Part shown: positions 1 through 64,000 of the stretch, piece by piece
How positions within the stretch are numbered: the first letter of the stretch is position 1
Layout of the letters: every line of letters begins with the position of its first letter
Origin: a virus
Lineage: Duplodnaviria; Caudoviricetes
Direction: 5' to 3' (one strand)
Length of the DNA stretch: 64,000 nt
Virus record (IMG/VR): IMGVR_UViG_3300009183_004565
Position numbers and translations under genes: made by a program
The notes under the pieces: model-generated
Database searches by the model: none
Told to the model about the DNA's origin: nothing
What the model saw: the letters and a program-made list of their open reading frames with translations, nothing else

Positions 1-1
1 T

Positions 2-313
2 TTTAATTATCTAAGCCTAGACAGTATTAAACAATTGTTAATTCAAGCCAACCAATGGTTAAAACCTGGTGGCGTAATGATGTTTACTTATAACAATGCC
101 GACATGAGTGCCAGTGCTGGCATGTGTGAAGGTTACTTTATGACCTATGTTCCAAAAAGCATGTTGGCCCCAATGGTAGAAAGTCTAGGGTACGAAATAA
201 TAAGTGCCCCGGACTATAATCCCTCGACTAGTTGGATTGAAATTAGGAAGCCCGGAATTTTAAAAACTGTCAAAGCTCACCAAGCATTAGGTGAAATAGT
301 ACACAGAGGTTAG
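2..313 (+). CDS. Class I SAM-dependent methyltransferase, C-terminal part (5'-truncated by window edge)
   Basis: Frame is open from base 2 (FNYLSLDSIKQLLIQANQWLKPGGVMMFTY). The LKPGGxxxF motif is typical of class I MTases. Confidence 0.6.
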   Translation, partial: FNYLSLDSIKQLLIQANQWLKPGGVMMFTYNNADMSASAGMCEGYFMTYVPKSMLAPMVESLGYEIISAPDYNPSTSWIEIRKPGILKTVKAHQALGEIVHRG

Positions 314-342
314 TTGACTTTTCTAAATACAATAGTTACAAT
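314..342 (+). promoter_or_regulatory. Sigma70-like promoter upstream of the sliding-clamp-like gene
   Basis: TTGACT-17 bp-TACAAT; AGGAG RBS at ~356-360. Confidence 0.6.
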
Positions 343-366
343 TACAAATATTCTTAGGAGAAATAA

Positions 367-1098
367 ATGCGAGATTACTTACTCGATATAGTATCACACA
401 CTCATAGTTTGGGTGTTATTGATTTAGTTAAAATTACCGGTACTGATTCGTTGACTCTTGTTAACGCAGTTGGCGAAGAACGTGTGGCTATTGTGGAAGC
501 ACAATTTCATAATCCTGTTCCAGAGTTTATGGGTACCTTTGGTATGCCTAATCTGGGCAAACTTAATACCATTCTTAATATTCCTGAGTACAAGGAAGAT
601 GCCAAACTGTCTATTATCTCTAAAGACGTCGAAGGTGTCAAGACACCCGAAGGCATTCATTTTGAAAACAAAGAAGGAGATTTTAAAAATAGTTATCGAT
701 TCATGAGTGCCAATGTAGTAAACAACACTTTGCAAACAGTTAAGTTTAAAGGTGTTAAATGGGGAGTAGAAATTGAACCCAGCGTGACTTCGATACAGAA
801 ACTTCGATTTCAAGCACAAGCCAATAGTGAAGAAACAAGTTTTATTGCCAAAGTTGAAAATGGTAATTTAGTATTCTATTTTGGTGATCATAGTAGTCAT
901 GCTGGTAACTTTGTGTTTGCACACGATGTAGCAGGAACATTGACCAAAGCATGGCATTGGCCAATTGCTGCTGTAATTAGTATTTTGGCATTGCCTGGTG
1001 ATAAAATGATTAGATTCAGTGACGAAGGTGCAGCTCAAATTACGGTGGATTCTGGATTAGCCGTTTATAATTATATCTTGCCAGCACAAACCAAGTGA
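367..1098 (+). CDS. Putative sliding clamp (gp45/PCNA-like DNA polymerase accessory protein)
   Basis: 243 aa, clamp-sized. Segments VAIVEAQF...FGMPNLGKLNTILNIPEY and IHFENKEGDFKNSYRFMS resemble T4 gp45 organisation. Recognition by eye only. Confidence 0.5.
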   Translation: MRDYLLDIVSHTHSLGVIDLVKITGTDSLTLVNAVGEERVAIVEAQFHNPVPEFMGTFGMPNLGKLNTILNIPEYKEDAKLSIISKDVEGVKTPEGIHFENKEGDFKNSYRFMSANVVNNTLQTVKFKGVKWGVEIEPSVTSIQKLRFQAQANSEETSFIAKVENGNLVFYFGDHSSHAGNFVFAHDVAGTLTKAWHWPIAAVISILALPGDKMIRFSDEGAAQITVDSGLAVYNYILPAQTK

Positions 1099-1739
1099 TA
1101 GATTTTATAGAATATTATAAAACAAAGGGTCATGTGTTCGGCGAATGTATGAGTAAAGCCGACACTGACCTTATGTACGTTAATATTCCTAAAAATGCCA
1201 GTTCATGGACCAAACCTAATTTAAAAGATTGGGGATGGGAGAATTACAACTATCATACTGATAATTTGTATCATAAACATGCTATAATAGTTTTGCGTAA
1301 TCCAGTTGAACGTTGGTTAAGTGGCATTGCTGAATACATGTATCTGTACCATAGAAATTTAGATACAGCACATTTTTCAAATTGTTTTTTTGATTTAGTA
1401 TTTGATAGAATAGCATTTGACGATCACACCGAACAACAAGTATTATTCTTAGAAGGATTGAATCTTACTAACTGTACTTTCTTTTGGTGTGGATCTCAAT
1501 ATAGAGAACTATTCAGTCATTTTTTAAATAATCGCGGAATGAGTAATAGATATTTCAATTACGATTATCAACATGTGACACAAGATGATCCTATCAGAAG
1601 TCAATTCAAACAAACTTTTAAACAGGTACTAGATAAAAATTCTAAATACACTACGAATTTGGATAATTTTTTTTCTAAAGACTACAAACTAATTAGATCT
1701 ATTAATTTTTATGACAATCATTCAATCTTTTCAAATTAG
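1095..1739 (+). CDS. Sulfotransferase (Sulfotransfer_2-like), copy 1
   Basis: 5'-PSB-like YVNIPKNASSW, 3'-PB-like LRNPVERWLSG, DDHTEQQ and C-terminal DYKLI. Confidence 0.75.
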   Translation: MIDFIEYYKTKGHVFGECMSKADTDLMYVNIPKNASSWTKPNLKDWGWENYNYHTDNLYHKHAIIVLRNPVERWLSGIAEYMYLYHRNLDTAHFSNCFFDLVFDRIAFDDHTEQQVLFLEGLNLTNCTFFWCGSQYRELFSHFLNNRGMSNRYFNYDYQHVTQDDPIRSQFKQTFKQVLDKNSKYTTNLDNFFSKDYKLIRSINFYDNHSIFSN

Positions 1740-2361
1740 AGGACTAATTGACCCAACAGAAAAATTTATATTCCTGGATGTATCAAAAAATGCCTCTACA
1801 AAGATTCTAAATACTCTGCGTAATGCCGAATGGACCAATTTGCCTGTTATGGAACGAAAAGAAAAAAATAATTTTCTTAACGACAAAATACTTTTTTCTG
1901 TACTAAGGGAACCATATGAGAGATGGGTAAGCGGATTTACAACATATGCTAAGTTGCCAGGAGCCAGGGGAACTCTTAATCTCTCGTTGTATAGATTATT
2001 AAACTCAGATCATTGGTACATTACTTTACAATCAATATTTGACTTTAGTGATAATTTTGAATTTGATATTCATACTCAATTACAATGCAATTGTTTTGAC
2101 AGTTATAATGATACAAATACAGATATTAACTTTTTTCTACTTAACGAAAATGTTTGGTCCAATTTGCAAAATTGGTGCGATACTGTTAATTTAGAAATAT
2201 TTTTTAACGATCGTTATGTAAATCAAACAGCCAAATCAAATTTAATATATAATCGAATAGTATCGTTTCTAGATACAAATCCTCGTTATAAAGAAAAATT
2301 AATGACTTGGTTACAACCTGATTACGATTTTTTTAACTCAGTGAAATTTGTTGCCCAATGA
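1711..2361 (+). CDS. Sulfotransferase (Sulfotransfer_2-like), copy 2
   Basis: FLDVSKNASTK, LREPYERWVSG, DIHTQLQ, DYDFF. Confidence 0.7.
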   Translation: MTIIQSFQIRGLIDPTEKFIFLDVSKNASTKILNTLRNAEWTNLPVMERKEKNNFLNDKILFSVLREPYERWVSGFTTYAKLPGARGTLNLSLYRLLNSDHWYITLQSIFDFSDNFEFDIHTQLQCNCFDSYNDTNTDINFFLLNENVWSNLQNWCDTVNLEIFFNDRYVNQTAKSNLIYNRIVSFLDTNPRYKEKLMTWLQPDYDFFNSVKFVAQ

Positions 2362-3002
2362 AATTAATAAAATACTGGTACGCGGACTCTCTAATAGATC
2401 CAGATCAAAAATTTTGGTATCTTCCAATATATAAAAATGCCAGCACTAAGATTACCTCATGTTTAAAAAGAAAGAATTGGGATACACTAATTCGCACCAA
2501 TATAATCAACGAAGATAAGTTTGTTAATAAATCTGTGCAATTTGCAATACTTCGCGACCCATACGAGCGTTGGATCTCTACTTATGTTTCTTATATTAAA
2601 AATCCTATATTTGATCAATCTTCTTTGAATTCTCTGTTAGCATCAAAAAATAAAGATGATTTTGTTGAATTGCTATTTAATCGTGCACCTATTCAAGAAT
2701 TTGATATGTATACCAATTTACAATCTGTAGCACTTTTAGATCATCCAGACTTAAAAAAAATTAACTTTTTTTGGCTCAATGGTCAGACTGGATATCAATT
2801 AAATAAATGGCTTCAGTCTCATAATGAAATAACATCATTGAATAACAGTATAGAAAACGGGATTGATAAAAAAGACCCACTATACCGAGAAGTAATTTCT
2901 TTTTTATTTAATTACAAGAATCATAAAATTAAAAACAAAATAATGGATTATTTACAACCAGACTACGATTTTATAAGCGGAATTAATTTTTATGCAAGAT
3001 AA
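2358..3002 (+). CDS. Sulfotransferase (Sulfotransfer_2-like), copy 3
   Basis: YLPIYKNASTK, LRDPYERWIST, DMYTNLQ, DYDFI. Confidence 0.7.
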   Translation: MKLIKYWYADSLIDPDQKFWYLPIYKNASTKITSCLKRKNWDTLIRTNIINEDKFVNKSVQFAILRDPYERWISTYVSYIKNPIFDQSSLNSLLASKNKDDFVELLFNRAPIQEFDMYTNLQSVALLDHPDLKKINFFWLNGQTGYQLNKWLQSHNEITSLNNSIENGIDKKDPLYREVISFLFNYKNHKIKNKIMDYLQPDYDFISGINFYAR

Positions 3003-4539
3003 TTTAACAAGTAAACAAAATGATTACGCAGTATTCTTACCTGCTATCTCGGGCTTCTATGCAACTTTTATAGGAAAGCAGCGTGTTAACAACGACTATG
3101 TTGACCCTGCACGTTTTCCTGTAGGACTAACTGACTTAGAGCAAATGAATTGGCTTAACAGTCAGCAATCTTGGTTTCCGTATCGCTGGAGTTTGTATTC
3201 AGGTGGTCATGCCAATTTGGATTTAACCAAAGACGATCCAAGCGAGGACATGGTTCGTAAACGCGAACCGGGTACATTCATGTTAGGTGACTCAGGTGGA
3301 TTCCAAATTGCCAAGGGTTTATGGGAAGGTGATTGGAAAGCCAACTCAGGTTGCCCCAAGGCTCAAGGTAAACGCGAAGCGGTACTTAAATGGCTGGATG
3401 GCATTGCTGATTACGGCATGATTCTTGATATACCTACCTGGGTAACTAAAGATCCCAAGGCCAGCGCCGCCTGTCAAATCAAAACAGTTCCTGAAGCTAT
3501 TGCAGCAACAAAGTTTAACAATGAATACTTTATTGCAAACAGAAAAGGCAAAGACAACGGTGGTGCCAAGTTCTTAAATGTGTTACAAGGTTCTACACAC
3601 ACCAATGCAGAATCTTGGTATCAAGAAATGAAAAAGTATTGCGATCCTGCACAGTATCCTGGCAAACACTTTGATGGGTGGGCAATGGGCGGACAGAACA
3701 TGTGTGATGTACATTTAATCCTAAAGCGATTGATTGCATTACGTTACGACAATTTACTACAAGAAGGTGTTCATGATTGGATGCACTTCTTGGGTACTTC
3801 AAAACTAGAGTGGGCATTACTACTCACAGATATACAGAGATCAATACGCCGATATGTTAACCCTTCTTTTACTATTTCCTTTGACTGTGCTAGTCCTTTC
3901 CTTGCTACGGCGAATGGACAAGTCTACCACGAAATTGACCTTACCCCAGGACAAAAATGGTCCTATAGAATGAATCCCAGTGCCGACGATAAAAAATATT
4001 CCACAGATACTCGCAGTTACAAAGACGGCACTATACAAGACGGTTTCTGGAAACATTTTGACGAAAGTCCGATTAGCCAACGTTTACAAATGAAAGATAT
4101 TTGTATATATAAACCCGGCGACCTAAATAAGAATGGCAAGGAAGGCAAGACTTCTTGGGATAGTTTCAGTTATGCATTGCTAATGGGGCATAACGTATGG
4201 ACGCACATTGAATCAGTTCAACGTGCCAATCGTGAATATGATGCCGGCAACTATCCTGCTATGATGCAGTATAGTGGCCCCGGACAAGATAAGTTTAAAG
4301 ATATCATTGATAGTATTTTTGCTGCGCCTGACAAACAAACAGCACTTGATATCGTTGAACATTATAGTAAGTATTGGATGGAAATTGTTGGCACTAGAGG
4401 CAACAAAGGTAAAAAAGCGTTGAATTCTGAAACAATGATGGATGTGCATTTTGAATTAGAAGGCAGTAGTGTTAAAGTAGAGAAGTCCAAGAAAGAAAAA
4501 CCCTTGGCAATTTTAAATCCAGATCTTTTTGAGGTATAA
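2992..4539 (+). CDS. dpdA: tRNA-guanine transglycosylase-like protein, probably DpdA-type 7-deazaguanine DNA transglycosylase
   Basis: TGT motifs GDSGGFQ, MILDIP, WAMGG, HFLG, SFDCASP and late HN; clustered with folE/queD/queE. Confidence 0.8.
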   Translation: MQDNLTSKQNDYAVFLPAISGFYATFIGKQRVNNDYVDPARFPVGLTDLEQMNWLNSQQSWFPYRWSLYSGGHANLDLTKDDPSEDMVRKREPGTFMLGDSGGFQIAKGLWEGDWKANSGCPKAQGKREAVLKWLDGIADYGMILDIPTWVTKDPKASAACQIKTVPEAIAATKFNNEYFIANRKGKDNGGAKFLNVLQGSTHTNAESWYQEMKKYCDPAQYPGKHFDGWAMGGQNMCDVHLILKRLIALRYDNLLQEGVHDWMHFLGTSKLEWALLLTDIQRSIRRYVNPSFTISFDCASPFLATANGQVYHEIDLTPGQKWSYRMNPSADDKKYSTDTRSYKDGTIQDGFWKHFDESPISQRLQMKDICIYKPGDLNKNGKEGKTSWDSFSYALLMGHNVWTHIESVQRANREYDAGNYPAMMQYSGPGQDKFKDIIDSIFAAPDKQTALDIVEHYSKYWMEIVGTRGNKGKKALNSETMMDVHFELEGSSVKVEKSKKEKPLAILNPDLFEV

Positions 4540-4746
4540 ATGTACAAAGCTAAAATTAAACAACTTGAAGAATCTCATCGTGTGTTAAACAAACAGATAG
4601 ACGACATGGAACGTAATCATCCTCATGTTGAAGTTGATCGACTTGCTGAAATGAAAAAGAAAAAACTACTTGTTAAAGACGAAATCAGCCGTCTTAATAA
4701 GTTACAATGGGATCACGATCATGAAACGGTACACGGCGATGAATAG
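4540..4746 (+). CDS. Small coiled-coil protein, YdcH/DUF465-like
   Basis: LEESHRVLNKQI...LAEMKKKKLLVKDEI pattern. Confidence 0.55.
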   Translation: MYKAKIKQLEESHRVLNKQIDDMERNHPHVEVDRLAEMKKKKLLVKDEISRLNKLQWDHDHETVHGDE

Positions 4747-5248
4747 AAACGGACATAACAATGCAAGCCTTTTTGTAGGCACTGAAGTAGAACATACACC
4801 TGCATTTGATTTAAAGACACTATTTGTTGTTGATATACAATCTATAGAATTAATCGAAGCCGCATACCTTGCACATAAATGCGAACACATATACTTTGGT
4901 GCTAATCAAAGTTTTGCACCCAACGGTACTGCTAATTATTTTACTTTATGGGAAGAAATGATTACCCATTTTCTTAAGAAAGATCGTTTGTGTACGTTGG
5001 ATTTTGATGTATCCCATGTTGAATATGTATTGGAATATGGGTTCACCGAATATCATAATTTTATCCCAATGATTTCGGTTAAATTGCCCTATATACAACA
5101 ATTAGGATATAATGCTATAATTAAGCTCGACGATAAAGATTTTAATGCAACCAATCCTGGTGTATGGTGTCATAGTGTACACAAGTTACAAAATCGTCGA
5201 GTGTTCACTGACTGGTCTAAATACACCAAAGACGAGATTATTAAATGA
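4739..5248 (+). CDS. Hypothetical protein between dpdA and the DpdL-like gene
   Basis: Clean ORF overlapping both neighbours. The ATG at 4739 is more plausible than 4670. No family recognised. Confidence 0.6.
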   Translation: MNRNGHNNASLFVGTEVEHTPAFDLKTLFVVDIQSIELIEAAYLAHKCEHIYFGANQSFAPNGTANYFTLWEEMITHFLKKDRLCTLDFDVSHVEYVLEYGFTEYHNFIPMISVKLPYIQQLGYNAIIKLDDKDFNATNPGVWCHSVHKLQNRRVFTDWSKYTKDEIIK

Positions 5249-5673
5249 ATCAAGAACAAAGACAAACAGCAGATAGAATTATAGAACGTGCCGAAAGACA
5301 AATTTGGGTAACTTTTAGGCGCGAAGGTATCCATAAATACCCAGCAGCATTGGAGGAACCACAACTTGCGGATGTATCTTTTCTTGGCTATCCTCATCGC
5401 CATATCTTTCATTTCCGGGTGTCAATTGATGTGTTCCACAATGACCGGGACATCGAATTCATCCAATTCAAACGCTGGCTCGAAGGGCTGTATAGTGCTA
5501 GTACACTCATTTTAGATTATAAAAGTTGCGAAATGATTGCTGATGACTTATATGTCCAAATTGCTAGTAAATTTCCCGGACGTAATGTTATAATCAACGT
5601 GAGTGAAGACGGCGAAAATGGCTGTACTATCACTTACAATACACACCAACCTTATCAATCAATGAAAATTTAA
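5245..5673 (+). CDS. dpdL: T-fold QueD paralogue, DpdL-like (candidate CDG decarboxylase)
   Basis: FLGYPHRHIFHFRV = LxxxHRHxF, plus RDIEFIQFKRWL and SCEMIA; QueD-like size; next to dpdA. Confidence 0.65.
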   Translation: MNQEQRQTADRIIERAERQIWVTFRREGIHKYPAALEEPQLADVSFLGYPHRHIFHFRVSIDVFHNDRDIEFIQFKRWLEGLYSASTLILDYKSCEMIADDLYVQIASKFPGRNVIINVSEDGENGCTITYNTHQPYQSMKI

Positions 5674-5674
5674 T

Positions 5675-6049
5675 ATGGTTAAAGCTCCTCCATGTATAGT
5701 ATTAGGGTGCGGAAGATCTTCTTCTTACATTAATAGAAACCAAGATGGCACAAAAAAATATCGAAATACCTGTAGCAAACATCATAAAACGAATTTAAAC
5801 ATGTCTAAAAAAGATTATTGCGAAAATATTGATGGTCGCCTTGGATTTAAATGTACCACTACTATCTTAGGTCCGTATCAATTACAAGTAGATCACGTTG
5901 ACGGAGATCGTTACAATAACGATCCAAAAAATCTTCAGACTTTGTGTGCTTGTTGTCACGCTCATAAAACGCATAAAGAAAAAAATCATCTTAGACGTTA
6001 CAATAAAAAAATACAAACTACATTTAATTCAATTTTCAACTTTCAATAA
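5675..6049 (+). CDS. Free-standing HNH endonuclease
   Basis: LQVDHVDGDRYNNDPKNLQTLCACCHAHKT (HNH core with CxxCH). Confidence 0.8.
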   Translation: MVKAPPCIVLGCGRSSSYINRNQDGTKKYRNTCSKHHKTNLNMSKKDYCENIDGRLGFKCTTTILGPYQLQVDHVDGDRYNNDPKNLQTLCACCHAHKTHKEKNHLRRYNKKIQTTFNSIFNFQ

Positions 6050-6066
6050 AAATCTAAGGAGCAACT

Positions 6067-6990
6067 ATGCCCCGAGTAAAAAAGTCTGCTGCACTAGATG
6101 CCGAGCACGAAAAACTCATTGCGGTTTTAAAGTTTACACCACGTACCTATAAAATTTCATTGTGGGGATATGGTGGCGAATCTGTTATGGGTACCGTACC
6201 TCGCGAAATCTACGATTACTTTAAACAGCGTAGACTTGATGTTAGTGGCTTTGCATGGGACAGCGACTACGCCGAAGAAAACAATATTCCCGAAGCGATG
6301 TGGCCATTCTCTCCTGGTTCATGGTACGAGTGTGATGATATAGCACATGTCAATGGTGTTGTATTAGATAGTGGCACTGTACACATTGAAGATGAAAACG
6401 GTGACGAAATTCTCCAGTGTGGGATTGATGCTTTCCAAGACGAAGACTGTCCTGAATTAGATTACACAGACGAAACCTTTATTGACGATAAGCCGCCAGG
6501 CACTATAGTATTCATTGGCAACAGTAACGAAAAAGGTACGTTCTTTGAAGGCAGTATTGATCTTAGTGCCCCGTTTGATATCAACAAACTAACTTTCAAA
6601 ATTGAAGACGTAGACGGCAGTGAAGTTGTCTGCGGAATAGAATACGACGGCGAGTCGATTGATAACTATGGTGGCGATACCACTGGCAAGAGTTCAGAAT
6701 TTGGATTCTATGTTGCAGGATCAATGAAGAATGGTAAGTGGGAACGTTATCGTAACGAAGATGATTGCACTTACGAAATGACTGCATGGTTTCCAAAAAA
6801 CACCAAACCTGTGCGCGAAGGTGTTTATGAAATTGATGCAGGTAATAAAGAAAAATGGCCAAACTTTAGTCCAACTACAGCACGATGGACAGGCACACGA
6901 TGGCTCAGTGTCTGGGCAGATGACACTCCCGAAACACCAGAAGTAAAAATAAAACAATGGCGTGGCATTGCCTACGATCCAAACAACTAA
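6067..6990 (+). CDS. Hypothetical acidic protein
   Basis: 307 aa ORF with AGGAG RBS; strongly D/E-rich; no family recognised. Confidence 0.6.
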   Translation: MPRVKKSAALDAEHEKLIAVLKFTPRTYKISLWGYGGESVMGTVPREIYDYFKQRRLDVSGFAWDSDYAEENNIPEAMWPFSPGSWYECDDIAHVNGVVLDSGTVHIEDENGDEILQCGIDAFQDEDCPELDYTDETFIDDKPPGTIVFIGNSNEKGTFFEGSIDLSAPFDINKLTFKIEDVDGSEVVCGIEYDGESIDNYGGDTTGKSSEFGFYVAGSMKNGKWERYRNEDDCTYEMTAWFPKNTKPVREGVYEIDAGNKEKWPNFSPTTARWTGTRWLSVWADDTPETPEVKIKQWRGIAYDPNN

Positions 6991-7012
6991 CCTTAATAAC
7001 TAGGAGAATAAA

Positions 7013-7231
7013 ATGGCCGCAGCATGGCTCAAGAAGTATCTAAAGATGAAACCCGAAGTCAATCAAATCTTTGAAGACCTCGAGAAATACAAAGAGTTTT
7101 GTGTAACATACGGTTACATCTACGACGAGCGTCACTTGTACAACGAAAAAACACCTTGGGGCGAGTTCGAACGTGTACAACGTGGCAAATGGCCCAAGAT
7201 GAATTGGTATGCCAAGAAGGAACGTACCTAA
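7013..7231 (+). CDS. Hypothetical protein
   Basis: AGGAG RBS, 72 aa ORF. Confidence 0.55.
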   Translation: MAAAWLKKYLKMKPEVNQIFEDLEKYKEFCVTYGYIYDERHLYNEKTPWGEFERVQRGKWPKMNWYAKKERT

Positions 7232-7235
7232 TTAA

Positions 7236-7781
7236 ATGAACGTTTTAACTTACGATCATGTACTCCCAACTTGGTTAGAGGAGTCTGGAGAAAATCAGTT
7301 CTATAGATTTCCTTTAGAATATAATCATCGCACAAAAGATGAAAATCCTCCATTTTTTGGTAAGTGTCTATACAACAAAAAAACAGGAGTATATGTTCAA
7401 TCTCCTTATTTTGTAGATGCTTTGTGTGATTGTATTAGGTATGACCTTGTGAATAAAATTGACCCAAGTGCAACATTCAATGAATTTCAAAGAGTGATTG
7501 TAAACGGGCAGATAGGTGGTATGTCTCCTGGTAGACATCCTGACTATGATGATCGTAATATGTGGACTGCTGTTTATTTCCTGTTAGGAAATTCAGGAGA
7601 CCTAGTATTTTATCTTGATAACACTACTAAGAAGATCAAGTTTAGAAAACATAGATTGGTAGTGTTTAATAGTCGTATAGAACACGAAGCACTAGCACCC
7701 AATGAAGGTGATTGGAGAATGAGCATTGGTATCAATTGGTATATGGATACCAAATTTAATGAAATTGTAAAAGGAAAATAA
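7236..7781 (+). CDS. 2OG-Fe(II) oxygenase (prolyl-hydroxylase-like)
   Basis: HxD (RHPDYDD), distal His (IEHEALAP) and RxS (WRMSIG). Confidence 0.75.
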   Translation: MNVLTYDHVLPTWLEESGENQFYRFPLEYNHRTKDENPPFFGKCLYNKKTGVYVQSPYFVDALCDCIRYDLVNKIDPSATFNEFQRVIVNGQIGGMSPGRHPDYDDRNMWTAVYFLLGNSGDLVFYLDNTTKKIKFRKHRLVVFNSRIEHEALAPNEGDWRMSIGINWYMDTKFNEIVKGK

Positions 7782-8974
7782 TGCGTAAATTATGGTATAT
7801 GGGTCTAGAACCCTATAAAGCACGATACACTCTACAGTTACAAGAGTGGAATCGTGCTGTATTTGACCGCCGTGGCATCAACTACGAAATAGTAGAAGGC
7901 GAAACGCTAAGTAACGACCAAGCCATTGTAACCGGACAAGTGCTAGATGCACATGGTCGTACATACTTTGGTATGAGCCAACTGATGAATCTTGTTCGCA
8001 AGATGAAAGCAGGAGAAGTTACCAATGAAGATGTTGTATACTTCGAAGACATGTTTCAACCTGGTATCGAGAGCTTGCCTTATATCATGCAGCAGTGCGA
8101 TCCTGCTATGCGTCCCAAGATTGCTGTTCGTTGTCTTGCACAAAGCATTGACCCAGATGACTTTGTTCATGTCTGGGGCATGCAACAGTGGATGGGGCAT
8201 TATGAAAAGATGGTAGATAGTTTTGCCGATATCGTTCTTGCCAGTAACGAAGAAATGGTTATGCACATGAAGGTTGCAGGATGGCAGGCTCCTGTGTATA
8301 ATATTAGTGGACTGGCATTTGGCAAAGAGGAAGTACGTGGTCGTGTGGCCGGTGCACTAAAGCCATTCCATGGTCGTAAGTATCGTGTGGGATTTGCTGC
8401 CCGATGGGATCAAGAGAAGCAACCAGACTTTTACATGGATCTAATAGAAGAATATCACCGTCGTGCCAGTTTTGTGTTTAATGATTGGCCCAATGTTGAG
8501 TTCTGCGTATTCAGTGGCAGTAAACTAAAAAGCAATAACGACAGTTACATGGCTCGTACTCGACGTATGCAGGCTGAAGGTAAACTTGTCGTTCATGAGG
8601 ACTTGGAAAAAAATGATTATTATAATTTACTCAATGATACTCGTGTGTTATTCAATTGCGCTTTACAAGACTGGGTTAGTAACACTGTCAGCGAAGCCGA
8701 CACTCTGGGATGTAATGTGTTATATCCCGCATATCGTAGTTTTCCTGAGTCTTTTGCTAACGATCATGAAAGACTTTACATTCCTTGGAGTATAGATGAC
8801 GCAATTACTAAACTTAATAAGCTATTGGAGCATCCTCATCCCGGTATGGGCACCATTAGTGATTGGACTGGGGGTACCATTGATCGCATTGTGGACATTC
8901 TAGAAGGCAAGGGCGAACAGTGGCAGCGCATGAGTACCGACTATCGTAAACATACACACGAGCACAAGTATTAA
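7781..8974 (+). CDS. GT-B (GT4-like) glycosyltransferase
   Basis: VGFAARWDQEKQP, YYNLLNDTRVLFNCALQDWVSNTVSEADTLGCNVL (GT4-type C-terminal nucleotide-sugar-binding segment). Confidence 0.75.
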   Translation: MRKLWYMGLEPYKARYTLQLQEWNRAVFDRRGINYEIVEGETLSNDQAIVTGQVLDAHGRTYFGMSQLMNLVRKMKAGEVTNEDVVYFEDMFQPGIESLPYIMQQCDPAMRPKIAVRCLAQSIDPDDFVHVWGMQQWMGHYEKMVDSFADIVLASNEEMVMHMKVAGWQAPVYNISGLAFGKEEVRGRVAGALKPFHGRKYRVGFAARWDQEKQPDFYMDLIEEYHRRASFVFNDWPNVEFCVFSGSKLKSNNDSYMARTRRMQAEGKLVVHEDLEKNDYYNLLNDTRVLFNCALQDWVSNTVSEADTLGCNVLYPAYRSFPESFANDHERLYIPWSIDDAITKLNKLLEHPHPGMGTISDWTGGTIDRIVDILEGKGEQWQRMSTDYRKHTHEHKY

Positions 8975-9948
8975 TGAAAATAGTTATCACAGGAGGATGT
9001 GGCTACATTGGTAGTCACATCGCACGAGCACTAAAACAACACAATGCAGATAATTGTGTATACATTATTGACCGTGTGCGTAGAGATCATACACTTCAAG
9101 ATGTAGACGGCTACCTACACGAAGATTATGCCAGCAAGAACAGTTTGCTATGGATTACGGAACTAGAACCTGATGTTATTGTGCATTGTGCAGGCAGCAG
9201 TCTTGTTGGCGAGAGTATGACCAATCCTGCTGAGTATTATGAAAACAATATTGCAAAGACTATTACTCTATTGTCGCATGTAAAAGATCTACGTAAGAAA
9301 CCTTTGATACTGTTTAGTAGTAGTGCCAGTGTGTACGGCAATCCTGCGACTGTTCCGGTATATGAGTCAGATCCCAAACTGCCTATCAGTCCATATGGTG
9401 TTAGCAAACATGTTACTGAACGACTATTAAGTGACTATCATGCAGCATACGGTGTTCCTAGTGTGTGCTTTAGATATTTTAATGCAGCCGGAGCAGAACC
9501 TTTTGCACATGACCTTGGGCAAGCACCTGGTGCCAGTCATATCGTTGCTAGAATACTAGAAGCCAAACTTGCTGGGAAATCGTTTACGCTTAATGGTGCA
9601 GATTATAACACACCGGATCGTACTTGTATTCGTGATTACATACACGTATGGGATTTGGCTGACGCACACATACGTGCCATTGAGTGGATGAACAATGAGA
9701 ATGAGAAACGTGCTGCAGTGATGAATCTTGGTACTCAACATGGTATTAGCAATCAAGAGATTATTGATTATGTAACAGTAAACTACGGTGGCATTGATGT
9801 TGTAGTTGGGCCAAGGCGCCCCGGAGATCCAGATCGACTTGTTGCTGATGCAAGTGTAGCATATGCTTTATTAAAATGGAAACCTGTCTACTCAACGATC
9901 AATCAAATTGTTGATAGTGCATACAAATGGTATACTCGTGAGCTTTGA
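8974..9948 (+). CDS. galE: UDP-glucose 4-epimerase
   Basis: GGCGYIGSH, FSSSASVYG, YGVSK (YxxxK), RYFNAAGA, IRDYIHVWDLA. Confidence 0.9.
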   Translation: MKIVITGGCGYIGSHIARALKQHNADNCVYIIDRVRRDHTLQDVDGYLHEDYASKNSLLWITELEPDVIVHCAGSSLVGESMTNPAEYYENNIAKTITLLSHVKDLRKKPLILFSSSASVYGNPATVPVYESDPKLPISPYGVSKHVTERLLSDYHAAYGVPSVCFRYFNAAGAEPFAHDLGQAPGASHIVARILEAKLAGKSFTLNGADYNTPDRTCIRDYIHVWDLADAHIRAIEWMNNENEKRAAVMNLGTQHGISNQEIIDYVTVNYGGIDVVVGPRRPGDPDRLVADASVAYALLKWKPVYSTINQIVDSAYKWYTREL

Positions 9949-10522
9949 TCGCATATTGGAGTTTGAACAAGCACTGGCCGAATACACAGGTGCGCCATAC
10001 GCAATCATGACTGATTGTTGTACTCATGCTATTGAGTTGTGTCTAAGATTTCAAAAGCCCACTCATTGTGCATTTACTGCTTTTACCTATCTGTCTGTGC
10101 CAATGACCATGCACAAACTAGGAATTGAGTACAGATTGATTCCCGAAGTATGGACTGGCGAATATCAATTCCACGGAACCACAATTTGGGATAGCGCACG
10201 TAGGCTAGAGCGAGGAATGTATCGAGCAGGACAGATGCAATGTCTCAGCTTCGGTTACACTAAGCCTTTACAAATAGGCCGTGGTGGTGCTATACTGTTA
10301 GACAATGAACAAGCATACAACACTATAACGGAACAACGATATGATGGGCGCAAATTATCAGTTACACCCTGGCAGGAACAAAAAACCTTCATGGTGGGCT
10401 ATCATTATAGACCGACTCCGGAAGAAGCTGCGATTGGATTAATAAAATTGCGCGATGTTAATGAACTGCCTAAATATCACGAATATCCTGATCTAAGAGA
10501 TATTAAAATTATTGGAGAATAA
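9938..10522 (+). CDS. Compact DegT/DnrJ/EryC1/StrS-family PLP aminotransferase-like protein
   Basis: FEQALAEYTG, TDCCTHAIEL, WDSA, SFGYTKPLQIGRGG (PLP lysine). Only ~195 aa. GTG at 9938 is the likely start. Confidence 0.7.
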   Translation: MSFDRILEFEQALAEYTGAPYAIMTDCCTHAIELCLRFQKPTHCAFTAFTYLSVPMTMHKLGIEYRLIPEVWTGEYQFHGTTIWDSARRLERGMYRAGQMQCLSFGYTKPLQIGRGGAILLDNEQAYNTITEQRYDGRKLSVTPWQEQKTFMVGYHYRPTPEEAAIGLIKLRDVNELPKYHEYPDLRDIKIIGE

Positions 10523-11354
10523 GTTGACCACAAAAGAATTTACACCAAATCCAGTATTAAACGAAACACCTGATAAAGAATTTGTTCCTATGGAACTGGA
10601 ATCTATGTATGTGGCTTTACCACAAAAGGTATATGTGAAAGCTGGCGAAGCTGCTGCCGCTAAACAATCATATTTGTCGGATGCTATTCGTGCCAGGATG
10701 AAACGTGACGGTAAAAGATACTGGGCAGGAGATAACATCAGTGACTATCTAGCGGACAGTGACAAAGAACATCTAATCAGCGAAGCCGCAGAAGCATTTG
10801 AACTAGTACTAGACCGTTTGCTGATTGATCGCGAAAATGATCCTAACAGTCGAGGTACAGCACGACGCCTGGCTAAAATGTACTTCAACGAAATAATGGC
10901 AGGTAGATATGAAACGGCACCAGACGCAACGGCTTTTCCAAATGATTCGGAGGAAAGATATGAAGGTATGCTTGTGGTTAGAAGTGAACTTCGCAGTATG
11001 TGTAGCCATCATCACCAGCCCGTTACTGGTGTTGCTTATATTGGTATTATCGCCGCTAATAAACTTATCGGTCTTAGTAAGTATACTCGTATTGCTCAGT
11101 GGTGCGCTCGTCGTGGCACACTACAAGAAGAGCTGTGTAATGATATCGCTAGAGAGATTATGAAGGCCACTGATGCTAAAGATGTAGCAGTATATGTACA
11201 AGCGATACATGGATGTTGCGAAAATCGCGGCATTATGGCACATAGTTCGTTAACTCAAACTACAGTATTAAAGGGAACATTCAAAGATGATCCTCATACT
11301 AAGAAGGAATTCTTCGACAACATTAAACTACAACAAGAATTTGCACCAAGGTAA
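10512..11354 (+). CDS. folE: GTP cyclohydrolase I
   Basis: TARRLAKMY, SMCSHH, GLSKYTRIAQWCARRGTLQEEL, HGCCENRG. Confidence 0.93.
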   Translation: MENKLTTKEFTPNPVLNETPDKEFVPMELESMYVALPQKVYVKAGEAAAAKQSYLSDAIRARMKRDGKRYWAGDNISDYLADSDKEHLISEAAEAFELVLDRLLIDRENDPNSRGTARRLAKMYFNEIMAGRYETAPDATAFPNDSEERYEGMLVVRSELRSMCSHHHQPVTGVAYIGIIAANKLIGLSKYTRIAQWCARRGTLQEELCNDIAREIMKATDAKDVAVYVQAIHGCCENRGIMAHSSLTQTTVLKGTFKDDPHTKKEFFDNIKLQQEFAPR

Positions 11355-11394
11355 TTTGCTCCAACCGCCTTAAATATAAGGTAAAGGAGCAAAA

Positions 11395-11724
11395 ATGTCA
11401 GACGAACAAGAAGAGTTTAAAAAAAAATTACAAGCCCTAAAGCCCAAAAAAAAGAAGTTAGCCGTTCCTGAAGGTTTCTTAGACGATGCTAAAAGTTACG
11501 AAGGCAAATTAGAAGCTGTTAAAATAATCTCAGAGCGAGAAAAAGATCGAGTTATTTTGATATTTAAAAAAATGATTGCACAAGGTAAAGAAGATGCAAT
11601 ACGTATTGAACGAGAAAAACTAGAAGCTAAACGAGCAGCTGAAGCTAAAGAAGCATTAGAAAGAGCAGCAAAGATAGCAAAAGAAAAGTTAGCCAAAAAA
11701 TCATTATTTGGTAAAAAGAAGTAA
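11395..11724 (+). CDS. Basic coiled-coil hypothetical protein
   Basis: AGGAG RBS, K/E/A-rich helical sequence; preceded by TTAAATA box at 11370-11376. Confidence 0.55.
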   Translation: MSDEQEEFKKKLQALKPKKKKLAVPEGFLDDAKSYEGKLEAVKIISEREKDRVILIFKKMIAQGKEDAIRIEREKLEAKRAAEAKEALERAAKIAKEKLAKKSLFGKKK

Positions 11725-11742
11725 ATTCAATTAATCAAGGAG

Positions 11743-11937
11743 ATGTATATGAAACTCAACGACAAGCTAGTAAAATGCAACGATCATTTTACTGTCTATA
11801 TGTACGACAATGGCTATATGGTTGAAATTGGTGGACGTGACGACAACGACGAATGGGTTACTGCCAAAGTTCTTTGCACAGATTTTAAAGAACTAACCAA
11901 TCTTATCGAAGAAGCTACCATAATGGAACGTGACTAA
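11743..11937 (+). CDS. Hypothetical protein
   Basis: AGGAG RBS, 64 aa ORF. Confidence 0.55.
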   Translation: MYMKLNDKLVKCNDHFTVYMYDNGYMVEIGGRDDNDEWVTAKVLCTDFKELTNLIEEATIMERD

Positions 11938-12470
11938 TGAAAAAGTTAATTATCTCGGATGCTGAATTTAAAAAATTAGTTCACAAGCTCTGCAGAGATA
12001 TTGCCAATAGCGATTGGCGACCTGACTATGTTGTAGGTTTAACTCGTGGTGGACTTACTGCTGCTGCCATGATCAGTCATTATTTTGATGTTCCTATGGA
12101 AACATTGAAGCCAAGATCGGAAAGCAATTGCTGGATGGCTGAAGATGCATTTGGATATATTCCAGACGGTCCGCTACGTGAAGGCATAGATAAACGCAGT
12201 GACGCTACATTTAAAAAGAAAATTCTTGTTGTCGATGACATTAACGATACCGGTTCTACACTTGAATGGATACGTGAAGATTGGCAATCAAGTTGTTTGC
12301 CCAACGACGAATCTTGGAAATATGTATGGAACAAGAACGTGCGTTTTGCTGTATTAATCAATAACGAATCCAGTAACTATGAGCATGTGGATTATTCAGG
12401 TCGTAACATTAATAAACTTGATGATCCGTGTTGGGTAGTGTTCCCCTGGGAAAATTGGTGGGAGGCATGA
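11937..12470 (+). CDS. Type I phosphoribosyltransferase (xanthine/guanine PRT-like)
   Basis: VVGLTRGG, PRPP loop ILVVDDINDTGSTL, C-terminal WVVFPWE. Confidence 0.85.
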   Translation: MKKLIISDAEFKKLVHKLCRDIANSDWRPDYVVGLTRGGLTAAAMISHYFDVPMETLKPRSESNCWMAEDAFGYIPDGPLREGIDKRSDATFKKKILVVDDINDTGSTLEWIREDWQSSCLPNDESWKYVWNKNVRFAVLINNESSNYEHVDYSGRNINKLDDPCWVVFPWENWWEA

Positions 12471-12805
12471 TTGCCTTACCGCCAGGCTGTACTGTTACCT
12501 ATGCTGTTTGGGTCGATGTAAATCGACTCACCAACGAAATGGTTGAATGGTATCGTCAAGTTGATGGCAAGGTTTACGAAGATCGTTGGTATGATACTCG
12601 AGGTAGAGAACAAACAGTAAACTACGTGAGTTATGGCAAGAGCAAACGATGCCATCATCATCACAACGGTCAAGGTGGTACTAGGTTACACTTCCACGGT
12701 GATGATGCTAGTGCGGCCAGTATGTTTATATTAAAGTTTTTCAATCACGTAACTAGTAATAATTTACAAGACGTAATGGAACGTCATGCTCACGAGGTTG
12801 ACTAA
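12467..12805 (+). CDS. Hypothetical protein
   Basis: GGAGG RBS then ATG 12467 overlapping the PRT stop. Confidence 0.55.
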   Translation: MIALPPGCTVTYAVWVDVNRLTNEMVEWYRQVDGKVYEDRWYDTRGREQTVNYVSYGKSKRCHHHHNGQGGTRLHFHGDDASAASMFILKFFNHVTSNNLQDVMERHAHEVD

Positions 12806-12812
12806 GTAAATT

Positions 12813-13382
12813 ATGATCAATGTAGGAATATATCTAGAATCTAAGCCATTTAATGATAATTGGCCAAAAATTAAAATCTATCATAACAATAGTCTACTCG
12901 ACGATGTAATTTGTCATCAGTCACTAGAGTTACATTATCAAATTAAACCTAGCGTTGATAACCTTCTCTCAATTGAGATGTACGGAAAAAGATTCGGCGA
13001 TGGCGGAATATATGATGTGGACAGTAACGGACAAGGACAAGAAATTCAAATTAAAGATATTACTTTTGATGATGTGTCAATTGATCACTTGTTGTCAAAA
13101 GTTGAATTTGAAACCCACTGGACTGAACACCAGCTTTCTTCACACAACGAAGAATTTAGATCTAAATATAATAGATATCAATCCAACGGTATGATAGTCT
13201 TTAACGGAAGACTGAATTTTAATTTTTCAACTCCTATATATGATTTTTTAATTGATAAAAAGTATAAAGTTGATCATAACAAAGACATTGCTTATTTTAG
13301 TAACAGCACGGAACTATTTAATTTTCATCTTGGATTAAGTAAATTAGAAGAAATTAAAAAAATTATTACAGAAAATGAATAA
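12813..13382 (+). CDS. Hypothetical protein (predicted beta-rich), partner of the B12 radical SAM gene
   Basis: 189 aa ORF overlapping the next gene; AT-rich like it. Confidence 0.55.
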   Translation: MINVGIYLESKPFNDNWPKIKIYHNNSLLDDVICHQSLELHYQIKPSVDNLLSIEMYGKRFGDGGIYDVDSNGQGQEIQIKDITFDDVSIDHLLSKVEFETHWTEHQLSSHNEEFRSKYNRYQSNGMIVFNGRLNFNFSTPIYDFLIDKKYKVDHNKDIAYFSNSTELFNFHLGLSKLEEIKKIITENE

Positions 13383-14880
13383 AAAAGTTTTAGTATTATC
13401 AGTTCCGCGACTCGAACCACATCGCCCCCCAATTAGTGCTACTCTTGTTGCTACTGTATGCAAAAATCACGGTTGTGATGTTAAGTTACGAGATCTAAAT
13501 ATTGAATTTTATCATTATTGTAAATTAAATAATATAGAATATCAAAAATTTGATCCAATTTGGGATAGATATGTAGAACCATCAAATTTAGAACTATCAC
13601 ATATACACACTCATATAGATAATTTTATTGCAACTGAAGATTTGCATTCTTACGATATCATTATGATCAGTGTATTTGGCTCAAGTAGCCATTACTTCAC
13701 TGAAATGTTATTAAAAAAAATTGCAGTAGATAGATCTTATAAAATTTTATTAGGTGGTTCGGGAGCATTTGTGTCTATTATGAATCGTGGGCATAATTCT
13801 TTTGTTGTGGAGATGCAAAAACAAAATCTAATAGACGATTTTATAAAAGGCGAGTGCGAAGAATCCTTAAAATATTATTTAGACGGTAAAGAATATCCAG
13901 GAATTAATAACTATGATCCTGTGCAGATTGATGATTTAGATTCATTACCGTTAATTGATTATAGTTTTGTTGACTTAGATGCTTATGAATATCTCACTGA
14001 AACTAAAGATGTTTATGTAGAAGGTAGTAGGGGATGTGTACGTAAATGTACTTATTGTGATGTTCAGAAATTTTGGCCAAAATATCGTTTCAGAAGTGGT
14101 CAGCATATTGCACACGAGCTTATTAACAATTACGAAAAATTTGGCATTAAAAAATTTTACTTTACTGATAGCTTAGTTAACGGAAGTTTAAAATCATTCA
14201 ATCAGATGTGCGATATTCTTGCTAATTACCCATATAGCAAAGAAATTAGCTGGGGAGGACAATTTATTTTCAGAAATGAAAGAACTGTGCCACCGGAGCA
14301 TTTTGAAATGATCGCTAAGGCCGGCGGTACTAATACTTTTTACGTAGGAATAGAAACTGGCAGTGATCAAGTTAGAAAACAAATGGGTAAAAATTTTACC
14401 AACGAAGATATTAGTTATCAACTTGAAGAATTTAAAAAGAATAAATTGAAATGTACTTTTTTAATGTTTCCTGGCTATATTACAGAAACTGAAAAGGATC
14501 ATCAAGACACATTAGATATGTTTTTAAGATGGCAAAAGTATGTAGCCAGTGGAACTATCAATGGTTTAGAATTAGGTAGTCCTTTGATAGTTCTCGAAGG
14601 AACCCCACTAGCTAGTATGATTGATGAGTATCAAATTGCATTTTTAGAGAGTGATAGAATTACTACTGGTAATTTCTGGGTATCAAAATTAAATCCAAGT
14701 TTTGATTTTGAGCAGCGAGCTATTAGGCAAATCAGACTATACGAAGAAGCTGCAAAATATAAATGGCCTATTTGGAGATTTGAATCAAGAGCTGAAGAAT
14801 TAAAACAAACTCTAATTAGATTTTATGAAATAAAAGAAAAAAATCCAACATATAAGATAACACCAATTAAAATTAATTAA
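13375..14880 (+). CDS. Cobalamin-binding-domain radical SAM enzyme (class B methyltransferase-like)
   Basis: N-terminal PPIS...DLN B12-binding-type region; EGSRGCVRKCTYCD (CxxxCxxC), FTDSLVNG, GIETGS, PGYITET. Confidence 0.8.
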   Translation: MNKKVLVLSVPRLEPHRPPISATLVATVCKNHGCDVKLRDLNIEFYHYCKLNNIEYQKFDPIWDRYVEPSNLELSHIHTHIDNFIATEDLHSYDIIMISVFGSSSHYFTEMLLKKIAVDRSYKILLGGSGAFVSIMNRGHNSFVVEMQKQNLIDDFIKGECEESLKYYLDGKEYPGINNYDPVQIDDLDSLPLIDYSFVDLDAYEYLTETKDVYVEGSRGCVRKCTYCDVQKFWPKYRFRSGQHIAHELINNYEKFGIKKFYFTDSLVNGSLKSFNQMCDILANYPYSKEISWGGQFIFRNERTVPPEHFEMIAKAGGTNTFYVGIETGSDQVRKQMGKNFTNEDISYQLEEFKKNKLKCTFLMFPGYITETEKDHQDTLDMFLRWQKYVASGTINGLELGSPLIVLEGTPLASMIDEYQIAFLESDRITTGNFWVSKLNPSFDFEQRAIRQIRLYEEAAKYKWPIWRFESRAEELKQTLIRFYEIKEKNPTYKITPIKIN

Positions 14881-14973
14881 TAAATACTGTTCTACACAGC
14901 GGCCTTTCTGGCATTCATCCCGCTTTACAAATTCTGCAAGCCTATGCTAAAATCTTAACATAGGAGAAAAACA
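14880..14973 (+). promoter_or_regulatory. Late-promoter-like box plus structured 5' leader of queD (candidate preQ1-I-like riboswitch)
   Basis: ATAAATA at 14880-14886. Stem AGCGG (14898-14902)/CCGCT (14920-14924) encloses GCC-TTTCT-GGC, then an A-rich linker. CCTATG (14941-14946)/CATAGG (14959-14964) overlaps the AGGAG RBS. Confidence 0.5.
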
Positions 14974-15471
14974 ATGCAACCTGTTGTATATAAATTTACT
15001 AGTACCAAAGAGTATCACGACGCCTTTCCTTGCGCTTACCGGCAATGGCGTGCCGATAGTCATTGTAATCTAATACACGGCTATTCATTTAGTATGAAGT
15101 TCTACTTTGGTACTAACGACTTAGACGTTCGTAATTGGGCAGCTGACTACGGTGGACTTAAAGAACTTAAAAAGATTCTTGAAGATCAATTTGACCACAC
15201 ATTAATTGTAGCCGAGGACGATCCCGAACTTGCAACATTTAAGTTGTTACAAGAACGGAACATGGCCAAGATTGTCATACTACCACGTTTAGGCTGTGAA
15301 GGCCTAGCTGACTCGCTGTACAAATATGTGAATGGTGTTTATATTCCTGATATGTGGGGACCTAGTGAAGCTGAACGCTTATGGTGTTATCGTGTAGAGG
15401 TTAGAGAGACACAAGCAAACATGGCGTACCGAGAAGGTCACCGTGAATGGAACGAGGATCTGTTTGCGTAA
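14974..15471 (+). CDS. queD: 6-carboxy-5,6,7,8-tetrahydropterin synthase
   Basis: HCNLIHGYSF (CxxxHG), DYGGLKELKKILEDQFDH, GCEGLA, VEVRET. Confidence 0.88.
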   Translation: MQPVVYKFTSTKEYHDAFPCAYRQWRADSHCNLIHGYSFSMKFYFGTNDLDVRNWAADYGGLKELKKILEDQFDHTLIVAEDDPELATFKLLQERNMAKIVILPRLGCEGLADSLYKYVNGVYIPDMWGPSEAERLWCYRVEVRETQANMAYREGHREWNEDLFA

Positions 15472-16285
15472 GTTCGTTATACGATGTGCCCGGAATCCGG
15501 ATGGTCAAGAATTCTTAGACTTAGAATTCAATATTCGTCCGGGCTCTTACTCCGGCAAATGGATAGACTGCATACGTAGTGTGGAACACTTACCTCCACA
15601 TCAATACGGATTTCCCAAATGGCTAGAACACGATGCCGGTGTATACGAGCAACGTATTGCAGATGCATTAAACAACAACACAGATATACAAGAGTTTTTA
15701 TTAGACTCTAACATTGATAGAACCGTGATCAATCAAGACTTGGTCAATGCTGTCCATAGATATATTGAGCACAATCATCAACATGCCGCCGAACATCTTG
15801 TGTTACACAATGACATACATTACTTAGAAAGTATTTGGGAAGGTGCAACTGATGTTGTGTTCAAGAAGTTACAGTGGGTACCACCAGGGCTAATAATTGA
15901 CATGACCTTGGATGACTATAAAGAATTTACTACAGAACCATGCACTAACTTTATACAAGACGATTTTAGTCATGTAGGACGTAGTCCACATAACAGTTAC
16001 CTATATCAAGATGACTCCAGTCTGTACACTAGTTGTGTTATACAACATAAAGTTGGTTCAGGTGCTAAATGGTTTATTCCTGATGATAGTCATATCTTTA
16101 AGGACGAACGTGGATTCAGATCGTGGGTCAGTGAACATCAAGCGTTTTTTAAAAAGCAATGGGCGATAGAAACTAATAACGATCCTAGGCTTTGTTTTGG
16201 CCGTATTATTATTGCCGAAGGTGTGGAAGATTATAGTCGGATTGATAGGACATTTGACTTCGTAGTAAAAGCTTTTATTATCTAA
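15443..16285 (+). CDS. Hypothetical protein, His/Glu-motif family (paralogue of 45334-46458 and 47697-48488)
   Basis: VHRYIE...IHYLE; SHVGRSP; FRSW...DPRLCFGRIII shared with the two paralogues. Confidence 0.6.
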   Translation: MNGTRICLRKFVIRCARNPDGQEFLDLEFNIRPGSYSGKWIDCIRSVEHLPPHQYGFPKWLEHDAGVYEQRIADALNNNTDIQEFLLDSNIDRTVINQDLVNAVHRYIEHNHQHAAEHLVLHNDIHYLESIWEGATDVVFKKLQWVPPGLIIDMTLDDYKEFTTEPCTNFIQDDFSHVGRSPHNSYLYQDDSSLYTSCVIQHKVGSGAKWFIPDDSHIFKDERGFRSWVSEHQAFFKKQWAIETNNDPRLCFGRIIIAEGVEDYSRIDRTFDFVVKAFII

Positions 16286-16306
16286 ATATTTGTAGTATAA
16301 TACATT

Positions 16307-17149
16307 ATGTCAAAAATTAAAATTGCAGAGCTGTTTTACAGCATACAAGGAGAAGGTCGTTACATGGGTGTGCCTAGTGTGTTCTTGCGAACATTTGGGT
16401 GTAACTTTAAATGTGCCGGCTTTGGTATGCCTCGAGGACAATTAAGTACAGAGGCAGATTTGGTTGATCCGGAAAAATATAAATTCTACGATAAACTACC
16501 TTTAGTTAGCACAGGTTGCGATAGTTACGCTAGTTGGGATCCAAGATTTAAAGATCTTAGTCCCATGCTCGAAAGCGATGCTATTGCGGATCGTATCATG
16601 GAGATATTGCCTTTTAACGAGTGGCGAGATGAACACTTGGTTATTACAGGTGGAGAACCTTTACTAGGGTGGCAACGTGCTTATCCGGACTTGTTAAATC
16701 ATCCTCGGATGGCAGGACTTAAAGAAATTACCTTTGAAACTAATGGTACTCAAAAGCTAACTCCAGAATTTAAACATTATTTAGGAGAGTGGACTGCTGA
16801 AAACTGGGATAGAGAAGTTACATTTAGTGTAAGTGCTAAACTAAGTTGTAGCGGCGAAAGTAGAGAAGAAGCACTACAACCAGAAGTTGTTTGCGAATAT
16901 CAATCTGTAGGAAATACCTATCTTAAATTTGTTGTAGCAACAGACGACGATGTAGAAGAAGCATTATGGACCGTACAAGTTTATAGACAAGCAGGATTTA
17001 CAGGGCATGTATATCTGATGCCCACAGGTGGTGTTGAGAGTGTGTATGCATTAAACAATCGTCGTGTAGCAGAACTTGCTATGAAACACGGATTAAGATA
17101 CAGCGATAGATTACAAGTACCGCTATTTAAAAATGAATGGGGTACTTAA
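16307..17149 (+). CDS. queE: 7-carboxy-7-deazaguanine synthase (radical SAM)
   Basis: ELFYSIQGEGRYMGVPSVFLRTFGCNFKC...CDS, ITGGEP, FETNGT, SVSAKL. Confidence 0.92.
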   Translation: MSKIKIAELFYSIQGEGRYMGVPSVFLRTFGCNFKCAGFGMPRGQLSTEADLVDPEKYKFYDKLPLVSTGCDSYASWDPRFKDLSPMLESDAIADRIMEILPFNEWRDEHLVITGGEPLLGWQRAYPDLLNHPRMAGLKEITFETNGTQKLTPEFKHYLGEWTAENWDREVTFSVSAKLSCSGESREEALQPEVVCEYQSVGNTYLKFVVATDDDVEEALWTVQVYRQAGFTGHVYLMPTGGVESVYALNNRRVAELAMKHGLRYSDRLQVPLFKNEWGT

Positions 17150-17322
17150 TGGAATCGCATAAAAGAACTATAGCAAGATCAATAGTGTGGAGGATCATTG
17201 CTACGCTAGTAACCGCTATATGGGCAGGATGGTCTGGTGCTATTCTTGCTAACATTGTTTTGACAGTACTACATTACATACATGAGCGTGTATGGTTAAA
17301 AATTAAATGGGGAAGAGAATGA
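17149..17322 (+). CDS. DUF2061-like small membrane protein
   Basis: ESHKRTIARSIVWRIIAT...HYIHERVWLKIKWG; ATG overlaps the queE stop. Confidence 0.7.
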   Translation: MESHKRTIARSIVWRIIATLVTAIWAGWSGAILANIVLTVLHYIHERVWLKIKWGRE

Positions 17323-17717
17323 TTTTTGATTGGCTAACACGTAAACCTAAACAAGAACCTAAAGAAGAGAAACCCAAGACACATAAGATTAAGGCAAAGA
17401 CTGCTAAAGAACTCGCAACAGAAGCGGGTGAACCTTATGTGAGTGTGGTCACTGTGGAACTAGATCCTGATGATGTAGGCAATGGTGCATTTGAATTAGA
17501 CTGGAATGAAATTTTTATTGCACGATTAGTAAAGGCCGGGTTCCAGCAGAAAAAAGATGATACTGATGCTGATATTGTGGATCGTTGGTTTCAAACAGTA
17601 TGTAAAAATATCATTGCAGAAAACTACGAACAATGGGAAGTTAATCAACCGTTAGATGCTCGACCACGTATGGTTGATCGAAGAGACCTTGGCGGAGGAA
17701 GAACCGAAGTCTCATGA
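17319..17717 (+). CDS. Hypothetical protein
   Basis: Clean ORF overlapping both neighbours. Confidence 0.6.
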   Translation: MIFDWLTRKPKQEPKEEKPKTHKIKAKTAKELATEAGEPYVSVVTVELDPDDVGNGAFELDWNEIFIARLVKAGFQQKKDDTDADIVDRWFQTVCKNIIAENYEQWEVNQPLDARPRMVDRRDLGGGRTEVS

Positions 17718-18391
17718 TTTTGTACGTGAATGGTGACAGTCATAGTGCAGGTGCCGAAGCAGTTAATGATTTTGGCTTTGCCGAGGACGACGGTTTGTAT
17801 TACGGACTAGGTAGACAACCTCATCCTGACAACTTGCAGGTCAGTTATGGATGCAATATTGCTAACGAACTATCGGCTATATTGCATTGTGATGCCGAAT
17901 CGGCCAGTTCAAATACGAGAATTATAAGAACCACAAGACAATATCTTACGGAATATACTCCAGATGCCGTTATAATTGGGTGGAGTACCTGGGAAAGAGA
18001 AGAGTGGTTACACGAAGATGTTTATTGGCAGGTCAATGCCGGCGGTGTTGGACATGATTGGCCTGGCCCAATAAAAGAACGATACAAAGAATATGTTGTC
18101 AACTTAGATTGGGACTTGGCAGAACAGCAGGCCCATAAAGCAATATACGAACTACATACTGAATTATCAGATCTCAAAATTCCTCATTTGTTTTTTAATA
18201 CTTACAGTTATTTTAAACAACCAGTCGTTGATTGGCACGAGAATTATTTTTATCCGTACGACCAAAACTTAACTTATTATAAATGGTTAACCGATTACGG
18301 CTTTGAATCAAAACCAAGCTACCATTTTGGAGCTGCTGCTCATAGAAAATGGGCAGAATTTCTTTTACCGCACTTGACACGATTGTTATAA
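17714..18391 (+). CDS. SGNH/GDSL-like protein
   Basis: LYVNGDSHSAG (block I), SSNTRI, C-terminal YHFG. Confidence 0.6.
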   Translation: MILYVNGDSHSAGAEAVNDFGFAEDDGLYYGLGRQPHPDNLQVSYGCNIANELSAILHCDAESASSNTRIIRTTRQYLTEYTPDAVIIGWSTWEREEWLHEDVYWQVNAGGVGHDWPGPIKERYKEYVVNLDWDLAEQQAHKAIYELHTELSDLKIPHLFFNTYSYFKQPVVDWHENYFYPYDQNLTYYKWLTDYGFESKPSYHFGAAAHRKWAEFLLPHLTRLL

Positions 18392-18988
18392 TTATTTCTT
18401 ATATCCTAAATTAGGTTTACCCAACTTAGCTTGGCGTATCTTTTCTTTAGTTTCATCTGATATTGGTCCTTTGATTTTACCTGACCAATGTCCAATTCTG
18501 TTTAATGCCTTACCTGTTTTTGAAATTTTATCTTTTATTTCTTGTGATTTTGGTCCGTGGGATTTGCCTTTGTTTGAAGAGGTACAGCCAGTCATTATTT
18601 GTCGTAAATGCTCTTTTTGTTCTTCTGACATAGGTTTACCTTTGTTATGTGCTGGCTTTGATTTCTTTACACCTTTAAGTAATCCGCTAGTGCCACCGAT
18701 GCCGCCTGCTGCAAGATTCCAACCAATGTGTATTGTCGGTCTTAATTCTTTTTCAAAATCATAACAGGATTCTTCTGTACCAATGTAAATAATATCGTAT
18801 ATTATTTCAGACTCATTATTTTTGATTTCCTCATGCAATCTATAACGTTGTTTTGAACTTTGATGTTCGGTAAATCGTCTTGATGGATCTATAGATACCC
18901 CAATATATCCATCATTCCAAGAATGATTTGATAAATGGATCCAATAAACTGAACAGATAAATTTTTGATGTAAATACATTGCTGACAT
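18392..18988 (-). mobile_element. Free-standing GIY-YIG homing endonuclease with NUMOD3-type tail
   Basis: SVYWI...GYIGVSIDPSRRFTEH, E...N, and basic repeats HNKGKPMSEEQKEHL / SQEIKDKISK / SDETKEKIRQAKLG; antisense to flanking genes. Confidence 0.8.
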
Positions 18989-19005
18989 TGCTCCATAATG
19001 TTAGA

Positions 19006-19047
19006 GTAGTTGGGAACGCCAATTCCGCGAACTACAATCTTATTTAT
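19006..19047 (-). promoter_or_regulatory. ATAAATA box plus hairpin upstream of the GIY-YIG gene
   Basis: On the - strand: ATAAATA (19047-19041), then GTAGTT...AACTAC outer stem with inner GGAA-6nt-TTCC. Confidence 0.45.
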
Positions 19048-19065
19048 CCAAAATTTATTTTTTTG

Positions 19066-19094
19066 TTGACATTATTCAAATTAAATGCTACTAT
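19066..19094 (+). promoter_or_regulatory. Sigma70-like promoter for RNase H
   Basis: TTGACA-17 bp-TACTAT. Confidence 0.65.
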
Positions 19095-19100
19095 TATTAA

Positions 19101-20096
19101 ATGAAAAAAAGATTCTTGGTCGTAGATACCGCAAATACATTCTTCCGAGCCAGACACAGTGCCCATCGTCAAAGCGATACTTGGGATAAACTGGGTTTTG
19201 CTATTCATGTAACACTTGGTAGTGTTAATAAAGCATGGCGCGATCAGAAAGCCGATCATGTTGTATTCTGCTTAGAAGGTCGCAGTTGGCGCAAAGACTT
19301 TTACGAACCGTATAAAAAGAATCGTGCTGTTGCCCGTGCCGCACTTACCGAAGCCGAAGCAGAAGAAGATCGACTGTTCTGGGAAACCTTTGATGAACTT
19401 AAAACATTCTTAAGCGAAAAAACTAACTGTACAGTATTGCGTCACGAAAACTTAGAAGCAGATGATCTTATTGCTGGTTGGATACAAAGTCATCCCGAGG
19501 ATCATCATACTATTGTCAGCAGCGACACTGACTTCTATCAACTACTGGCATCAAATGTAAATCAGTACAATGGTATCAGTGATGAGCTTCATACACTAGC
19601 GGGTATCCTGGACAAAAAGGGTAAACCGGTAATTGATAAAAAGACAAAAGAACCTAAAAAAATTCCAGATCCTTCGTGGATCTTGTTTGAGAAATGTATG
19701 CGTGGTGATCCCACTGACAATGTGTTCTCGGCATATCCTGGTGTTAGGACCAAAGGCTCCAAGAACAAGGTTGGGCTCCAAGAGGCCTATGAGGATAGAG
19801 ATAAAAAAGGATTCAACTGGAACAATCTGATGTTACAGCGGTGGACTGATCATAATGGCGAAGAACATCGTGTACTAGATGATTATCAACGCAATGTACA
19901 GCTAGTAGATCTTACTGCACAGCCCGACGAAGTCAAAGCCAAAATTGCAGCAACTATTGCCGAAGGCGCAGTAAAGCGAAGTCGTCCCATGGTAGGCGCA
20001 CAGTTCTTGAAGTTCTGTGGCAAGTATGAGTTGAATAAATTAAGCGAACACAGTCAACACTATGCAGAAATGCTAGGTACGGAGTATCCTGGATGA
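19101..20096 (+). CDS. rnh: T4-type RNase H / 5'-3' (flap) exonuclease
   Basis: VVDTAN, YKKNR, LEADDLIA, IVSSDTDFYQL, RGDPTDNV..YPGV. Confidence 0.88.
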   Translation: MKKRFLVVDTANTFFRARHSAHRQSDTWDKLGFAIHVTLGSVNKAWRDQKADHVVFCLEGRSWRKDFYEPYKKNRAVARAALTEAEAEEDRLFWETFDELKTFLSEKTNCTVLRHENLEADDLIAGWIQSHPEDHHTIVSSDTDFYQLLASNVNQYNGISDELHTLAGILDKKGKPVIDKKTKEPKKIPDPSWILFEKCMRGDPTDNVFSAYPGVRTKGSKNKVGLQEAYEDRDKKGFNWNNLMLQRWTDHNGEEHRVLDDYQRNVQLVDLTAQPDEVKAKIAATIAEGAVKRSRPMVGAQFLKFCGKYELNKLSEHSQHYAEMLGTEYPG

Positions 20097-20467
20097 CCAC
20101 GTGGTTGGTATTGACTTTATTGTTAGTTAAACACTGTCTGGCTGATTTTTGCTGGCAAACCAATCGTATGCTAAAAGACAAAGGACACTTTGGTAGACTT
20201 GGTGGCTTTCAACATGCTGGACTTCACGGTGCATTGACCTATGTTATCCTAATGCATTTTTTAAATCTGCAGGCCTGCGTTATGTTGGCTGCATTTGATA
20301 TGATTATACACTATGTCATTGATTGGGCTAATAGACGTATATCTGTTAGGTTAACTACAGAAGATAATGCGTATTGGGTATGGTTTGGCATTGACCAATT
20401 ACTACACTATTTGACTTATCTATTGATTGGGTTTACAGTTTCAATTTTATTAACAGAATATATATGA
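20093..20467 (+). CDS. DUF3307-like membrane protein
   Basis: KHCLADFCWQT, HAGLHG, HYVIDWA, GIDQLLH. Confidence 0.7.
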   Translation: MTTWLVLTLLLVKHCLADFCWQTNRMLKDKGHFGRLGGFQHAGLHGALTYVILMHFLNLQACVMLAAFDMIIHYVIDWANRRISVRLTTEDNAYWVWFGIDQLLHYLTYLLIGFTVSILLTEYI

Positions 20468-20820
20468 TTAAATCAATTGGTGGTGGAGAGTATGTAATGG
20501 TACAAGGTGGTGTAACCATACCAAATAGTCTCCTTCACAGCAACGTACAGAACGAATTAAGAGTCACAGGCAATTTACGATATAATGCCAATGTTAGTCA
20601 ACTTGAAGTATATGATGGCCACGATTGGCGCATGTTCAATACCTCGCATGCCGCTGTGGATCTAACTGCTCAAGCTAAAGAAATTCTTGGCTGGGCAGAA
20701 CATAAAATGCACGAAGAAAAGAAACTACGGGCGATGATGGAGCGGCATCCAGGACTAAAAGACTTGCACGACAAGTTAGAAATGATGAAGATACTTTGTT
20801 ACAAAGAGGATAAAAAATAA
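20464..20820 (+). CDS. Hypothetical protein
   Basis: ORF coupled to neighbours by overlapping start/stop. Confidence 0.55.
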   Translation: MIKSIGGGEYVMVQGGVTIPNSLLHSNVQNELRVTGNLRYNANVSQLEVYDGHDWRMFNTSHAAVDLTAQAKEILGWAEHKMHEEKKLRAMMERHPGLKDLHDKLEMMKILCYKEDKK

Positions 20821-21176
20821 TGAAATGGTTTAGACGAATTGTTTGGCGAATGACCAAACGTGCCTGGGAAGACAATGACGAGTTCGAACATGAACAACAG
20901 CACAAAATATCAAGTAATTCACATTCAGTTTCTGTGCGGCGTAGTCGTGGCAATCTGTCAAGAATGTTTGATGAAGCTGATTCGGAACCTGCTCGACTAC
21001 GTGCATCAAGTATGAACTTTAGACTGTATGCCTGTGTTGGTGGACACATACTTGAAACTTCTATCTATAATGAAAAAGACGATGAAACTGATCATACCTT
21101 GTATATGATCAAAGACGATGAGGATTTTGCCAAACAAGTATCACAATCTATTATGTTGGAGATGATGAAACGATGA
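20820..21176 (+). CDS. Hypothetical protein (paralogue of the next gene)
   Basis: FRLYACVGGHILE...LYMIKDDEDF. Confidence 0.55.
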   Translation: MKWFRRIVWRMTKRAWEDNDEFEHEQQHKISSNSHSVSVRRSRGNLSRMFDEADSEPARLRASSMNFRLYACVGGHILETSIYNEKDDETDHTLYMIKDDEDFAKQVSQSIMLEMMKR

Positions 21177-21439
21177 GTAATTATAATATGTCTGCAACAG
21201 CAGTTGGTCCGTTGACTATGGGACAGATATCACCAATTGACATCGGAGGTTACTCTGACAAATCTAAATTACCTAATAAAAAAATATCCTTTGATGTACA
21301 TACTGCACACGGTGGTTATGTTATTAAAGTGTCAAAGGGATACGGTGCAGAAGATGATATGTATGTTGTCTCAGATGATCAAGACCTAGGCCAAGAACTT
21401 GGTAAAATTGTTACACATCACACACTGGCAAAAGAATGA
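21173..21439 (+). CDS. Hypothetical protein (paralogue of the previous gene)
   Basis: FDVHTAHGGYVIK...MYVVSDDQDL. Confidence 0.55.
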   Translation: MSNYNMSATAVGPLTMGQISPIDIGGYSDKSKLPNKKISFDVHTAHGGYVIKVSKGYGAEDDMYVVSDDQDLGQELGKIVTHHTLAKE

Positions 21440-21912
21440 TAAACGAACGAATTGCAAAACCTGTTGTTAAAGATAAATTCTGGGTAGTCGAAGATCAAGG
21501 ACAAAAGATTGCTACCATCCAAGCACGTAACGATGGGGGTTTTGTTTACGTACACGACGATTTAAGAGAATACTTTCCATCAGTGAAAATTCTAAAACAA
21601 AAGTATCAGATTAAATTTTCCACTGTTGATAAAAATAAAACAAAAACTAATAATACAGTGTATGATTATCCAGTAACTGGGCGAGTGTACAATCAAGTAT
21701 TCGATATCCTAAGACGATTACCTATCTATACTAAAACACCCAAGAGTAAAAGTTTTTTCTGTGCAGGATATTACCTAATAGAATTAAACAATGCATGGAC
21801 CGTACAATACTGTCCAAAAAATATTACCTTGTGTAGATACGACTTTGTTGGACCATACAAAAGTGAAGAAGAAGTTAACCAAGTGTTAAAGGAAAAAAAT
21901 GCAAAATATTAG
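21436..21912 (+). CDS. Hypothetical protein
   Basis: 158 aa ORF in operon context. Confidence 0.55.
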   Translation: MINERIAKPVVKDKFWVVEDQGQKIATIQARNDGGFVYVHDDLREYFPSVKILKQKYQIKFSTVDKNKTKTNNTVYDYPVTGRVYNQVFDILRRLPIYTKTPKSKSFFCAGYYLIELNNAWTVQYCPKNITLCRYDFVGPYKSEEEVNQVLKEKNAKY

Positions 21913-22114
21913 TCTAGCAATTCAAAACTTCAACAATCGTGTCAAGCAAATGAATCAAAGTGGTAGTAAACAACTTGTACTTAACATTGATGAAGCTCGT
22001 AATTTGCACTCGGATATATATGCTTTACTGGCCAATTTGGCAGAAGCAGTATCTACTCCTAGAAATACAGAAGAACCAGTCACACCCGGACTCGATGGCG
22101 GGGGCTTTAAGTAA
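21899..22114 (+). CDS. Hypothetical protein
   Basis: 71 aa ORF in operon context. Confidence 0.5.
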   Translation: MQNISLAIQNFNNRVKQMNQSGSKQLVLNIDEARNLHSDIYALLANLAEAVSTPRNTEEPVTPGLDGGGFK

Positions 22115-22161
22115 TCTACGCCGTTTAAAGTCATAAATACACAGTTCAAGGAAAGTCTACG

Positions 22162-22449
22162 ATGTCCAGACCTAAACCAACAGTGTTGTTAGAACACGTT
22201 AATAAAACTAACTTCAAGAGCGATCAGGTATTAAGCAGCGAAGGAATCTGGGCGGTTTTCTACGACAATAAACCCATTAATCTTAAAACTCATAATATTC
22301 TATTGCACTATCCTGGTCCAAAATACAAAAAGGTCTCTTTTAGTAATAGCGGACATGCTATCAATCTTTGCAAAAAACTTAACACATTGTTCAAGACCGA
22401 TAAATTCACCGTGGTCTTAATGAAACAAGGTGACCAAATCTACCCTTAA
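22162..22449 (+). CDS. Hypothetical protein
   Basis: Preceded by ATAAATA (22133-22139) and AAGGA. Confidence 0.55.
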   Translation: MSRPKPTVLLEHVNKTNFKSDQVLSSEGIWAVFYDNKPINLKTHNILLHYPGPKYKKVSFSNSGHAINLCKKLNTLFKTDKFTVVLMKQGDQIYP

Positions 22450-22795
22450 TCAATCGCATTATACTCGTGTCTTTTTAGAAGCTGCGGGTATAGGAATGGA
22501 CAACTTTGAGTATTATCGTCGGGATTGGTGGTTTAATCATACTGTTCCCGCCAATCTCAGACTAAGCAAATCCGGCATCGTGTTTGTTGAAAAGTATGCC
22601 AAAATTACAACGTATCAAATTGAACTTGCCAACCCATTACTAAGCAGAACATTCGTACAATTGTCACGCCTGTTTACTTGTCCTTACTATATTAAAAAAA
22701 ATAATAAAATTGTATTACTTGGAGAAGAAGAAACTGTGTTGCTAAGTTTGCATGCCAACAATCTACAGCAATATTTGGATAACTTGCAACTTTAG
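22430..22795 (+). CDS. Hypothetical protein
   Basis: 121 aa ORF overlapping the previous gene. Confidence 0.5.
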   Translation: MTKSTLNQSHYTRVFLEAAGIGMDNFEYYRRDWWFNHTVPANLRLSKSGIVFVEKYAKITTYQIELANPLLSRTFVQLSRLFTCPYYIKKNNKIVLLGEEETVLLSLHANNLQQYLDNLQL

Positions 22796-22801
22796 CAACG
22801 G

Positions 22802-22830
22802 TTGACAGTAATTTTCTTTTTTTATATACT
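22802..22830 (+). promoter_or_regulatory. Sigma70-like early promoter
   Basis: TTGACA-17 bp-TATACT; AAGGAG RBS before 22866. Confidence 0.7.
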
Positions 22831-22865
22831 ACACTTCTTTAAATAACTTCATTAAAGGAGTAGCA

Positions 22866-24038
22866 ATGTCTGCGGATAATGTAAATCAATTGCGTACAGT
22901 GGTTCGAGGAGCAAATCCTTTTGCTCCTATTGCAAAAATTAAAAATCAACAGTTGTCAAATAAAAAAGGCAAATACGAAGCATTGCCACAACGAGCACAA
23001 CCGTTAATTGCTTCTTCTAAAATTCAAGAAGCAATTAATATTCTGAAACAACGACTAAACGGTGAAGTATATATTCAAGAACATTTTGGACGTCTGATGG
23101 AAGTTGATGAAAGTTTAATTGACATCAATATTGATATACAAAGGTTTTTGGAAGAACTTCATATTGCTGATAATATTATTACTTTATTTGATCCGCGTAT
23201 TATGCAACCTCTTAATGTTATCTTTATTAAAGAGACTGGACGTTACAGTTCATGGGAGGGGCAACAAAGTGGTACAGCGTTTTATCTCATGAAACATTTT
23301 GGATTAATTGCACCTGGTACTAAGATTCAATGTAAGGTAGTTGACGACGATCTTGTTGTGCCAGGAAGCACTGATGTTGGAGAAGCTGTTGGTAATTATG
23401 GATTTAGACGGCTTGGCGGCAGTGGTCGTAAATCTATTGATGCTTTCTTTGTCCATCGTAGTCGTGTTAACGGCAAAAGACTTTACGGATCAAATTTGAC
23501 CGAAGATGTACAGAGCCACGAGTTACAAGAGATACTAGAGAAAAATAATATGTTTCCTGCTCCTGCAGTAGAAGCAAAAGGTCAGCAGGCACAGCCAGGA
23601 ATGGTTACTTATATTACTGGTGTAAACAATATCGGACATCACGGTGCAGAAACAGAAGAAATCTTTGAAATGGGTAAGGAAGATTTACAATGGGCACTAA
23701 ACTGGCATAATACTTATTTTGCTAACGAAAAAGGTGTTGATGGTGGTTTTATTCTTGCATTTGGTCGTTTAAGTGCAGAAGCTCGTGATGAGAATGTTGA
23801 ACTTACTCCCGAACTTGAACTTGATTTATATAATCATATTCGTGCTACTTACGGAAGCCCAAAAGGATTTCATGCAGACTGCAAAACTAGACTCAAGAAA
23901 TTTCAAATTGCAAATAATCTTAAAGATTCCTGGTCTGATTCCTGTCTTACTCCTATTTTAATTATTGATTATCTAAATGCGGGCGGACAATGTGCTGTTC
24001 CTCAAGTGAAAGGCATGACAACATATGGTGGAATCTAA
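22866..24038 (+). CDS. Hypothetical protein with possible ParB/Srx-like N-terminal domain
   Basis: DIQRFL...FDPRIMQPL...YSSWEGQQ resembles the ParB-like QR...DGQH pattern (weak). Confidence 0.4.
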   Translation: MSADNVNQLRTVVRGANPFAPIAKIKNQQLSNKKGKYEALPQRAQPLIASSKIQEAINILKQRLNGEVYIQEHFGRLMEVDESLIDINIDIQRFLEELHIADNIITLFDPRIMQPLNVIFIKETGRYSSWEGQQSGTAFYLMKHFGLIAPGTKIQCKVVDDDLVVPGSTDVGEAVGNYGFRRLGGSGRKSIDAFFVHRSRVNGKRLYGSNLTEDVQSHELQEILEKNNMFPAPAVEAKGQQAQPGMVTYITGVNNIGHHGAETEEIFEMGKEDLQWALNWHNTYFANEKGVDGGFILAFGRLSAEARDENVELTPELELDLYNHIRATYGSPKGFHADCKTRLKKFQIANNLKDSWSDSCLTPILIIDYLNAGGQCAVPQVKGMTTYGGI

Positions 24039-24396
24039 TTTAGATTATTACTTTTACCTTTGGCGTAATCGGATTGTGCTAGATGATGATCTTATAGTCA
24101 CTCGAACCTGTTTCGGAATTACTGGCAATCCGTTTGGCCCAAACGGTCGTCTCAACGGATACGAAGGACACAACGGAAAATTAATTCAGTTTGCAGATAT
24201 GTGGATTGGTCCAAAACGTCCTATTAAAGATCTTGAAGACCATATAAAGGCAGAATTCTATGATTATGCAGTCACGGGCCATTTAGGATTTAGATACGAA
24301 TGGATAAACGAAGAAGTCGAGTACGATCAAATTAAATCTTGGGTAGAGTGGGAAGTTAGTGGACATCCAAGCATTAGCAAATATGTAATAGTGTAA
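24025..24396 (+). CDS. Hypothetical protein, possibly GIY-YIG/T5orf172-like
   Basis: YFYLW...FGITGN...RLNGY pattern (weak). Confidence 0.35.
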   Translation: MVESNLDYYFYLWRNRIVLDDDLIVTRTCFGITGNPFGPNGRLNGYEGHNGKLIQFADMWIGPKRPIKDLEDHIKAEFYDYAVTGHLGFRYEWINEEVEYDQIKSWVEWEVSGHPSISKYVIV

Positions 24397-24408
24397 AATT
24401 AACAACCG

Positions 24409-24437
24409 TTGACCAAAAATGCCCGTTTTGCTATAAT
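24409..24437 (+). promoter_or_regulatory. Sigma70-like early promoter, copy 1
   Basis: TTGACC-17 bp-TATAAT. Confidence 0.7.
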
Positions 24438-24494
24438 AATAGAGTAGTAAAGCGGGCATTGCTTTTGTAGCAACTAGTTGTTAAAAAGTAACCG

Positions 24495-24523
24495 TTGCAC
24501 ATAATTCCCCGTTTTGCTATAAT
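24495..24523 (+). promoter_or_regulatory. Sigma70-like early promoter, copy 2
   Basis: TTGCAC-17 bp-TATAAT; shares AACCGTTG and CCCGTTTTGCTATAAT with copy 1. Confidence 0.7.
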
Positions 24524-24553
24524 GTTTGTACGTTAACTAATAAGGAGTCGTAA

Positions 24554-24934
24554 ATGTCTAAACTTTTTACTTTTGCCGGCACTTGTACAGAAAAAGGCGC
24601 TACTGTTTACAAATTTGCTAACGACGCTAAACGTGCCAAAGCATTAGAGCGTTTTGGTTGCACAGATGTTAACATGATTGAGCTGCCGTTTGCAATGGGT
24701 AAAGAAGCGGCTGTTGATTATCTTGGTACACAAGGCATTACAGCAGGCAAAATGCCCCGTGTTGCTAAAACTGCAACTGTTGCTAAAGTAGCAAAGGTTG
24801 CTAAAACTGCAACTGTTGTTAAAACGGCAAAGCGTGTTGGCGACAAGCCGCGCAAAAATCAAAGCCCAGAGGATTTTGCTATTGCATGGTTTGCAGACAA
24901 AGAAGCTCGCGTTAATGCAAAATTTGGATTCTAA
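24554..24934 (+). CDS. Early protein with Lys/Ala/Thr/Val-rich repeat linker
   Basis: AAGGAG RBS; RVAKTATVAKVAKVAKTATVVKTAKRV; 22-bp direct repeat at 24761-24782 and 24797-24818. Confidence 0.65.
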   Translation: MSKLFTFAGTCTEKGATVYKFANDAKRAKALERFGCTDVNMIELPFAMGKEAAVDYLGTQGITAGKMPRVAKTATVAKVAKVAKTATVVKTAKRVGDKPRKNQSPEDFAIAWFADKEARVNAKFGF

Positions 24935-24944
24935 TAGTTTGATA

Positions 24945-24971
24945 GTCTGTGGTGTAACAGCCACAGACTTT
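24945..24971 (+). terminator. Putative intrinsic terminator
   Basis: GTCTGTGG-8nt-CCACAGAC followed by TTT. Confidence 0.55.
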
Positions 24972-25023
24972 AATTCACTGTTTAACTATAATATGTTTTC
25001 ACATGTTGACAAGGAGAACTTAA

Positions 25024-26130
25024 ATGGCAGTAACTGAAAGTCGTACTGTAACACCCGAAGAAGCACGTAGTCGTATGTTGCGCTGCTTCAAGCATAAGCG
25101 TCCTGTGTTCCTCTGGGGGCCGCCAGGCGTAGGCAAATCCGAAGTAGTAGCAGACATTGCTACAGAGCTCGGTGGCTACATGATTGACTTGCGACTATCG
25201 CAAATGGAGCCAACTGACATTCGCGGCATCCCGTTCTTTAACAAGAACAACGAGAAGATGGATTGGGCACCACCCATTGACTTGCCCGACGACGAGCTCG
25301 CTGCACAGTATCCTATTGTTGTGTTGTTGCTTGACGAGATGAACTCAGCGGCACCTGCAGTGCAGGCAGCGGCCTATCAGTTGATTCTGAATCGACGCAT
25401 TGGCAAATACAAGTTGCCGGACAATGTTGTTATGGTAGCTGCAGGCAATCGTGACAGCGACAAAGGTGTTACGTTCCGTATGCCTAGTCCGTTGGCAAAT
25501 CGTTTCTTGCACTTAGAAGTACGTCCAGACTTTCAATCATGGCAGAACTGGGCTGTTAAAAACAAGATCCACTCGGATGTTGTTGGTTACTTGAGTTTTG
25601 CCAAAGCCGACATGTTTGACTTTGATCCACGTAGTAACAGTCGTTCATTCGCTACACCACGTACTTGGACCTTTGCTAGCGAGTTCTGTCATGACAAGGA
25701 TATGTCTGACGCAGAATTGACTGACTTGATTGCAGGTTGTGTTGGCGAAGGTACTGCTGTTAAGTTTATGGCGCATCGCAAACATGCTGCTAACTTGCCC
25801 AAGCCCGAAGACATTCTGGCAGGCAAGGTCAAAGAGTTAAAGACCAAAGAAGTTTCGGCAATGTATTCTTTGACTACGAGTATGTGTTATGAGTTGCAAG
25901 ACTACTACACCAAGAACGGCAAAGACAAGTTGGCTGAGTTCCACAAAATGGCAGACAACTTCCTGCGATTTATGATGGATAACTTTACAACTGAAGTTAC
26001 TGTTATGGGTGCTCGTGTTGCATTGACTACATACAATCTGCCAATGGTTCCTGGCAAGATGCCTAGCTTTGACGAGTTCCATCAGCGTTTTGGCAAGTAT
26101 GTTTTAGCAGCAGCAGGCAGTTCTAAATAA
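25024..26130 (+). CDS. MoxR-like AAA+ ATPase
   Basis: Walker A GPPGVGKS, Walker B LLLDEMN, AAGNR, PLANRF. Confidence 0.88.
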   Translation: MAVTESRTVTPEEARSRMLRCFKHKRPVFLWGPPGVGKSEVVADIATELGGYMIDLRLSQMEPTDIRGIPFFNKNNEKMDWAPPIDLPDDELAAQYPIVVLLLDEMNSAAPAVQAAAYQLILNRRIGKYKLPDNVVMVAAGNRDSDKGVTFRMPSPLANRFLHLEVRPDFQSWQNWAVKNKIHSDVVGYLSFAKADMFDFDPRSNSRSFATPRTWTFASEFCHDKDMSDAELTDLIAGCVGEGTAVKFMAHRKHAANLPKPEDILAGKVKELKTKEVSAMYSLTTSMCYELQDYYTKNGKDKLAEFHKMADNFLRFMMDNFTTEVTVMGARVALTTYNLPMVPGKMPSFDEFHQRFGKYVLAAAGSSK

Positions 26131-26184
26131 TCTGAGTCGCGTGTGAGGCAGGGGCAGGACCTGGTCCGTAAGACCCTTTTTATT

Positions 26185-26514
26185 ATGCAATTTATTCTTG
26201 AAAAATTAGACGGGAGGCATACCGGACACGAACTGTGGAAGTATCGTGTGTATATGCTACAGTATGTGTTATACCAGCACAGCAACGATAGATTCAAAGG
26301 TTTTCACGATTTGAGAGTTTGGATGACCGAGCAATATGGTCCGAGTTGTGAACGAAATTACTATATAAACACAGCCGAAGCACATAAAGCCTACAAAGGG
26401 CACGAACTGTTTAATCCGCCTTGGTGTTGGCACATAGATGTCAGCCAAGGAGACTTGTACATCTACATTAAAGATGATGCAACATTGAGTAATATCCAAT
26501 TAAAATGGCTTTGA
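26185..26514 (+). CDS. Hypothetical protein
   Basis: ORF between MoxR and VWA genes; ATG 26185 preferred. Confidence 0.5.
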   Translation: MQFILEKLDGRHTGHELWKYRVYMLQYVLYQHSNDRFKGFHDLRVWMTEQYGPSCERNYYINTAEAHKAYKGHELFNPPWCWHIDVSQGDLYIYIKDDATLSNIQLKWL

Positions 26515-26539
26515 CAGTAAATCCATTTTGTTATATAAT
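26511..26539 (+). promoter_or_regulatory. Sigma70-like early promoter
   Basis: TTGACA-17 bp-TATAAT; AAGGAGG RBS before 26564. Confidence 0.75.
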
Positions 26540-26563
26540 ATGTTTACACGTTAAGGAGGCGAC

Positions 26564-27823
26564 ATGGCAGAATCTACTGTAATTGACAAAGCAAAAGTTA
26601 AGACTGTAACTAACCCAAAGACGGACGCGGCTGCTCGCGAAAAACTTACTACTGCTCGCATTGGCTTGCTGCTAAAGGCTCCGTTCTTTGGACAGTTGGC
26701 TACACGTATGACGCTTACTAATGCCGACGAATGGTGCGGTACTGCTGCTACAGACGGACGCAAGTTCTATTACAATAGCGAGTTTGTTAACAACATGCCG
26801 CTTAAACAACTTGAGTTCTTGGTTGGACACGAGATCCTGCATGCTGTATATGATCACATGGGACGCCGCGGCGACCGACTGCCTCGGCTGAGTAATATTG
26901 CTGCTGATTATTGTGTTAACCAAGACTTGGTTGAACAACGTATTGGCGAAAAGATTAGTGTAGTACCTATCTTGTTTGATTCTAAGTTCAAAGGGCAAAG
27001 CTACGAAGAAGTATATGATTACTTGTACGAGAACGCAGACAAGATCAATATGGAACAGCTGGAGCAGATGATTCTCGACGAGCACTTGGAAGATGACGGT
27101 GACGGTGACGGTGACGGCGACGGTGAAGATGGCAAAGGTCGCCCTCGACTGAGCAAAGAAGAAGCACAGGCTATCCGCGATGAGATCAAAGGTGCTGTTA
27201 TTGCTGCGGCACAGAGTGCAGGTGCAGGTAACTTGCCTAGCGGTGTCAAGCGTTTACTCAAAGACATGACTGAGCCAGTAATTGGCTGGAAGGAATTATT
27301 ACAGCAACAGATTCAAAGTGTTGTCAAGAATGACTTTAGCTGGGCACGGCCAAGTCGTAGGGGTTGGCACATGGATGCCATATTGCCTGGCTTGAAGCCC
27401 GGTGAGATGATTGATGTGTGCATTGCCATGGACCAGTCGGGCAGTATCAGCGAAGAAGATAGCAAGGCATTTTTGGGTGAGATCAAAGGTATCATGGAAG
27501 CATTCGACGAGTACAAGATTACACTGTGGTGCTTTGACACAGACATCTATAACGTGCAGACATACACGTCAGACAACATTGACGACATCATGGAGTATGA
27601 ACCTCAAGGCGGTGGCGGCACTGACTTTATGGCCAATTGGGAGTTCATGAAAGCGAATGCGATTGAACCCAAGAAGTTCATTATGTTTACTGATGGTATG
27701 CCGTTTGGTGAGTGGGGCGAAGAGCAGTATTGCGAAACTGTTTGGATCATTAAAGGTAACCCAGGTTGCGAACCACCATGGGGCATTTGGGCACATTACG
27801 AAGAAGCAGCGAAAGGACGTTGA
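26564..27823 (+). CDS. DUF2201-type metallopeptidase-like domain fused to VWA domain (MoxR partner)
   Basis: TAATDG, GHEILH (HExxH), MIDAS DQSGS, GGGTDF, FTDG. Confidence 0.85.
   Translation: MAESTVIDKAKVKTVTNPKTDAAAREKLTTARIGLLLKAPFFGQLATRMTLTNADEWCGTAATDGRKFYYNSEFVNNMPLKQLEFLVGHEILHAVYDHMGRRGDRLPRLSNIAADYCVNQDLVEQRIGEKISVVPILFDSKFKGQSYEEVYDYLYENADKINMEQLEQMILDEHLEDDGDGDGDGDGEDGKGRPRLSKEEAQAIRDEIKGAVIAAAQSAGAGNLPSGVKRLLKDMTEPVIGWKELLQQQIQSVVKNDFSWARPSRRGWHMDAILPGLKPGEMIDVCIAMDQSGSISEEDSKAFLGEIKGIMEAFDEYKITLWCFDTDIYNVQTYTSDNIDDIMEYEPQGGGGTDFMANWEFMKANAIEPKKFIMFTDGMPFGEWGEEQYCETVWIIKGNPGCEPPWGIWAHYEEAAKGR
27095..27124 (+). repeat. In-frame hexanucleotide microsatellite (GACGGT/C)x5 encoding (DG)5
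   Basis: gacggt gacggt gacggt gacggc gacggt in the inter-domain linker. Confidence 0.85.
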
Positions 27824-27824
27824 T

Positions 27825-28100
27825 ATGAAACGAGCTTGGCGATTTATTAAATGGTGTTTTGTTGGTATGGGGTTGGCTGAATGGTACCTGCTGTCAGGAA
27901 GTTTTTGTTTAGGCTCCGGACTAGCTGCAATAGCACAAGGTGACAATGAGTCTAAGCAATTTTGGTTTGGTGCTGCTGCAGTTATAGCAATAATTGCTAT
28001 GCTTAGTTTTATCTTACAAGGTATCAAGTCAATGTGGAATCGTTTCAAAGAAGATGACGAACGAGCCTTTAACATACTTAAAGATAAAGATCTAAAATGA
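27825..28100 (+). CDS. Small membrane protein
   Basis: Two hydrophobic segments. Confidence 0.5.
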   Translation: MKRAWRFIKWCFVGMGLAEWYLLSGSFCLGSGLAAIAQGDNESKQFWFGAAAVIAIIAMLSFILQGIKSMWNRFKEDDERAFNILKDKDLK

Positions 28101-28288
28101 AAGAATCAACAATTATATGGATTGCTGTTGTGCTATTAATAGCAACATTGTGTGTAGTTCATTTAATGAATAAACCTCAAGGTATGTGGATTAATTGTGA
28201 CATAGCAGAAATTAGTCCAGACTATACCAACGCAATCAAGGAAGCCTGTAGAAAAGCAAGGAGTGATAATGATTATAGACCTAAATAA
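28097..28288 (+). CDS. Small protein with N-terminal TM helix
   Basis: IIWIAVVLLIATLCVV. Confidence 0.5.
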   Translation: MKESTIIWIAVVLLIATLCVVHLMNKPQGMWINCDIAEISPDYTNAIKEACRKARSDNDYRPK

Positions 28289-28487
28289 TGAAGCAGTGGA
28301 TGGCCTTATTAAAAGCATCTTGATTCAAGACTACAAAGGATTACTTGAAGATACTGATCGTTTAAACAAGCTCAAAAATAAAGGAGCACATCAACTAAAA
28401 GATATCGAACACAACTTGCGTTATATTGAGGCAATGGAAACACTAATGGAATATTATGTTGGATTCCAATGGAAGGATCAACTGTGA
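28269..28487 (+). CDS. Hypothetical protein
   Basis: ORF in coupled series. Confidence 0.45.
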   Translation: MIIDLNNEAVDGLIKSILIQDYKGLLEDTDRLNKLKNKGAHQLKDIEHNLRYIEAMETLMEYYVGFQWKDQL

Positions 28488-28888
28488 AACACGTAGGCAT
28501 AGCTGTTGGTATGGACATGTTCGAACGTATTGATCGTGTTCGCGAACTGGCTGATCATTATGGATTCAGACTAGGCAAGATACCATATAACAGTTATGGT
28601 GCAACTGACAATATTGACAATATTGCACTATATCCAAAAGATCAAAGTCTACCTGTGTACAGTCGTGATGCTTGTTTTTTTAGTGGCAACTTGGTCGAAC
28701 TTGAAAACTTCTTCGAAGGTATTCGTTGGTCAAGAAACTATGATCAAATGATTGGTGCAATGTCTGCACAACGTCGCGAACAGTTTGAAGCAAAAGAGAT
28801 TGCAAGATTAGCCAAAATACAGTATAATCAAGAACGTGCAGAAACTTTTAAAACACTTAAAAAGGAATTTGATAATGGAACCGATTGA
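28484..28888 (+). CDS. Hypothetical protein
   Basis: GTG start overlapping the previous stop. Confidence 0.5.
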   Translation: MKHVGIAVGMDMFERIDRVRELADHYGFRLGKIPYNSYGATDNIDNIALYPKDQSLPVYSRDACFFSGNLVELENFFEGIRWSRNYDQMIGAMSAQRREQFEAKEIARLAKIQYNQERAETFKTLKKEFDNGTD

Positions 28889-29168
28889 CTTCAACAATGT
28901 TAAAGCCAGCAAAAAAGTAAAGAAGTTGATTGCTGAATTGCAATATCGTGTACTGCAAACAGAGGATGCACTCGAAGATATTGCTCGTGCTGCTGAGATT
29001 GCCGAAGTAACCGGACAAGTTGAAATGATGAGTATCTTTGTACAACAGGCAAATGAATTACTTCGAGATCGTATTGTTCGCCCGGATTCAAGTATTGCTG
29101 CCGACAATTATAAAATGACTATTGTTACAGACGACGATCCGGTAGAGGACAATAAGAATGTTACGTAA
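28875..29168 (+). CDS. Hypothetical coiled-coil protein
   Basis: ATG 28875 after AAGGA. Confidence 0.5.
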   Translation: MEPIDFNNVKASKKVKKLIAELQYRVLQTEDALEDIARAAEIAEVTGQVEMMSIFVQQANELLRDRIVRPDSSIAADNYKMTIVTDDDPVEDNKNVT

Positions 29169-29448
29169 CGGTGAAGCTAATCCGTTAAATGTACACGGGC
29201 TTCGCGAACTAGAGCGTTGCCCGCCTCATTTTGTACAAGTACAATTTGATCTAAGGTGTTCCCGTAAACAAATCACTGATTGGATTTGGGAAAACTTTGA
29301 AGGTCGTTTTTGGTTTGGTGATTGGTTTTATACTAACAATACTGGTGTCATTGCAATGGATACTTGTGCCGCATTTGAACTACCTGGCGAAGCAAGTATG
29401 TTTGGATTATGTTTGGACCAAATACAGGCTAATACCTACTACAAATAA
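29158..29448 (+). CDS. Hypothetical protein
   Basis: 96 aa ORF in coupled series. Confidence 0.5.
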   Translation: MLRNGEANPLNVHGLRELERCPPHFVQVQFDLRCSRKQITDWIWENFEGRFWFGDWFYTNNTGVIAMDTCAAFELPGEASMFGLCLDQIQANTYYK

Positions 29449-29504
29449 AAATATTCCTGTGGTTATTGTTTGAGTAAATAATAGTAGTTATTTACGGAGA
29501 ACAT

Positions 29505-29735
29505 ATGGAACAAGAAACTCAACCAGAAGCACCAAGTTTATCACTAAACGATTTGGTACTTCTTCTTAATCTAGTCAGAGTCACTGCAGACCGCGGTGCA
29601 ATCAAAGCAGAAGAAATGTCAGCTGTGGGCGCAGTCTACGAAAAGCTGGGCAAATTTCTGCAAGCAAGTGGTGCATTAAATCAATCTGCACCTACACCCC
29701 CAGAATCTGAAGCATCAGACGATTCAAACGCATAA
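29505..29735 (+). CDS. Hypothetical protein
   Basis: GTAAATA at 29474-29480, GGAG RBS. Confidence 0.55.
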   Translation: MEQETQPEAPSLSLNDLVLLLNLVRVTADRGAIKAEEMSAVGAVYEKLGKFLQASGALNQSAPTPPESEASDDSNA

Positions 29736-29751
29736 TACCTAGGAGACTTAT

Positions 29752-30450
29752 ATGTTAAAGCACGTTGGCAAACACAACGATAAAAGATGTGTTATTGTAT
29801 TTCGAAAGATACCTGAACTTGAGCATATGGCTCTTGTTGTTTACAGTGATCTATTACCACGTATGACACACGATGAAATTATGCGGGCAGTTGAAAGTCC
29901 TCAAGGACAAGAGGCAATGGACATCTCCGAAGTTCTATTTAGAACTATCATGGCAGACGGAAACAACTGCCTAGAGAGTCTACATCGCAACGGACTAATG
30001 AAAAAAGTTCCAACTAATCAAGTGTTAGTGACACCTACCACTACTTCAAGTGTACGTCTTGATGAACTCAACGACATCTTAGATGAAATGGCCAAAGGTA
30101 AAGAAGCAATGGAACGATTACAGAACATCGATTCTAATCGCGGATTTACAGGTAAAAAGAATAACACTGACAAGAATCAACCACGACGTGCCGAAATCCA
30201 AGAACTTGGTGAGCGTAAAATGCGTGAAGCCCAAGGAAATACTAGCGCAGCCGACATGCTAGCTGGTATGCTAAGTGACAACGATCTAGCCGTACAACGA
30301 CTAGAACAAGCACAAAGAATGGAAGCTAGTGCTAAACAACTTTTAGAAGAAGCAGCACGTCTTAAAGCAGAAGCAGGCAGTCTAGATCCTAAGGTAAACA
30401 ATGTCGGAACAAAAACCAAAAAAACCACGACAAAAAAGCAAACGGCTTAA
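29752..30450 (+). CDS. Hypothetical protein with C-terminal coiled coil
   Basis: AGGAG RBS, 232 aa. Confidence 0.6.
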   Translation: MLKHVGKHNDKRCVIVFRKIPELEHMALVVYSDLLPRMTHDEIMRAVESPQGQEAMDISEVLFRTIMADGNNCLESLHRNGLMKKVPTNQVLVTPTTTSSVRLDELNDILDEMAKGKEAMERLQNIDSNRGFTGKKNNTDKNQPRRAEIQELGERKMREAQGNTSAADMLAGMLSDNDLAVQRLEQAQRMEASAKQLLEEAARLKAEAGSLDPKVNNVGTKTKKTTTKKQTA

Positions 30451-30742
30451 CTTAAACAGCAAAGCAAAATGGGAATCTATTTTAAAATCCGTAGAGAAAA
30501 AAGAGATCCCAATTGCTATGCTGGAAAGTATAAATGTTAATCTTGCAGACGGTACTATAGTTAAAATCAATATACGTGAACTATTATCCGAAGGTGCTGA
30601 TCCTGATGATCTAGAGCATGAGATAAAAGATAAACTCAGAGCACTAGACAATATAATTGATGATATTGATTTTTTCATCAGTGTAAAAGAGGTAGCCAAG
30701 ATTGTTCAACCAGCTACCGACGAACTATTAAAAAATTTATGA
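30401..30742 (+). CDS. Hypothetical protein
   Basis: 113 aa ORF coupled to DHFR. Confidence 0.55.
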   Translation: MSEQKPKKPRQKSKRLNLNSKAKWESILKSVEKKEIPIAMLESINVNLADGTIVKINIRELLSEGADPDDLEHEIKDKLRALDNIIDDIDFFISVKEVAKIVQPATDELLKNL

Positions 30743-31248
30743 TTTGTACTATATTTGCTACAGACCAAATGGGAACATTTGGTAACCGAGGTACTTTACC
30801 TTGGCCAATGGATCCTGAGGATATGTCTTGGTTTCGAGAACATACTCATGATCAAATTGTTGTAATGGGACGACGTACATGGGACGATCCTAAAATGAAG
30901 AAGCCGTTACCTAATAGAGTTAATTGTGTTATTAGCAATAGCCCTATTGTAGGGTACCCTAGTGTACGACGACTGTCGGGTGATTATAAAAAACAAATCA
31001 AGGATCTACAAACGTTATTCCCAAATAAAAATATTTTTATACTCGGCGGTCCTGAACTCATAATGGACTGTAAAGATTTAATAGACTATGCTTATGTAAC
31101 ACATCGCAAAGGTGCAGCACATAGTGACGTTCGTATTGATCTTCGAGCGTTTATGACCGGAATGCGAATAACTAGTAGTCGACCTAGCACAGATAAAATG
31201 TTAAACTTTAGTATCTACAAAAATATAGATATCTTCAGACCTTTATAA
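30739..31248 (+). CDS. folA: Dihydrofolate reductase
   Basis: GNRGTLPW, VVMGRRTW, PLPNRVNCVIS, ILGG. Confidence 0.92.
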   Translation: MICTIFATDQMGTFGNRGTLPWPMDPEDMSWFREHTHDQIVVMGRRTWDDPKMKKPLPNRVNCVISNSPIVGYPSVRRLSGDYKKQIKDLQTLFPNKNIFILGGPELIMDCKDLIDYAYVTHRKGAAHSDVRIDLRAFMTGMRITSSRPSTDKMLNFSIYKNIDIFRPL

Positions 31249-32166
31249 ATGGAACAACAATACTTAACAGCATTGCGTGAAGTTTTAGAAACTGGAACAC
31301 GCAGAGATGATCGCACGGGTGTGGGTACCATATCTAAATTTGGTATGCAGCAACGATACGATCTGTCCCAGGGATTTCCTGCTGTCACTACCAAGAAATT
31401 AGCGTGGCGGGCTTGTGTAGGTGAACTACTTTGGTTCATCGAAGGCAGTGGTAGCGAGCGCAGGCTTGCAGAACTCACACACGGCATTGCTGACGGTAAG
31501 GCGACTATATGGACTCCCAATGCACTTGCTCCTTATTGGAAACCCCGGGCCAAATTTGATGGTGACTTGGGTCGGGTATACGGAGTACAATGGCGTCATT
31601 GGCGTACAATTAAACCGCGTGAACCAAATGCTACATTCAAAGACGGTTTTGGATCTACTTATCGTAGGATAGGTAGTGAAGTAGAATTACGAGAAGTAGA
31701 CCAATTACGCCAATTGATTGACGGTATTCGCAAAGACCCATATGGTCGTAGACATATATTAACAGCATGGAATCCTGGTGAGCTAGATCAAATGGCTCTA
31801 CCACCTTGTCATTGCTTTGCGCAGTTTTATGTCTCCGACGGTCGGTTGTCGTGCCAAATGTACCAGCGTTCTTGTGATATGTTTTTAGGTGTACCTTTTA
31901 ACATAGCAAGCTATAGTTTACTAACACATATGATTGCTCATGTGTGCGGTCTTCAGGTAGGCGAGTTCGTTCACGTACTCGGCGACGCACATATATATTT
32001 GGATCATATAGATCAGGTAAACGAACAATTGAAGCGTGAACCATTACCTGCTCCACGACTACTGCTAAGTCCGGGTATACAAGAAATCACAGAGTTTACC
32101 ATGGGTGATATTGTGCTACATGACTATCAATCGCATGGTGCTATTAAAGCCCAAATGGCGGTATAA
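31249..32166 (+). CDS. thyA: Thymidylate synthase
   Basis: DRTGVGT, ELLWF, LGRVYGVQWR, MALPPCH, YQRSCDMFLGVPFNIASY, GDAHIY. Confidence 0.96.
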   Translation: MEQQYLTALREVLETGTRRDDRTGVGTISKFGMQQRYDLSQGFPAVTTKKLAWRACVGELLWFIEGSGSERRLAELTHGIADGKATIWTPNALAPYWKPRAKFDGDLGRVYGVQWRHWRTIKPREPNATFKDGFGSTYRRIGSEVELREVDQLRQLIDGIRKDPYGRRHILTAWNPGELDQMALPPCHCFAQFYVSDGRLSCQMYQRSCDMFLGVPFNIASYSLLTHMIAHVCGLQVGEFVHVLGDAHIYLDHIDQVNEQLKREPLPAPRLLLSPGIQEITEFTMGDIVLHDYQSHGAIKAQMAV

Positions 32167-33128
32167 TGATTACTATGCTAGTGGGCGATACAACAGAATA
32201 TCTATCTGTTGCGGCAAAAAAATATAGTAATAATGCAAGTTTGATTACCGAAGATAATTTCAGAAATATTTCAAACGGAGTTTATTATATTAGTCTTGGC
32301 GATTTTACATCTATTAAAAATTTTGTATTGGCTTTACATAGCGCAAATAGATTAATTTATTGTCCACCAAAATACTGGACCGACACTGATAGAAATAATT
32401 TTAGTTATATGCAAAAGTGGACGGAATTTTACTTACATGCATATAGTGGTTATAAAAAAGTCGAGGGAATAGAGCAAGTATCTAATATCAGTGACACTGA
32501 TGCAATGTTGTCACTTGTTGATACTAGAAAAGTTGATTCTCAGCAATTATGGGTTGCAGGATGTAGTGTGTCTGCCGGTGACTGGTTAAACCCCGAAGAC
32601 AGATATGGTCAAATATTATCGAACAAATTAGAAATTCCTGTATCATTTTTAGCGAAAAGCGGAAGTTCTATTAAATGGGCTTCGGATCAGATTTTACGTT
32701 CTGATATACGAAAAGATGATATTGTAATTTTTGGATTGACTTCTGCATGCAGATTCAATTATTATCAAAATAAAAAAGTTCTACATGTCAATAGTTCTTT
32801 TTATGAATCATTTCCAGAATTTAATAATTTAATTAATATTACCACACTTGACAGCGAAAATAGTATATATCAATCAATAATAAGTGTTTATCAGGTAATT
32901 AATTTTTGCAAGGCAATTGATGCCAAATTGATACTGGCGGGAATATTCGTTGAAAATGAAGAACTATCACACTTTTCGTCTATACCAGGTTATCGTCACT
33001 TGTACGGATTTTTTGGCCTAAATATCGACGACATGTTTATTGATTTTGCGGACGACAATCTGCATCCTGGGCCACTAATGCACCAATGGTACGCAGACCA
33101 AATATTGAATTTTATAAAAGAAAAATAA
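32166..33128 (+). CDS. Protein with C-terminal SGNH-like domain
   Basis: WVAGCSVSAG, GSSIKW, DNLHPG. Confidence 0.55.
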   Translation: MITMLVGDTTEYLSVAAKKYSNNASLITEDNFRNISNGVYYISLGDFTSIKNFVLALHSANRLIYCPPKYWTDTDRNNFSYMQKWTEFYLHAYSGYKKVEGIEQVSNISDTDAMLSLVDTRKVDSQQLWVAGCSVSAGDWLNPEDRYGQILSNKLEIPVSFLAKSGSSIKWASDQILRSDIRKDDIVIFGLTSACRFNYYQNKKVLHVNSSFYESFPEFNNLINITTLDSENSIYQSIISVYQVINFCKAIDAKLILAGIFVENEELSHFSSIPGYRHLYGFFGLNIDDMFIDFADDNLHPGPLMHQWYADQILNFIKEK

Positions 33129-33132
33129 CTTT

Positions 33133-33363
33133 ATGGTACTACATTCATTTACAATGGGAGATGTAGAAGATCCTTATCTCTACGCAGGGTTCCCAATCTC
33201 TGAATGGCAGCAAACAGAAATGGGACAATGGGTTATGGCGAATGTAATAGAAGAACCAGTGTTTACTATAGCACCTGATATTCTTAGCATGGGGCATCGT
33301 GTAGTAATAACAGGTAAACTTACCCCCGAAGCAGAAACTTATTTCACACTAAAATATCGATGA
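33133..33363 (+). CDS. Hypothetical protein
   Basis: 76 aa ORF in coupled series. Confidence 0.5.
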   Translation: MVLHSFTMGDVEDPYLYAGFPISEWQQTEMGQWVMANVIEEPVFTIAPDILSMGHRVVITGKLTPEAETYFTLKYR

Positions 33364-34331
33364 AAATACTTGTAACTGGTGCTGCTGGTTTTATTGGGCA
33401 TAACGTTGTTCGTTTTTTAGAGCAACAAGAAAACGAAATCTTTGGATTAGATAATAGAACAAACTATGGATTTATTCCCAAAGACGAAGCAGAATATTTG
33501 TTTAAAGAACGTGCTAAAAGAATACATACGTTTCCAATGGTTGGGGATATACGCAATAACGATGATATACAACAGCGTGTAGGAATGTTTGGTATTAAGA
33601 CTATTGTTCATCTTGCCAGTTTTCCAAGACAGAAGGTAGTAGAACAAAATCCAGCACTAGCCAGTGAAGTTATGAGTACCGGATTAATTAATTTACTTGA
33701 GGCTGCTAGAACACATCGGATTAAACGTTTTGTATACATTAGTAGCAGCATGGTATACGGAGACTTTGAAAATGATGTTGATGAAGCTTCCCCGTGTAAT
33801 CCAATTGGCCAATATGGCATCATGAAGTACATGGGCGAGAAGTTGGTTGAAGATTATGCTCGCAAATACGGATTTGAATATGTAATTATACGTCCCAGTG
33901 CTGTATACGGTGAATATGATGTAGAGGATCGTGTGGTCAGTAAGTTTATGTTAGGTGCCATGCGTGGCGAAACATTACGAGTTAAAGGTGCCGGAGAAGT
34001 ATTAGACTTTACCTATGTAGAAGATGCTGCAATGGGCATTGCACAGGCCACTACAAATAACCTAGCTGCAAATAAAATTTATAATATCACTCGCAGCGAT
34101 ACAAAATTAACTACATTACGCGAAGCAGCAGAAATAGCAATCGCAATAGCAGGCAAAGGCTCAATTGAAATACAAGATAGAGATCTGAGTTTTCCTAAAC
34201 GTGGTCGTTTAAATATTGAACGTGCAGTGAAAGATTTTAATTATAACCCAACAGTTAATGTAGAAGAAGGATTCCGTCGTTACTACGATTGGTTTCAGAG
34301 ATCATATTACTGGCAGCAAAAAATAGGATAA
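33360..34331 (+). CDS. NAD-dependent nucleotide-sugar epimerase/dehydratase (extended SDR)
   Basis: TGAAGFIG, YISSSMVYG, YGIMK, RPSAVYG, DFTYVED. Confidence 0.88.
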   Translation: MKILVTGAAGFIGHNVVRFLEQQENEIFGLDNRTNYGFIPKDEAEYLFKERAKRIHTFPMVGDIRNNDDIQQRVGMFGIKTIVHLASFPRQKVVEQNPALASEVMSTGLINLLEAARTHRIKRFVYISSSMVYGDFENDVDEASPCNPIGQYGIMKYMGEKLVEDYARKYGFEYVIIRPSAVYGEYDVEDRVVSKFMLGAMRGETLRVKGAGEVLDFTYVEDAAMGIAQATTNNLAANKIYNITRSDTKLTTLREAAEIAIAIAGKGSIEIQDRDLSFPKRGRLNIERAVKDFNYNPTVNVEEGFRRYYDWFQRSYYWQQKIG

Positions 34332-34334
34332 TAT

Positions 34335-34925
34335 ATGAATAAATTGTCGTACGACTGGTGGTTAGATATGTCAGATATGGAGTTCTTTGCTTGGTACGAA
34401 GATATTTTTACTAACGAAGAACTAGATACAATAGAAAAATTAGTGTCCGATAATGATCTTTATATTGGGGAAATATCAGGCGACACTAAAGATACTACTA
34501 TTAGAGATAGTAAAATTAATTTTATAGAATCTAACATTGAATCTAATAAATGGATATTTGAAAGATTTACTGGATTAATCAACAATGCCAATGAACGATT
34601 TTTTAAATTTGAATTAAGTCGATTAGAATCATTACAATACACTGTGTATAACAAAGGACAATTTTATCGGGATCATATGGATCTTGGATATAAAAATCCA
34701 AATAATGCTATTCGTAAATTGAGCTTTACTATGCAATTATCTAATCCTGCTGATTACGATGGTGGCGAACTATTGATCAAACATGGATCAACTCCTGACG
34801 TTGCACGTAAAAATCGAGGTGCTATTACAGTCTTTCCTTCGTATATTATGCATGAAGTGACTCCTGTTACACGAGGTACACGTAAAAGTATTGTTGGTTG
34901 GGTAACTGGTCCTCGCTGGCGATGA
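34335..34925 (+). CDS. 2OG-Fe(II) oxygenase (PKHD/P4H-like)
   Basis: FYRDHMD, RKLS, YDGGEL, MHEVTPVTRGTRKSIVGW. Confidence 0.85.
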   Translation: MNKLSYDWWLDMSDMEFFAWYEDIFTNEELDTIEKLVSDNDLYIGEISGDTKDTTIRDSKINFIESNIESNKWIFERFTGLINNANERFFKFELSRLESLQYTVYNKGQFYRDHMDLGYKNPNNAIRKLSFTMQLSNPADYDGGELLIKHGSTPDVARKNRGAITVFPSYIMHEVTPVTRGTRKSIVGWVTGPRWR

Positions 34926-36022
34926 GCATAATTCCTTTTTTTGGTGTTGCTAGACAATATGCAAACTTGCGAGAGGAAATACTTGATGTTACTGATCGTG
35001 TATACTCTACTGGTCGGGTTTTAGACGGCGAATACACTAGAGAGTTTGAATTACAGATAGCAAGACGATGCCAGAGAGCGTATGCACTTGCAGTCAACTC
35101 CGGCACTCAGGCCTTAATCTTTGCACAGATGGCCACCATGGATCGCCCGCCATATTCAGTTTTAATTCCCACAGTTAGTTTTGTAGCCACTATTAATAGT
35201 GTGCTTATGAATAATCATACCCCGGTATTCTGCGATGTTGATTATAAAGGATTACTGGATCTTGATTCATATTCGTATAAGCTAGATCAAAGTGTTGGTG
35301 CAGTTATGTATGTAAATCTATTTGGTAACTGCCTTGACTGGGATAGATTCCAAATGCATACCAAGTTCTTTAATGATGATCTAGTTATAATCGAAGATGC
35401 TGCACAAAGCTTTGGTGCCAGTTATAAAGGTACGCCTAGTGGCAAGATGGGTGATGTAAGTGTGTTAAGTTTTGACCCAACCAAGAATCTAAACAACTAC
35501 GGATCGGGTGGTATGATACTTACAGACGATTTTCAAATATACGAAACCGTTCGCGGACTTAGAGACAACGGCAAAATCATACACGACACCCCAGGCACTA
35601 ACAGTAAGATGAGCGAGGCTGACTGTGCTCAGATGTTGATTAAACTAGGACACTTTGACGCATGGCAGCGTCGTAGATCGGAAATTGCCAACTACTACAT
35701 ACAAGAACTATATCAATACGTAGACATTCTTACTTCCAACGAAGGAGTAGAACATGCCTGGCATAAGTTTGTTATTAGAACAGAACATAGATCTGCATTA
35801 ATGAGTCACTTATCATATCAAGGAATTGAAACCAAGGTACACTACGACTATGCATTATACGATCTAGGTGTAGGATTTAATTATGTAGATTATAGTCGAG
35901 ATTTATACACAGAAACAAGTACTTTTACTAGAGAATGTTTAAGTTTACCCGTATATCCTGAACTGTCCGATGCAGAAGTAGAAACTGTAGTAGAAAAAAT
36001 TAAGCAGTATATAGATTATTAA
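34922..36022 (+). CDS. DegT/DnrJ/EryC1/StrS aminotransferase (amino-sugar biosynthesis)
   Basis: VNSGTQAL, IEDAAQSFG, SFDPTKNLNNYGSGG, LSLPVYP. Confidence 0.9.
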   Translation: MSIIPFFGVARQYANLREEILDVTDRVYSTGRVLDGEYTREFELQIARRCQRAYALAVNSGTQALIFAQMATMDRPPYSVLIPTVSFVATINSVLMNNHTPVFCDVDYKGLLDLDSYSYKLDQSVGAVMYVNLFGNCLDWDRFQMHTKFFNDDLVIIEDAAQSFGASYKGTPSGKMGDVSVLSFDPTKNLNNYGSGGMILTDDFQIYETVRGLRDNGKIIHDTPGTNSKMSEADCAQMLIKLGHFDAWQRRRSEIANYYIQELYQYVDILTSNEGVEHAWHKFVIRTEHRSALMSHLSYQGIETKVHYDYALYDLGVGFNYVDYSRDLYTETSTFTRECLSLPVYPELSDAEVETVVEKIKQYIDY

Positions 36023-38216
36023 ATCTATTCTTCAACCAAGCCCATTCAAAACTTAACATAAGTTTATCGTAGTCCCCCGCAACTTCTTCGTAGTAATTTA
36101 CAGCATCAGCTGATCCACGCAAGCACCATTCGGCATAATCACCATCTGCTACTGTTAACCAAGTGTTTAATCTGTGCTCAGTCTCTAGTGTAGGTTGTGT
36201 GGCCATAAAGTGTTTTAACTTAACTACTTCACGGAATGCTGTGCGCCAAGTCATCCAAGGATCTTGATTGAATCGTGCTATTCCACTTAATAAAGGTACA
36301 CTCTCATGAGGCTGACTTAATGTAAAGTCAATACCAGGATTGTTATTCTCTAGTACTAGTTTCTTATTATACGCAATCATACCTTGATGTCCATACACCA
36401 ATCCGTTGACAGGATTTTGTGCATTAAAGATATAGTGTTTGGGCTCTTGCCAATAGTCTGGTTGCCAATCATACCAAGGAAAACTTCCGCCCGCTACTTC
36501 AAGTTTGGCAAATACAGCAAAGAACCAAGGCGTGGCGCTTGCACGGGCTGCTGCTTGATATGCTGCCACACGGCCGTCGACTCCCTGTATCCATGTAACT
36601 GCACTGTTTGTCATGTATTCAGTGTGACGATACATCATTTCTTCATCAGGTTCGCCGTTACTAATGAATACGATATCCAGCGGTGGCACACTTGAGTAAC
36701 GTTTAATCTCTTTGTTTATGTAAGGATAATCATATACTTGTCGCTTAATATAACTTTTTGCTTCCCTAGGCACAAGAGATGTAGATCCACTTTGACTTAT
36801 TGGAATAATAGTTCTGTCTTCGGCTCTCCAAAGACACGGAACAGTGTAATTATTCATGATATAATCTCCAACACTAGAAAAAATAGCATACGGAAAATCA
36901 AATTGATACTGTTGTATTGCATCAACAATAGTATCTTCAGAATAGTTTACTAACGTGGGAGGAAATCTTTCTACTTGTTGGTCAGTGCAATAATTAATTA
37001 CATTAAACCAATCAAGTATTGCTAATTCATACAATTGGCGTTTAAACGATTCAACGTGAATAAAGAAAGTGTCTCCCCTTCGTTGATTGTCGCTAGCAAA
37101 TACATGAACCATTTCTTTTTGTGATGGATCTGGGTGCCATGTAAAGTCAAAATCTGTGTAATCGCAGATACTACTAATAATCCAAACAAACTCAGTAGTT
37201 GCTAGATTGACTATACGCTTAAAAACATTTAAATGATTATCAACATAACGTGTTAATTTGATATCAGGATAAGATTCTTGTAGTGTTTTGAACTGATTGT
37301 TGCTTTGTGGATTTAAAAAATCCATGTAAAAGATTTGCGTGGCATTGTTACGTATGCGCTGATTACTCATATACTTGATACCTGCGGTTCCGCGATATAC
37401 AGGACCACCATCACGTTGCCATTGTGTAGGAAAATGATATTCGTAGTCCGGTTCATCTAAATCAGGGTGCCATGAATAGTCAAAATCTGAGTCATTGATT
37501 CCGCTAGGAATATCCCAATTGCTGCGATCTTCTAACTTACTTACTTGTTGACTATACACATACTTGATACCTGCAGATCCGGGATATACCGGTCCTCCAT
37601 TACGTTGCCATTGTGTACCAAAACGATATTCGTAGGGCGGATCTAAGGGATTAGGATGCCAGGAATAATCAAAGTTGGTATCATTGATGTTGCTGGGTAT
37701 AATCCAGTTGCGTTTATCTTCAGTGACTGTAACAGTAAAATCATTACATAACTTAATTCCAGTTGCACCTGGTACATGATAAACTAATCCGCAACTGGTT
37801 TGATGTTGACTGGCAAAGTGATACGTGTAAGGAGGGTCGTGCGAATCAGGATGCCAACTACGATCTATGCCCAAGTAGCACAATAGTTTTGGGACAAGTA
37901 ATTTCCAGTTTTCTTCATTGCTCAATCTTGTTACAGATTGTTCTGTGCGCCAATTCCATTCTTTATTATGCGCAGTATCTTTGTTTGCTAGATACACATC
38001 GCCGTTGCGTTGCCACTGACTAGAGAATACATGAACATGATCTTGTTCCCAAGGTGCCGGATTCCAATCAAAATCAAAATTGGTGTAATCATTACCACCA
38101 TAAATATACCAGTAGAATCGAGTTCTACTCTTATCAGCAGCATCCTCTAAACTGTTAGCAGGCTGTTCATGTGCAAATCTATTGGGCTTGGGCCCAAAAT
38201 AAAAAACATCAAACAT
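36000..38216 (-). CDS. Multi-module GT-A-like protein with internal repeats
   Basis: C-terminal module (DIVFISNGEP...GVDGRVAAYQAAA...WRTAFRE.VK) is paralogous to 53710-54639; at least five FD..WHP-type units. Confidence 0.6.
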   Translation of the reverse strand: MFDVFYFGPKPNRFAHEQPANSLEDAADKSRTRFYWYIYGGNDYTNFDFDWNPAPWEQDHVHVFSSQWQRNGDVYLANKDTAHNKEWNWRTEQSVTRLSNEENWKLLVPKLLCYLGIDRSWHPDSHDPPYTYHFASQHQTSCGLVYHVPGATGIKLCNDFTVTVTEDKRNWIIPSNINDTNFDYSWHPNPLDPPYEYRFGTQWQRNGGPVYPGSAGIKYVYSQQVSKLEDRSNWDIPSGINDSDFDYSWHPDLDEPDYEYHFPTQWQRDGGPVYRGTAGIKYMSNQRIRNNATQIFYMDFLNPQSNNQFKTLQESYPDIKLTRYVDNHLNVFKRIVNLATTEFVWIISSICDYTDFDFTWHPDPSQKEMVHVFASDNQRRGDTFFIHVESFKRQLYELAILDWFNVINYCTDQQVERFPPTLVNYSEDTIVDAIQQYQFDFPYAIFSSVGDYIMNNYTVPCLWRAEDRTIIPISQSGSTSLVPREAKSYIKRQVYDYPYINKEIKRYSSVPPLDIVFISNGEPDEEMMYRHTEYMTNSAVTWIQGVDGRVAAYQAAARASATPWFFAVFAKLEVAGGSFPWYDWQPDYWQEPKHYIFNAQNPVNGLVYGHQGMIAYNKKLVLENNNPGIDFTLSQPHESVPLLSGIARFNQDPWMTWRTAFREVVKLKHFMATQPTLETEHRLNTWLTVADGDYAEWCLRGSADAVNYYEEVAGDYDKLMLSFEWAWLKNRFNNLYTA
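37345..37722 (-). repeat. Recent tandem duplication, two ~189-bp (63 aa) units inside the 738-aa gene (boundaries approximate)
   Basis: NWIIPSNINDTNFDYSWHP...QWQRNGGPVYPGSAGIKY vs NWDIPSGINDSDFDYSWHP...QWQRDGGPVYRGTAGIKY; matching DNA 189 bp apart. Confidence 0.85.
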
Positions 38217-39426
38217 GTATAATATTCACAGTCATTACGAACATATCTTTTCTTTTTTAAAAACTGTTGTTAAAGATCCTGTACTTCTAAGTTTTTATCC
38301 ATTTGGCTCTACTAAATTTGAAAATGTTGAATACATGCATTGCAACGGTGATGGAACATCACCGGTAATAGTTTGCTATGATCAAGAACCAATATTGGAT
38401 AGTTGTGTTGAAACATTTAGACAAGTTAAACAAATGTATTCACCGGGCGGAGATCGAAGCATAATACTACTTAATACAGAAACAAATAGCAAAATAAAAA
38501 ACAAACTGCTAGAAGAATTTAAATTTGGCGATTGTTCTTGCTTCTTTCATATCTTTGCTGCAGCAGATTGGTATCGCGGGTACCAGCATTGTGTCGAATT
38601 AATAGACCCTTCAAAGCGTAAAATTAAAAAGAAATACATAACCTTTAATCGTATTACTGGTAACAGTCGAGCTTATCGTAGTCTTTTTGTTGCCGAACTT
38701 GATAAGAATAATCTAATAGAGCACGGGCATGTTAGTTATAGCGATACTTGTCCAGAACACGGACACTATAGCACAAGTATACACGAAATAATTGAAAAAC
38801 ACAATGTTTCTACGGAGTACGTGTTAGCATGTAAAACAATTTTGGATAGTATTACCTTTCCGTTGCGTATTGATTTTAAAGATACTGCTCTTATACCAAA
38901 CGGTAGCCAAACACTAAATGCTATACCAGAAATGATGGAAAGTTTTTTACATGTAGTAACTGAAACATGCTTCTGGGAAACTAAAGATCATTTAACTGAA
39001 AAAATATTTAAACCTATTGTGGCCAGACAACCTTTTGTATTACTTGGGTGTGCCAATAATTTAAAATATTTAAAAAACTACGGATTTAAAACGTTTGATT
39101 CCTGGTGGGATGAGAGTTACGATAAAATTCAAGATCCTGTAGAAAGAATTCAAGCTGTGGTAAAAATTATCAAAGACATATGTGCAATGCCCGAGGACGA
39201 ATTGGAAGCAACGCTTCGTGGCATGCAATATGTTTTAAATTACAATTACAATTTATTTTACAGTAAAGAATTTGTTCAACGTGAGTGGAATAATTTAAAA
39301 CAAAGTCTTACACAGGCAGTTGTTCAACATCCACCCCGCTCGCCTGGAGGAACTCCAATCCTAGATCATCTCTATATTTCTCTTGATAATACACCTGCTG
39401 AATACCAGACTGGTATATCAGTTTAG
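38215..39426 (+). CDS. Putative glycosyltransferase (GT-B, GT10/exostosin-like C-terminus)
   Basis: FLHVVTETCF...LTEKIFKPI...PFVLLG...GFKTF..WWDESYD. Confidence 0.5.
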   Translation: MYNIHSHYEHIFSFLKTVVKDPVLLSFYPFGSTKFENVEYMHCNGDGTSPVIVCYDQEPILDSCVETFRQVKQMYSPGGDRSIILLNTETNSKIKNKLLEEFKFGDCSCFFHIFAAADWYRGYQHCVELIDPSKRKIKKKYITFNRITGNSRAYRSLFVAELDKNNLIEHGHVSYSDTCPEHGHYSTSIHEIIEKHNVSTEYVLACKTILDSITFPLRIDFKDTALIPNGSQTLNAIPEMMESFLHVVTETCFWETKDHLTEKIFKPIVARQPFVLLGCANNLKYLKNYGFKTFDSWWDESYDKIQDPVERIQAVVKIIKDICAMPEDELEATLRGMQYVLNYNYNLFYSKEFVQREWNNLKQSLTQAVVQHPPRSPGGTPILDHLYISLDNTPAEYQTGISV

Positions 39427-39730
39427 CGCATTCAAGACAAGGGCTATGAGTAACAAATAAAGTAGCTTGATCCCCGGAATCGTTTGACTTTGCCAACTTT
39501 GCAATAGCATTTGATTCGGCGTGTAGTACTTCTGCTTTTGTTTTTAATGATCCATCTTCGGATACATCCTCACAAACATTGCTCCATCCGGCTGGCATTC
39601 CATTATATCCAATGGAAATAATTCTATCATCCTTGACTACGATAGCACCAACTTTTAATCTACGTGCGTGACTTAATTCAGCAAATGTGTGTGCTGTCTG
39701 CATATAAGCACGTTTAAACTTTTCCTTCAC
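39308..39730 (-). CDS. dCMP deaminase
   Basis: VGAIVVKDDRIISIGYNG, HAESNAI, SPCLECAK. Confidence 0.92.
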   Translation of the reverse strand: MKEKFKRAYMQTAHTFAELSHARRLKVGAIVVKDDRIISIGYNGMPAGWSNVCEDVSEDGSLKTKAEVLHAESNAIAKLAKSNDSGDQATLFVTHSPCLECAKLIYQSGIQQVYYQEKYRDDLGLEFLQASGVDVEQLPV

Positions 39731-40095
39731 TCTACACCCATTTGCTTTCTAATTGCAGTTGCCGATATTGCCTGTGTGGTATCATCAAACGTTTCTTGTT
39801 CTATTAGGTATCCTACATCTCTACCATACGTAATATTTACAATATTAGGAACCACTAAAATTTCATACATTCCTTTGTAAATAGGATCAAGATCTGCACG
39901 AATATAATTCTTTACTTCTTCTAGACCAAAAGGGTTACTATAGTTCCATCCTTGACAATCTCGTATCATAATGCAGACCTGCCCGGTCTTAGCAATAGCA
40001 CGTTCAAATAATGCACGATGACCTGCATGCCAAGGTTGCCACCGTCCTAGCATTTGTACTGTAGGCTTTTGCCAATCAAAAGTTTTTTCTGTCAT
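39727..40095 (-). CDS. Small HxGH (HIGH-superfamily) nucleotidyltransferase
   Basis: LGRWQPWHAGH, NPF, ISATAIR. Confidence 0.75.
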   Translation of the reverse strand: MTEKTFDWQKPTVQMLGRWQPWHAGHRALFERAIAKTGQVCIMIRDCQGWNYSNPFGLEEVKNYIRADLDPIYKGMYEILVVPNIVNITYGRDVGYLIEQETFDDTTQAISATAIRKQMGVE

Positions 40096-40727
40096 GGTTT
40101 ACCCCATTTAATTTTATGCCATATACGTTCATGAAAATAGTATAAAACAATCTTTGTAAAAAATTCAATGCTGGCTATTCCTGCTGCAAGATGAGGTTGC
40201 CCGGTTAATAACCAACTAACAACAAATGTATCAAGGCTGCCAGTGAATCTCCATGTAACTGCTTTGGTAATAGATCTGATACGACTCTCTTGTCGCTGTT
40301 TAAAATTCATTGCAAGTTTATTTGCAATCGTATTGGCCCAGCGTTCGGCGCTTTTCGCCATAATACGATAATCGTATTGCTCGGGTGCTACAAATACTCT
40401 ATTAGTATCTTCATAACGACTAGTATCAATAGTATCCAACCAGATAACCAAATTGGCTCCATATGCCTCCCTCATTGCAGGTAAAGGAGCAACAAAGTCA
40501 CTAATTACAAAGTCTGCACTAGACTTTTCTGCCAGGTCTCGCATACGGTGCCCTTGGCGTATACGACCTGCTTCACTAAAATCCCAATCGTCGAATCGTT
40601 CACGTACCTCATCAGCATTAAACCATTCAACCGTAAAACCTTTATTGTGTAATTCTGTTTGAAGGGCTGTGGCTAGATAAGTTTTACCCGAACCAGGAAG
40701 TCCCATTATTAATATTCGAACGCTCAT
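40092..40727 (-). CDS. cysC: Adenylylsulfate (APS) kinase-like domain fused to DUF2061-like C-terminus
   Basis: GLPGSGKT, NADEVR, FSEAGRIRQ, DFVAP, VFVAPE; C-terminal ESRIRSITKAVTWR...HERIWHKIKWG. Confidence 0.75.
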   Translation of the reverse strand: MSVRILIMGLPGSGKTYLATALQTELHNKGFTVEWFNADEVRERFDDWDFSEAGRIRQGHRMRDLAEKSSADFVISDFVAPLPAMREAYGANLVIWLDTIDTSRYEDTNRVFVAPEQYDYRIMAKSAERWANTIANKLAMNFKQRQESRIRSITKAVTWRFTGSLDTFVVSWLLTGQPHLAAGIASIEFFTKIVLYYFHERIWHKIKWGKP

Positions 40728-40728
40728 A

Positions 40729-41391
40729 TTAATTCCATTTTTGTATCCATTGATTGGATAATAAATTAAATTTACTTATATCTAAATTAACTTCGCCAAT
40801 CTGATAGTTGCTAATTAACTGAAATAATTGTTGTGCTAACTGGTTATTGTTACTCCTACTAAGGTGATTTGGTCTTTTGTCGTTAACGAGACTGCCATCT
40901 TTAGATGCTATTTCATCTAAGCTGATTGCTGATAAACTCGGAGAGACTTTCATACCATTAAGCACATATTTTTGATTCTGGGGAAACGAAAATAAATGTA
41001 CAACTTTAATGTTATTCCATTGTTGATTTATTTCTTCAAACCATTTTAACTGCGCCCAACTTAAAAACATTTCGTTGTGTATATACTTATAATATAAACC
41101 AATTGCACGATTTAACTCATTGTTTGACTCTAAATTTGAAAAATTTACTTGATTAATTTCCTCATCAGTTGTCGGTATACGTTGTGCATTTGTATGTACA
41201 AATACGATTATTTCACAGTTATCAATATGTTCCGGGGGCAATCTCTCTAAAAAACTTTTTACACTCCACCAAGAGCCTCCAGCTAAACCAAAATTAATAA
41301 GATTCATGTCTAGTGACTTAGCCAGTAGTCTAGGCCAGAAATTTGGAGTAGTACAAAAACTATCACCAACTATAATTATATTTTTCAACAC
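40729..41391 (-). CDS. SGNH-like protein
   Basis: IIVGDSFC, GLAGGS, RPNHLS. Confidence 0.55.
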   Translation of the reverse strand: MLKNIIIVGDSFCTTPNFWPRLLAKSLDMNLINFGLAGGSWWSVKSFLERLPPEHIDNCEIIVFVHTNAQRIPTTDEEINQVNFSNLESNNELNRAIGLYYKYIHNEMFLSWAQLKWFEEINQQWNNIKVVHLFSFPQNQKYVLNGMKVSPSLSAISLDEIASKDGSLVNDKRPNHLSRSNNNQLAQQLFQLISNYQIGEVNLDISKFNLLSNQWIQKWN

Positions 41392-41462
41392 TAAAACCTT
41401 TATTGTCTAATTTCTTTTAAAAGGCTGCTAGACTAGTAGTCCCATTATTAATATTTGAATGC

Positions 41463-42731
41463 TCATTGTTCTTCCAACCATGGAAATAAGCTACGCCAAT
41501 TGGTATTGCGTCTACGATCTATTTCATCTAAATAAATTTTTAATGTTTCGATCATATCATTGTTTGCTGGTGTAGTATCTACTTGTTTGTAAATTCCCGT
41601 CATATGCTCATAGTTTTGATTTTGATAATCTGTGTCTCTTGGCATTAAATTTAAAATTTGTTCAAATTCGTTTTTGAATAATCCAGGAACAAAAATATCA
41701 GGCATCATGTACGGAGGAGCATTTGCTGTCATGAAACTGAAACTGATTTTTCTTTTAGGATCATTGTTCCATGATGCTAGTCTAATGGTATTCCATTCAT
41801 TTATTTTGGCAATATATTCGGGCATTGTTTTAATGCTTAACGCATTAATTGCAGCATTTACACAAAGAACAATATCCTTGTCCAACAGATACTCCATGTT
41901 AGCAGTATACTCATTTAAATCTAATCCGTATCTAATATACTCTTGCTGTGGTCCCCAGCAATCCAAACTTCCGGTAATTTGCAATTCCTTAATTTTTTTA
42001 TCTTGTTTAAGTTTTATCATCTTATTGATAATATTTTTAAACTTATTAGGATTTACTTTTAAATTACTGATCAAAGTAAATCTCATATTAGGTGCTGGAA
42101 ATTTTTCAAAAAAATCTAAACACATTTCTAATTCAGGCTGATGAAAAGGTTCGCCACCCAGTATATGTAGATCTTGTAGGCCATGACCATATTTTTCTAA
42201 CCATTGAAAAAACTTTTCTCGCATTTGGTCATATTCTTTATTAAATCCTACTTGTTCAGTGGTCTTTAAAAGAATCTGCTTATTTTGAAAATTTCCAAAT
42301 CTATTATTTTCTGCTTCCCACATAGAACTAAAATGCGGTCCGCAATATAAACAACTCATGTTACATGTATTAGAAAAATAAACTTCTAGTATTTTTGGAG
42401 TTACAACATTTGTACTATTATCTTCAAGAAGTTCATCCGGAACTTCGTAATGCATGCTAGACAATTGAAATTGTCTGTCGCTAACACCTCCTGCTTCTTC
42501 TATTTTTTGACAGTATTCGCATCCTGCTTTTGGCCATTCGCCTTGGCGCATCATCTCTCGAGTTGCAATTTTACGAGGAGTATTATGAAATGAATCAAAT
42601 GTGTCAACTGTAATTTTATCGTGATTGACTCTATGACAACTGCTAGTGGTTCCTATGTTTAAAAAAACGGTGGACCAAGTCCATTTTAAAAGACACGCTG
42701 TATCTGATTTGATTGGGAATATTTGTTTCAA
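41463..42731 (-). CDS. Radical SAM protein with N-terminal SPASM/twitch-like domain (subtype B)
   Basis: CLLKW...SSCHR...CEYC; CNMSCLYC; GGEP. Confidence 0.85.
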   Translation of the reverse strand: MKQIFPIKSDTACLLKWTWSTVFLNIGTTSSCHRVNHDKITVDTFDSFHNTPRKIATREMMRQGEWPKAGCEYCQKIEEAGGVSDRQFQLSSMHYEVPDELLEDNSTNVVTPKILEVYFSNTCNMSCLYCGPHFSSMWEAENNRFGNFQNKQILLKTTEQVGFNKEYDQMREKFFQWLEKYGHGLQDLHILGGEPFHQPELEMCLDFFEKFPAPNMRFTLISNLKVNPNKFKNIINKMIKLKQDKKIKELQITGSLDCWGPQQEYIRYGLDLNEYTANMEYLLDKDIVLCVNAAINALSIKTMPEYIAKINEWNTIRLASWNNDPKRKISFSFMTANAPPYMMPDIFVPGLFKNEFEQILNLMPRDTDYQNQNYEHMTGIYKQVDTTPANNDMIETLKIYLDEIDRRRNTNWRSLFPWLEEQ

Positions 42732-44212
42732 CTTAATACCTTTACTTTATATAGTTGTTCAAATCTATCTGCGTCTACTCGGTCGTTGACCATTGGCTCA
42801 CCTCGAATATTTAAGCTAGTATTAAGTAACATAGGACAGTCAGTCATTACAAACCATTTCTCTAAGAGTTCTCTAATCCCTGAACCATCTCGTGGTACCG
42901 TTTGTACTCGGCTGGTCCCATCATAATGGCAGATAGCAGGAAACAAGTCAGGATACCAACAACGAGCAACTGACTGCATATAACGGCTAGTAGTCCACCC
43001 AGGGCTGAAATCAAAATACTGATCAGCCATCTCTTCCAATATGACCGGGGCAAAAGGTCTAAATTTTTGACGTCGTTTAATTTCATTTACACGATCCTTT
43101 ATGTCTGCACCGCGTGGATCTGCTAATAAACTACGATTGCCTAAGGCTCTTGGCCCAAATTCTGCACGACCGTTAGCAACACCAACAATGCCATTAGCCA
43201 GTAGGCAATCAAGAAGGGCATTAACTGGATACTGCCCAGGTATATCATGCCCAAGATAAGCATTGCGCCAGTTGAGACGATGACCGTAGGCCAGTGCCGC
43301 AGCACCAAGGCTGCTACCAGCATCACCAGGATTAGGCATAATCCATATATGTTCAAAGTATTCTCCTAAGTTTCTATTTGCTAAACAGTTAAGGGCAACA
43401 CCACCCATATAAACTAAATTTGTGCTCCATTTAAAATTTCTAGCACGACGCATTACATTATATACAAGAGTCTCTAATAGGTCTTGTGCTCCGGCGGCAA
43501 TGTCTGTATTGTGTACGTATTCAAGATAATCAGACGGGATACCAGCATGGAAGTTTTCCTTGAATAAAATGTCAACTTCGTCATGTACAAATCTATGACT
43601 CATTAAATCACTAATGTCTCGTTTACCATATGCACTCATGCCCATTAAGATATATTCATCCTCATTGGGTTTAAGGCCGGCACGTTCGGTCATTGCACTA
43701 TACATTAACCCTATGCTATGTGGATATCGTTGTCCCCATAATTTTTTATAGTGTGCCTGACCTCTACTATCATATTCTGCACCGTATATACTAATAGTGT
43801 CAGACTCGCCAATGGCATCTATTACTACCACTGTGGCACGATCATACGGACTGGTTTGAAAGCCAGCGGCAGCATGACTTAAATGATGGCCAAAGCTGAC
43901 TATGTTCTTGGGTGTATTACGTAACCAAGGTCGTGTTTGATCATGAACAATTTGTTTTACGGTTAACTTGTTTAGTTCGATGCCTTCGCCAGAAACTAAT
44001 CTACGTAATTGTTTACGCCAAGGGATTTCGTAATACGCAACGGTATCAAGTTCATACCCACATATTTCTTCCATTAGATCCGGAGAGATATCTGTATCGT
44101 TTTTTAATTTACTATAACGCTCACTATGTCCGGCAAACAGTATATCACCTCGACGATTAATTACACTAATCGCTGCGTCGTGAAAACCAGCCGAGATGCC
44201 TAATATGTTCAT
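42728..44212 (-). CDS. Carbamoyltransferase (NodU/CmcH family)
   Basis: GISAGFHDAA, HHLSHAAAG, GEYILMG-like DEYILMGMSAYG, GGVALNC, EFGPRALGNRS, RPFAP, LLNTSLN. Confidence 0.92.
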   Translation of the reverse strand: MNILGISAGFHDAAISVINRRGDILFAGHSERYSKLKNDTDISPDLMEEICGYELDTVAYYEIPWRKQLRRLVSGEGIELNKLTVKQIVHDQTRPWLRNTPKNIVSFGHHLSHAAAGFQTSPYDRATVVVIDAIGESDTISIYGAEYDSRGQAHYKKLWGQRYPHSIGLMYSAMTERAGLKPNEDEYILMGMSAYGKRDISDLMSHRFVHDEVDILFKENFHAGIPSDYLEYVHNTDIAAGAQDLLETLVYNVMRRARNFKWSTNLVYMGGVALNCLANRNLGEYFEHIWIMPNPGDAGSSLGAAALAYGHRLNWRNAYLGHDIPGQYPVNALLDCLLANGIVGVANGRAEFGPRALGNRSLLADPRGADIKDRVNEIKRRQKFRPFAPVILEEMADQYFDFSPGWTTSRYMQSVARCWYPDLFPAICHYDGTSRVQTVPRDGSGIRELLEKWFVMTDCPMLLNTSLNIRGEPMVNDRVDADRFEQLYKVKVLS

Positions 44213-44741
44213 TTATTTTTTCTGCTATTCGTTGATGTCCTAGTTCCAACGGATGACCACCAACACCCTTAGGACAGTCTCCCATCCATTCAACTAGTCC
44301 TTCTTTGGGCCATCCTGGCCATGGTAAGTTTGTTTCCCCTTGTGCCCACGTTTGTATACCAAATGCACTAACAAAAAAATGCGGCACTAAGCGCATATAC
44401 AAAAATTCATGCAGTAATTGAACTTGGGTTAAGAATTTCTTTTGAGCCCATTCTTCGTCCCAATCATGAAATACTTCATCAACTACTGCATTACCGTACC
44501 GACGATTACTAGTTGGTGTTAGGTGTTTATTTGATATTTCAATCCTGTTAGGAGTTGTCCAGGCTACAATAACTTTTAATTGATAATTGCTAGTGTCATT
44601 GACATAATCTACTGTACTACGCAATATATAATCATTACTGGCTCCTGCAACTGCAATATTAACAGAATTCTGTATCAGACTTGGCCAGGCGATAGGGCTT
44701 TCTTCGCCACTGGTAAAGCTACACCCGTTTACTAAAATCAT
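44166..44741 (-). CDS. SGNH-like protein
   Basis: LVNGCSFTSG, GASND, GGHPLELGH. Confidence 0.6.
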   Translation of the reverse strand: MILVNGCSFTSGEESPIAWPSLIQNSVNIAVAGASNDYILRSTVDYVNDTSNYQLKVIVAWTTPNRIEISNKHLTPTSNRRYGNAVVDEVFHDWDEEWAQKKFLTQVQLLHEFLYMRLVPHFFVSAFGIQTWAQGETNLPWPGWPKEGLVEWMGDCPKGVGGHPLELGHQRIAEKINEHIRHLGWFSRRSD

Positions 44742-44810
44742 TTGTAAATAAATGGATCTCTTTTACGTAATTCACGTAGTTTACGTCGATACTTGATTTC
44801 TAGTTTAATT

Positions 44811-45359
44811 CTATTGTAAACGTTTCGTAACCAGTTCATTGAATTTTCCTTTTATAAGGTCTGCTGCATCAGAATGGGCTTGTTCCAATGGATGTTGTTG
44901 TATACCGCACTTGTACTTATTCTCCACAGCCCACTGGTAAAAACCTCTTGGACTTTCTGTTTGGTCCTCCCCTTGGCCCGGAGGAAAGAAAAACCAGTTA
45001 CGGTAATCTAAGTTATCTGTTACTACGCAATTATCTGCACATGTAAACAAATACGGAATATTGTGATACAACAAATATTCTTCTAAATTTTTAATATGAA
45101 AATCACTGTCTAATGTATAATCTCTACTGGGCCAAGTCCAACACACAATAACAATGTCAACTTTGGACCAGGTCAAGTAATCACGTACACGTTGAGCTAT
45201 TTCTCTATTACCCAGTCCAGGGTATGCTGCACACAAGTAATCGTCGGCCAACAATGCAGGAAAGGTTCGACGACTGTACCCATCAGGGCCGCCATTGGGA
45301 CTATCAGCAAGTTCACTACCCCATACAAAACTATCACCTCCAGCTAGAACTGTAGTCAT
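44811..45359 (-). CDS. SGNH-like protein
   Basis: AGGDSFVWG, GLGNREI, QHPLEQAH. Confidence 0.6.
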   Translation of the reverse strand: MTTVLAGGDSFVWGSELADSPNGGPDGYSRRTFPALLADDYLCAAYPGLGNREIAQRVRDYLTWSKVDIVIVCWTWPSRDYTLDSDFHIKNLEEYLLYHNIPYLFTCADNCVVTDNLDYRNWFFFPPGQGEDQTESPRGFYQWAVENKYKCGIQQHPLEQAHSDAADLIKGKFNELVTKRLQ

Positions 45360-46458
45360 ATCCTGGCTTCATCATATCTATTTGCATCTGTTTATAATTA
45401 TTGTCCGACCAGCTATAATCAAATGTACTACTAACTCCATCTACTTCAATTTTATAGATATCCAAGTGACTGCTTAGTGTATTCCAAACATCTTGATAAT
45501 CTGTTGTACCAAAACTTGATTGTAAATCTATTTGTCCAATTGGTAAATACCCGCAACTTAATTTTGGGTCGCGATAATCTCTACCGTTGTCTGTTAACCA
45601 TTTTCTAAATTTATCTTGTTCAATGTTGTGCCACGGATGAGGGCCACCATACACAACATCATTTCCCCATTCAACATCAAATTCGCCGCTGTAATATTTT
45701 AACTCAGTAATTGCTTCGCACACTGTCGCTGTTAGTGGAGGTGCATCTTCATCACGGAACACTTCGTATACTGTTTTTCCTATTTGTGTCCAATGCATAT
45801 ATACTCCACCCAATACACGGTCATATCCATTAACAGAAAATAGTTTTCTATGTTCATCAGTTAATTCATATCGTTGAGCATTAATAAATGTTGTAATTTG
45901 ACTAGGACGCACCCAGAACGGCAATGTTGCAGCTTTACGCTGACTTAGAATCAAGTTTTCCATTTCATGGCAGATATTGTTTAACTGCCGAATAGCATAC
46001 TTTGTTTCATAGTCTGCCTTGCGATAGTACTCACTTAAATCCCAAACTGTACCTTGTAGTATTTCAAAATGATTATGCAATTTATTTAAGACTTCATGAT
46101 TGAGACCATTGTCTGCGTAATCAAATGCTACAACATTTTCTGTTGTATATACATCATCAATTTGATAATCCGTGAAAAAGTTATTGATAGTCGCTACGGC
46201 AGAATTTAATTCATTGCAAAGGTATTCTAGAGTTCTTGCTGTTTGCGGAAACCCCATAAAACAAAAATTCTTTTCTAGTAGATTTTTGTTAGTTAATAAC
46301 ACTTTTAACGCATCAATCCAATTTTTAGATAATTCGTTATTATGCGAGATTATATTATAATCAAATTGATCGTTATAATCCAATGGGTTGCGTAATACAA
46401 CTTTAACTGATGGCGTTCCACCACTCATATACATCTGCTCTTTTTGAAAGTATTTCAT
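45334..46458 (-). CDS. Hypothetical protein, His/Glu-motif family
   Basis: LHNHFE...CHEME; HWTQIGKT; FRKW...DPKLSCGYLPIG. Confidence 0.65.
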   Translation of the reverse strand: MKYFQKEQMYMSGGTPSVKVVLRNPLDYNDQFDYNIISHNNELSKNWIDALKVLLTNKNLLEKNFCFMGFPQTARTLEYLCNELNSAVATINNFFTDYQIDDVYTTENVVAFDYADNGLNHEVLNKLHNHFEILQGTVWDLSEYYRKADYETKYAIRQLNNICHEMENLILSQRKAATLPFWVRPSQITTFINAQRYELTDEHRKLFSVNGYDRVLGGVYMHWTQIGKTVYEVFRDEDAPPLTATVCEAITELKYYSGEFDVEWGNDVVYGGPHPWHNIEQDKFRKWLTDNGRDYRDPKLSCGYLPIGQIDLQSSFGTTDYQDVWNTLSSHLDIYKIEVDGVSSTFDYSWSDNNYKQMQIDMMKPGYDYSSSWR

Positions 46459-47719
46459 CCATAGTAATAGATTGACTACGAATAGCTTCTAATTGTAACA
46501 CGCGAGCCTTACCTCGAGCAATACCTAAACGGTATGCTTCTTCACCATATTGCTCTTGAAAAGTAGGGCGTGTTTTAAGTTGAACTAGTATATCCTTTAA
46601 CGGGCCGAGGGGTGTGGTTGGGCCATCCAAAATTTCATCTACCCATACATTTAATATCTTTCTAGGTAGTACTAAAGGTGACATAACTATGTCCGGGCTA
46701 AAACTAAAGACAACTTTGGCTAGTATGTCTACGCCCAAATCGTTACCTAACTGCTGTATATTACCAACTTCAAACATACCCGGAAGGGTAAGTGTAAAGT
46801 CCAATCTCATTTGACGTCTGTTTGTAGCGAGGCCAACTCCTCTTTTAAAGTTTTCAAGCCATTCTGTATAGTTAAGGCCTGTTCGTATATACTCTCCAAT
46901 TCTTTCTGTGCCATCGATGCTTGCACATATCTGCCAATCCCGTAACCTACAAAGTATATCACTGTACAAATCAATATTCCGATACCGTACGCGGCTAAGG
47001 TTTGTGTTATATCTTGCATAGACATTTGGTCCATCTCCTAGTTCAATTATACGCTGCATATACCGCCAATGTTGTTCGTACATTAACGGTTCTCCTCCCA
47101 CCCAGTACACTTCTTCGATACGGTGGTCCTCTACTGCTGCTGCGAACTCGGCTTCAATTTGAGTTGTTTGGAATTTTTCAATTTGATGTTTGATCTCGGG
47201 TTTCATCCAATTATTCTTTGGATCCGCCCAGTTGATCATGTTGTGTTGGCGTTGCTCACTTTCCCAAGCACTGCTTAACATGTCTCCACACATGCGACAT
47301 TTGAAGTTACAGAGATTACTGAATCTGTAATCCCACGATACTGGCTTCATTGTGGTATAGCCAGTTGCGTCTGTTTCTTCTACTATTTTATCATACTTAT
47401 GTCCGAATAATTGATTAAAATAACTGCGGTAAACGTCAGTGTTTAATAGTTTATCGTTACATACTTCACACTCAGATAATGTTTCACCGGCCATCATGCG
47501 GCGGCGCACACTGCGCATACGATCACTGTTCCAGTGTTGTTCTAATGTAACGGGAATATATTTTCCAGTACCAGCACTGGTATCAATATACTGTTCAAAG
47601 TTTTGTGCAGGCTCACGACTGGCGCAGCATAGCCTACGTTCAGTTTGCGGACTTAGATACGTATGCGTCCACGGTGCCATGCATAATGTAGTAGGTTTAG
47701 TTGAATTCAAGTTTTTCAA
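46403..47719 (-). CDS. Radical SAM protein with N-terminal SPASM/twitch-like domain (subtype A)
   Basis: CMAPW...LCC...CEVC; CNFKCRMC; GGEP; YNTN. Confidence 0.85.
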   Translation of the reverse strand: MKNLNSTKPTTLCMAPWTHTYLSPQTERRLCCASREPAQNFEQYIDTSAGTGKYIPVTLEQHWNSDRMRSVRRRMMAGETLSECEVCNDKLLNTDVYRSYFNQLFGHKYDKIVEETDATGYTTMKPVSWDYRFSNLCNFKCRMCGDMLSSAWESEQRQHNMINWADPKNNWMKPEIKHQIEKFQTTQIEAEFAAAVEDHRIEEVYWVGGEPLMYEQHWRYMQRIIELGDGPNVYARYNTNLSRVRYRNIDLYSDILCRLRDWQICASIDGTERIGEYIRTGLNYTEWLENFKRGVGLATNRRQMRLDFTLTLPGMFEVGNIQQLGNDLGVDILAKVVFSFSPDIVMSPLVLPRKILNVWVDEILDGPTTPLGPLKDILVQLKTRPTFQEQYGEEAYRLGIARGKARVLQLEAIRSQSITMDEILSKRADVYEWWNAIS

Positions 47720-48488
47720 ATTCTAAAATTGGTTGTTTTACGATATACATTAAGTCATCTAAATTTGTAACTTTTCCAATTACAGGATAGCCTGTGTATC
47801 TTAAGATTTTTTCTGGGCCATGTAGATGGTAAAAATTATTATCGTTCTTCTTAATATCGTCTAATAATTTTTGATGCTCTGTAAATTTTTTAAAATTATT
47901 AATGACAATATTGATCCCGGGTCTAATAACACTATGAAATTTACACGTCTGTGATATTTTTTGATAATCTTTTTCTAAATAAAGTTGCAACGGGCTTGCA
48001 CCAACAAATGGATATTGTAGTTTAATATCACCAATTGTTGTTGAATCTTGAAATTTAAAAAAATCGTCGATTGGTATTGTATTATTGTTATACCATTCAA
48101 TTTGTAACCAATCTTGTCTTGTCACTAAGTGATTTCTTCCTTCATTTAGTAAATGCAAGCACTGATGAATTTCGTGTACCAATTCGTCGCAATCTGCAGG
48201 TATACTATCAAACCCTTTTTCTAATAATACTTCAATGTCTTTATGTAACCTAGATGCAACTTCATGGTCGCCAGGTGTATAATCCCAATCCCAGCCAAGT
48301 TTATAGTTGGCTTCCTTAACTAAATCACTCATGTACTCAATGGTATATTTTGCTGGATCCCTAAAAATAGGCATTTGATTATTATAATTTTTGTAAAGTA
48401 AATTATAATAATTCTTGCCAGTTACAGAATCTTCTAATTCTACTGTTAGTGCAGGTAGATCCTTAAAAAAAATTTTAAAATCAAACAT
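47697..48488 (-). CDS. Hypothetical protein, His/Glu-motif family
   Basis: LHKDIE...IHQCLH; YPFVGASP; YTGYPVIGKV. Confidence 0.6.
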   Translation of the reverse strand: MFDFKIFFKDLPALTVELEDSVTGKNYYNLLYKNYNNQMPIFRDPAKYTIEYMSDLVKEANYKLGWDWDYTPGDHEVASRLHKDIEVLLEKGFDSIPADCDELVHEIHQCLHLLNEGRNHLVTRQDWLQIEWYNNNTIPIDDFFKFQDSTTIGDIKLQYPFVGASPLQLYLEKDYQKISQTCKFHSVIRPGINIVINNFKKFTEHQKLLDDIKKNDNNFYHLHGPEKILRYTGYPVIGKVTNLDDLMYIVKQPILEFEKLEFN

Positions 48489-49695
48489 AGCCCATTGCCC
48501 GTGCTATTTCCGGATGCGTATTAATAAAGTTCTGTTTTCTGTATGCATCAGTCTGTTGCATCTTACGACAAAATTCTTTACCATCGCTTCCAGCGCCATT
48601 TTTAATAAAGTTTATTATATTATTAATTTCAAGTTGATAACGATTAGATGACCAGAAAGTAGTTGTTAATTTATCAAGCACCAATTCTTGTGCAGTCTGA
48701 GTCATATATTGTATACTCATATGATCCGGACTATGCATCATATTAAAGTAAACGTCGCCAAAATTCTTAGTGTCTGCCCACGCTAACAATTCATCAAGAT
48801 AATACACATTTTGTATATTAACTGTAAAACATAATTGTGTAGTTATGTTGGGATACAGCAGTTGCATGCCATGAACTGAATCAATTATCGAATTAGCAGT
48901 ACCCCACTTTGCGCCGTATCTTTCGTATTCAAATCTATTGTTTACATTATCAATACTAAATGCAACGTCAACACGCCCAAAGTCTCTCCAAATTTCAACA
49001 AGATCCTGGGGCCATTGTGTAGCATTAGTGTTATAATGTATATCAATATTTTTGCTGTATCCTTGTGCTACTGCGTATTTTAATAGCTCAATATGTTCTT
49101 GTATTAACCAAGGTTCACCACCAGTAAACTCAAGATACTTAATATTGGGCAATAGTCTCTTTAAGTTTTCCCAGAAGTTCGTATCTGGATTACGCGGCCA
49201 CGAACCTTGTTTTAACCATTGATAAGCAATATGTTGTTTCTTATCAAAGTCTTTGGGCATGTACTCTAATTCTTCTACTGCCCATTTACTGCTAGACCAG
49301 GATCCACATATACGGCACTTAAGATTACAAATATTACCAAGTTTCAAATCAAGAAACCATAATTGGTCTGGATTATCATTATCCCAGTCGACGTCATGAT
49401 ACAATTCTTTTAAACGTATACGACTATTCATGCGTTTACTTGTTCTGCCGGCAGACTCCTCGTCCCAACATAGTTTACAAGTTTCTGGTTGTTCGCCAGC
49501 ACGAAATTGCCTACGAAGACGTTGCATGTATTCGCTATGATAAATTGTTTCTAAATTGTCTTTATTTAAATCAAACTTATCACCGTTGCTGTTTGTTATT
49601 TCCTCTCTGGCCAAACAACACGGTCTAGCAGTTCCGACTGGACTAGTTTCTATACTAATCCACGGCAACATACAAATTGTATTAGGCAAGATCAT
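48481..49695 (-). CDS. Radical SAM protein with N-terminal SPASM/twitch-like domain (subtype A)
   Basis: CMLPW...RPCC...CKLC; CNLKCRIC; GGEP; YNTN. Confidence 0.87.
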   Translation of the reverse strand: MILPNTICMLPWISIETSPVGTARPCCLAREEITNSNGDKFDLNKDNLETIYHSEYMQRLRRQFRAGEQPETCKLCWDEESAGRTSKRMNSRIRLKELYHDVDWDNDNPDQLWFLDLKLGNICNLKCRICGSWSSSKWAVEELEYMPKDFDKKQHIAYQWLKQGSWPRNPDTNFWENLKRLLPNIKYLEFTGGEPWLIQEHIELLKYAVAQGYSKNIDIHYNTNATQWPQDLVEIWRDFGRVDVAFSIDNVNNRFEYERYGAKWGTANSIIDSVHGMQLLYPNITTQLCFTVNIQNVYYLDELLAWADTKNFGDVYFNMMHSPDHMSIQYMTQTAQELVLDKLTTTFWSSNRYQLEINNIINFIKNGAGSDGKEFCRKMQQTDAYRKQNFINTHPEIARAMGYV

Positions 49696-51001
49696 TTAGT
49701 TCTGGGAATACCTTCCAAAAATTTTCTTTTCTTAATATATCTAATTTTTCTATTTCTTCTCTAAATCTTGGTAATAAGTGACTGGCATCATTTGCTTGCA
49801 TTAGATTAATTAAACTCTTATACCCAGTGGTTGCACGTTGCAATGTATCCTGTGGTTCTAACCATTCAATATGTTTTTGATACGCAGGTATCACTACAGT
49901 ATCTTTAAACTTGGGTGGCAGAATATCTACACGATACCACTCAGGGCCTTGGCATACGTTAACATTAAAATCTTTGGCTTTAATAAGACCTAAATCTGTC
50001 CACTCACGATGAAAATCTAATATATGCAGTACATTCATTGCACTAATTGTTGCAGCAACATAAAAATCAACATGCGGAACTTCTTCTATCATTCTTCTTC
50101 TGTTATTAATTGCCTGTTCCCAGTCAGTTCCTTTACGCATTAATTCTGCACGTTCTCCTGATGCATCTAAACTAGCACCAACACTAATATTTTTAAAATG
50201 TTTCCAGTAATTAAAAACGTGTTTATCTTTAAATGCAAGTTCACTAAAGTTTGTGTTATACTGAATACGTACATCTGTTTTTCCGTGCTCGATAAGTTTC
50301 TCTAACATGAAATAATGTTCTTTCATTATCAGCGGTTCACCGCCGGCAAAATAAACTTGTTCAAGGTATGGAATATGCGGAAGCATTTGCTCGAGCATAG
50401 AATCTTCGTCCCCGGCAGTGTATTCAACTCTTGCCATTTCTCTTCCAAGTACATCAGGTTTAGTGTTGTATAGTTTGACATGATCGTTATACCAGTTGCT
50501 GCTGAATATAGGACCACAGCTCCGGCAACTAAAATTGCATAAATTACTAAACCTAACATCCCAATATCTTATTTTAAATTCTGGGTGTGTTCCGTCTGCT
50601 TCTGTTTGATTTATCTCATTTATTAAATGTCCATAGTTACGATTACTATCATTTCGCATACTAAAAAATCCATTTTTTTCTTGCTCGTAACACTTGGTAC
50701 ATTCTTTACATGATCGATCGTTCAACATGTTTGTTCGGATTGTTTTATATGGATCTTGGTTCCATACTTCAATCATTTTATTCTTTCTAAGGTCACCTAA
50801 CGGTTCCCAATATTCTGCTAAACAACAAGGATAGACTCTACCATCGGGATATGCATGCATATGCACCCACGGTAGCATACAAAATGTTTTACTTTTGGTT
50901 AATTTATATAATTGATCATCGCTAAGTTTATCTTGATCAATGAAATAAGGAACACGTTCATTATAGACATATCCTTTGTTATAGAATCCTTTTACACTCA
51001 T
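49682..51001 (-). CDS. Radical SAM protein with N-terminal SPASM/twitch-like domain (subtype A)
   Basis: CMLPW...YPCC...CTKC; CNFSCRSC; GGEP; YNTN. Confidence 0.87.
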   Translation of the reverse strand: MSVKGFYNKGYVYNERVPYFIDQDKLSDDQLYKLTKSKTFCMLPWVHMHAYPDGRVYPCCLAEYWEPLGDLRKNKMIEVWNQDPYKTIRTNMLNDRSCKECTKCYEQEKNGFFSMRNDSNRNYGHLINEINQTEADGTHPEFKIRYWDVRFSNLCNFSCRSCGPIFSSNWYNDHVKLYNTKPDVLGREMARVEYTAGDEDSMLEQMLPHIPYLEQVYFAGGEPLIMKEHYFMLEKLIEHGKTDVRIQYNTNFSELAFKDKHVFNYWKHFKNISVGASLDASGERAELMRKGTDWEQAINNRRRMIEEVPHVDFYVAATISAMNVLHILDFHREWTDLGLIKAKDFNVNVCQGPEWYRVDILPPKFKDTVVIPAYQKHIEWLEPQDTLQRATTGYKSLINLMQANDASHLLPRFREEIEKLDILRKENFWKVFPELNDLA

Positions 51002-52350
51002 AATGAATTATACCAATCTGCTATAGCAGGAAATGTTTCTGTAAAATTTTTATTGCGCCGTTGATTATACTGTTGATGAAATTGTTTAAAGTCGTTACGC
51101 AACTTGGGCAAGTCAAATGCCTCGCTGTGTGGAGTTTTAACTACATCAAGATAGTCTATCAGGCGTTGTACATGATTACGTTCGTGTTCGTGTAACCATT
51201 CGTTATCGTTGGCTGCTAACCATGCTTCTAGATTATTTTTGTGTCGTGTTCTGTGTTCGTCAGGCAATACCAATGGACTTTGAAAACTAGGAAAACGTAA
51301 AATATTTAGTGTAAAGTTCGGAAAGTCTTTTCCGTAACACATTTTCCACTGTACCATACAGTCCAAGAACTCAGTTAAACTTTCCAAACACAATGCATTA
51401 ATGGTACACATAATGTGTAATCCACGCAATTTAACTACACTGTAGTTGTCGCATATGAGTTCTATACTATTAGCCCAATCGTCCCAAACCAATCCGTCTC
51501 TAATATACTCTGCATGACTTCCGATAGATTCGTTACTAGTGTATAGGTCAATTGGTGCGTCCACACTATTAAATAAGCGATCGATATCAACTTGTGTTCC
51601 CAAATTACTGTTAATTGCTAATCTTGTTTTACTTTTACCACGATTAGTCTTAAACCAATCTAGCAGTTGCCAGGTATATCCTGACATTAAAGGCTCACCA
51701 CCGGTGATACGCAATTCGTCTAGTGTACTATGGAGATCCGACTCCCACCACTTAAAAAACGCTTCCACATACGGATTACTCTCGCCAAATCTATAAAGTT
51801 GACTACTGTCATGAGTGTGAGTAAAGTGATTCCTACCGTCTGACACCAAACCAGTGTAGGGTCCATTATCTCTGATATCTTTAACCCATGTTGAACTGAA
51901 AGCAGGATTGCAGTAAGAGCAAGCAAATTGGCAAGTACGGTCAAAACTAATTTCAAGAGTGCGAAGATTAATATCTTCGGTGTATGATGTTTTGTATGCA
52001 TGATTTAAATCCTCGTCTGAATATATTACTGTTTTGTATACTCGATCGCTAATGTTATCTCTACCTATATCCTCTATTTTCCAACAATACTCACAGCCTT
52101 CAGGTCTGTCGCCTTTTTGCATTAGGCGTCGCTCTGCTTTCTTTTTGTGTGTATTATGTAATGTTCGAGGATTTTCAATCACATCTTCTACTTCAATCTT
52201 GTGTGGCAATGGGTGATGACAACTTGTGGTCATACCGCTGCCCAACCATATAGTAGCGTTGTACCATTTTGCTCCGCAGAATGAATCTGACTTGATGTCA
52301 ATCACTCTACGCTTATATTGTAAATCTGTTTCGTTATTAATTCTGGGCAT
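50998..52350 (-). CDS. Radical SAM protein with N-terminal SPASM/twitch-like domain (subtype B)
   Basis: CGAKW...TSCHH...CEYC; CQFACSYC; GGEP. Confidence 0.87.
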   Translation of the reverse strand: MPRINNETDLQYKRRVIDIKSDSFCGAKWYNATIWLGSGMTTSCHHPLPHKIEVEDVIENPRTLHNTHKKKAERRLMQKGDRPEGCEYCWKIEDIGRDNISDRVYKTVIYSDEDLNHAYKTSYTEDINLRTLEISFDRTCQFACSYCNPAFSSTWVKDIRDNGPYTGLVSDGRNHFTHTHDSSQLYRFGESNPYVEAFFKWWESDLHSTLDELRITGGEPLMSGYTWQLLDWFKTNRGKSKTRLAINSNLGTQVDIDRLFNSVDAPIDLYTSNESIGSHAEYIRDGLVWDDWANSIELICDNYSVVKLRGLHIMCTINALCLESLTEFLDCMVQWKMCYGKDFPNFTLNILRFPSFQSPLVLPDEHRTRHKNNLEAWLAANDNEWLHEHERNHVQRLIDYLDVVKTPHSEAFDLPKLRNDFKQFHQQYNQRRNKNFTETFPAIADWYNSL

Positions 52351-53716
52351 GATATCTACATTCCTCCCAGAACTCTCGCATTTCCGGGAACGTTTTTAAA
52401 AAGTCTGTTTCTCTACGTTTATCGTGCTCGTTAAAGAATCTATAAAAGTCAGCACGTTGTAGTTTAACATATTCTGGATCTAATTTGCTACCTTCCTTCA
52501 TCCAATCAATAGTTCTCCGCATACGCTGTACTTCATAATCTTTGAATCCTTGAAATGGACGGTCAGGTCGTTCTAAATTTTCTTCCATCCAATTGGCTAC
52601 ATCAGTTAATCGTTGTGCATAAACCGGCGGAAGTATTTGTAAACTTTGCCACGTGGGTTGTCTCAATAGTGGTGTATCAAACCAAACACGCTGATACGTA
52701 TCACTATGTAATCGTCTATAATTTAAAATATCCTGTAGTAAATTTTTAATACCTAATACACTAAGATTGTTCATTGTTATAATAAAAGTAAGACTGTTTC
52801 TTTTTGTTACTTCTATTAGATACTTTGCACAATTATATTGAAGTCTAGAATAATTTAATCCATGCCTTATATATTCTGCATGTTCAGGAATTCCGGAGTC
52901 TACACTAACATACTGCATGAAATGTTCAATTTGTGTGTCACATAATCTTTGAACGTAGTCAATATACTTGTTCATTAACTGTGGATCTACACTAAAATTA
53001 CTAGTAACATCAATATGCAAATCCGGTTTAGGCAATGCCAATACATAATCAAATACCTTAAAGGTATTACGATCCATCAACGGTTCACCACCAGTCATCC
53101 TAAAATGTTTTAGTTTTGGGTAAAGAGTGGGCCACCACGCCCAAAAAGCATCTACATAGGGGTTGTCATTGCGAACAGGTATAGGCTTGCGGCGGCCATT
53201 AAAATGGATCGGGTCATTATGAGGTTTACTAGTAGGGTAGGCTCCCCATCGTTGGATTTCGTCTTCCCACGACGAACTAAACTGTGGACTACAGTAACTA
53301 CAGCGAAGGTTACAAGCATGATTAAAATTAACTTCCACATAGGAAGGAACGGCATCTTCATCTCCTGTCAAATTTAGTATTGTATCAAAGTGTTCAGCTG
53401 CCCAGGGCTCACCACTACGGTAATGTCTGTCACTTAGGTTACCTAAGTCTTCTTGTGTCCAGCAATAACTACATTCTTGTGGACGTTCATTGCGTAACAT
53501 AATTTTACGCTGCTCTTTTTTATATGGTGTATTGTGTAATGCACCAGGATTATCTTTTAGTAATGTGGCATCTATTTCGTGTAGCGGAGGATGATAGCAA
53601 CTGTTGGTTAATCCTGTAGGTAGGTGTAGGCTAACCTGCTGCCACTTGGCAAGGCACAGAGCTTCGCCCAGTTTCGCCTTCATCTGCTCTGCAGCAGACA
53701 TGAAGTCACTTACCAT
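52337..53716 (-). CDS. Radical SAM protein with N-terminal SPASM/twitch-like domain (subtype B)
   Basis: CLAKW...NSCYH...CSYC; CNLRCSYC; GGEP. Confidence 0.87.
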   Translation of the reverse strand: MVSDFMSAAEQMKAKLGEALCLAKWQQVSLHLPTGLTNSCYHPPLHEIDATLLKDNPGALHNTPYKKEQRKIMLRNERPQECSYCWTQEDLGNLSDRHYRSGEPWAAEHFDTILNLTGDEDAVPSYVEVNFNHACNLRCSYCSPQFSSSWEDEIQRWGAYPTSKPHNDPIHFNGRRKPIPVRNDNPYVDAFWAWWPTLYPKLKHFRMTGGEPLMDRNTFKVFDYVLALPKPDLHIDVTSNFSVDPQLMNKYIDYVQRLCDTQIEHFMQYVSVDSGIPEHAEYIRHGLNYSRLQYNCAKYLIEVTKRNSLTFIITMNNLSVLGIKNLLQDILNYRRLHSDTYQRVWFDTPLLRQPTWQSLQILPPVYAQRLTDVANWMEENLERPDRPFQGFKDYEVQRMRRTIDWMKEGSKLDPEYVKLQRADFYRFFNEHDKRRETDFLKTFPEMREFWEECRYHAQN

Positions 53717-54639
53717 CCTTCAATCTTTCTAATAACATCAATCTCTGTCATCATAATCTCACTGTTACGTTGACCAGTACTATAATGGTGTTTAAAGAAC
53801 TTACTTTGTTCTGCGGTGTATGTGACTATAGGTAATCCTAAACGTTTAGTCAATGACTCTTCTATATTATTACAGCCTTCTACCGGATCTTCTTTACTAA
53901 AACTTGCCCATAGTTTTTCTAATACATCAAAATCTTGTACATAATGATGATCCCAGTTTTCAAGCATAATCATAAATGTACCGAGCCTTGCACCATACAT
54001 AGCCCATAGACCGTTTTCAACATCGGCACCAACACTTTGCCATATACACAAATGATCGTAGTTACGATTGTTAACTTTTTCTTCAAATTCTGCCAGTGTG
54101 GGTTTGTGTCCACGATCCAAACACATCTTAACACCTTCACGGAATCCTGCTCGCCAGGCCTGCTTAGGACTGCCATTGGGATATGTAGTGCTATAACAAT
54201 TATGCATTGCTATATACTTTGGATCAAAGCAAAACTCTACACTGGTTTCTTCATCTCCAAGACTGGCTTCATGTGTACGCATTGTATTAACAAAGTCTTT
54301 TGTCCAACAACTTAGACCACCATTACCGTATCGAAGCCCATTGATAACATTACGTGCCTTCCATCTAAAAACTTGGTCATGATTCTTTTCGTTAAGAGAT
54401 AATTGTAAATTAAAAAACTCAGGATCTGGAATGTTATCTCCATCAATAAGAACAAATCGTTCTGTGTCACTTGCAGCCGCTGCCGCTTTATGTGCAGCAT
54501 CACTTCCTTTAATTCCGTCAACACGTTTAGCCCACGGTATCATGTTTTGAATTTTGATCCAAAACTCTTCTTTTTTAGGTTCATCATATGTTAAAAATAT
54601 GCAATCTAAGTCTGCTATATCAACTATTTGTTTGTTCAT
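53710..54639 (-). CDS. GT-A-like glycosyltransferase
   Basis: DCIFLTYDEP, GSDAAHKAAA, VLIDGD (DxD), GNGG, WRAGFREGVK. Confidence 0.6.
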   Translation of the reverse strand: MNKQIVDIADLDCIFLTYDEPKKEEFWIKIQNMIPWAKRVDGIKGSDAAHKAAAAASDTERFVLIDGDNIPDPEFFNLQLSLNEKNHDQVFRWKARNVINGLRYGNGGLSCWTKDFVNTMRTHEASLGDEETSVEFCFDPKYIAMHNCYSTTYPNGSPKQAWRAGFREGVKMCLDRGHKPTLAEFEEKVNNRNYDHLCIWQSVGADVENGLWAMYGARLGTFMIMLENWDHHYVQDFDVLEKLWASFSKEDPVEGCNNIEESLTKRLGLPIVTYTAEQSKFFKHHYSTGQRNSEIMMTEIDVIRKIEGW

Positions 54640-55003
54640 AAAATTCTATTTCTAAATATTCCTCATTGAGGCCTAAGGCTATTGCTGCATATCCCTTTAC
54701 TACTGGTTGCCCTGCATTACTCTTTTTTAATTTTACACGATTTGGTGTATGCGGATCAAGTATCTTTAGTTGATTGTTTACTACACGTAGCAGTTGAGTA
54801 TTTTGTCTTTGATACTCGTCGGGGTGAGTTAGTATAATATAGTTACTTCCCTCTGGATGGCTTGTTTCCCATAATCCAATTATGGTTCCATCTTCATTGT
54901 AGTACAATCTATATTCTTTAATTAGCCGAGGACGGTTACGATCCATTTCCTCAGCTAATTGTAACCCTTTAATGAATTCCTGCCATGGATCTAAAGTAGT
55001 CAA
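54620..55003 (-). CDS. Hypothetical protein
   Basis: 127 aa ORF in coupled series. Confidence 0.5.
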   Translation of the reverse strand: MTTLDPWQEFIKGLQLAEEMDRNRPRLIKEYRLYYNEDGTIIGLWETSHPEGSNYIILTHPDEYQRQNTQLLRVVNNQLKILDPHTPNRVKLKKSNAGQPVVKGYAAIALGLNEEYLEIEFYEQTNS

Positions 55004-55811
55004 TCATTTCCTCCTTTGGAAAAGCTTTATCGTGGTAGTGTAGTGGATGATATTGATTTATGTTATTGATACGTACAATACCATCTGTGAACTCTGTAAC
55101 AAACACATCAGTGAAACTACAATCCTCTGTGTAACCATTAATAGCAGGTTTCATATGCACAAAATTAATAAAGTCTGCAGATGGTATTGTACACCATTCT
55201 GTACCAATTATGTTTGCTGCTAATGCATACACCACATCTGTACTAGGATAGTCATCGTCGCAATGTGCCAATGCCGTTTTTACTGTGGACCAATTTTCAA
55301 ATATCTGAGCTGCTGTGCTAAAAAAGTTTGTTGCAGTCTGGCTGAATCTAAAATACATTAGTCCATTATACACATCAGGTAAATGATTATCATCGAATAG
55401 TTTTCTATACTTTCTGGATGTGGCTGTTTCTTGTTTATAATTTTTGCATCCCGTACTTAGTACAACATCACGTAATCTAAATGTGGTCCACCAATGGTCA
55501 ATTGATCTTGGCAGTAACAAATCACTTTCAAGTTTAATTGTTTCTTTAAACGGTGTGTGCCAAAATGCTTGTACTTCTAATCCATATGGACCTGTTGTAC
55601 TATCCGGAACTTCAATAATATAATCAAATACTGCCTGATGCTGTTCAGTTATTATTGCTGCTGTGCTAGTATCGACTATTACAGCAAAAGATTTAATTTT
55701 TTGCGTAGCCTTTACATTCAATGCTTGCAGATATGCCAAACGTAGATAATCAACGTCCTCTGTGTTAGCGGCAATAGTTAAAAATCCTTGTTGCTCTTTA
55801 TGTCTACTCAT
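54969..55811 (-). CDS. GT8-like glycosyltransferase
   Basis: TIKLESDLL (DxD position), VYNGLMYF, STDVVYA, HMKP. Confidence 0.55.
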   Translation of the reverse strand: MSRHKEQQGFLTIAANTEDVDYLRLAYLQALNVKATQKIKSFAVIVDTSTAAIITEQHQAVFDYIIEVPDSTTGPYGLEVQAFWHTPFKETIKLESDLLLPRSIDHWWTTFRLRDVVLSTGCKNYKQETATSRKYRKLFDDNHLPDVYNGLMYFRFSQTATNFFSTAAQIFENWSTVKTALAHCDDDYPSTDVVYALAANIIGTEWCTIPSADFINFVHMKPAINGYTEDCSFTDVFVTEFTDGIVRINNINQYHPLHYHDKAFPKEEMIDYFRSMAGIH

Positions 55812-56577
55812 TGATAAATTTAATGAAGTCTTCGCTTTGCAAATATTTCTTGCTCATCACATGTAAGTTAGTAACAGGTACTACGTATGCACGATCAACA
55901 TCGCGTATAATTAATTGATTATCTTTTTTAACAATTGATTCTATAGTTTGATCAACTGCTAACATACTACCAGGTATACTGTTTGTGCCAATTGTATATC
56001 CGTTTAATATGATATCAGCCATTGCAAATGCGTAATCATTGCGATAATTGCGTTCTTGTACATTAAACAGTAATTTGTAGTATCTGTAATTTTCTTGTAT
56101 CCTGGCAACTAAATTAAAAAACTGTTCGGCACGATCTGTTTTTCTAAATGCAAATACAGTGGCCCATATATATGGTAAACTGTTTGGGCCCATTGTAGTT
56201 GGCCATTCAACTGTTAACGCATGACTGTTTCTTTGTAGTATATAATCCCAATCAGTTTGGAATATTTGTAATAACGAATTGTCAAGTATCAAGTAATCTG
56301 CATCAATGACTATAGTTTCATCATATGGACTTAGTTCGTATGCTGCATGCCTTCCAAAGTTTTTCCACTCTACAAACTTTCCAAGATCAATATCATAGCG
56401 TGTATTTTGTAAACTTGTATTGATGTCTGTAATTAAAGTTGTAGGTAACTTTAAGATTTTCTCGGCTAGTTTTAAAGTCTTTTCTGCAATGCTTATGTAA
56501 TCTGTTGTTTCTGTATTACAAGCAAAAGCAACTATACCTCTAGACTTTTCGGATCTTTTTGAGTTGCTCATATTCAT
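55804..56577 (-). CDS. GT8-like glycosyltransferase
   Basis: SPYDETIVIDADYL, WATVFAF, RNDYAFA, HVMSK. Confidence 0.65.
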   Translation of the reverse strand: MNMSNSKRSEKSRGIVAFACNTETTDYISIAEKTLKLAEKILKLPTTLITDINTSLQNTRYDIDLGKFVEWKNFGRHAAYELSPYDETIVIDADYLILDNSLLQIFQTDWDYILQRNSHALTVEWPTTMGPNSLPYIWATVFAFRKTDRAEQFFNLVARIQENYRYYKLLFNVQERNYRNDYAFAMADIILNGYTIGTNSIPGSMLAVDQTIESIVKKDNQLIIRDVDRAYVVPVTNLHVMSKKYLQSEDFIKFINE

Positions 56578-56851
56578 TATGCCAACGATTCATTACTTGT
56601 TGATAGTGCTGTTGTGCTGTAACTAGAAATACTTGTCGATCTACAGCAATAGGATTTTGATACGCATCTTCTATATATAATTCGTCAATTGGCCACGTTT
56701 TTACAAACGCAATCAATTCCGGAGTAATTTTAAATAACCCCCCGGCATGTGCTAGATGTAAATCCGTTTGAATTTTTTCCCGCAGAATTTTTTTATTAAT
56801 TTGAAAATCAGTTGCCTGGCGGACTTCACTGACTAAAGATTCAATATTCAT
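56540..56851 (-). CDS. Hypothetical protein
   Basis: First ORF after the promoter at 56880-56909. Confidence 0.55.
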   Translation of the reverse strand: MNIESLVSEVRQATDFQINKKILREKIQTDLHLAHAGGLFKITPELIAFVKTWPIDELYIEDAYQNPIAVDRQVFLVTAQQHYQQVMNRWHNEYEQLKKIRKV

Positions 56852-56879
56852 AGTGTAAATGTAGAAACTGGTTAGCGTA

Positions 56880-56909
56880 ATTATACACTAACCAGCACAA
56901 GAATGTAAA
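56880..56909 (-). promoter_or_regulatory. Sigma70-like promoter heading the GT/radical SAM cluster, overlapped by a hairpin
   Basis: On the - strand TTTACA-18 bp-TATAAT. Inverted repeat CTGGTTAG (56868-56875)/CTAACCAG (56888-56895) followed by TTT could also terminate tail transcripts. Confidence 0.5.
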
Positions 56910-56916
56910 GAGTTTT

Positions 56917-57861
56917 TTAGGTACCTTGGCGGGTAACTGTAACAGCACCCCAGGTATTAGATAAATTGGTAATTTCTGGGTATGATACATCCACCGACAC
57001 AGTCGGAGTAAGACTAAGCGAATCATCAAATGATAATGCACCTGTGCCTTGGGTTGAATTTATGGTTGCCCAAAAACTAATAATGTCACCATTATCGTTA
57101 AATGCTCCTCTGGTACCGTTAGTGCGTACTGTAATAGTGCCAGTGTCGCCGGTATAAGAAGCTGTAGTACTAGTTACCGATACTACAGTAACATTGGCAA
57201 TAGTTAAATTGTAGTAACCAATGTTTGTGGTATTTGTGGCTGTTCCGCCTGCGCCTGTTCTTCCACTGTTAGTATTCGAACGAAATAACGCAATGCCTCC
57301 CATATTATCAACTACTGCTTTTGCAGCTACAGATCTTGCTGCTGCATCCGCTGTAGCGGTAATATTAAATTTTAATCTTCCGCCGGCGTTAAAGAAAAAT
57401 CTTGCTTTATCTGGACTTTCAAATGCCACGTTTGCACCAAAAGATCTAGTAAGTGTAGCTGCAGTTGAGGCGCTAGTCCATGCTGCATATGCCTGACCTG
57501 CTCCTGCTACCGTTGCAGAATTTGATGCGAATGTCAGTCTATCAGTATTGACTCCATTAATTTTGGTTTGTAACGAGCTTACATAGGTAATAACTTGTCC
57601 GGCTGTGTTTGCTGTTAATCCTGAACTGGAACCATTAATGTGTGTATTGGCTGAATTTAATGCATTAACCAAACTGGCCCATTGTGTAGCAGTGACAGTG
57701 CTCAGGGCCGAGACTTGAGATATACTGGTTTGTCCGTACCCTCTACTATTAGCACCCCACGCCCAAGCTCCGTTTAAACTAGTACCAGTGACACTGGTAT
57801 TTGTGCCAACTAAATTATTGTAGTCTACGGCTTCGATTAACCCACCTGATGCATATGACAT
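56917..57861 (-). CDS. Virion structural protein (tail-fibre-associated)
   Basis: T/S/A/G/N-rich; GGLIEAVDYNNL start; within tail block. Confidence 0.6.
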   Translation of the reverse strand: MSYASGGLIEAVDYNNLVGTNTSVTGTSLNGAWAWGANSRGYGQTSISQVSALSTVTATQWASLVNALNSANTHINGSSSGLTANTAGQVITYVSSLQTKINGVNTDRLTFASNSATVAGAGQAYAAWTSASTAATLTRSFGANVAFESPDKARFFFNAGGRLKFNITATADAAARSVAAKAVVDNMGGIALFRSNTNSGRTGAGGTATNTTNIGYYNLTIANVTVVSVTSTTASYTGDTGTITVRTNGTRGAFNDNGDIISFWATINSTQGTGALSFDDSLSLTPTVSVDVSYPEITNLSNTWGAVTVTRQGT

Positions 57862-57875
57862 TTAACTCGTCCTTA

Positions 57876-59378
57876 TTAACTATTTAACTTGACAATAGCT
57901 TCAATGGTTCCTTCGCTACTATCCAGTTTATCTTCGAGACTCCGACCAATGACGTTCCACGGAGTTAACTCATTTTTAGATGCAGCTCTGGCAATGCCAT
58001 TACCAGCCGAAACTAATCTATCACCTTTTTTGATTTTACCAATTACACGAACCGGAACTCGGCCACTTACTGCCACCGGGGGATGAGTGTCATCCGATCC
58101 TGCGCCGCCATTCATTAGATATGCTGCTCGTGTACTTATGACACCAAATACTTCTTCACTTAAATCTGCTGTCACTCTAGTAATCTCAGCCGAGCCACCC
58201 AGCTCAACTACAGTGCCTGCCGAGTACGGCTGGTCTGCTTCAAATCTTTCGGCCAAGTCAGCATATTGAGCTGTAATTGATGTACCACGGAATGTGCCTG
58301 CCCATACATTAGCAAACCAACTTGTTGAGCTTCCTAAACTATATGTTAAGTTGGCTGATGGTAAGATGTTAGCAGCAAATGAGCTTGTGCCAGTTCCTCC
58401 GCCTAATACTGTATCAACATAATCTTTGGTTGCAAAACTGTATCCATTTGATGCAGCAGTTGGATTAGCATATGCTTCTGCCAGACCAGAAGTTGAGTTG
58501 CCTCTCAAGAAAGGAGAGTTTGTTGAGGATCTTTTAACACTTAATACAAGATCTTTATTATTGGTTACATTTCGTAATGTTACTACTCCGCTACTGACAA
58601 ATCCTTCAAAGTCACTTGCTGCTCCAAATTTTAGGCCTGTGTCGTTGGTCAATGTTAGTGATCCATTGATTACTCCACTTTGATCGTTTCTTAAGAAGCT
58701 TGATGCCGGGATACTAACGCCACTGACATTTAAATTATTTGCTAAGTCGGCATTACCATAAAATGCTTGGGAAATTGCTGTGCTCAGATTTAGACCACGG
58801 TTGATAACTGAAAATCCTGACACAGCAGTAGTAAATGATGATTCCTTGCTCCAAATACCAACTAGTGTATTGTCAATATAAAATTTTAAAACTACGTAAG
58901 TAGCGGCAGGGGATAAAGAAACAATAGTGTCAGGAATAGCACCGCTATTACCTGTAGCAGCCGCAGCAGCCGGACCAATTGTTGTCCAAGTTGATCCGTT
59001 CCACACTTTTAGCTGAGTATTAACAGTATCCCACCATTGCTCGCCGGTAATTGGACTACTAGGTGCACTAGAACTAGCAGCCATTGTGACCATGGTTTTC
59101 CATGCAGCATTGGCAGTTCCTTTTGTGGTAGCAACATTTATTTTTAAATACTTGCCACTAGAATCCCACCATAGTTGCCCTGGTACAGGTGCAGTAGGTG
59201 CGCTTGATTTTGCAAAATTTTCCATTAGTTGCACAAAATTTTGATTTAAAAATACACCGTATCCGGGGTAGTTTTTACCAACTAATGTTAAACTAGAACT
59301 TGTAGTGTCAATTGTACCATCAGCTAATCCACCTGAGATAAGTGCAGTACCGTTTGACAAATTAATGTTATAAGCCAT
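57876..59378 (-). CDS. Tail fibre protein with C-terminal chaperone/auto-cleavage-like domain
   Basis: N-terminal anchor (NFVQLMENFA..P..P..GQLWWD); C-terminal YADLAERFEAD...GTVVELGG...GRVPVRVIG..KKGDRLVS. Confidence 0.75.
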   Translation of the reverse strand: MAYNINLSNGTALISGGLADGTIDTTSSSLTLVGKNYPGYGVFLNQNFVQLMENFAKSSAPTAPVPGQLWWDSSGKYLKINVATTKGTANAAWKTMVTMAASSSAPSSPITGEQWWDTVNTQLKVWNGSTWTTIGPAAAAATGNSGAIPDTIVSLSPAATYVVLKFYIDNTLVGIWSKESSFTTAVSGFSVINRGLNLSTAISQAFYGNADLANNLNVSGVSIPASSFLRNDQSGVINGSLTLTNDTGLKFGAASDFEGFVSSGVVTLRNVTNNKDLVLSVKRSSTNSPFLRGNSTSGLAEAYANPTAASNGYSFATKDYVDTVLGGGTGTSSFAANILPSANLTYSLGSSTSWFANVWAGTFRGTSITAQYADLAERFEADQPYSAGTVVELGGSAEITRVTADLSEEVFGVISTRAAYLMNGGAGSDDTHPPVAVSGRVPVRVIGKIKKGDRLVSAGNGIARAASKNELTPWNVIGRSLEDKLDSSEGTIEAIVKLNS

Positions 59379-59422
59379 TTTTTATATTCTCCGACTTTGT
59401 TATTTATGCATTTATAATCGAC

Positions 59423-61261
59423 TCAACTATGAGTTCTTGCCACTGAGCCGTAATTTGTAGTTTGTTCCGTAAATTCTGTTAAAGTTTTATCGCCTGTACT
59501 GCGAATTGGGTACCAAAAGCCGTTTTGCTTGATGTACGCAGTTGTTATTGATCGCCAAGCACCCGACACTTTTACATAAGCAGCGGTAACTTGACGCCAT
59601 GTTCCTGCAACTTTGACTGCAGATACCGCTACAGAATCAGCTTCTGCTGTAAAGACTAGTACCGCGTAACCAGGATTACCTTTATTATTATTGGTTCCCC
59701 CGGATGCCACACCAGAAACATAGTATTGCAAGTTTGTTCCAGTTTGTGCAATCGAAGATGGCAGATTGCCACCAGTTTGTCCAGCCTCTGCTCCCGAATC
59801 TCCTGAATTACATCTACCGCCCTCGCCTCCAGGATATCCGCCCCCACCAGCTCCACCAGTGCCGCCATCGTCTCCTCTACTCTGTCCGTTTTCTCCTCGC
59901 CATTCTGTTGGGACTGTTATTCCAACGTTAAATGATGCTGAAATTGTTGCAGTAAGAGATGTCTTTTCTACTGCAGGAGTGGATCCATTCTTGATCCCAA
60001 TAAAAATATGAGAGTTTCTTGCACTACTCCAAGTTTGTGTTGAGGTACCCCCAAATTGGGAATTTAACAATGTACGTGTGCCAGAACTTAATGATGATGC
60101 GTCCCACTGAACAATAACCACTATTTTTCCATTTGATACCAAAGTTAGTGCAGAAGTAAGTGCATTTGAATTTCCGGCTGCGTATGTATCGTATGTTGTT
60201 TTACTCTCTAATGCTAGTGTACTGGGATTAAAAACAGCTAGAGTATGACCTCTGGTTAAACCATAGATCACATAACTGTCATTAACTGACACCCATCCTT
60301 GACTTGTATCACGGTTTACATTAAAATTACTAGTTTGTACTTTTATTGCTCCGGTTGTTGCCATTGCATTATTTTCAATCGAGGCATGTTTGCCATTGAC
60401 ATTGGTTTTACTTCCGGCTCCGCCGCCGCCACCGCCGCCTCCGGCAACAGCAACAACTTGTCCGTTGACTAATACTGCAGATGCACCGCCACCGCCGCCT
60501 CCGGCGCCGGACACTGGGCCATTTCCACCAGTTCCACCGTTAAAGGACTTACTGCTTTGACTATCAATGTTAATTCTACTTTTGCCGCCCGCTCCGCCTA
60601 TTTGCGGCCTTCCGCTTATACCTGGTTGTCCGCCAGAACCAATTATCACTTCAATTACAGCATTTTTACTAAAGTCGACTGTATGCGTGTTATATAACCC
60701 CGGACTGCCGTTACCACCAACGTAATAATCATTACTACCGCCACCTCCTCCGCCGCCCCATAAGTGCATAGTCACACTGCCATTAAATGGCATTGTTAAC
60801 GTATATCTACCAACGTCAGGATCGGGGGTCACTGATGCATAAGTTCTGGTATCCCATATAAGTGTGTCGCTGCTATTACTAATAGTCACTGCAATGCCAG
60901 CAACATCTCCACCATTTGAAACAACAAATTTTAGTACATGGGCACCTGCTGTTAAAGTTTTTGCCACTCTAGTGGGAGTTTGATTAAAGTTAGCAGTATC
61001 ACCAATTAATACGTCATCAACGTAAATTGATGCCGAATTGTCAACCGTTGATCTAAAGTAGTAAGTGCCTGTGTATGTGGCTGTAAAAGTTCTTTTAATA
61101 GTAAAGCTGGCAACTTGATTATCAGTGGTAGGCCAAACTGCGTAAGTATTTTGGAAGCTGCCCCAACGACCGTCGGACCGTGGATATAAAGTACTGGGAG
61201 TATTTTCTCCATTGCCTGGTTGAAAAGTAAATTTTTTGACTATAGGGCGTGGTGCTGTCAT
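59423..61261 (-). CDS. Tail/receptor-binding protein: PA14-like domain, Gly-rich segments, ILEI/PANDER-like domain
   Basis: GTYYFRSTVDNSASIYVDD (PA14-like); RGHTLAVFNP...YDTY...SHIFIG (ILEI-like); poly-Gly runs. Confidence 0.6.
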   Translation of the reverse strand: MTAPRPIVKKFTFQPGNGENTPSTLYPRSDGRWGSFQNTYAVWPTTDNQVASFTIKRTFTATYTGTYYFRSTVDNSASIYVDDVLIGDTANFNQTPTRVAKTLTAGAHVLKFVVSNGGDVAGIAVTISNSSDTLIWDTRTYASVTPDPDVGRYTLTMPFNGSVTMHLWGGGGGGGSNDYYVGGNGSPGLYNTHTVDFSKNAVIEVIIGSGGQPGISGRPQIGGAGGKSRINIDSQSSKSFNGGTGGNGPVSGAGGGGGGASAVLVNGQVVAVAGGGGGGGGAGSKTNVNGKHASIENNAMATTGAIKVQTSNFNVNRDTSQGWVSVNDSYVIYGLTRGHTLAVFNPSTLALESKTTYDTYAAGNSNALTSALTLVSNGKIVVIVQWDASSLSSGTRTLLNSQFGGTSTQTWSSARNSHIFIGIKNGSTPAVEKTSLTATISASFNVGITVPTEWRGENGQSRGDDGGTGGAGGGGYPGGEGGRCNSGDSGAEAGQTGGNLPSSIAQTGTNLQYYVSGVASGGTNNNKGNPGYAVLVFTAEADSVAVSAVKVAGTWRQVTAAYVKVSGAWRSITTAYIKQNGFWYPIRSTGDKTLTEFTEQTTNYGSVARTHS

Positions 61262-61264
61262 GGG

Positions 61265-62380
61265 TTAGCTATATTTTAACCAAAGATCACCATCACTTCC
61301 ATCTGTAGATGTTGGATCGTCTGTAGATACAAATTTCTGACTACCGTCCCAGTAAATTTCTCTAGCACGAACGTATGCAGTAGTTGCAACTACAGTTGAG
61401 TTTTCAGAACTTGACGGAGTTGGTGCACGGACTGTGCCTGTAAAAGTAGGACCAGCTATGTTAGCTTTATCAGACACAGCAGTTGAAATATTTGATTGTA
61501 CAGCAATTCCAAGCGCAGTAATTGATGCATTAGCAGCGATAACATTTGCATTAATTAGATTAATATTTGCTTGCACCAGAGCAACATTGGCCAGCATTGC
61601 AGTTTCAACTGCCTTGGTCTGATTGACTCTAATTCCTAAATTGGCATTGATAGTGTTAACATTTGCTTGTATTGCTGTGCTAATTGCACTATTAATTGAG
61701 TCAACTCGTGTAATAGTATCCTTGAGTGCAATCTGTACATTTGCTGCAGTTATACGTGCCAGTAAACTATTTTCTTCTCCAACACGAACAACCAAATTTG
61801 CATTAATAATAGCGACGTTTGCTGCCAATGCAACATTTGCTCCGCTACTGGATTTTGCAATTTCGCTATCAACATAAATTTTAGTTGTTACACCAAAACT
61901 ATTAGTGGCGTTAGCATTAACTGTAATCAATCCAGTAGAGCCATCTAAATGTAAAGTATTTGTATAAGTGCCACCGGCGTTACTAAAAAAACTAATATTA
62001 CCGTTTGACACTTTGTTGCTTATAGTTACATTGCCATCATAATCTTGTATCTTAAAACTGTTAGGTCCAATTAATAAATTTCCAGATAACGCAATATTTC
62101 CAACAATGTCGCTGCCCACAGTGGTCCATGTACCTAAACTTGCATCGTATACTTTAAGATTATTAATTGATGTATCATACCAGGCTTGCCCGGTTAATGG
62201 GTTTGCTGGAGCTGTATCTAGTGCAAAATTTTCTAACAGCCAAACAAAATTTTCATTGGTGTTTTCGCCATATGATTGCACTAATCTACCAAACAAGGTT
62301 AAACTAGTTGAGGATGTATCTTTAGTGCCATCTAAGACTAATATAGAGGTGCCGTCGGTTTTGTTTACATAGTAAGCCAT
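61265..62380 (-). CDS. Tail fibre/baseplate protein with coiled-coil stalk
   Basis: N-terminus paralogous to 57876-59378 (NFVWLLENFA..P..P..GQAWYD); A/N/I/V heptad-like stretch. Confidence 0.65.
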   Translation of the reverse strand: MAYYVNKTDGTSILVLDGTKDTSSTSLTLFGRLVQSYGENTNENFVWLLENFALDTAPANPLTGQAWYDTSINNLKVYDASLGTWTTVGSDIVGNIALSGNLLIGPNSFKIQDYDGNVTISNKVSNGNISFFSNAGGTYTNTLHLDGSTGLITVNANATNSFGVTTKIYVDSEIAKSSSGANVALAANVAIINANLVVRVGEENSLLARITAANVQIALKDTITRVDSINSAISTAIQANVNTINANLGIRVNQTKAVETAMLANVALVQANINLINANVIAANASITALGIAVQSNISTAVSDKANIAGPTFTGTVRAPTPSSSENSTVVATTAYVRAREIYWDGSQKFVSTDDPTSTDGSDGDLWLKYS

Positions 62381-62384
62381 AATA

Positions 62385-63053
62385 TTATCCTATAGAACTT
62401 AAATTGGTTAATGTCTGGATTCTTACAGTATAATCAATTTGAATTAATCTATTCAGTGACTTTTGAACCGGATGAAAAATCACGTGCGTAAGTAACTTAC
62501 CTGTTGTAAGTAGTCCTGATGTTCCGTCAGTACTTCTTGCTTTTAGTCCTAGTTCATCAAATGTATAGGTATCTTCAAGTGTGGTTGAATTATCAAAAGC
62601 AGATTGTCCTGAGGGTTCGCCATAATCTAATGAACAACTAATCACAATGTCTGTGTACACTCTACCAGGTGTGTGTCTAATTTCAATTTTGTTACGAGCA
62701 GGGTCAGAATTTAGTGCGCTTGTATTATCTACAATTTTGGCGAAAGTTGGATTGTATAAGTTGCTGTTACTTGTATTTGTGTTTGACGGGAGATAGTTGA
62801 TAATACCGGTGGGATCAATGCTGGTCCCACCATTACCAAAATGCATCTCATATATGTAACTTTGTCCTTTATTGGCCAAGCAATAGGCTATTGCTTCAGA
62901 AATATTTTCGTAATGAATGGCATTTCGTTTGTTAACAAAAACCTCTCCAGATTCTGGATCAAATATTTTAATATGTCCTTCAACATGAAGGCCGCTATTT
63001 TCGTCAGGCGTTGACAGTGTATCTTGGGGTAAAGTTTCCATTTTTTCTTCCAT
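62385..63053 (-). CDS. Putative baseplate/tail structural protein
   Basis: ATAAATA at 63065-63059 just upstream of ATG 63053; located in tail block. Confidence 0.5.
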   Translation of the reverse strand: MEEKMETLPQDTLSTPDENSGLHVEGHIKIFDPESGEVFVNKRNAIHYENISEAIAYCLANKGQSYIYEMHFGNGGTSIDPTGIINYLPSNTNTSNSNLYNPTFAKIVDNTSALNSDPARNKIEIRHTPGRVYTDIVISCSLDYGEPSGQSAFDNSTTLEDTYTFDELGLKARSTDGTSGLLTTGKLLTHVIFHPVQKSLNRLIQIDYTVRIQTLTNLSSIG

Positions 63054-63076
63054 ATCATTATTTATCTGTGGGTTTA

Positions 63077-64000
63077 TCATGGTATATAACTTGGCTCCAC
63101 TCTAATAAATTGTGCTCCTGTTGTGGTGCTGTTTTGTAATGTAGTACCAAATTGTTCCCAAATATTACTTCTAAATACGCTTACTGAGTTAAGAACTACA
63201 TTGCCATTTGAGTTTATTGTGCCTAACGGAACCAATGCTAATATATTCGCAGTAGTGGTGGTTGTACTGGTTGTAGAAAGAACATTTACTCTAAACATTG
63301 CAGCATTTGCAGCCACTGGTGCTGTATAAGTTGTTGTGGTATAGGTATAAGTGAAAGTATTAGCGTATGTTGTGAAAGTGTCGTATGCACTAATTTGATC
63401 TAAGTTACTATCAGATATAAACACACGGGTGCCGTCCGGCTTCCAAAATATACCTGTAGGAGTTGGGCCACTAGATAACACTACTGAGCTATCTATTAAT
63501 GTAATTGTAGCAGGATCCCATGCTGTGGCTAGATCATATTCTCTTATACGATCGTTTACACTACCCACAACGAACATTTTTAGTCCATCTGGGTGGAAGT
63601 GTAATCCAGTCGGAGTTGTTTCAATTGAAGAGATCGAAGCACTTTGTGAGTAATAGGCAGCGGTATTAACTTGCCATGGCGTGGTCATATCGTAACGCTT
63701 GACTATGTCTGCGCTTGAGCCAACAATATAATAACTTGAGCCGTCTGGTCTAAAGAACAACGCCTGCGGACTAGTTTCGCTGGTACCACCTGATGTTGTT
63801 TGTATTGAGGCACCCACATTGCTGGCTGTGTTCACTCGCCATGGTGTGCTCAATGTGTACTCGTATACTCTGTCGTTACTACTTCCCGTTATGTACATCT
63901 TGGTACCATCTGACTTGAAGAACAGTCCGGTGCCTGTGGACTCTTGTGAACTTATACTGATGAGCGCCACATAGTTGGCTGTGGTTACGTCCCAGGCTGA
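63077..64000 (-). CDS. Structural protein with beta-propeller repeats (5'-truncated by window edge)
   Basis: Repeated FxPDGxxxY/F..G...D.V..Y.LxTPW units; frame open to base 64000. Confidence 0.7.
   Translation of the reverse strand, partial: SAWDVTTANYVALISISSQESTGTGLFFKSDGTKMYITGSSNDRVYEYTLSTPWRVNTASNVGASIQTTSGGTSETSPQALFFRPDGSSYYIVGSSADIVKRYDMTTPWQVNTAAYYSQSASISSIETTPTGLHFHPDGLKMFVVGSVNDRIREYDLATAWDPATITLIDSSVVLSSGPTPTGIFWKPDGTRVFISDSNLDQISAYDTFTTYANTFTYTYTTTTYTAPVAANAAMFRVNVLSTTSTTTTTANILALVPLGTINSNGNVVLNSVSVFRSNIWEQFGTTLQNSTTTGAQFIRVEPSYIP

Follow-up and report, generated by a model that had tools for sequence, protein, structure and literature searches.

A QueC-less route to a deazaguanine base in phage DNA is known from Cellulophaga phage phiST, whose dDG system consists of FolE, QueD, QueE, DpdL and DpdA3 (Cui, Hutinet et al., NAR 2023, PMC10516641). 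The DNA of phiST contains 100% dDG, formed without a glycosyltransferase (GT) (PMC10516641). In Pseudomonas jumbo phage PA5oct (genus Wroclawvirus), the DNA shows resistance to G-site restriction enzymes and is a target of END nucleases that sense G modification (PMC12191111); a chemical identification of the modified base was not found in the literature searched. The DpdA2 enzymes of Vibrio VH7D and nt-1 are experimentally validated DNA transglycosylases. In VH7D and nt-1, QueC is accompanied by QueF or ArcS and the inserted base is preQ0, preQ1 or G+, whereas the phage studied here has no QueC and possesses DpdL and a GT.

Core genes of the locus

The stretch of DNA analysed (the window, 64,000 nucleotides) comes from a giant uncultured phage represented by a contig of 144,478 bp. 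Positions 2992-17149 comprise a 7-deazaguanine DNA-modification locus, in which the genes for a DpdA-type transglycosylase, DpdL, FolE, QueD and QueE are co-oriented on the + strand. The initial annotation had named these genes and described the locus as QueC-less; all genes that it listed are present on the + strand, with stop/start coupling in most of them. The absence of queC, queF and arcS was borne out over the whole contig (41% complete according to CheckV), which gave no match to QueC, QueF, ArcS/DUF5591 or the TGT Pfam family. In addition, no true QueC was found in a relative whose 337-kb genome is complete and has terminal repeats, the sole candidate being a NadE-like PP-loop protein. 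These data support the assignment of the locus as a QueC-less, DpdL-type phage 7-deazaguanine DNA-modification module. The QueC-less arrangement itself is not novel: a QueC-less core with DpdL is the published phiST dDG system (PMC10516641).

The left syntenic border is formed by a conserved gene (367..1098, +) encoding a homolog of the PA5oct virion protein EST35_0314. The product is 35% identical to PA5oct 0314 and 34% identical to Vibrio 2.275.O _465, both located directly 5′ of their own DpdA, and the gene is kept in 79/80 related loci. Genes for DNA polymerase B and RNaseH/FEN adjoin the locus, a tRNA cluster is present on the contig, and a second, large glycan cluster with an APS kinase lies inside the window.

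The transglycosylase gene (2992..4539, +) encodes 515 aa and was recognised by TGT motifs and profile matches, as the protein has no match in Pfam, NCBIfam or PADLOC. The motifs DSGGFQ, LQG, GWAMGG, HFLG and SFDC are present, and the family profile matches almost solely tRNA-guanine transglycosylases in the PDB, with catalytic residues in register. Relatives of the enzyme were found on 591 viral contigs. HHalign gave a probability of 93% (E 2.7e-7) against a profile including the validated VH7D DpdA2 and only 9% against phiST DpdA3; identity to PA5oct EST35_0316 is 34%. The catalytic core DSGG(F/L)Q, QG, H-x-LG, S(F/Y)D(C/S) is common to the enzyme and the VH7D/nt-1 DpdA2 proteins, while ordinary HMM searches revealed no connection to that group. 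The protein is a DpdA-type DNA-guanine transglycosylase whose long and divergent branch has its kinship with DpdA2. Action on tRNA rather than DNA would agree with its membership of the TGT superfamily and with the tRNA cluster on the contig. Such a target is, however, highly improbable in view of the kinship with a validated DNA enzyme, the modified G in PA5oct DNA, the lack of a Pfam TGT match and the missing CxCxxC zinc motif that tRNA TGTs carry, with just a single Cys following SFDC.

DpdL (5245..5673, +), a QueD-paralogous T-fold protein and proposed CDG (7-carboxy-7-deazaguanine) decarboxylase, was identified by motif and by phrog_17812 (3e-38). It carries L-GYP-HRH-I-F, corresponding to the published LxxxHRHxF motif, with Leu replacing the QueD Cys, and is 57% identical to ACP17 DpdL and 35% to phiST DpdL. 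The CDG genes are those for GTP cyclohydrolase I (FolE; 10512..11354, +; Pfam 1.8e-40, NCBIfam FolE), which has a 100-aa N-terminal extension, the CPH4 synthase QueD (14974..15471, +; Pfam PTPS), whose C-x3-H-G-Y motif is common to phiST QueD, and the radical SAM CDG synthase QueE (16307..17149, +; phrog_2076 1e-52, NCBIfam QueE models).

Several other genes accompany the core. A 175-aa protein (u4670 family; 4721..5248, +) recurs in the module: one homolog adjoins DpdA in ACP17, another adjoins the GT in metagenome contig L098, and that of PA5oct is encoded at a different site. The predicted structure (AF2 pLDDT 80) gave no significant fold match. A purine-type phosphoribosyltransferase (PRTase; 11937..12470, +; Pfam Pribosyltran, weak XPRT/HGPRT NCBIfam matches) is followed by a conserved small protein (12428..12805, +). 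The region 6067..7231 (+) holds two clade-specific genes with no family match, one for an acidic 307-aa protein found in 11/80 related loci and one for a 72-aa protein found in 58/80, which directly precedes the GT gene in every related locus that has it. The slot between QueD and QueE is variable and encodes here a 280-aa protein (15443..16285, +) with no family match; its only homolog (57% identity) is in the nearest relative, L107, and it occurs in 0/80 related loci.

Glycosyltransferase and sugar-supply genes

The gene at 7781..8974 (+) encodes a GT4-type (GT-B, retaining-type) glycosyltransferase, as judged from the predicted structure (AF2 pLDDT 95, pTM 0.92) and the family profile. BshA, MshA, glycogen synthase and PimA head the list of structural matches, and LmbT and a tetrahydrobiopterin glucosyltransferase are also among the top ones. 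The window's own protein scores 21.3 bits, below the Pfam cut-off of 25 bits, and 49/75 members of the family match Glycos_transf_1. Residues R208 and K213 are invariant, and D-x7-E replaces the GT4 E-x7-E. The acceptor (N-terminal) domain contains 21 columns conserved at ≥90% against 14 in the donor domain; its conservation is on par with that of the donor domain. The GT as a whole is as conserved as DpdA, with a median identity of 75%.

As the entire region is collinear within the clade, shared gene order there says little by itself. Across phages, the GT stands beside DpdL in nine independent lineages: this clade, PA5oct, Phosso, ACP17, Xanthomonas X1, BCSR5, BUCT-ZZ01 and two metagenome contigs, the last two with only 29-31% identity. 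All phage records with a detectable GT homolog have DpdL too, and a DpdA-type transglycosylase is found in all GT-bearing lineages whose flank permits checking. The GT is absent genome-wide in six DpdL phages without this DpdA type. RHph_I1_18, with DpdL 62% identical to the one described here and no GT, counts against the link. The distribution as a whole marks the GT as the extra enzyme that is conserved with the module, linked far beyond this phage.

The GT, GalE, DegT and FolE genes overlap stop to start in series. UDP-glucose 4-epimerase GalE (8974..9948, +; TIGR01179, 288 bits, cut-off 262), whose start overlaps the GT stop, probably supplies the donor sugar; it occurs in essentially all relatives with sufficient flank, and a truncated homolog is present in PA5oct. 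The next gene (9908..10522, +), overlapping GalE and FolE, encodes a 204-aa DegT/PLP aminotransferase-like protein (Pfam DegT 2e-18). The match is confined to profile positions 162-240, indicating a truncated form with the PLP lysine region kept. This short gene is found in 28/80 related loci at 54-74% identity, and relatives swap other UDP-sugar enzymes into the locus, e.g., UDP-glucose dehydrogenase. Beyond the core, the GT is conserved, and GalE, the short DegT, the purine-type PRTase and the 175-aa protein recur.

It is possible, though we favor it less, that the phage, like phiST, makes plain dDG and that the GT, GalE and DegT proteins are functionally linked to the module with no decoration of DNA. 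Their product could be a soluble deazapurine or pterin glycoside; alternatively, they could assist DpdL or DpdA in a non-catalytic or chaperone-like way, or attach sugar to a protein. phiST attains 100% dDG with no GT; BshA, MshA, LmbT and the tetrahydrobiopterin glucosyltransferase all belong to GT4 and act on small-molecule acceptors; the combination of FolE with a PTPS-like protein and a GT resembles pterin-glycoside biosynthesis as well; and the window has its second glycan cluster. However, the GT accompanies DpdL and QueE in nine lineages, whereas pterins need neither deazapurine gene, and the DpdA-type enzyme is with it wherever the flank permits checking. A metabolite without a role in DNA would also leave the DpdA-level conservation of the GT unexplained.

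Low-GC genes in and around the module

The initial annotation had proposed an array of extra tailoring enzymes. The GT with GalE proved to be linked far beyond this phage; the oxygenase, the B12 radical SAM methylase and the sulfotransferases showed no conserved linkage. The 2OG-Fe(II) oxygenase-like gene (7236..7781, +; phrog_274 1e-19, Pfam match below the cut-off; GC 0.34) is found in 0/80 related loci and is absent from L107, the DpdA of which is 96.9% identical; it is an insertion peculiar to this phage. The segment 12813..14880 (+) contains a gene starting at 12813 and a B12-binding radical SAM gene (13375-14880), with GC of 0.29 and 0.31, respectively; both are absent from L107. The former occurs in 0/80 related loci and the latter in 3/80, where it is about 30% identical and sits elsewhere within the locus. 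An HNH homing endonuclease gene (5675..6049, +; Pfam HNH_3; GC 0.32), a mobile insertion, is found in 1/80 related loci.

Three paralogous sulfotransferase-like genes (1095-1739, 1711-2361 and 2358-3002, +; Pfam Sulfotransfer_2 for 2/3) are indeed present upstream, and do not belong to the conserved module: relatives have 0-4 copies, 45/80 have none, and distant relatives lack them. Their mutual identity is 24-34% and their GC 0.28-0.30. All three proteins contain KNAS(S/T) and R-x-P-x-E-R-W-x-S, interpreted as PAPS-binding motifs.

The GC-content of these inserts is about 28-34% versus 40-44% for core genes. The 2OG oxygenase, the B12 radical SAM gene with its neighbour, the HNH gene and the three sulfotransferases are recent low-GC insertions outside the conserved pathway. 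Hydroxylation, methylation and sulfation of the deazaguanine by the oxygenase, the B12 radical SAM enzyme and the sulfotransferases might be suggested by the co-orientation and tight packing of these genes inside or beside the module, by an APS kinase that could provide PAPS, and by relatives in which these hot spots are occupied by different radical SAM, methyltransferase and sulfotransferase genes. Nevertheless, such a base is very unlikely, given the sporadic occurrence among the 80 related loci, the absence of oxygenase, radical SAM gene and neighbour from a relative with 97% DpdA identity, the low GC, and the fact that none of these genes, sulfotransferases included, was found in distant GT-bearing modules. 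A methylated, oxidised or sulfated base has no support.

Proposed pathway and comparison with known systems

According to family assignment, FolE, QueD and QueE would convert GTP to CDG. DpdL would then strip the carboxyl group to give 7-deazaguanine, by the phiST precedent. The initial annotation had left the inserted base as CDG or its decarboxylated product; the latter is expected. The divergent DpdA would swap genomic guanine for the deazapurine after replication; the phage of its PA5oct homolog has modified-G DNA. The GT4 enzyme, as an integral fourth component, most likely adds a hexose to deazaguanine or a precursor, before or after base insertion, as gene linkage suggests, with sugar supplied by GalE, joined in some members of the clade by the short DegT-like protein or other UDP-sugar enzymes. 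The outcome would be a sugar-bearing derivative instead of plain dDG. The PRTase would most simply recycle the guanine set free.

The PRTase also admits a tubercidin-like route through the nucleotide pool, in which it joins CDG and PRPP, DpdL decarboxylates the nucleotide, the phage polymerase incorporates deaza-dGTP, and DpdA has a minor or repair role. The QueC-less tubercidin pathway does consist of CDG, a PF00156 PRTase and a decarboxylase; a PF00156 PRTase is kept within the module of this clade, PA5oct and BUCT-ZZ01, and the replication genes adjoin the locus. This route is nonetheless unlikely: no PRTase was seen in the modules of ACP17, X1, BCSR5 and Phosso, none of the genes seen in the locus encodes a dGTP-clearing enzyme, DpdA conservation matches that of any gene of the locus, and the nearest PRTase families, XPRT/HGPRT, fit salvage of released guanine.

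A QueC-less DpdL module making a GT-decorated deazaguanine, with the extras as insertions, is the best explanation of the whole, with confidence and doubt about equal. The failure to reconstitute dDG from ACP17 DpdA and DpdL alone (Cui et al., PMC10516641) speaks for a role of the GT. Against a sugar step stands phiST, a DpdL phage without a GT whose product is plain dDG; a sugar is therefore dispensable for base entry into DNA. As 7-deazaguanine has no obvious hydroxyl acceptor, the sugar would have to be attached through N, C or a carboxyl group, or by way of an intermediate that escaped detection. Glycosylated deazaguanine in the DNA of this phage is plausible but unproven. Since the GT travels with the deazaguanine set in many unrelated phages, the DNA may hold an undescribed sugar-bearing purine.

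The locus is similar to the phiST system in its QueC-less CDG pathway, LxxxHRHxF DpdL, DpdA-family transglycosylase and adjoining replication genes. The transglycosylase differs (DpdA3 there, a DpdA2-related 515-aa branch here), and the GT4, GalE, PRTase and 175-aa protein are missing from phiST, in which a MazG-like protein and an ATPase are found instead. PA5oct EST35_0314-0325 is a compact syntenic version of the locus, encoding a structural protein, DpdA (34% identity), a GT-family protein, DpdL (56%), a Rossmann remnant, PRTase, QueE and RNaseH; there is no full GalE or DegT in that module, and the 175-aa homolog is elsewhere. The T-even α-GT and β-GT acting on 5-hmC resemble the GT in having a GT-B fold in a DNA-modification context and a UDP-sugar donor, implied here by the adjacent GalE. 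In contrast to them, the GT is linked to purine (deazaguanine) genes; no hydroxymethyl-pyrimidine pathway was found, ThyA (31249-32166) scoring above the thymidylate synthase equivalog cut-offs, and the T4 enzymes are not among the top structural matches. The actinomycete huimycin, dapiramicin and tubercidin pathways have no transglycosylase, employ a UbiD-type decarboxylase rather than the T-fold DpdL, and yield free nucleoside antibiotics. A precedent for the sugar step is nevertheless found in huimycin, where the GT4-family HuiG (PF13439), likened to the GT by family description, glycosylates a free 7-deazaguanine-type base.

Source contig and gene content of the locus

Positions 1–63,765 of the window correspond, in reverse complement, to the initial 63,765 bases of an IMG/VR viral contig that is 144,478 bp long and has a CheckV completeness of 41%. 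Since its relatives reach 337–370 kb, the contig is taken as a fragment of a jumbo-phage genome. A megablast search with the locus as query returned no matches among 50,697 phage records, and no cultured relative was found. All genes between 367 and 18391 are oriented in the plus direction and most are stop/start coupled. Family searches of the window confirmed FolE, QueD/PTPS, QueE, GalE (8974–9948), a truncated DegT-like protein (9908–10522), a type-I phosphoribosyltransferase (PRTase) and a B12-binding radical SAM enzyme; an HNH endonuclease was also matched, and the 2OG oxygenase match was weak. The gene set and common orientation proposed in the initial annotation are thus borne out by family searches, motifs, strand and gene coupling. 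PADLOC gave no matches in the window locus, and a promoter and terminator scan of the window yielded the same counts as shuffled sequence. For a preQ1-I-like riboswitch before queD (14881–14976), Rfam gave no match at the gathering threshold in the window, and the 14700–15100 interval produced only chance-level matches to MIR390 and freshwater-2 (E 0.28–1.6).

The 515-aa ORF at 2992–4539, assigned as DpdA, has no match in Pfam, NCBIfam, PHROG or PADLOC. The TGT model PF01702 found nothing in this protein at E-values up to 1 and nothing in the contig at E-values up to 10; HHpred was also required to see the TGT kinship of DpdA3 and DpdA4 (Cui et al., PMC10516641). The ORF contains the motifs DSGGFQ, LQG, GWAMGG, HFLG and SFDC. 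D100-S-G-G-F-Q and S296-F-D298-C, carrying the two catalytic Asp residues, are invariant throughout the family of this protein, and the family motifs align with residues 99–296 of the Z. mobilis TGT. When the family profile was compared with the PDB, 40 of 42 matches were tRNA-guanine transglycosylases; the alignments run residue by residue through the catalytic core, at weak E-values.

Homologs of the window DpdA were detected with tblastn only in the PA5oct group (34% identity), Vibrio phage 2.275.O and Sinorhizobium phage Phosso, and in no Cellulophaga or Campylobacter phage. A long-DpdA profile (window clade, PA5oct and 2.275.O) aligned with a DpdA2-like profile (VH7D DpdA2, ACP17, X1, BUCT-ZZ01 and BCSR5) over 187 columns of the catalytic core, with an HHalign probability of 93.3% and E 2.7e-7; ACP17 DpdA in turn shows clear homology (E 1e-38) to DpdA2 of VH7D and nt-1, which is experimentally validated. 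Membership in the DpdA3 subfamily (phiST, CP220) was rejected, as the HHalign probability to phiST CGPG_00065 (gp042) was only 9.4%. On these profile comparisons the protein is named a putative long, divergent DpdA related to DpdA2. The DNA of PA5oct is resistant to restriction at G-containing sites and is attacked by modified-G-sensing nucleases (PMC12191111). Vibrio phage 2.275.O (L002:13905–19983) encodes a long DpdA, adjoining an Amidoligase_2-like protein, together with QueF, QueC, a Gat-like aminohydrolase and a YhhQ-like transporter, and has neither DpdL nor the glycosyltransferase (GT). This gene set indicates that the long DpdA branch is not bound to a single deazaguanine.

The QueC-less core and DpdL

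No match to QueC, QueF, ArcS/DUF5591 or the Pfam TGT family was obtained within the 144-kb contig, which is 41% complete. The genome of a 337-kb relative (IMGVR_UViG_3300023174_005338) is complete and has terminal repeats; there, the sole, weak match to the QueC model is not QueC, since its SGGxDS and GTGNK...YGDGG motifs identify it as a NadE-type PP-loop protein. Its gene lies directly downstream of QueE (L085:1429–2184) and has no counterpart in the 144-kb contig. The NadE-type amidoligase could serve CDG amidation (an ADG-type variant) or plain NAD metabolism. The lack of queC, queF and arcS noted initially for the window therefore extends to the 144-kb contig, and the 337-kb relative, checked for QueC, has no true one.

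The 142-aa ORF at 5245–5673 reads F-L-GYP-H-R-H-I-F at the motif position, that is, LxxxHRHxF in place of CxxxHGH, which is the DpdL signature of Cui et al. (PMC10516641). The protein aligns with DpdL of phiST, ACP17, PA5oct, X1 and Phosso, with Leu replacing the QueD Cys, and is co-encoded with DpdA, FolE, QueD and QueE without QueC. In Cellulophaga phage phiST, the QueC-less set of FolE, QueD, QueE, DpdL and DpdA constitutes a dDG system, in which 7-deazaguanine replaces all G (PMC10516641). Hence, the core of the module is not new, and the suggestion that the inserted base is CDG or its decarboxylated product agrees with the literature. Following the published scheme, CDG would be synthesized by FolE, QueD and QueE and then decarboxylated by the proposed decarboxylase DpdL, and DpdA would exchange the base in DNA after replication.

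Two variations of the core were observed elsewhere. In Vibrio phage Bakedbeans, Chryseobacterium phage MA9V-3 and one metagenome contig (L092:9230–10411, L095:9428–10312, L096:6769–7956), the DpdL domain forms one part of a longer protein of 294–393 aa. In Xanthomonas phage X1, a PAPS-reductase/PP-loop protein (L088:6338–6871) is located between FolE and the GT, DpdA and DpdL genes; it is a further case of a PP-loop enzyme taken up by a module without QueC.

Conserved genes and inserts among relatives

A DpdA relative is encoded by 591 viral contigs, and the window genes were mapped onto the best 80 of these loci (DpdA identity 72–86%). Unassigned ORFs are designated with u. The recurrent order in the best 80 loci is virion protein, (sulfotransferase), DpdA, u4670, DpdL, u7013, GT, GalE, (DegT), FolE, PRTase, u12428, QueD, QueE, u17307 and RNaseH. 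The GT is conserved to the same extent as DpdA, with a median identity of 75% for each in these loci.

The initial annotation had also linked a 2OG oxygenase, a B12 radical SAM enzyme and three sulfotransferases to dpdA, and this linkage failed in the same best 80 of 591 loci. The oxygenase, u12813 and u15443 (15443–16285) occur in none of them and the HNH gene in one; relatives of the B12 radical SAM enzyme, about 30% identical, occur in three, at a different position, and the sulfotransferase is absent from 45. The nearest relative compared (L107, DpdA 96.9% identical) has the three sulfotransferases and lacks the oxygenase, u12813 and the B12 radical SAM gene. By GC-content the genes fall into two classes, a core with 0.39–0.44 (DpdA, DpdL, GT, GalE, DegT, FolE, PRTase, QueD and QueE) and inserts with 0.28–0.34 (sulfotransferases, HNH, 2OG oxygenase, u12813 and B12 radical SAM). 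The sulfotransferase, oxygenase and B12 radical SAM genes have been inserted recently, and this status guards against over-reading the pathway. At the same hot spots, relatives carry other cargo: UDP-glucose dehydrogenase (5 loci), SPASM radical SAM (7 loci), a Bax1-I membrane protein (13 loci) and an FkbM-type methyltransferase (examples of cargo at L057:10469–11662, L012:6128–7342, L012:12427–13194 and L108:6452–7417). Two homing endonucleases flank or interrupt the module, the HNH endonuclease (5675–6049, plus strand) and a GIY-YIG/NUMOD3 endonuclease (18392–18988, minus strand), the latter being the sole minus-strand gene of the region; their presence fits an insertion hot spot.

The three upstream sulfotransferase genes (1095–3002) are paralogs, two of which exceed the Sulfotransfer_2 cut-off of 22 bits, with 31.2 and 22.1 bits. 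All three contain KNAS(S/T) and R-x-P-x-E-R-W-x-S, read as both PAPS-binding motifs (5'-PSB and 3'-PB). An APS-kinase-like gene (window 40092–40727, minus strand) is located within a second large glycan/radical-SAM cluster, and the provision of PAPS to the sulfotransferases may be a function of this second cluster and not of the deazaguanine module.

The DpdL-linked glycosyltransferase

Synteny among close relatives proves little, so the comparison beyond the clade is the decisive one. A GT-family HMM based on 75 representatives (28–58% identity) was run on the DpdL-surrounding loci of every cultured DpdL phage, and a GT adjoining DpdL was found in PA5oct (E 1.6e-41), ACP17 (E 7.6e-41), Xanthomonas phage X1 (E 7e-58), BCSR5 (E 3e-58), Phosso (E 7e-43) and BUCT-ZZ01 (E 3e-208). 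In two metagenome contigs whose GT is just 29–31% identical to that of the window, QueD, QueE, FolE and DpdL lie directly upstream. Conversely, DpdL is present in every phage record with a tblastn-detectable GT homolog. Whole-genome searches found no GT in phiST, RHph_I1_18, Bakedbeans, D479, Ahp1 and MA9V-3, the positive controls being detected in the same type of search; the last five also lack the window type of DpdA. The proposed conserved linkage of the glycosyltransferase to the module thus holds, with the GT joined to DpdL in nine phage lineages.

PA5oct has a compact version of the window order: virion protein, DpdA, a 353-aa protein, DpdL, a Rossmann remnant, PRTase, QueE and RNaseH. 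The PRTase recurs in the PA5oct and BUCT-ZZ01 modules, and the u4670 protein (4721–5248, 175 aa) adjoins DpdA in ACP17 and the GT in metagenome contig L098. A model of the latter protein (pLDDT 80) matched one unnamed homolog in the PDB and AFDB clusters, giving no fold assignment. Iterative HMM searches of the distant loci found nothing for u7013, u12428, u11395, u6067 or the short DegT. The DpdL-linked GT of Synechococcus phage BUCT-ZZ01 is 63.5% identical to the window GT, and a second, unrelated GT4-like gene lies immediately upstream of DpdA in this phage (L087:6010–7353). In E. coli expressing DpdA and DpdL of phiST or ACP17, no dDG was formed, and missing enzymes were suggested (PMC10516641); for ACP17, a possible reason is the omission of two conserved neighbouring genes.

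The AlphaFold (AF2) model of the window GT (7781–8974) is a two-Rossmann GT-B fold (pLDDT 95). Foldseek matched it to the retaining GT4 enzymes BshA, MshA, PimA and glycogen synthase (E 3e-11 to 1e-9), with MshA and TuaC as Swiss-Prot matches. With the Pfam GT4 models, the window GT reaches 21.3 bits, the cut-off being 25, and 49 of the 75 family members match Glycos_transf_1 (best E 4.5e-10). The phosphate-binding R208 and K213 are invariant in the family, and D297-x7-E stands in place of the GT4 E-x7-E. Kinship to the queuosine mannosyltransferase QTMAN/GTDC1 was not supported: PF12038 was found in none of the 75 members at E-values up to 0.01, and GTDC1 was absent from the top 30 Swiss-Prot structural matches. 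The N-terminal (acceptor) domain is conserved at least as much as the donor domain, a pattern suggesting that the acceptor is specific and always the same. A bona fide GalE gene overlaps the GT stop codon and implies a UDP-hexose donor, perhaps UDP-galactose.

The linkage suggests that the GT acts on a deazaguanine or a deazaguanine precursor. There are precedents in secondary metabolism: the GT4-type HuiG of the huimycin pathway glycosylates the free 7-deazaguanine base, and tubercidin is formed by a QueC-less route with CDG, a PRTase and a decarboxylase. We tentatively suggest that the virion DNA of the highly abundant jumbo-phage clade of the window and of PA5oct, ACP17, X1, BCSR5, Phosso and BUCT-ZZ01 might carry a 7-deazaguanine with a hexosyl (probably galactosyl-type) group, the product of the DpdL-linked GT4. 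The 7-deazaguanine base lacks a hydroxyl group, and dDG is formed in phiST, which has no GT. Both facts keep this suggestion at a low confidence, and a non-DNA or helper role of the GT is rated nearly as probable. The sequence itself establishes the gene families with their motifs, the pattern of linkage, and that QueC, QueF and ArcS are lacking in the DNA available.

The published 7-deazaguanine DNA modifications are eight small side-chain variants, and no description of a glycosylated (sugar-bearing) purine in DNA was found in the literature searched. The close tie of a GT to DpdL across nine phage lineages suggests a ninth class of modification, bulkier than these, which would have consequences for the evasion of restriction, CRISPR and END nucleases and for the sequencing of such DNA. 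Among the lineages with the GT are Pseudomonas jumbo phages that are candidates for therapy, and a clade represented by over 8,000 protein clusters in metagenomes.

The system differs from the T4-type hydroxymethyl-pyrimidine glucosyltransferase systems in that no dCMP/dUMP hydroxymethylase was found in the 144-kb contig. Its only ThyA-family gene (31249–32166, plus strand) encodes a canonical thymidylate synthase (350.7 bits against the equivalog cut-off of 327), which makes a T4-type hydroxymethyl-pyrimidine acceptor unlikely. A likeness may lie in the variation of the sugars: the sugar-tailoring genes appear to differ among relatives much as glucosyl and arabinosyl hmC differ among T-even phages.

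Follow-up and report, generated by a model that had tools for sequence, protein, structure and literature searches.

The 93-nt spacer that precedes queD in this phage DNA (positions 14881-14973) holds an H-type pseudoknot element of about 50 bases. Across relatives this element is conserved, covaries in both of its helices (P1 and P2), is present in one copy per genome and is strictly linked to queD. On balance we think that it is an undescribed riboswitch aptamer of freshwater giant phages, built like that of the preQ1-I riboswitch with a longer P2. Native phage riboswitches are rare, and our literature searches found this motif described nowhere; the word "riboswitch" was also absent from the papers on phage 7-deazaguanine that those searches found. 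Coordinates below are those of the window, the whole 64,000-nt stretch of DNA that was analysed. A sequence-only reading of the window had proposed a riboswitch-like variant of preQ1-I at this site, an interpretation which our results partly support.

A conserved, covarying pseudoknot in the queD leader

The leader and the genes that follow it are laid out as follows, all on the plus strand.

14880-14886, plus strand: promoter-like box ATAAATA (core TAAATA, 14881-14886), 11 nt 5′ of P1
14898-14902, plus strand: P1 5′ strand AGCGG, partner 14920-14924
14903-14909, plus strand: L1, CCUUUCU, defined by the alignment; 4-9 nt long in relatives
14910-14917, plus strand: P2 5′ strand GGCAUUCA, within the P1 loop, partner 14935-14942
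14918-14919, plus strand: L2, UC, with C14919 directly 5′ of the P1 3′ strand
14920-14924, plus strand: P1 3′ strand CCGCU, defined by covariation and RNAalifold
14925-14934, plus strand: A-rich linker L3, UUACAAAUUC, defined by invariant alignment columns
14935-14942, plus strand: P2 3′ strand UGCAAGCC, defined by covariation and a loop/tail contingency table
14924-14953, plus strand: sigma70-like promoter match TTTACA-18 nt-TAAAAT, TG before the second hexamer, 10/12 matches
14941-14964, plus strand: Shine-Dalgarno (SD) hairpin, CCUAUG 14941-14946 with CAUAGG 14959-14964, in MFE and centroid folds
14962-14966 and 14974-14976, plus strand: Shine-Dalgarno sequence AGGAG and queD start codon
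14974-15471, plus strand: queD, QueD-like 6-pyruvoyl-tetrahydropterin / CPH4 synthase (Pfam PF01242, 3.6e-14; phrog_2389, 2.3e-35)
15443-16285, plus strand: 280-aa ORF, co-oriented, downstream of queD
16307-17149, plus strand: QueE-like radical SAM gene (phrog_2076, 1.4e-52)

Several of these parts had been picked out beforehand and were found in place: the ATAAATA box; the 5-bp AGCGG/CCGCT stem, whose 17-nt loop spans 14903-14919; the A-rich linker (TTACAAATT at 14925-14933); and the CCTATG/CATAGG hairpin over the ribosome-binding site, the 3′ arm of which covers the AGG of AGGAG, upstream of the ATG at 14974.

The covariation analysis that had been suggested for homologous queD leaders was carried out on 149 distinct sequences, with relatives taken from IMG/VR, and P1 and the pseudoknot proved to be conserved and covarying across them. 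Over both helices 93.3% of the cells are paired, against 86.0 ± 0.4 in shuffled alignments, and 107 cells carry double changes, against 34.9; neither observed value was attained by any of 500 shuffles, and slid controls gave pairing of just 30-45%. P1, which RNAalifold finds independently, is paired in 99.5% of cells, with compensatory changes at three of its five pairs (GC/CG, CG/AU/UA and AU/UA), while P2 is paired in 88% of cells, with compensatory changes at four of the seven pairs counted, giving seven such pairs in total. More than ten distinct complementary P2 loop/tail types occur, and in the contingency table the loop types match the tail types. Since G.U pairs are tolerated, the structure points to an RNA of the strand read here (plus). 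Selection on the leader is indicated by a mean pairwise identity of 0.758, as against 0.511 for the third codon positions of queD and 0.306 for the 5′ flank.

Two registers had been offered for a loop-tail pseudoknot, and covariation upholds one of them, loop GGC with a downstream GCC; the other, loop GCA with UGC, was rejected, as it is paired in 64.1% of cells versus 63.6% in shuffles and shows zero compensatory change. An inner GCC/GGC mini-hairpin, also proposed, has some covariation, at the single pair of 14903 with 14911. When loops and tails were swapped between leaders, own pairs had a mean energy of -6.3 kcal/mol, foreign tails -5.05 and shuffled loops -3.25, a result which is supportive but modest because part of P2 is common to all leaders. 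Single-sequence folding of the leader was no better than chance (z = 0.03) and is uninformative here because the structure is a pseudoknot. We regard the leader structure as real, well above chance, and confirmed.

Several unpaired bases hardly vary. All 149 sequences have C14919; the second C of L1 and the U after it are almost invariant; A14927, A14929, A14931, U14933 and C14934 are invariant in L3; and U14915, which faces C14937 in P2, belongs with the invariant unpaired bases. Together with C14919 and the L3 A residues, this U forms a set of the sort typically found in a ligand pocket or tertiary core. A three-way table of L1, P2 5′ and P2 3′ bases gave no clean base-triple rule.

Linkage to queD and distribution

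The idea of a structured leader upstream of phage queD was borne out, and the leader is specific to that gene. At loci chosen through QueD, the motif lies upstream in 76 of 80; of the others, three are truncated at the end of a contig, and L078 seems to be without it, its queD apparently following directly after the upstream gene with the leader absent. Loci chosen conversely, by the motif pattern alone (a 19-nt pattern), have QueD 40-410 nt downstream in 116 of 119 cases and about 960 nt downstream, behind an inserted ORF, in two more; the last is a contig end, so that queD follows at all 118 evaluable loci. Their QueD proteins are 36-93% identical to that of the window, which itself shares about 50% identity with phage QueD proteins, among them the one from Acidovorax phage ACP17. 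No homologue of the upstream gene was found in any of the 80 QueD-selected relatives, yet the stem is retained, and the possibility that this stem is an intrinsic terminator of the upstream gene was rejected for want of a terminator-like site and of any tie to that gene.

A covariance model gave exactly one strong match per giant-phage genome. The motif is carried before queD by hundreds of uncultured freshwater giant phages. Neither megablast of 13375-17200 nor blastn of the leader matched a GenBank phage, and in bacterial and archaeal genomes the 19-nt pattern gave 32 matches versus about 52 expected by chance, by our own estimate. The sole full-motif score among these (L213, 77 bits) came from syntenic phage DNA in a Haliscomenobacter MAG; ten matches in Firmicutes were considered as PreQ1 riboswitches and ruled out.

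Further downstream of queD, the 280-aa ORF gave no family and no credible lead in Pfam, PHROG and atlas searches. This ORF and queE may share a transcript with queD; queE may also have a promoter of its own, in the TAAATA box that lies ahead of it at 16283.

Proposed transcript start, expression platform and switch

Of 147 unique leaders, 111 have TAA[AG]TA in the 20 nt that precede P1, and a further 16 have a TAnAnT -10-like box; TAAATA also stands ahead of many other plus-strand genes of the window. The ATAAATA box at 14880-14886 is, on this evidence, the likely start signal of the leader transcript. Promoters of differing types end 5-11 nt 5′ of P1 in different relatives, and the motif would therefore lie at the mRNA 5′ end. 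The TTTACA-18-TAAAAT match is conserved in platform variant 1, as is its -10-like loop GCTATAAT, and absent from variant 2, which has no -10 box; it may be coincidental or a second, leader-less start.

The P2 3′ strand ends 19 nt before the SD in the window and 19-22 nt upstream of it overall, and its last two bases (C14941 and C14942) are the first two of the SD hairpin, so that it would act as an anti-SD strand. P2 itself covers 8 positions in the window; its overall range is 7-10, and the upper value is reached in variant 2. When the P2 3′ strand was blocked in the model, SD accessibility over 150 leaders rose from 0.24 to 0.65, going up in 131 of them and down in 4; when L3 was blocked instead, as a control, it was 0.26. 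The rise is seen in both platform variants, whose sequences are unrelated; the window's own modelled effect is small (0.23 to 0.38). That modelled SD accessibility rises when P2 forms implies an ON switch for translation, and competition between the pseudoknot and the ribosome-binding-site hairpin, as had been suggested, is in keeping with this modelling and with the strand overlap. The SD hairpin and the anti-SD helix of variant 2 are conserved, almost without covariation: in variant 1 the hairpin arms are near-invariant, and the innermost pair has in a few cases gone from G-C to A-U or G.U. As the platform helices hardly covary, the case for ON logic comes from energy models and from the overlap of the strands.

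We propose that transcription would start from the upstream TAAATA box, probably placing the leader at the mRNA 5′ end, where it would fold into a compact H-type pseudoknot of P1, P2 and the A-rich L3, with C14919 at the P1/P2 junction. Without the pseudoknot, the P2 3′ strand would pair with the ribosome-binding site (14941-14946 with 14959-14964) and translation would be dampened. A ligand could lock the pseudoknot, withdrawing the anti-SD strand and freeing the SD; translation of queD, and perhaps also of the downstream genes to queE, would then be turned ON. We infer that a ligand is bound, which would most likely be a planar base with a guanine-like Watson-Crick face, candidates being 7-deazaguanine, CDG, guanine or a pterin intermediate.

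A fuller version of this proposal, which we find plausible though short of probable, is that the motif represents a new riboswitch class, restricted to giant freshwater phages, which is related to the preQ1-I fold and has ON logic and a new ligand. The switch would sense either a compound of the 7-deazapurine pathway or the guanine released when G is swapped for a 7-deazaguanine in phage DNA, and would turn on the first committed enzyme of a QueC-less DNA-hypermodification pathway. Set against a riboswitch are that P2, at 7-10 positions, may need no ligand to be stable; that, should the end product be the ligand, ON control would be unusual in a biosynthetic gene; that the variant 1 sigma70-like promoter, if used, would start the mRNA downstream of the pseudoknot; and that L078 apparently manages without the leader.

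The main rival to a riboswitch is a translational operator bound by a phage or host protein, perhaps QueD itself, much as the T4 gene 32 leader is; together with a constitutive 5′ structure that stabilises the mRNA or fixes its translation level, such a protein-bound or ligand-free cis element is possible but in our view rather unlikely. An operator would fit the structure and the gene linkage equally well, and the reading is also in line with a P2 long enough to fold unaided (its duplex energies average about -6.3 kcal/mol) and with the seemingly leader-less L078. The element is small, however, with many invariant unpaired bases at a helix junction and an architecture near that of a known metabolite aptamer, and the anti-SD overlap, pointless in a constitutive structure, is kept in two unrelated platforms; for an operator, no candidate binding protein is known.

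Alternatively, the leader could be a true, if divergent, preQ1-I riboswitch with preQ1 or preQ0 as its ligand, by which the phage would read the queuosine-precursor pool of the host. The predicted topology is indeed all there, with the 5-bp stem, the loop-to-tail pseudoknot and the A-rich linker, and the P1 3′ strand is preceded by an invariant C; the linker that follows P1 (UUACAAAUUC) is similar to preQ1-I tails, and the downstream gene is one of the same pathway. Those relatives whose stem is AGAGG/CCUCU resemble the Bacillus aptamer. Membership is nevertheless improbable. The proposed search with the Rfam PreQ1 covariance model (gathering threshold 39 bits) did not place the leader in that family: there was no match at E <= 10 in 14700-15100 or in five relatives, leaders with the AGAGG/CCUCU stem included, and none at the gathering score in the whole window, while the whole record gave only six weak matches of at most 14.6 bits, none at the queD leader. 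Nor did any other Rfam riboswitch model match, at E <= 10 in the region or at the gathering score in the whole window; weak matches to MIR390 (E 0.28) and freshwater-2 (E 1.6, mostly SD and ATG) were rejected as chance-level. P2 is also much longer than in preQ1-I, L2 has 2 nt, the SD lies outside P2, and the modelled ON logic is opposed to the repression exerted by known preQ1 switches. Moreover, the lack of a visible queC was confirmed, with no QueC found in the record or in four complete relatives, and these phages, which gave no Pfam match in a search that covered QueC, probably make no preQ0 or preQ1 themselves.

That the signal acts at the DNA level only, the stem being the terminator of the upstream gene, TTTACA-18-TAAAAT the queD promoter and RNA structure irrelevant, is very improbable: the promoter-like 10/12 match, with its TG before the second hexamer and a -10-like loop conserved in variant 1, speaks for it, but there is no terminator-like site in 14600-15200, the upstream gene varies among relatives while the motif stays, variant 2 is without the -10 box, most relatives have promoters just upstream of P1, and a promoter does not account for the covariation of P1, nor for that of P2, which links the P1 loop with the promoter spacer.

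The putative aptamer, being small, with hundreds of natural variants, clean covariation and one gene, is an unusually tractable candidate. Phages use 7-deazaguanine DNA modification against restriction and, if a metabolite is bound, the leader would reveal the means by which a giant phage sets the timing or the dose of modified-base synthesis. It would then also add ON logic, and probably a new ligand, to the range of the preQ1-I pseudoknot fold, and compounds of the 7-deazapurine, guanine or pterin type would have a compact sensor of natural origin.

Comparison with known leader pseudoknots

The closest known architecture is that of the preQ1-I riboswitch (Rfam RF00522, types I-III; PMC10622847). 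In common with it, the phage leader is a small H-type pseudoknot with a 5-bp P1 and a P2 formed between hairpin loop and 3′ tail; its L3 is A-rich, three of the A residues being invariant, and a conserved C directly precedes the 3′ strand of P1; and it occupies the 5′ leader of a GTP-to-7-deazaguanine pathway gene, where it is predicted to act on translation. In position, C14919 corresponds to the ligand-pairing C of solved preQ1-I structures. The phage P2, however, has 7-10 positions as opposed to 3-4 and contains an invariant U opposite a C, L2 is just 2 nt and L1 4-9 nt, and the motif occurs in giant phages without QueC. Whereas preQ1-I has the SD region in or next to P2 and switches OFF, the P2 3′ strand of the phage leader is modelled as an anti-SD strand 19-22 nt upstream of the SD, in an ON arrangement.

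Phage-carried riboswitches such as the cyanophage glutamine riboswitches are metabolite-responsive leaders on auxiliary metabolic genes in environmental phages, and belong to classes first defined in bacteria; the queD-leader motif, in contrast, was in no bacterial genome except one phage-like MAG contig. The leader pseudoknot of T4 gene 32 is an autogenous translational operator and the nucleation site for the single-strand-binding protein. Like it, the queD pseudoknot would be at the 5′ end of one specific phage mRNA; for the queD pseudoknot, however, no protein partner is indicated, and the gene product is a small enzyme of metabolism.

In the compact pseudoknot aptamers of SAM-II, SAM-V, preQ1-II and guanidine-III, the helix grooves are lined by bases of the loops, and formation of the pseudoknot decides access to the SD. 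The phage leader shares with them the compact H-type pseudoknot and, in our models, SD access set by its formation, but it has no sequence or model match to them and its gene context is different. These aptamers hide the SD inside the pseudoknot, whereas the phage pseudoknot would expose it by removing the anti-SD strand.

Fold and conservation of the queD leader

The window is part of a virus record in IMG/VR that spans 144 kb and has an estimated completeness of 41%; complete relatives are giant phages of 353-383 kb from lake and freshwater metagenomes. All of the sequence features that the sequence-only reading had described upstream of queD, in proposing a preQ1-I-like leader there, were found at their positions. 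The top GenBank match for the window's QueD is ACP17 QueD.

Features of the 93-nt spacer (14881-14973) and its flanks
13375-14880: B12-type radical SAM ORF, 501 aa, the upstream flank
14898-14902 with 14920-14924: P1 helix; pairing in 99.5% of cells (alignment A1, 149 leaders)
14910-14917 with 14935-14942: P2 helix, crossing P1; GGCAUUCA in the loop with UGCAAGCC in the tail
L1: 4-9 nt, begins YCUU
L2: 2 nt, its last base the invariant C14919
L3: 10-nt A-rich linker UUACAAAUUC; A14927, A14929 and A14931 invariant
14974-15471: QueD-like ORF (Pfam PF01242, phrog_2389, ~50% identity to phage QueD proteins)

Folded alone as a nested structure, the window leader was not better than shuffles (z = 0.03). 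In the alignment of 149 distinct leaders (A1), P1, which RNAalifold also predicted unaided, has both-sided changes in three of its five pairs, AGCGG/CCGCU becoming ACCGG/CCGGU, AGAGG/CCUCU, AGUGG/CCACU or UGCGG/CCGCA among relatives. Of the seven P2 pairs counted, four likewise show compensatory change, with more than 10 matched loop/tail types (such as GGCA/UGCC, GGCG/CGCC, GGUG/CACC and GGGC/GCCC, and also AUGGCAU/AUGUCAU, ACGUCAU/AUGUCGU and CA/UG to CG/CG). Over the whole structure 93.3% of cells were paired, against 86.0 +/- 0.4% in shuffled alignments, and 107 double-change cells stood against 34.9; none of 500 shuffles reached the observed values, and sliding the partners by 1-3 columns, as a control, lowered pairing to 30-45%. 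The tolerated G.U pairs fit an RNA of the + strand. These compensatory changes in both helices confirm the leader as a conserved, covarying structure, and on this comparative evidence its fold is an H-type pseudoknot; the alternative register once suggested, GCA with UGC, found no support among the aligned leaders. Within P2, U14915 lies opposite C14937, both being invariant in the 149 leaders. In L1, position 14903 shows covariation with 14911, which could reflect either the inner mini-hairpin drawn from the sequence or a groove triple; no clean rule emerged from a three-way base table.

A QueD protein search of IMG/VR gave 80 loci (87-93% amino-acid identity); the window's upstream gene has no homologue at any of them, and the ~90 nt preceding queD are strikingly similar across them. 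A covariance model detected the motif ahead of queD at 76 of these loci, and three of the remaining four are cut off by a contig edge. At the fourth (L078:1-46, with 46 nt of upstream sequence) queD apparently begins 4 nt after the preceding gene's stop, without a leader; the element may have been lost here by natural deletion. The converse, gene-independent search with a 19-nt motif pattern found at least 119 further loci; among the 119 listed, a QueD homologue follows 40-410 nt downstream in 116 and lies ~960 nt downstream beyond an inserted 297-aa ORF in two, and the remaining locus ends at a contig edge. Because the QueD proteins so linked are merely 36-93% identical to the window's among the loci listed, the leader outlives much protein divergence. 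Pairwise identity averaged 0.758 for the leader core, as against 0.511 for the third codon positions of queD and 0.306 for the 5' flank. The covariance model gave exactly one strong match (E-values from 1e-15 to 1e-22) in the window's record and in each of four complete giant-phage genomes, its other hits there being noise, and the window holds one copy.

At loci L163 and L171 (~60-950 nt past the motif) and L131/L062 (~30-785 nt), an extra ORF of 297 or 251 aa separates queD from the ribosome-binding site of the leader; it resembles a mobile gene of the homing-endonuclease type that has taken over the regulated start site. QueD N-termini are highly variable, with extensions of 20-60 aa (L108, L192, L009, L022, L020, L038 and others), and L120 has a separate 131-aa ORF between leader and queD; the leader precedes the first start codon in every case.

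Neither the motif in GenBank phages nor a description of it in the literature was found. In a set of 185,579 bacterial and archaeal genomes, hits to the 19-nt pattern were about as frequent as chance would give, the sole true motif being at L213, in syntenic phage DNA of a Haliscomenobacter MAG. This 183-kb contig (NZ_JBBAKG010000001.1) shows synteny to window 13900-16600 (radical SAM, leader, queD, queE). Either it belongs to a giant phage and was binned into the bacterial MAG, or it gives a hint of the host.

Proposed switch logic, pathway and candidate ligand

Two unrelated platforms lie downstream of the putative aptamer among relatives. In variant 1, to which the window belongs, the last two bases of the P2 3' strand (C14941 and C14942) are at once the first two of a hairpin, CCUAUG/CAUAGG, that masks AGG in the Shine-Dalgarno; variant 2 has a P2 3' strand that runs on as GUC(A/G)UC and is able to pair with a GGAGAC or GGAGGC Shine-Dalgarno. 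The platform helices are conserved, yet show hardly any covariation. The mean unpaired probability of the Shine-Dalgarno (ViennaRNA, 150 leaders) was 0.24 in the free state, 0.24 with P1 formed and the loop blocked, 0.65 with the P2 3' strand sequestered as well, and 0.26 in a control with an equal length of L3 blocked instead. Sequestering the strand raised accessibility in 131 of the 150 leaders and lowered it in 4; the modelled rise was from 0.24 to 0.67 in variant 1 and from 0.22 to 0.60 in variant 2, and was small in the window's own leader (0.23 to 0.38). The common strand and this rise are in line with the competition between pseudoknot and ribosome-binding-site hairpin proposed earlier, and predict that pseudoknot formation would take up the P2 3' strand and expose the ribosome-binding site; we infer an ON switch.

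Covariation and gene linkage would be equally compatible with an operator bound by a protein or with a constitutive structure. We consider this possible, if rather unlikely, as it gives a poorer account of the conserved anti-Shine-Dalgarno overlap and the invariant junction bases than a ligand-responsive leader does.

The leader lies within a QueC-less 7-deazaguanine-type gene set (2992-17149), to which the flanking B12-type radical SAM ORF and queD also belong.

Genes of this set and their downstream neighbour
2992-4539: 515-aa ORF; sole lead, language-model similarity to viral TGT/DpdA-like clusters
7236-10522: 2OG oxygenase-like ORF, glycosyltransferase, epimerase, DegT-like fragment
10512-11354: GTP cyclohydrolase I
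11937-12470: purine-type phosphoribosyltransferase
15443-16285: 280-aa ORF between queD and queE, with a 29-nt overlap with the queD stop; no Pfam, PHROG or credible atlas match
16307-17149: QueE-like radical SAM enzyme
18392-18988, - strand: GIY-YIG/NUMOD3 homing-endonuclease-like ORF (Pfam; GIY-YIG below curated cut-off), directly downstream of the que genes

As the sequence-only reading had noted for queC, no QueC was found in the window's record or four complete relatives, nor was a Pfam-recognisable TGT. Comparison phages encode DpdA, FolE, QueD, QueE and a proposed CDG decarboxylase, DpdL, and phiST DNA contains 7-deazaguanine. The invariant junction C14919 hints at a ligand that presents a guanine-like face, and ON logic would make a precursor or by-product more natural than an end product; 7-deazaguanine, CDG, guanine from base exchange or a pterin intermediate are suggested as candidates. 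That the leader is a true preQ1-binding variant is improbable: QueC is lacking and membership tests failed, Rfam giving no family match for the leader even at E <= 10, and its PreQ1 model no hit at this site in the window, in five relatives or in the whole record.

Promoter-like boxes and position in the mRNA

In 111 of 147 unique leaders P1 is preceded by a TAA[AG]TA box that ends no more than 20 nt from it, mostly at 5-11 nt, and a TAnAnT -10-like box stands at that place in 16 others, some with a -35-like TTGACA upstream. Such differing promoter types at equal distance from P1 argue for an RNA leader, against a DNA-level role of the stem, and for the motif being the 5' end of the mRNA; no terminator-like site was found (14600-15200). 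Inside the leader, 14924-14953 is a good match to an extended -10 sigma70 promoter (TTTACA-18-TAAAAT), its -10-like box being the conserved loop of the variant 1 Shine-Dalgarno hairpin; it may be a second start in that variant, bypassing the pseudoknot. A purely DNA-level signal would accommodate this match but leaves P2 covariation and platform variant 2 unexplained, and is hardly credible.

Across the window many + strand start codons have TAAATA, often as part of CTAAATA, 20-40 nt ahead of them (for example at 324, 5218, 10471, 11371, 14881, 16283 and 22840), and this hexamer may be the late-type promoter core of the phage; the full T4-type TATAAATA has 0 occurrences in 64 kb, against 8.7 expected. 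Genes downstream of queD as far as queE may share its transcript, although the box at 16283 may serve queE as a promoter of its own.

Comparison with preQ1-I riboswitches

Solved preQ1-I structures are part of the basis for likening the window leader to that class. The two share topology, a 5-bp P1, a C before the P1 3' strand, an A-rich linker and the pathway (preQ1-I architecture as described in PMC10622847). Unlike preQ1-I, the leader has a P2 of 7-10 positions (3-4 in preQ1-I), an L2 of 2 nt, a Shine-Dalgarno outside P2 and the opposite modelled logic (ON). Of the preQ1-I-like variant first proposed, the architecture and pathway have held, and family membership has not: the leader resembles preQ1-I in architecture and is not a member of the family as defined. 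We classify it as a candidate of the pseudoknot-riboswitch kind.

Follow-up and report, generated by a model that had tools for sequence, protein, structure and literature searches.

Described proteins that resemble the phage family reported here, in fold or in motif, include the cyclophilin-type peptidyl-prolyl isomerases (PPIases; PF00160), for which the catalytic set of hCypA comprises R55, F60, Q63, N102, F113, W121 and H126. Proteins of the PF04126 (TM1367) and PF18050 families are, like the phage family, cyclophilin-like barrels of unknown function; they are 125-165 aa in length, cellular and often fused to flavodoxin. Helical metal-binding motifs provide a second point of comparison, the full ligand set being H, HxxxE, H, HxxxH and HxxxxD in hemerythrin and two E...ExxH in ferritin-like proteins. 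With regard to gene context, the phage preQ0/DpdA DNA-modification cluster consists of FolE, QueD, QueE and QueC together with a DpdA/TGT transglycosylase, and DpdL is a paralogue of QueD (PMC10516641).

We analysed a stretch of 64,000 nucleotides (hereafter the window) from the 144-kb record of an uncultured giant lake phage, in which the original prediction had recognised three genes with a common His/Glu motif pattern. All three are open reading frames, each containing the listed motifs in colinear order. P0001 (15443..16285, plus strand) belongs to the fam1 clade and has 44 homologues at 47-97% identity; P0002 (45334..46458, minus strand) represents fam2, a probable divergent branch with 4190 homologues; and P0003 (47697..48488, minus strand) belongs to the fam3 clade, with 77 representative relatives. 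Residues are numbered from the open reading frame starts given in the original prediction; translation of P0001 probably begins at a TTG codon at 15464 with GAGGA upstream, its homologues starting MxKF, and most homologues of P0002 start around 9-11 residues further in.

P0001 is located between a QueD/PTPS-like gene (14974..15471, plus strand), whose stop overlaps the P0001 start and which is retained upstream of fam1 genes in relatives, and a QueE-like radical SAM gene directly downstream (16307..17149, plus strand). Both genes score far under the NCBIfam cut-offs for queD and queE, the former with 32 bits against TIGR03367 (cut-off 89) and the latter with weak QueE-model matches of 49 bits against a cut-off of 206. 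A B12-binding-type radical SAM gene is present two genes upstream of P0001 (13375..14880, plus strand), with matches to NCBIfam B12-rSAM families at E 1e-20 to 1e-12, all under cut-off. As predicted, the two other copies are next to twitch radical SAM genes: P0003 and P0002 flank, and are both overlapped by, an N_Twi_rSAM gene (46403..47719, minus strand; NF033640 E 1.3e-83, 281 bits against a cut-off of 170), and P0003, which lies within an N_Twi_rSAM array, also abuts a second such gene directly upstream (48481..49695, minus strand; NF033640 E 1.9e-99) with an 8-nt overlap. Gene overlaps within the window operons range from 8 to 56 nt.

Pairwise BLASTP matches between the three proteins are weak, with E values of 0.003 for P0001 and P0003, 0.31 for P0001 and P0002 and 0.074 for P0002 and P0003. 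When families were compared by hhalign, the P0001 family matched the P0003 family with a probability of 98% (E 1.6e-13, 228 columns) and, on this profile evidence, the two proteins are clear homologues. The P0002 family matched the joint profile A4 with a probability of 68% (E 4.7e-5, 261 columns), compared with E values of 0.16-0.39 for reversed-sequence controls and 0.1-0.3 for unrelated proteins from the same operons. Other unnamed proteins of the radical SAM arrays (220-377 aa), considered as extra members, were excluded at hhalign E values of 0.1-0.3. If the motif resemblance of P0002 were due to chance, it would be unrelated and only two of the copies would belong together, as might be suggested by its non-significant BLASTP matches to both P0001 and P0003, by the E value of 0.11 obtained when its family was compared with A1 or A5 alone, by the fact that the A4 profile does not report the fam2 genes of five complete genomes at E <=0.01, and by a poor ESM Atlas model of P0002 (pLDDT 0.36). 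We consider this unlikely, given that progressively broader profiles gave steadily better E values for P0002 (1.1e-3, 2.1e-4 and 4.7e-5), with 261 colinear columns against the reversed controls, and that two fam2 members were matched by the fam3 HMM at E 7e-5 among 2191 open reading frames. Moreover, the key-residue positions are nearly all invariant in fam2, in which invariant positions make up 20% of the total, and the operon position of fam2 is that of array-embedded fam3. P0002 is thus probably a divergent third paralogue.

Scans of P0001-P0003 against Pfam, PHROGs and PADLOC produced no meaningful match, Pfam at E values up to 1 yielding nothing save two sub-threshold unrelated matches, and a sequence-profile search of the PDB produced none. 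No confirmed relative emerged from two scans of 185,579 genomes of prokaryote species, a search limited by the patterns used. For cultured phages, tblastn and megablast searches of 50,697 phage records, a set from which near relatives may be missing, gave no match, and a feature search of the ESM Atlas was likewise without usable matches. All homologues are labelled hypothetical in the source annotations, and we found nothing relevant in the literature on radical SAM enzymes with cyclophilin-like proteins or on N-terminal-twitch radical SAMs in phages. The family was accordingly unrecognised, as had been claimed, and it appears to be uncharacterised and so far restricted to viral and metagenomic sequence.

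The conserved motifs comprise H105/E109, H122/H126/E129, HVGRS (177-181), C198 and G253 in P0001; H128/E132, N160/H164/E167, IGKT (226-229), C247 and G303/G308 in P0002; and H82/E86, H108/H112, VGAS (162-165), C182 and G233/G238 in P0003. In A4, which spans 12-50% identity, H108, C182 and G238 are invariant, and H82, E86, H112, V162, G163, P166 and D174 show at least 90% conservation. E115, a fifth candidate ligand, is mostly conserved. In fam2, H128, E132, N160, H164, E167, G227, D236, C247 and G303 are invariant and G308 is 88% conserved; N160 replaces the second-helix His, leaving one of the four candidate helix ligands absent. DSSP places H82/E86 of P0003 on helix 75-88 and H108/H112 on helix 98-115. 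A metal site is plausible because these His/Glu pairs, among the most conserved residues, are spaced by one helical turn and lie on two successive helices, and a mixture of His, Glu, Asp and Cys such as this is more characteristic of an active or metal site than of a protein with a purely structural role.

AF2 modelling gave a pLDDT of 94.4 and a pTM of 0.88 for P0003 and a pLDDT of 70 for P0001. Although Foldseek searches of the PDB with both models returned no row at E <=0.001, an exhaustive VIA-align search, the only method by which the fold was found, gave cyclophilins as all of the best 30 matches of the P0003 model among 48,161 PDB representatives (Z 8.0-10.1, ~131 residues aligned, rmsd ~3.1 A). 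Cyclophilin-like matches of the P0001 model reach Z 10.3 and, when both models were compared with ~30 cyclophilin entries, Z ranged from 8.0 to 10.3 over 124-142 aligned residues (rmsd 2.9-5.0 A), values only moderately over the noise level of 7-8 stated for VIA-align, the best 30 rows nevertheless all being of one fold. ESM Atlas neighbours likewise belong to the cyclophilin-like families PF00160, PF04126 and PF18050. Both models thereby fall within the cyclophilin-like structural superfamily, which is defined by a closed barrel of eight beta-strands with helical caps that superposes on cyclophilins. Matches to helical bundles are limited to an insert, which in P0001 comprises residues ~62-134 (15626..15844, plus strand), as delimited by DSSP of the model, invariant columns and helical-bundle matches at residues 62-134, and in P0003 forms three helices at residues 43-118 (48135..48362, minus strand), as delimited by DSSP, A4 conservation and matches to small helical bundles. 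The fold is predicted with high confidence to be a cyclophilin-like closed beta-barrel with a three-helix insert after the first barrel helix; in the models, the insert holds the HxxxE and HxxxHxxE motifs, and the barrel holds the invariant Cys, the conserved Asp and a V-G-x-x-P loop. Structural relatives of P0003 in BFVD have E values of 1e-30 to 4.5e-7. A structural relative from Agrobacterium phage Atu_ph07 is found in BFVD at E 1e-8, and a search of the Atu_ph07 genome with the A4 sequence profile gave no match.

The same closed beta-barrel is present in the PF04126 and PF18050 proteins (PDB 1zx8 and 3kop; VIA-align Z 7.2-7.7), with Atlas TM scores of 0.55-0.64, normalised by the small target, over 113-118 aligned residues. 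The likeness is structural only, with no Pfam sequence match from P0001-P0003, and these cellular proteins, in contrast to the viral and metagenomic members known so far of the phage family, are devoid of the three-helix insert and of the HxxxE/HxxxHxxE/Cys signature. Among the cyclophilin PPIases, 7jtk_W, 1zkc, 2a2n and 6hmz align over ~131 residues (Z 9-10.3, rmsd 2.9-3.3 A). PPIases are the best structural matches (Z ~10, 129-134 residues aligned), as would be the case if the phage protein were a genuine cyclophilin-type isomerase that assists the folding of the large Fe-S enzymes encoded alongside. This is highly improbable, however: identity to cyclophilins is 5-16%, PF00160 is not matched at E values up to 1, the invariant His, Glu, Cys and Asp residues differ from the cyclophilin catalytic set, and cyclophilins have nothing equivalent to the large helical insert of 75 residues. 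The phage family is not expected to show PPIase activity. The N-terminal part of the Pictet-Spenglerases McbB and KslB (3x27 and 9k0a) also matches the barrel (Z 9.0, 121-123 residues aligned), at 10-11% identity, with no sequence relation and in another biosynthetic context; these enzymes are not known to have a metal-bearing helical insert. They show that small-molecule chemistry is possible in a cyclophilin-like barrel. A common fold in itself says nothing about chemistry.

The original prediction envisaged a hemerythrin- or ferritin-like four-helix bundle with a di-metal site, which could act as an oxidase or, as a generic helper of radical SAM enzymes, scavenge O2 or supply Fe or electrons. 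An HxxxE motif on one helix and an HxxxH motif on the next do mirror helices 2 and 3 of hemerythrin, at the level of motifs rather than of an alignment, and E115 could add a fifth ligand. The prediction, on the other hand, is of a beta-barrel into which three helices are inserted and not of a four-helix bundle, and the candidate helix ligands number only 4-5, compared with 7 in hemerythrin. One HxxxE and one HxxxHxxE offer too few ligands to build the classical di-iron site, barring a contribution from the barrel, one of these His residues is replaced by Asn in fam2, and there is no match to the Pfam hemerythrin or ferritin models at E values up to 1, so that the family does not qualify as a di-iron four-helix bundle. 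We regard the di-metal proposal as decidedly unlikely, and the genomic distribution of the family, considered below, also bears on it.

The prediction that the family always flanks a radical SAM gene is valid within the window, where P0001 abuts the QueE-like gene and P0002 and P0003 are positioned as described above. Nine of the 77 non-radical SAM genes in the window touch a radical SAM gene and all three members are among these nine (hypergeometric p ~0.001, with the proviso that P0002 and P0003 share one radical SAM neighbour and are not independent). Outside the window it fails. For 91 unique fam1/fam3 sequences, a radical SAM gene is adjacent in 18 cases, 2-4 genes away in 20 and farther away in one, and none is present in the flanks of 52. 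Restricting the analysis to the 42 distinct fam1/fam3 members with at least four genes on each side, a radical SAM gene is adjacent to 13 and 2-4 genes away from 16, and none lies within four genes of the remaining 13 (31%). Adjacency (13/42) compares with 6/74 (8%) for other window genes and occurrence within four genes (29/42) with 20/74 (27%), the loci having been sampled via sequence patterns and being phylogenetically non-independent. Neighbourhood enrichment is thus evident, but the largest clade, located between tail sheath and dNMP kinase genes, has no radical SAM gene within 5 kb. Around four changes on the tree suffice to account for the radical SAM label. The association is close in fam2, which directly follows an N_Twi_rSAM gene in 77/80 loci, and in array-embedded fam3, which always has a radical SAM gene following it. 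The statistical link between the family and radical SAM genes is real.

At least four unrelated classes are represented among the neighbouring radical SAM proteins (N_Twi, QueE-like, SPASM-type and B12-binding), a spread for which a class-independent helper of the di-metal type would account, and all five carrier records without a nearby radical SAM gene (5/5) encode radical SAMs elsewhere. This genome-level co-occurrence is weak evidence since large aquatic phages commonly encode radical SAM proteins, and both the 31% of well-flanked loci that have no radical SAM gene within four genes and the frequent company of an O2-requiring AspH-like oxygenase argue against the di-metal proposal. A variant of the helper idea, to which we likewise assign a low probability, would combine the cyclophilin-type barrel and a hemerythrin-like half-site in a new metalloprotein, serving radical SAM enzymes of any class in aerobic hosts through Fe/O2 handling or the protection or reactivation of Fe-S clusters. 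A helper would explain the presence of the family beside N-twitch, QueE-like, SPASM-type and B12-binding radical SAMs at unrelated genome positions.

A more deeply conserved neighbour is a 450-aa protein encoded immediately downstream of the member in 32 loci from at least three deep clades, often together with an AspH-like oxygenase; the full set of member, 450-aa protein, AspH-like oxygenase and radical SAM occurs in two deep clades. The 450-aa family has no Pfam, PHROG or PDB match and, by hhalign, no relation to radical SAMs or to the P0001-P0003 family. In 12/14 P0001 relatives, two other genes separate the member from the QueE-like gene. A single shared pathway is unlikely because the largest clade has no radical SAM, oxygenase or 450-aa partner nearby. 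Linkage to QueD and QueE is found in the fam1 clade only, the other clades being located in radical SAM arrays or between structural and replication genes. FolE is present in the 144-kb record, but neither this record nor three relatives that are 98-100% complete contain a PF06508 QueC over cut-off or a PF01702 TGT, although very divergent DpdA types could slip past the latter model. With QueD- and QueE-like proteins far under cut-off and no QueC or TGT, a role as a component of a 7-deazaguanine cluster is not indicated. P0001 was also rejected as a DpdL/M/N tailoring enzyme; it is not a QueD paralogue, and its relatives are without QueC and TGT.

From the homology, the predicted fold, the conserved residues and the genomic neighbours observed, we infer metal binding, catalysis and a class of substrate, and propose that the paralogous cyclophilin-like family acts within radical SAM cassettes as a tailoring enzyme dependent on a metal, or else as an accessory subunit under tight coupling, a reading to which we attach about equal belief and doubt. 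The His, Glu, Cys and Asp residues would form a mononuclear metal centre of the Fe or Zn type at the interface between insert and barrel, and the cassettes may tailor a small molecule, glycan or nucleotide. P0003 and P0002 are translationally coupled to genes for N-terminal-twitch radical SAMs. In deeper clades the coupling is to the 450-aa protein with its AspH-like 2OG oxygenase, with a radical SAM gene near. The P0001 clade is of this second kind, although the two middle genes have been lost in the window.

The tight coupling of member genes to enzyme partners would also suit a non-catalytic subunit for substrate binding or recognition, in which the barrel binds a peptide, protein loop or glycan and presents it to the radical SAM, AspH-like oxygenase or 450-aa protein encoded nearby, and the His, Glu and Cys residues form a structural Zn site. 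Cyclophilin-type barrels are peptide binders, and peptides or proteins are common substrates of SPASM/twitch radical SAMs and AspH-type hydroxylases. However, no precursor-peptide gene was found, stand-alone members without partner enzymes exist, and six polar residues are retained at 12-16% identity, a stronger conservation than a purely structural site would be expected to show. We view a non-catalytic subunit as a possibility of rather low probability, and favour the metal-dependent tailoring enzyme or accessory subunit.

These results establish a solid new family, with no demonstrated new mechanism at present. Large aquatic phages contain many radical SAM and oxygenase genes of unknown product, and the family is a recurring, previously unnamed piece of such cassettes, with several thousand metagenome homologues in the fam2 branch alone. 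A fold predicted with high confidence, candidate residues and defined partners bring the cassettes within reach of heterologous co-expression. Were the family to prove a generic helper of radical SAM enzymes, it would find practical use in their reconstitution; should it prove a tailoring enzyme, it would represent new chemistry for the cyclophilin-like fold.

Three open reading frames in the window, P0001 (15443-16285, + strand), P0002 (45334-46458, - strand) and P0003 (47697-48488, - strand), had been proposed to form an unrecognised protein family. All three are open as predicted, none has a match in Pfam, PHROG or PADLOC, and pairwise BLASTP among them reveals weak similarity (E = 0.003, 0.31 and 0.074). 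P0001 has 44 close homologues and P0002 has 4190, while an exhaustive HMMER search recovered 77 cluster representatives related to P0003, with identities down to ~19%. P0001 and P0003 are homologous, since their family profiles match with a probability of 98% and an E-value of 1.6e-13 over 228 columns. The match of the P0002 family improves with the breadth of the target profile, from E = 1.1e-3 through 2.1e-4 to 4.7e-5; for the broadest target, the joint P0001/P0003 profile, it has a probability of 68% over 261 colinear columns, compared with E-values of 0.16-0.39 for reversed sequences and 0.1-0.3 for unrelated proteins from the same operons. Moreover, an HMM of the P0003 family matched two P0002 family members at E = 7e-5 in a search of 2191 ORFs. 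The alignment pairs H128/E132 of P0002 with H82/E86 of P0003, H164/E167 with H112/E115, IG(226-227) with VG(162-163), C247 with C182 and G303/G308 with G233/G238. Almost every one of these positions is invariant in the P0002 family (G308 is 88% conserved), as against 20% of its positions overall, and P0002 carries N160 in place of one helix histidine. The profile match and the invariance of key residues make P0002, with good confidence, a divergent third member, and the motif alignment by which the original prediction united the three reading frames was therefore correct. The family is real and still lacks a name; within the reach of the pattern scans made on prokaryote genomes, it is confined to viruses.

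The window covers 63.8 kb at the start of an IMG/VR record of 144 kb with an estimated completeness of 41%, whose close relatives are phage genomes of 290-357 kb, several of them complete. Large T4-related aquatic myoviruses are indicated by an RNase H-like gene together with neighbouring genes, in the relatives, for tail sheath, dNMP kinase and a family-B polymerase.

Structure prediction gave a model of P0003 with a pLDDT of 94.4 and a pTM of 0.88 when folded on a joint alignment of 76 sequences, and a model of P0001 with a pLDDT of 70 on a shallow alignment. Neither has a significant Foldseek match in the PDB. In exhaustive VIA-align searches with both models, ~30 cyclophilin entries rank top (Z 8.0-10.3, ~131 residues aligned, rmsd ~3 Å); further matches are 3kop and 1zx8, both cyclophilin-like proteins of unknown function, and the Pictet-Spenglerases McbB and KslB through their barrel domains. 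In the ESM Atlas, the neighbouring clusters belong to PF00160, PF04126 and PF18050. Residues 43-118 of P0003, with modelled helices at 50-64, 75-88 and 98-115 (DSSP), match small helical bundles only and are interpreted as three helices inserted into the barrel. The hemerythrin- or ferritin-like four-helix bundle originally envisaged is consequently not supported, and the models place the family within the cyclophilin-like fold, as a new variant. The cyclophilin ranking would suit a true PPIase, a function that we consider very improbable. Ten significant structural relatives in BFVD (E = 1e-30 to 4.5e-7) are all uncharacterised proteins, from uncultured Caudovirales apart from one of the cultured Agrobacterium jumbo phage Atu_ph07 (A0A2L0UZJ4, MF403008; Foldseek E = 1e-8, 11% identity), in whose genome the sequence profile finds no match to the family.

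The family had also been said always to flank a radical SAM gene. The window encodes six N-terminal-twitch radical SAM (N_Twi_rSAM) paralogues, a B12-type and a weak QueE-like radical SAM protein. Five of the paralogues score 234-405 bits against NF033640 (cut-off 170); the sixth, more divergent and at the head of the array (52337-53716, - strand), matches an HMM of the other five at E = 8.8e-69. An APS-kinase-like P-loop kinase fused to a DUF2061 membrane domain is encoded just downstream of this operon (40092-40727, - strand). P0001, P0002 and P0003 each adjoin one of the window's radical SAM genes, and P0002 homologues directly follow an N_Twi_rSAM gene in 77 of 80 IMG/VR loci. P0003 relatives lie in N_Twi_rSAM arrays in only ~16 of 80 loci, where a radical SAM gene is always next downstream and usually also upstream; they are found between the tail sheath and dNMP kinase genes in 25 loci and beside a family-B DNA polymerase in eight, with no radical SAM gene within 5 kb in either setting. 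Counting as radical SAM also those neighbours first flagged by a CxxxCxxC motif alone, which turned out to be SPASM-type or B12-binding Radical_SAM proteins, 18 of 91 unique P0001 and P0003 family sequences are adjacent to such a gene, 20 are two to four genes away, one is farther and 52 have none in the available flanks. Where at least four genes are available per side (42 loci), the figures are 13 adjacent, 16 at two to four genes and 13 with none, against a background, for other genes of this radical SAM-rich window, of 6/74 adjacent and 20/74 within four genes. The claim is thus overstated but not baseless: it holds for all three window copies and there is enrichment outside, but 13 of the 42 well-flanked loci lack a radical SAM gene within four genes. 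Five carrier records without one nearby encode one to six elsewhere. On the maximum-likelihood tree ~4 changes suffice to explain adjacency to N_Twi_rSAM, 14 of the 16 adjacent rows falling in one supported group together with the sheath/dNMP kinase clade. The link is real, recurrent and spans several radical SAM classes; it is not obligate, and its phylogenetic replication is poor.

A protein of ~450 residues is the better-conserved partner: at least three deep clades contribute to the 32 loci in which its gene lies immediately downstream of a family member. Of 14 relatives of P0001, 12 have this gene overlapping or abutting the member, followed by an AspH-like 2OG oxygenase gene (PF05118, opposite strand) and only after that by the QueE-like gene. 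In a distant clade located between sheath and dNMP kinase the same protein comes directly after the member, and an AspH-like oxygenase again accompanies it, as does a Radical_SAM/SPASM protein; a complete genome of 340 kb has it after a very divergent member. Copies from relatives lie at L088:5483-6829, L094:3514-4884 and L206:5735-7105 (all + strand), and the four-gene cassette (L088:4662-8373; L206:4821-9510) recurs in two deeply separated clades that differ in radical SAM class, QueE-like in one and Radical_SAM plus SPASM in the other. For the 450-residue family, Pfam, PHROG and PDB give no match and hhalign shows no relation to radical SAM proteins; by eye, its C-terminal half contains putative Rossmann or SAM-methyltransferase-like motifs (VGVxGGLK ... 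FDIS). P0001 departs from its clade in that the window retains the first and last cassette genes and has lost the middle two; the record's own copy (G000:C1:116784-118067, - strand) is 29% identical, lies away from P0001 and adjoins no family member.

Upstream of P0001 are a glycosyltransferase-like gene, a NAD epimerase/dehydratase, a DegT-like fragment, GTP cyclohydrolase I, a phosphoribosyltransferase, the B12-type radical SAM gene and a QueD/PTPS-like gene. This is not the canonical preQ0/DpdA DNA-modification set (PMC10516641), because QueC above cut-off and TGT/DpdA are absent from the record and from three relatives that are 98-100% complete; nor is P0001 DpdL, which is a QueD paralogue (PMC10516641). 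Positions 10512-17149 bring together GTP cyclohydrolase I, the phosphoribosyltransferase, a QueD-like gene with C-x3-H-G-Y where C-x3-H-G-H is expected, and the weak QueE-like gene, and may specify, instead of preQ0 DNA modification, a non-canonical pathway for pterins or 7-deazapurine nucleotides. In one relative an HNH/NUMOD3 homing-endonuclease gene (L086:8966-9787, + strand) separates the cassette from the QueE-like gene, and a window reading frame (18392-18988, - strand) has, by eye, the look of a putative GIY-YIG/NUMOD-type endonuclease. Gene gain and loss seem to be concentrated in this region.

Across 76 sequences sharing 12-50% identity, H108, C182 and G238 are invariant and H82, E86, H112, W132, V162, G163, P166, D174 and G191 are at least 90% conserved (P0003 numbering). 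Within each of the pairs H82/E86 and H108/H112, which occupy two consecutive helices, the residues are one turn apart; both pairs adjoin their own helix's hydrophobic seam as read from sequence, and a Glu three residues C-terminal of H112 is common. Such conservation is consistent with a metal or active site common to insert and barrel. The original proposal of a generic Fe/O2/redox helper of radical SAM enzymes is improbable and would be possible only if barrel residues complete a hemerythrin-like half-site; a non-catalytic subunit that presents substrate is somewhat less unlikely, though still doubtful. From these conserved residues and the gene neighbourhoods, we infer metal binding and catalysis: the most likely reading, which we hold tentatively, is that family members are metal-dependent tailoring enzymes, or tightly coupled catalytic accessories, whose site would lie between insert and barrel and which would act on the same intermediates as their operon partners.

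Follow-up and report, generated by a model that had tools for sequence, protein, structure and literature searches.

Results

A kinase-nucleotidyltransferase gene pair in a large phage genome

Two overlapping phage genes were found to encode a protein related to APS kinases and a 122-aa HxGH nucleotidyltransferase (hereafter NTase), and we consider it fairly probable that they form a non-orthologous miniature PAPS synthase in which the NTase acts as the ATP sulfurylase. This reading is based on several genomic observations that are independent of one another, namely the fusions of the NTase to a mini kinase and to canonical CysC, the adjacency of sulfotransferase genes, the lack of Sat and CysDN in carrier genomes and the co-occurrence with aprA, and also on the P-loop, catalytic Asp/Arg, FSxxxR motif and APS-kinase fold that the kinase has kept. 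We infer the substrate (sulfate) from the genomic context, and likewise infer physical complex formation and the identity of the sulfated target.

The window (that is, the whole stretch of DNA analyzed, 64,000 nts) belongs to a 144,478-bp IMG/VR virus record whose completeness is estimated at 41%, and the source virus is therefore probably a very large phage. No close relative of it was found among isolated phages. The original prediction of a kinase overlapping a small GRWQPWHAGH protein was borne out, as both ORFs are present on the minus strand (Table 1) and share an ATGA overlap, read directly from the sequence, which would be consistent with translational coupling of the kinase and the NTase. 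The stop codon of the NTase gene in turn overlaps the GTG start codon of a dCMP deaminase gene as GTGA. The neighborhood of the pair is rich in tailoring enzymes, including a carbamoyltransferase, at least five radical SAM/SPASM proteins, an epimerase and a glycosyltransferase-like protein.

Table 1. Positions of the gene pair and of related features in the window
Feature	Position	Strand	Description
Kinase	40092..40727	-	211 aa; APS-kinase-like P-loop kinase (approximately residues 1-145) plus DUF2061 helical hairpin
DUF2061 module	40116..40271	-	Residues 153-204 of the kinase protein; predicted helix-turn-helix hairpin
NTase	39727..40095	-	122-aa HxGH nucleotidyltransferase; candidate non-orthologous ATP sulfurylase
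Overlap of kinase stop and NTase start	40092..40095	-	ATGA, 4 bp
Three paralogous sulfotransferase-like genes	1095-1739, 1711-2361, 2358-3002	+	Sulfotransfer_2 matches and BLAST paralogy

A lid-less kinase related to APS kinases

The Pfam model of APS kinase (APS_kinase, PF01583) matches kinase residues 2-88 with an E-value of 9.1e-10 and 39.2 bits (cut-off 21.1), although only model positions 2-91 of 152 are covered, and the best PDB sequence matches of the protein are APS kinases. The AF2 model (pLDDT 90.4) gave the same picture when searched against the PDB with Foldseek: the top 37 matches are all APS kinases, with E-values of about 1e-6 and TM-scores of about 0.55. The predicted CysC-like kinase is thus present, with the fold of APS kinases but with a partial domain match and in a lid-less form.

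Motifs of the mini-kinase family were judged by aligning it to P0390/P0278, two fusion proteins with a canonical CysC domain that are described below. In common with canonical CysC (PF01583, TIGR00455), the phage kinase has the P-loop (GLPGSGKT), the Arg and the second of the two Asp residues of DGDxxR (NADEVR here, NADxxR in the family), the F, S and R of FSxxxR (FSxxDRxENIRR in CysC, FSEAGRIRQ here and FSxxGRxRQ in the family) and the overall fold, and the ISP substrate motif appears as FVAP (FV(A/C)P or (I/V)xP across the family). It differs from CysC in that the first Asp of DGDxxR is replaced by Asn, that the lid segment (KGLYKKAR region, approximately 18-30 residues) is deleted, as it is throughout the mini-kinase family, and that it reaches only 38 bits with the TIGR00455 equivalog model, far below the cut-off of 138.7 bits. 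Because of these three differences, the protein is best described, on sequence grounds, as a trimmed APS-kinase relative and not as a certified CysC. It counts against the PAPS-synthase reading that such a lid-less, low-scoring kinase might act on another nucleotide.

The remainder of the kinase protein contains the DUF2061 module (PF09834), which is matched over the full model (positions 1-52) with an E-value of 4.1e-21 and 75.6 bits (cut-off 23.1). In the AF2 model, helices 127-175 and 178-205 are formed and DUF2061 appears as a long helical hairpin, for which a role as membrane anchor is possible. The position of this module varies among relatives. P0053 and P0244 have DUF2061 fused N-terminally to the NTase, IMG/VR relatives often have it as a separate ORF of approximately 70 aa directly after the fused kinase-NTase gene, and in P0285 DUF4118 takes its place ahead of the kinase. 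In the window's closest relatives, the NTase has an unrelated domain of approximately 70 aa instead. Not all 191-aa forms are DUF2061-NTase proteins, as some have another domain of about this size at the N-terminus. DUF2061 was ruled out as a universal part of the module, since it does not adjoin the pair in SAR11 and was not found at all in three of the five bacterial carriers tested.

An NMNAT-like nucleotidyltransferase with its own conserved residues

The GRWQPWHAGH motif occupies residues 17-26 of the NTase. Its score with the Pfam CTP_transf_like model (19.2 bits) is just below the 21-bit cut-off, and its best named matches are NadM and archaeal NMNAT, but with the NMNAT family models (TIGR01527 and NF002243) it reaches only 24-28 bits against cut-offs of 127-181. 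Members of the family are labeled NMNAT or PPAT in their source annotations. A profile of 73 diverse relatives revealed invariant or near-invariant residues at G17, R18, Q20, P21, H23, G25, H26, R45, P83, N84, Y90, G91, R92, V94, G95, Y96, I110, S111, T113 and R116, while D93 is the majority residue but absent from the 90% list. The family motifs are hence GRxQPxHxGH, R45, PN (83-84), YGRDVGY (90-96) and ISxTxxR, with SxTxxR present as SATAIR in the window. Among these residues, R18, R45 and R92/D93 may form a sulfate pocket.

The family profile matched the archaeal NMNAT MJ0541 (1f9a) with an E-value of 3.5e-12, and NadM (2qjt/2qjo) was matched as well. The NTase has GR(F/W)QP(F/W)HxGH, NPF, SxTxxR and the fold (Z 9.0-9.4) in common with these enzymes. 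However, the match to MJ0541 is limited to NTase residues 14-85 and the SxTxxR tail, and the alignment jumps from NMNAT residue 75 to residue 109, skipping approximately 30 residues (76-108), a stretch that we take, from known NMNAT structures, to form much of the NMN pocket. The absence of this NMN-binding segment fits a much smaller second substrate. By its sequence, then, the NTase looks like an NMNAT-like enzyme without the pocket for a large substrate, which further differs from NadM and NMNAT in having its own invariant R45 and YGRDVGY and in having APS kinase, sulfotransferases and AprBA as genomic partners.

The AF2 model of the NTase (pLDDT 92) shows a single shortened Rossmann-like domain. 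Its VIA-align Z scores are tied (9.6 for PPAT, 9.4 for NMNAT, 9.3 for NadM and 8.6 for Thermus thermophilus ATP sulfurylase), and therefore the fold does not tell the substrate, with PPAT, NMNAT and ATP sulfurylase inseparable. A Foldseek search of the PDB with this model gave no match at E<=0.001.

We also compared the NTase with Sat. No Pfam match to PF01747 (Sat) was found in the NTase, no Sat was among the PDB matches of its profile at E<=10, and hhalign against a Sat alignment of 12 alphaproteobacterial genes gave a probability of 13% and an out-of-register alignment with no GRD-to-GRD mapping. Of the two motifs of Sat (QxRNPxHxxH and GRDHAG), the first compares with a GRWQPWHAGH of NMNAT type in the NTase, and YGRDVGY lies between HxGH and SxTxxR, the order seen in Sat, though the hhalign comparison did not establish which residues correspond. 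Descent of the NTase from Sat by shrinkage was therefore rejected: the profiles place it beside NadM and archaeal NMNAT, and no credible alignment with Sat was obtained. Of the claim that the small protein is a stripped-down ATP sulfurylase, the function is favored by fusions, neighborhoods and phyletic patterns, whereas the descent does not stand. If it is a sulfurylase, the NTase would be an analog of Sat within the same superfamily and not an ortholog, and its proximity in sequence to NMN adenylyltransferases instead of Sat counts against the PAPS-synthase reading.

Gene fusions and distribution

The NTase has 5585 relatives at E<=0.001 (90% clusters), and at E<=1e-10 the 50%-identity library contains 384 clusters related to it, so the observed pair is far beyond chance. 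In most of 80 IMG/VR relatives, kinase and NTase are encoded by a single fused ORF of 257-302 aa. Many representatives of the 50%-identity clusters have 235-290 aa with the NTase at the C-terminus, and those scanned have the kinase at the N-terminus. The fusion corresponds to PHROG 10255, which occurs in the Xylella phage Sano, in phages related to it, and also in Stenotrophomonas, Xanthomonas and Clavibacter phages. Moreover, two proteins from OCS116 and a gammaproteobacterial MAG (P0278/P0390) have the NTase (44% identity) fused to a canonical full-length CysC, which matches PF01583 at model positions 2-151 of 152 with an E-value of 5.7e-63. These fusions support the view that the kinase and the NTase form one functional unit.

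Outside phages, the kinase-NTase gene pair is present in SAR11 and SAR86, and the NTase was also detected in Marinimicrobia, Flavobacteriales and one Patescibacteria MAG. Long NTase "fusions" with partial chorismate synthase, DHQS_C or UCH were excluded as probable gene-call chimeras on short contigs. A fused gene is also found in a 5.9-Mb alphaproteobacterium, where its surroundings are uninformative.

Sulfotransferase-like genes near the pair

The sulfotransferases predicted at 1-3 kb of the window were recovered as three genes (Table 1), the last of which matches Sulfotransfer_2 with an E-value of 3.2e-7 and the middle one marginally (E-value of 1.9e-4), while the first is a BLAST paralog of both (paralogy E-values of 4e-35 to 1e-7). 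They are probable PAPS users. They do not adjoin the pair, and both their distance from it (approximately 37 kb) and their weak Pfam matches count against the PAPS-synthase reading.

The anticipated co-occurrence with sulfotransferases across phages was observed: among the 80 viral loci, 30 carry a sulfotransferase-like gene no farther than 10 kb away, and in 17 of these the distance does not exceed 300 bp. Several phage lineages, among them L025 and L046, have clear Sulfotransfer_3/1 proteins (E-values of about 1e-16) encoded directly upstream of the kinase/NTase genes. In another (L034), the fused kinase-NTase gene stands among homologs of the window's 35-4539 genes, between those of genes 367-1098 and 2992-4539. 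Outside the viruses, a sulfotransferase gene immediately precedes the kinase in two SAR86 genomes (G016 and G009). In Sano-type phages, the fusion is located beside a NADAR gene and the only sulfotransferase-like neighbor is sub-threshold, which also counts against the proposed function.

A pathway hole in marine bacterial carriers

Thirty marine bacterial genomes carrying the NTase were used for counting genes of sulfate activation and use. Sat (PF01747) was found in none of them and CysD (TIGR02039) in one, while Sulfotransfer_3 (PF13469) is present in 25. For 23 of these carriers, the search for APS-kinase-like genes found only one that matches weakly and in part, as mini kinases do (E-values of 1e-7 to 1e-4), and in four others the partial match is stronger. 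Wherever a carrier neighborhood was read, a mini-kinase-type gene adjoins the NTase gene. In SAR86, OCS116 and other carriers, sulfotransferases are present and no Sat, CysD or AprA was found. NadD and CoaD have their own separate genes in carrier genomes, which argues that the NTase is not a cofactor enzyme.

We also examined 27 Pelagibacteraceae (SAR11) genomes of at least 80% completeness. Nineteen of them have the NTase, and AprA is found in these 19 and in no other. The two genes invariably share a contig (approximately 370 bp apart in 18 genomes and 640 bp in one, where the aprA match is truncated), and Sat was found in only two of the 27. The kinase-NTase pair converges on the apr genes, so they do not form one operon. 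The co-occurrence of NTase and AprA in SAR11 may partly reflect shared ancestry, as these 27-genome counts ignore kinship. The aprAB genes of SAR11 have been reported to be under very strong purifying selection, and its sulfate pathways have been called incomplete (PMC12636525).

Proposed function and alternative explanations

In the proposed mechanism, the NTase would be an ATP sulfurylase orthologous to neither Sat nor CysDN and would convert ATP and sulfate to APS and PPi. The trimmed APS kinase would then form PAPS by phosphorylating APS at its 3'-OH. The equilibrium of the first step, the ATP sulfurylase reaction, is unfavorable, and coupling of kinase and NTase, by gene overlap here and by fusion in most relatives, would pull it forward. 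The DUF2061 hairpin would probably tether or oligomerize the complex. The PAPS formed would feed the phage sulfotransferase-like enzymes and allow sulfation independent of host sulfate activation. In SAR11, the NTase may run in reverse, converting APS and PPi to ATP and sulfate.

The main rival explanation, which we regard as unlikely, is that the pair makes another PAPS-like group-transfer cofactor, with the NTase joining a nucleotide to a small anion (a phospho-substrate or another one) and the kinase 3'-phosphorylating the product. A system of this kind is known in Campylobacter jejuni, whose CysC homolog Cj1415 phosphorylates cytidine diphosphoramidate and whose Cj1415-Cj1418 proteins produce CDP-phosphoramidate 3'-phosphate (PMC11800397). 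Cj1415 (CDP-phosphoramidate 3'-kinase) and Cj1416 (cytidylyltransferase) resemble the phage pair in that a nucleotidyltransferase and a CysC homolog together yield a 3'-phosphorylated cofactor (PMC11800397). Such a function would be in keeping with the divergence of the mini kinase in score and lid, with an NTase substrate pocket unlike that of every characterized family and with the unusual tailoring enzymes in which the window is rich. However, no PPDK_N-type (Cj1418-like) kinase was found in the 144-kb record, the recurrent neighbors of the NTase family are PAPS-type sulfotransferases and APS reductase, a canonical CysC occurs as fusion partner of the NTase, and in SAR11 the presence of the NTase coincides exactly with that of APS reductase. 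These sulfur-specific contexts speak against a different cofactor.

It is also conceivable, but in our judgment quite improbable, that only the kinase acts on APS, which would come from host Sat/CysDN (or from AprBA in SAR11), and that the NTase is non-catalytic, regulatory or consumes APS or PAPS in some other way. AprBA can indeed supply SAR11 with APS without any sulfurylase, the host of the phage may do the same for the virus, and fungal ATP sulfurylase, with its inactive APS-kinase-like regulatory domain, offers a precedent for a pseudo-enzyme in this pathway. On the other hand, the HxGH and SxTxxR motifs and the family-specific Arg/Asp are invariant in the 73 diverse NTases, which favors catalysis, and no source of APS (Sat, CysD or AprA) was found in SAR86, OCS116 and other carriers that do have sulfotransferases.

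A salvage module like NadR (nicotinamide riboside kinase and NMNAT) or like CoA synthase (PPAT and dephospho-CoA kinase) would agree with the NMNATs as nearest relatives of the NTase, the source annotations and the NADAR domain gene of Sano-type phages, but is very improbable given the missing NMN-binding segment and the low scores with NMNAT models, the resemblance of the kinase to APS kinase and not to RNK or CoaE, the separate NadD and CoaD genes of carriers, the eight of 27 SAR11 genomes that do without the NTase and thus speak against an essential cofactor enzyme, and neighbors that are enzymes of sulfur and not of NAD or CoA metabolism.

Relation to known systems and implications

A miniature PAPS synthase thus remains our preferred reading of the pair, and a broader version of it seems to us slightly better than evenly balanced. 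It holds that the 122-aa protein founds a third class of ATP sulfurylase, one not orthologous to the others, which would have arisen when an NMNAT-like ancestor lost its NMN pocket, that together with the lid-less APS kinase it serves thousands of environmental phages, SAR86 and Marinimicrobia as PAPS synthase, and that in SAR11 it is the missing enzyme that turns AprBA-made APS into sulfate and ATP. To our knowledge, only two types of enzyme activate sulfate, namely Sat and CysDN. In the literature on DUF2061, phage PAPS synthesis, the SAR11 Sat gap and NMNAT-like sulfurylases, we found no description of the NTase family.

If true, a third sulfurylase of approximately 120 residues would alter the annotation of sulfur pathways, and it would account for the supply of sulfotransferases in SAR11, SAR86 and other streamlined ocean bacteria that have neither Sat nor CysDN. 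It would also show how SAR11, the most abundant marine heterotroph, completes sulfite oxidation after AprBA, and imply that many large phages carry their own sulfation chemistry. In addition, the pair would provide a very small PAPS-regenerating module for biotechnology.

Compared with the bifunctional PAPS synthases (animal PAPSS1/2, 1x6v; Aquifex Sat-APS kinase, 2gks), the phage NTase is much shorter, as Sat has roughly 390 aa, and lacks both the PUA-like domain and a PF01747 match, being nearest to NMNAT; the kinase is lid-less and has DUF2061 attached, and the two genes are split in the window. Nevertheless, these enzymes likewise combine an APS-kinase-type domain with a nucleotidyltransferase domain of the HIGH superfamily, and they carry out the two-step chemistry proposed for the phage pair, from sulfate to APS and from APS to PAPS. 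In animal PAPSS, the order of kinase and transferase is the same as in the phage pair.

Gene neighborhood of the kinase-NTase pair

The gene directly following the proposed sulfate-activating pair (the APS-kinase-like gene and the overlapping HxGH nucleotidyltransferase, NTase, gene) encodes a dCMP deaminase, which is co-translated with the pair, since its GTG start overlaps the NTase stop codon as GTGA. This enzyme has no functional relation to sulfate activation, and it is retained as a neighbor in the closest relatives (L002-L007). On the other side of the pair, a 220-aa ORF had zero matches in Pfam and PHROG, and its beginning, IIIVGDSFC, makes it look like an SGNH/GDSL hydrolase. A 738-aa protein, for which no Pfam match was found, contains at least four copies of the unit W(H/N)P.....PPY.Y.F..QWQR.GGPVY, and its homologs were found repeatedly close to the module in relatives, such as locus L066. 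Homologs of the GTP cyclohydrolase I also lie close to the kinase-NTase gene in several relatives (L009, L013, L028, L030, and L031). SPASM domains are present in three of the four consecutive radical SAM proteins, and the number of radical SAM proteins here, four in the run and one more outside it, is unusually high for a single phage region.

Features around the module in the window and in relatives
Feature	Position	Strand	Remark
GTP cyclohydrolase I	10512-11354	+	E 1.8e-40
Repeat protein	36000-38216	-	
dCMP deaminase	39308-39730	-	
220-aa ORF	40729-41391	-	ends 1 bp ahead of kinase start
Additional radical SAM protein	41463-42731		outside the run below
Four radical SAM proteins in a row	46403-53716	-	46403-47719, 48481-49695, 49682-51001, 52337-53716
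NADAR-domain gene, Xylella phage Sano gp34	L001:5565-6008		E 6.4e-26
Genes with the ~70-aa domain, closest relatives	L003:9483-9785, L003:9782-10357		
SAR11 AG-426-I21, upstream of pair	L131:1-7484	same as pair	

Neighborhoods specific to groups of relatives

In the closest relatives of the window, ~70 aa at the N-terminus of the NTase form an additional domain (IRFNHQH..WRVFEN..YLVEH), which is distinct from the predicted helical-hairpin domain DUF2061, and a free-standing paralog of this domain is encoded directly upstream of the NTase. In Sano-type phages, the fused kinase-NTase gene is immediately preceded by a NADAR-domain gene, and the 195-aa protein encoded two genes upstream has a sub-threshold Sulfotransfer_4 match. 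The SAR11 AG-426-I21 locus may serve the sulfation of a secreted product: the genes upstream of its pair encode a giant protein (>3000 aa) together with type I secretion components (an ABC transporter and an HlyD-like protein), as well as an IAT_beta protein and a protein of 313 aa that has no annotation, and a sulfatase gene is located ~7 kb downstream of the pair.
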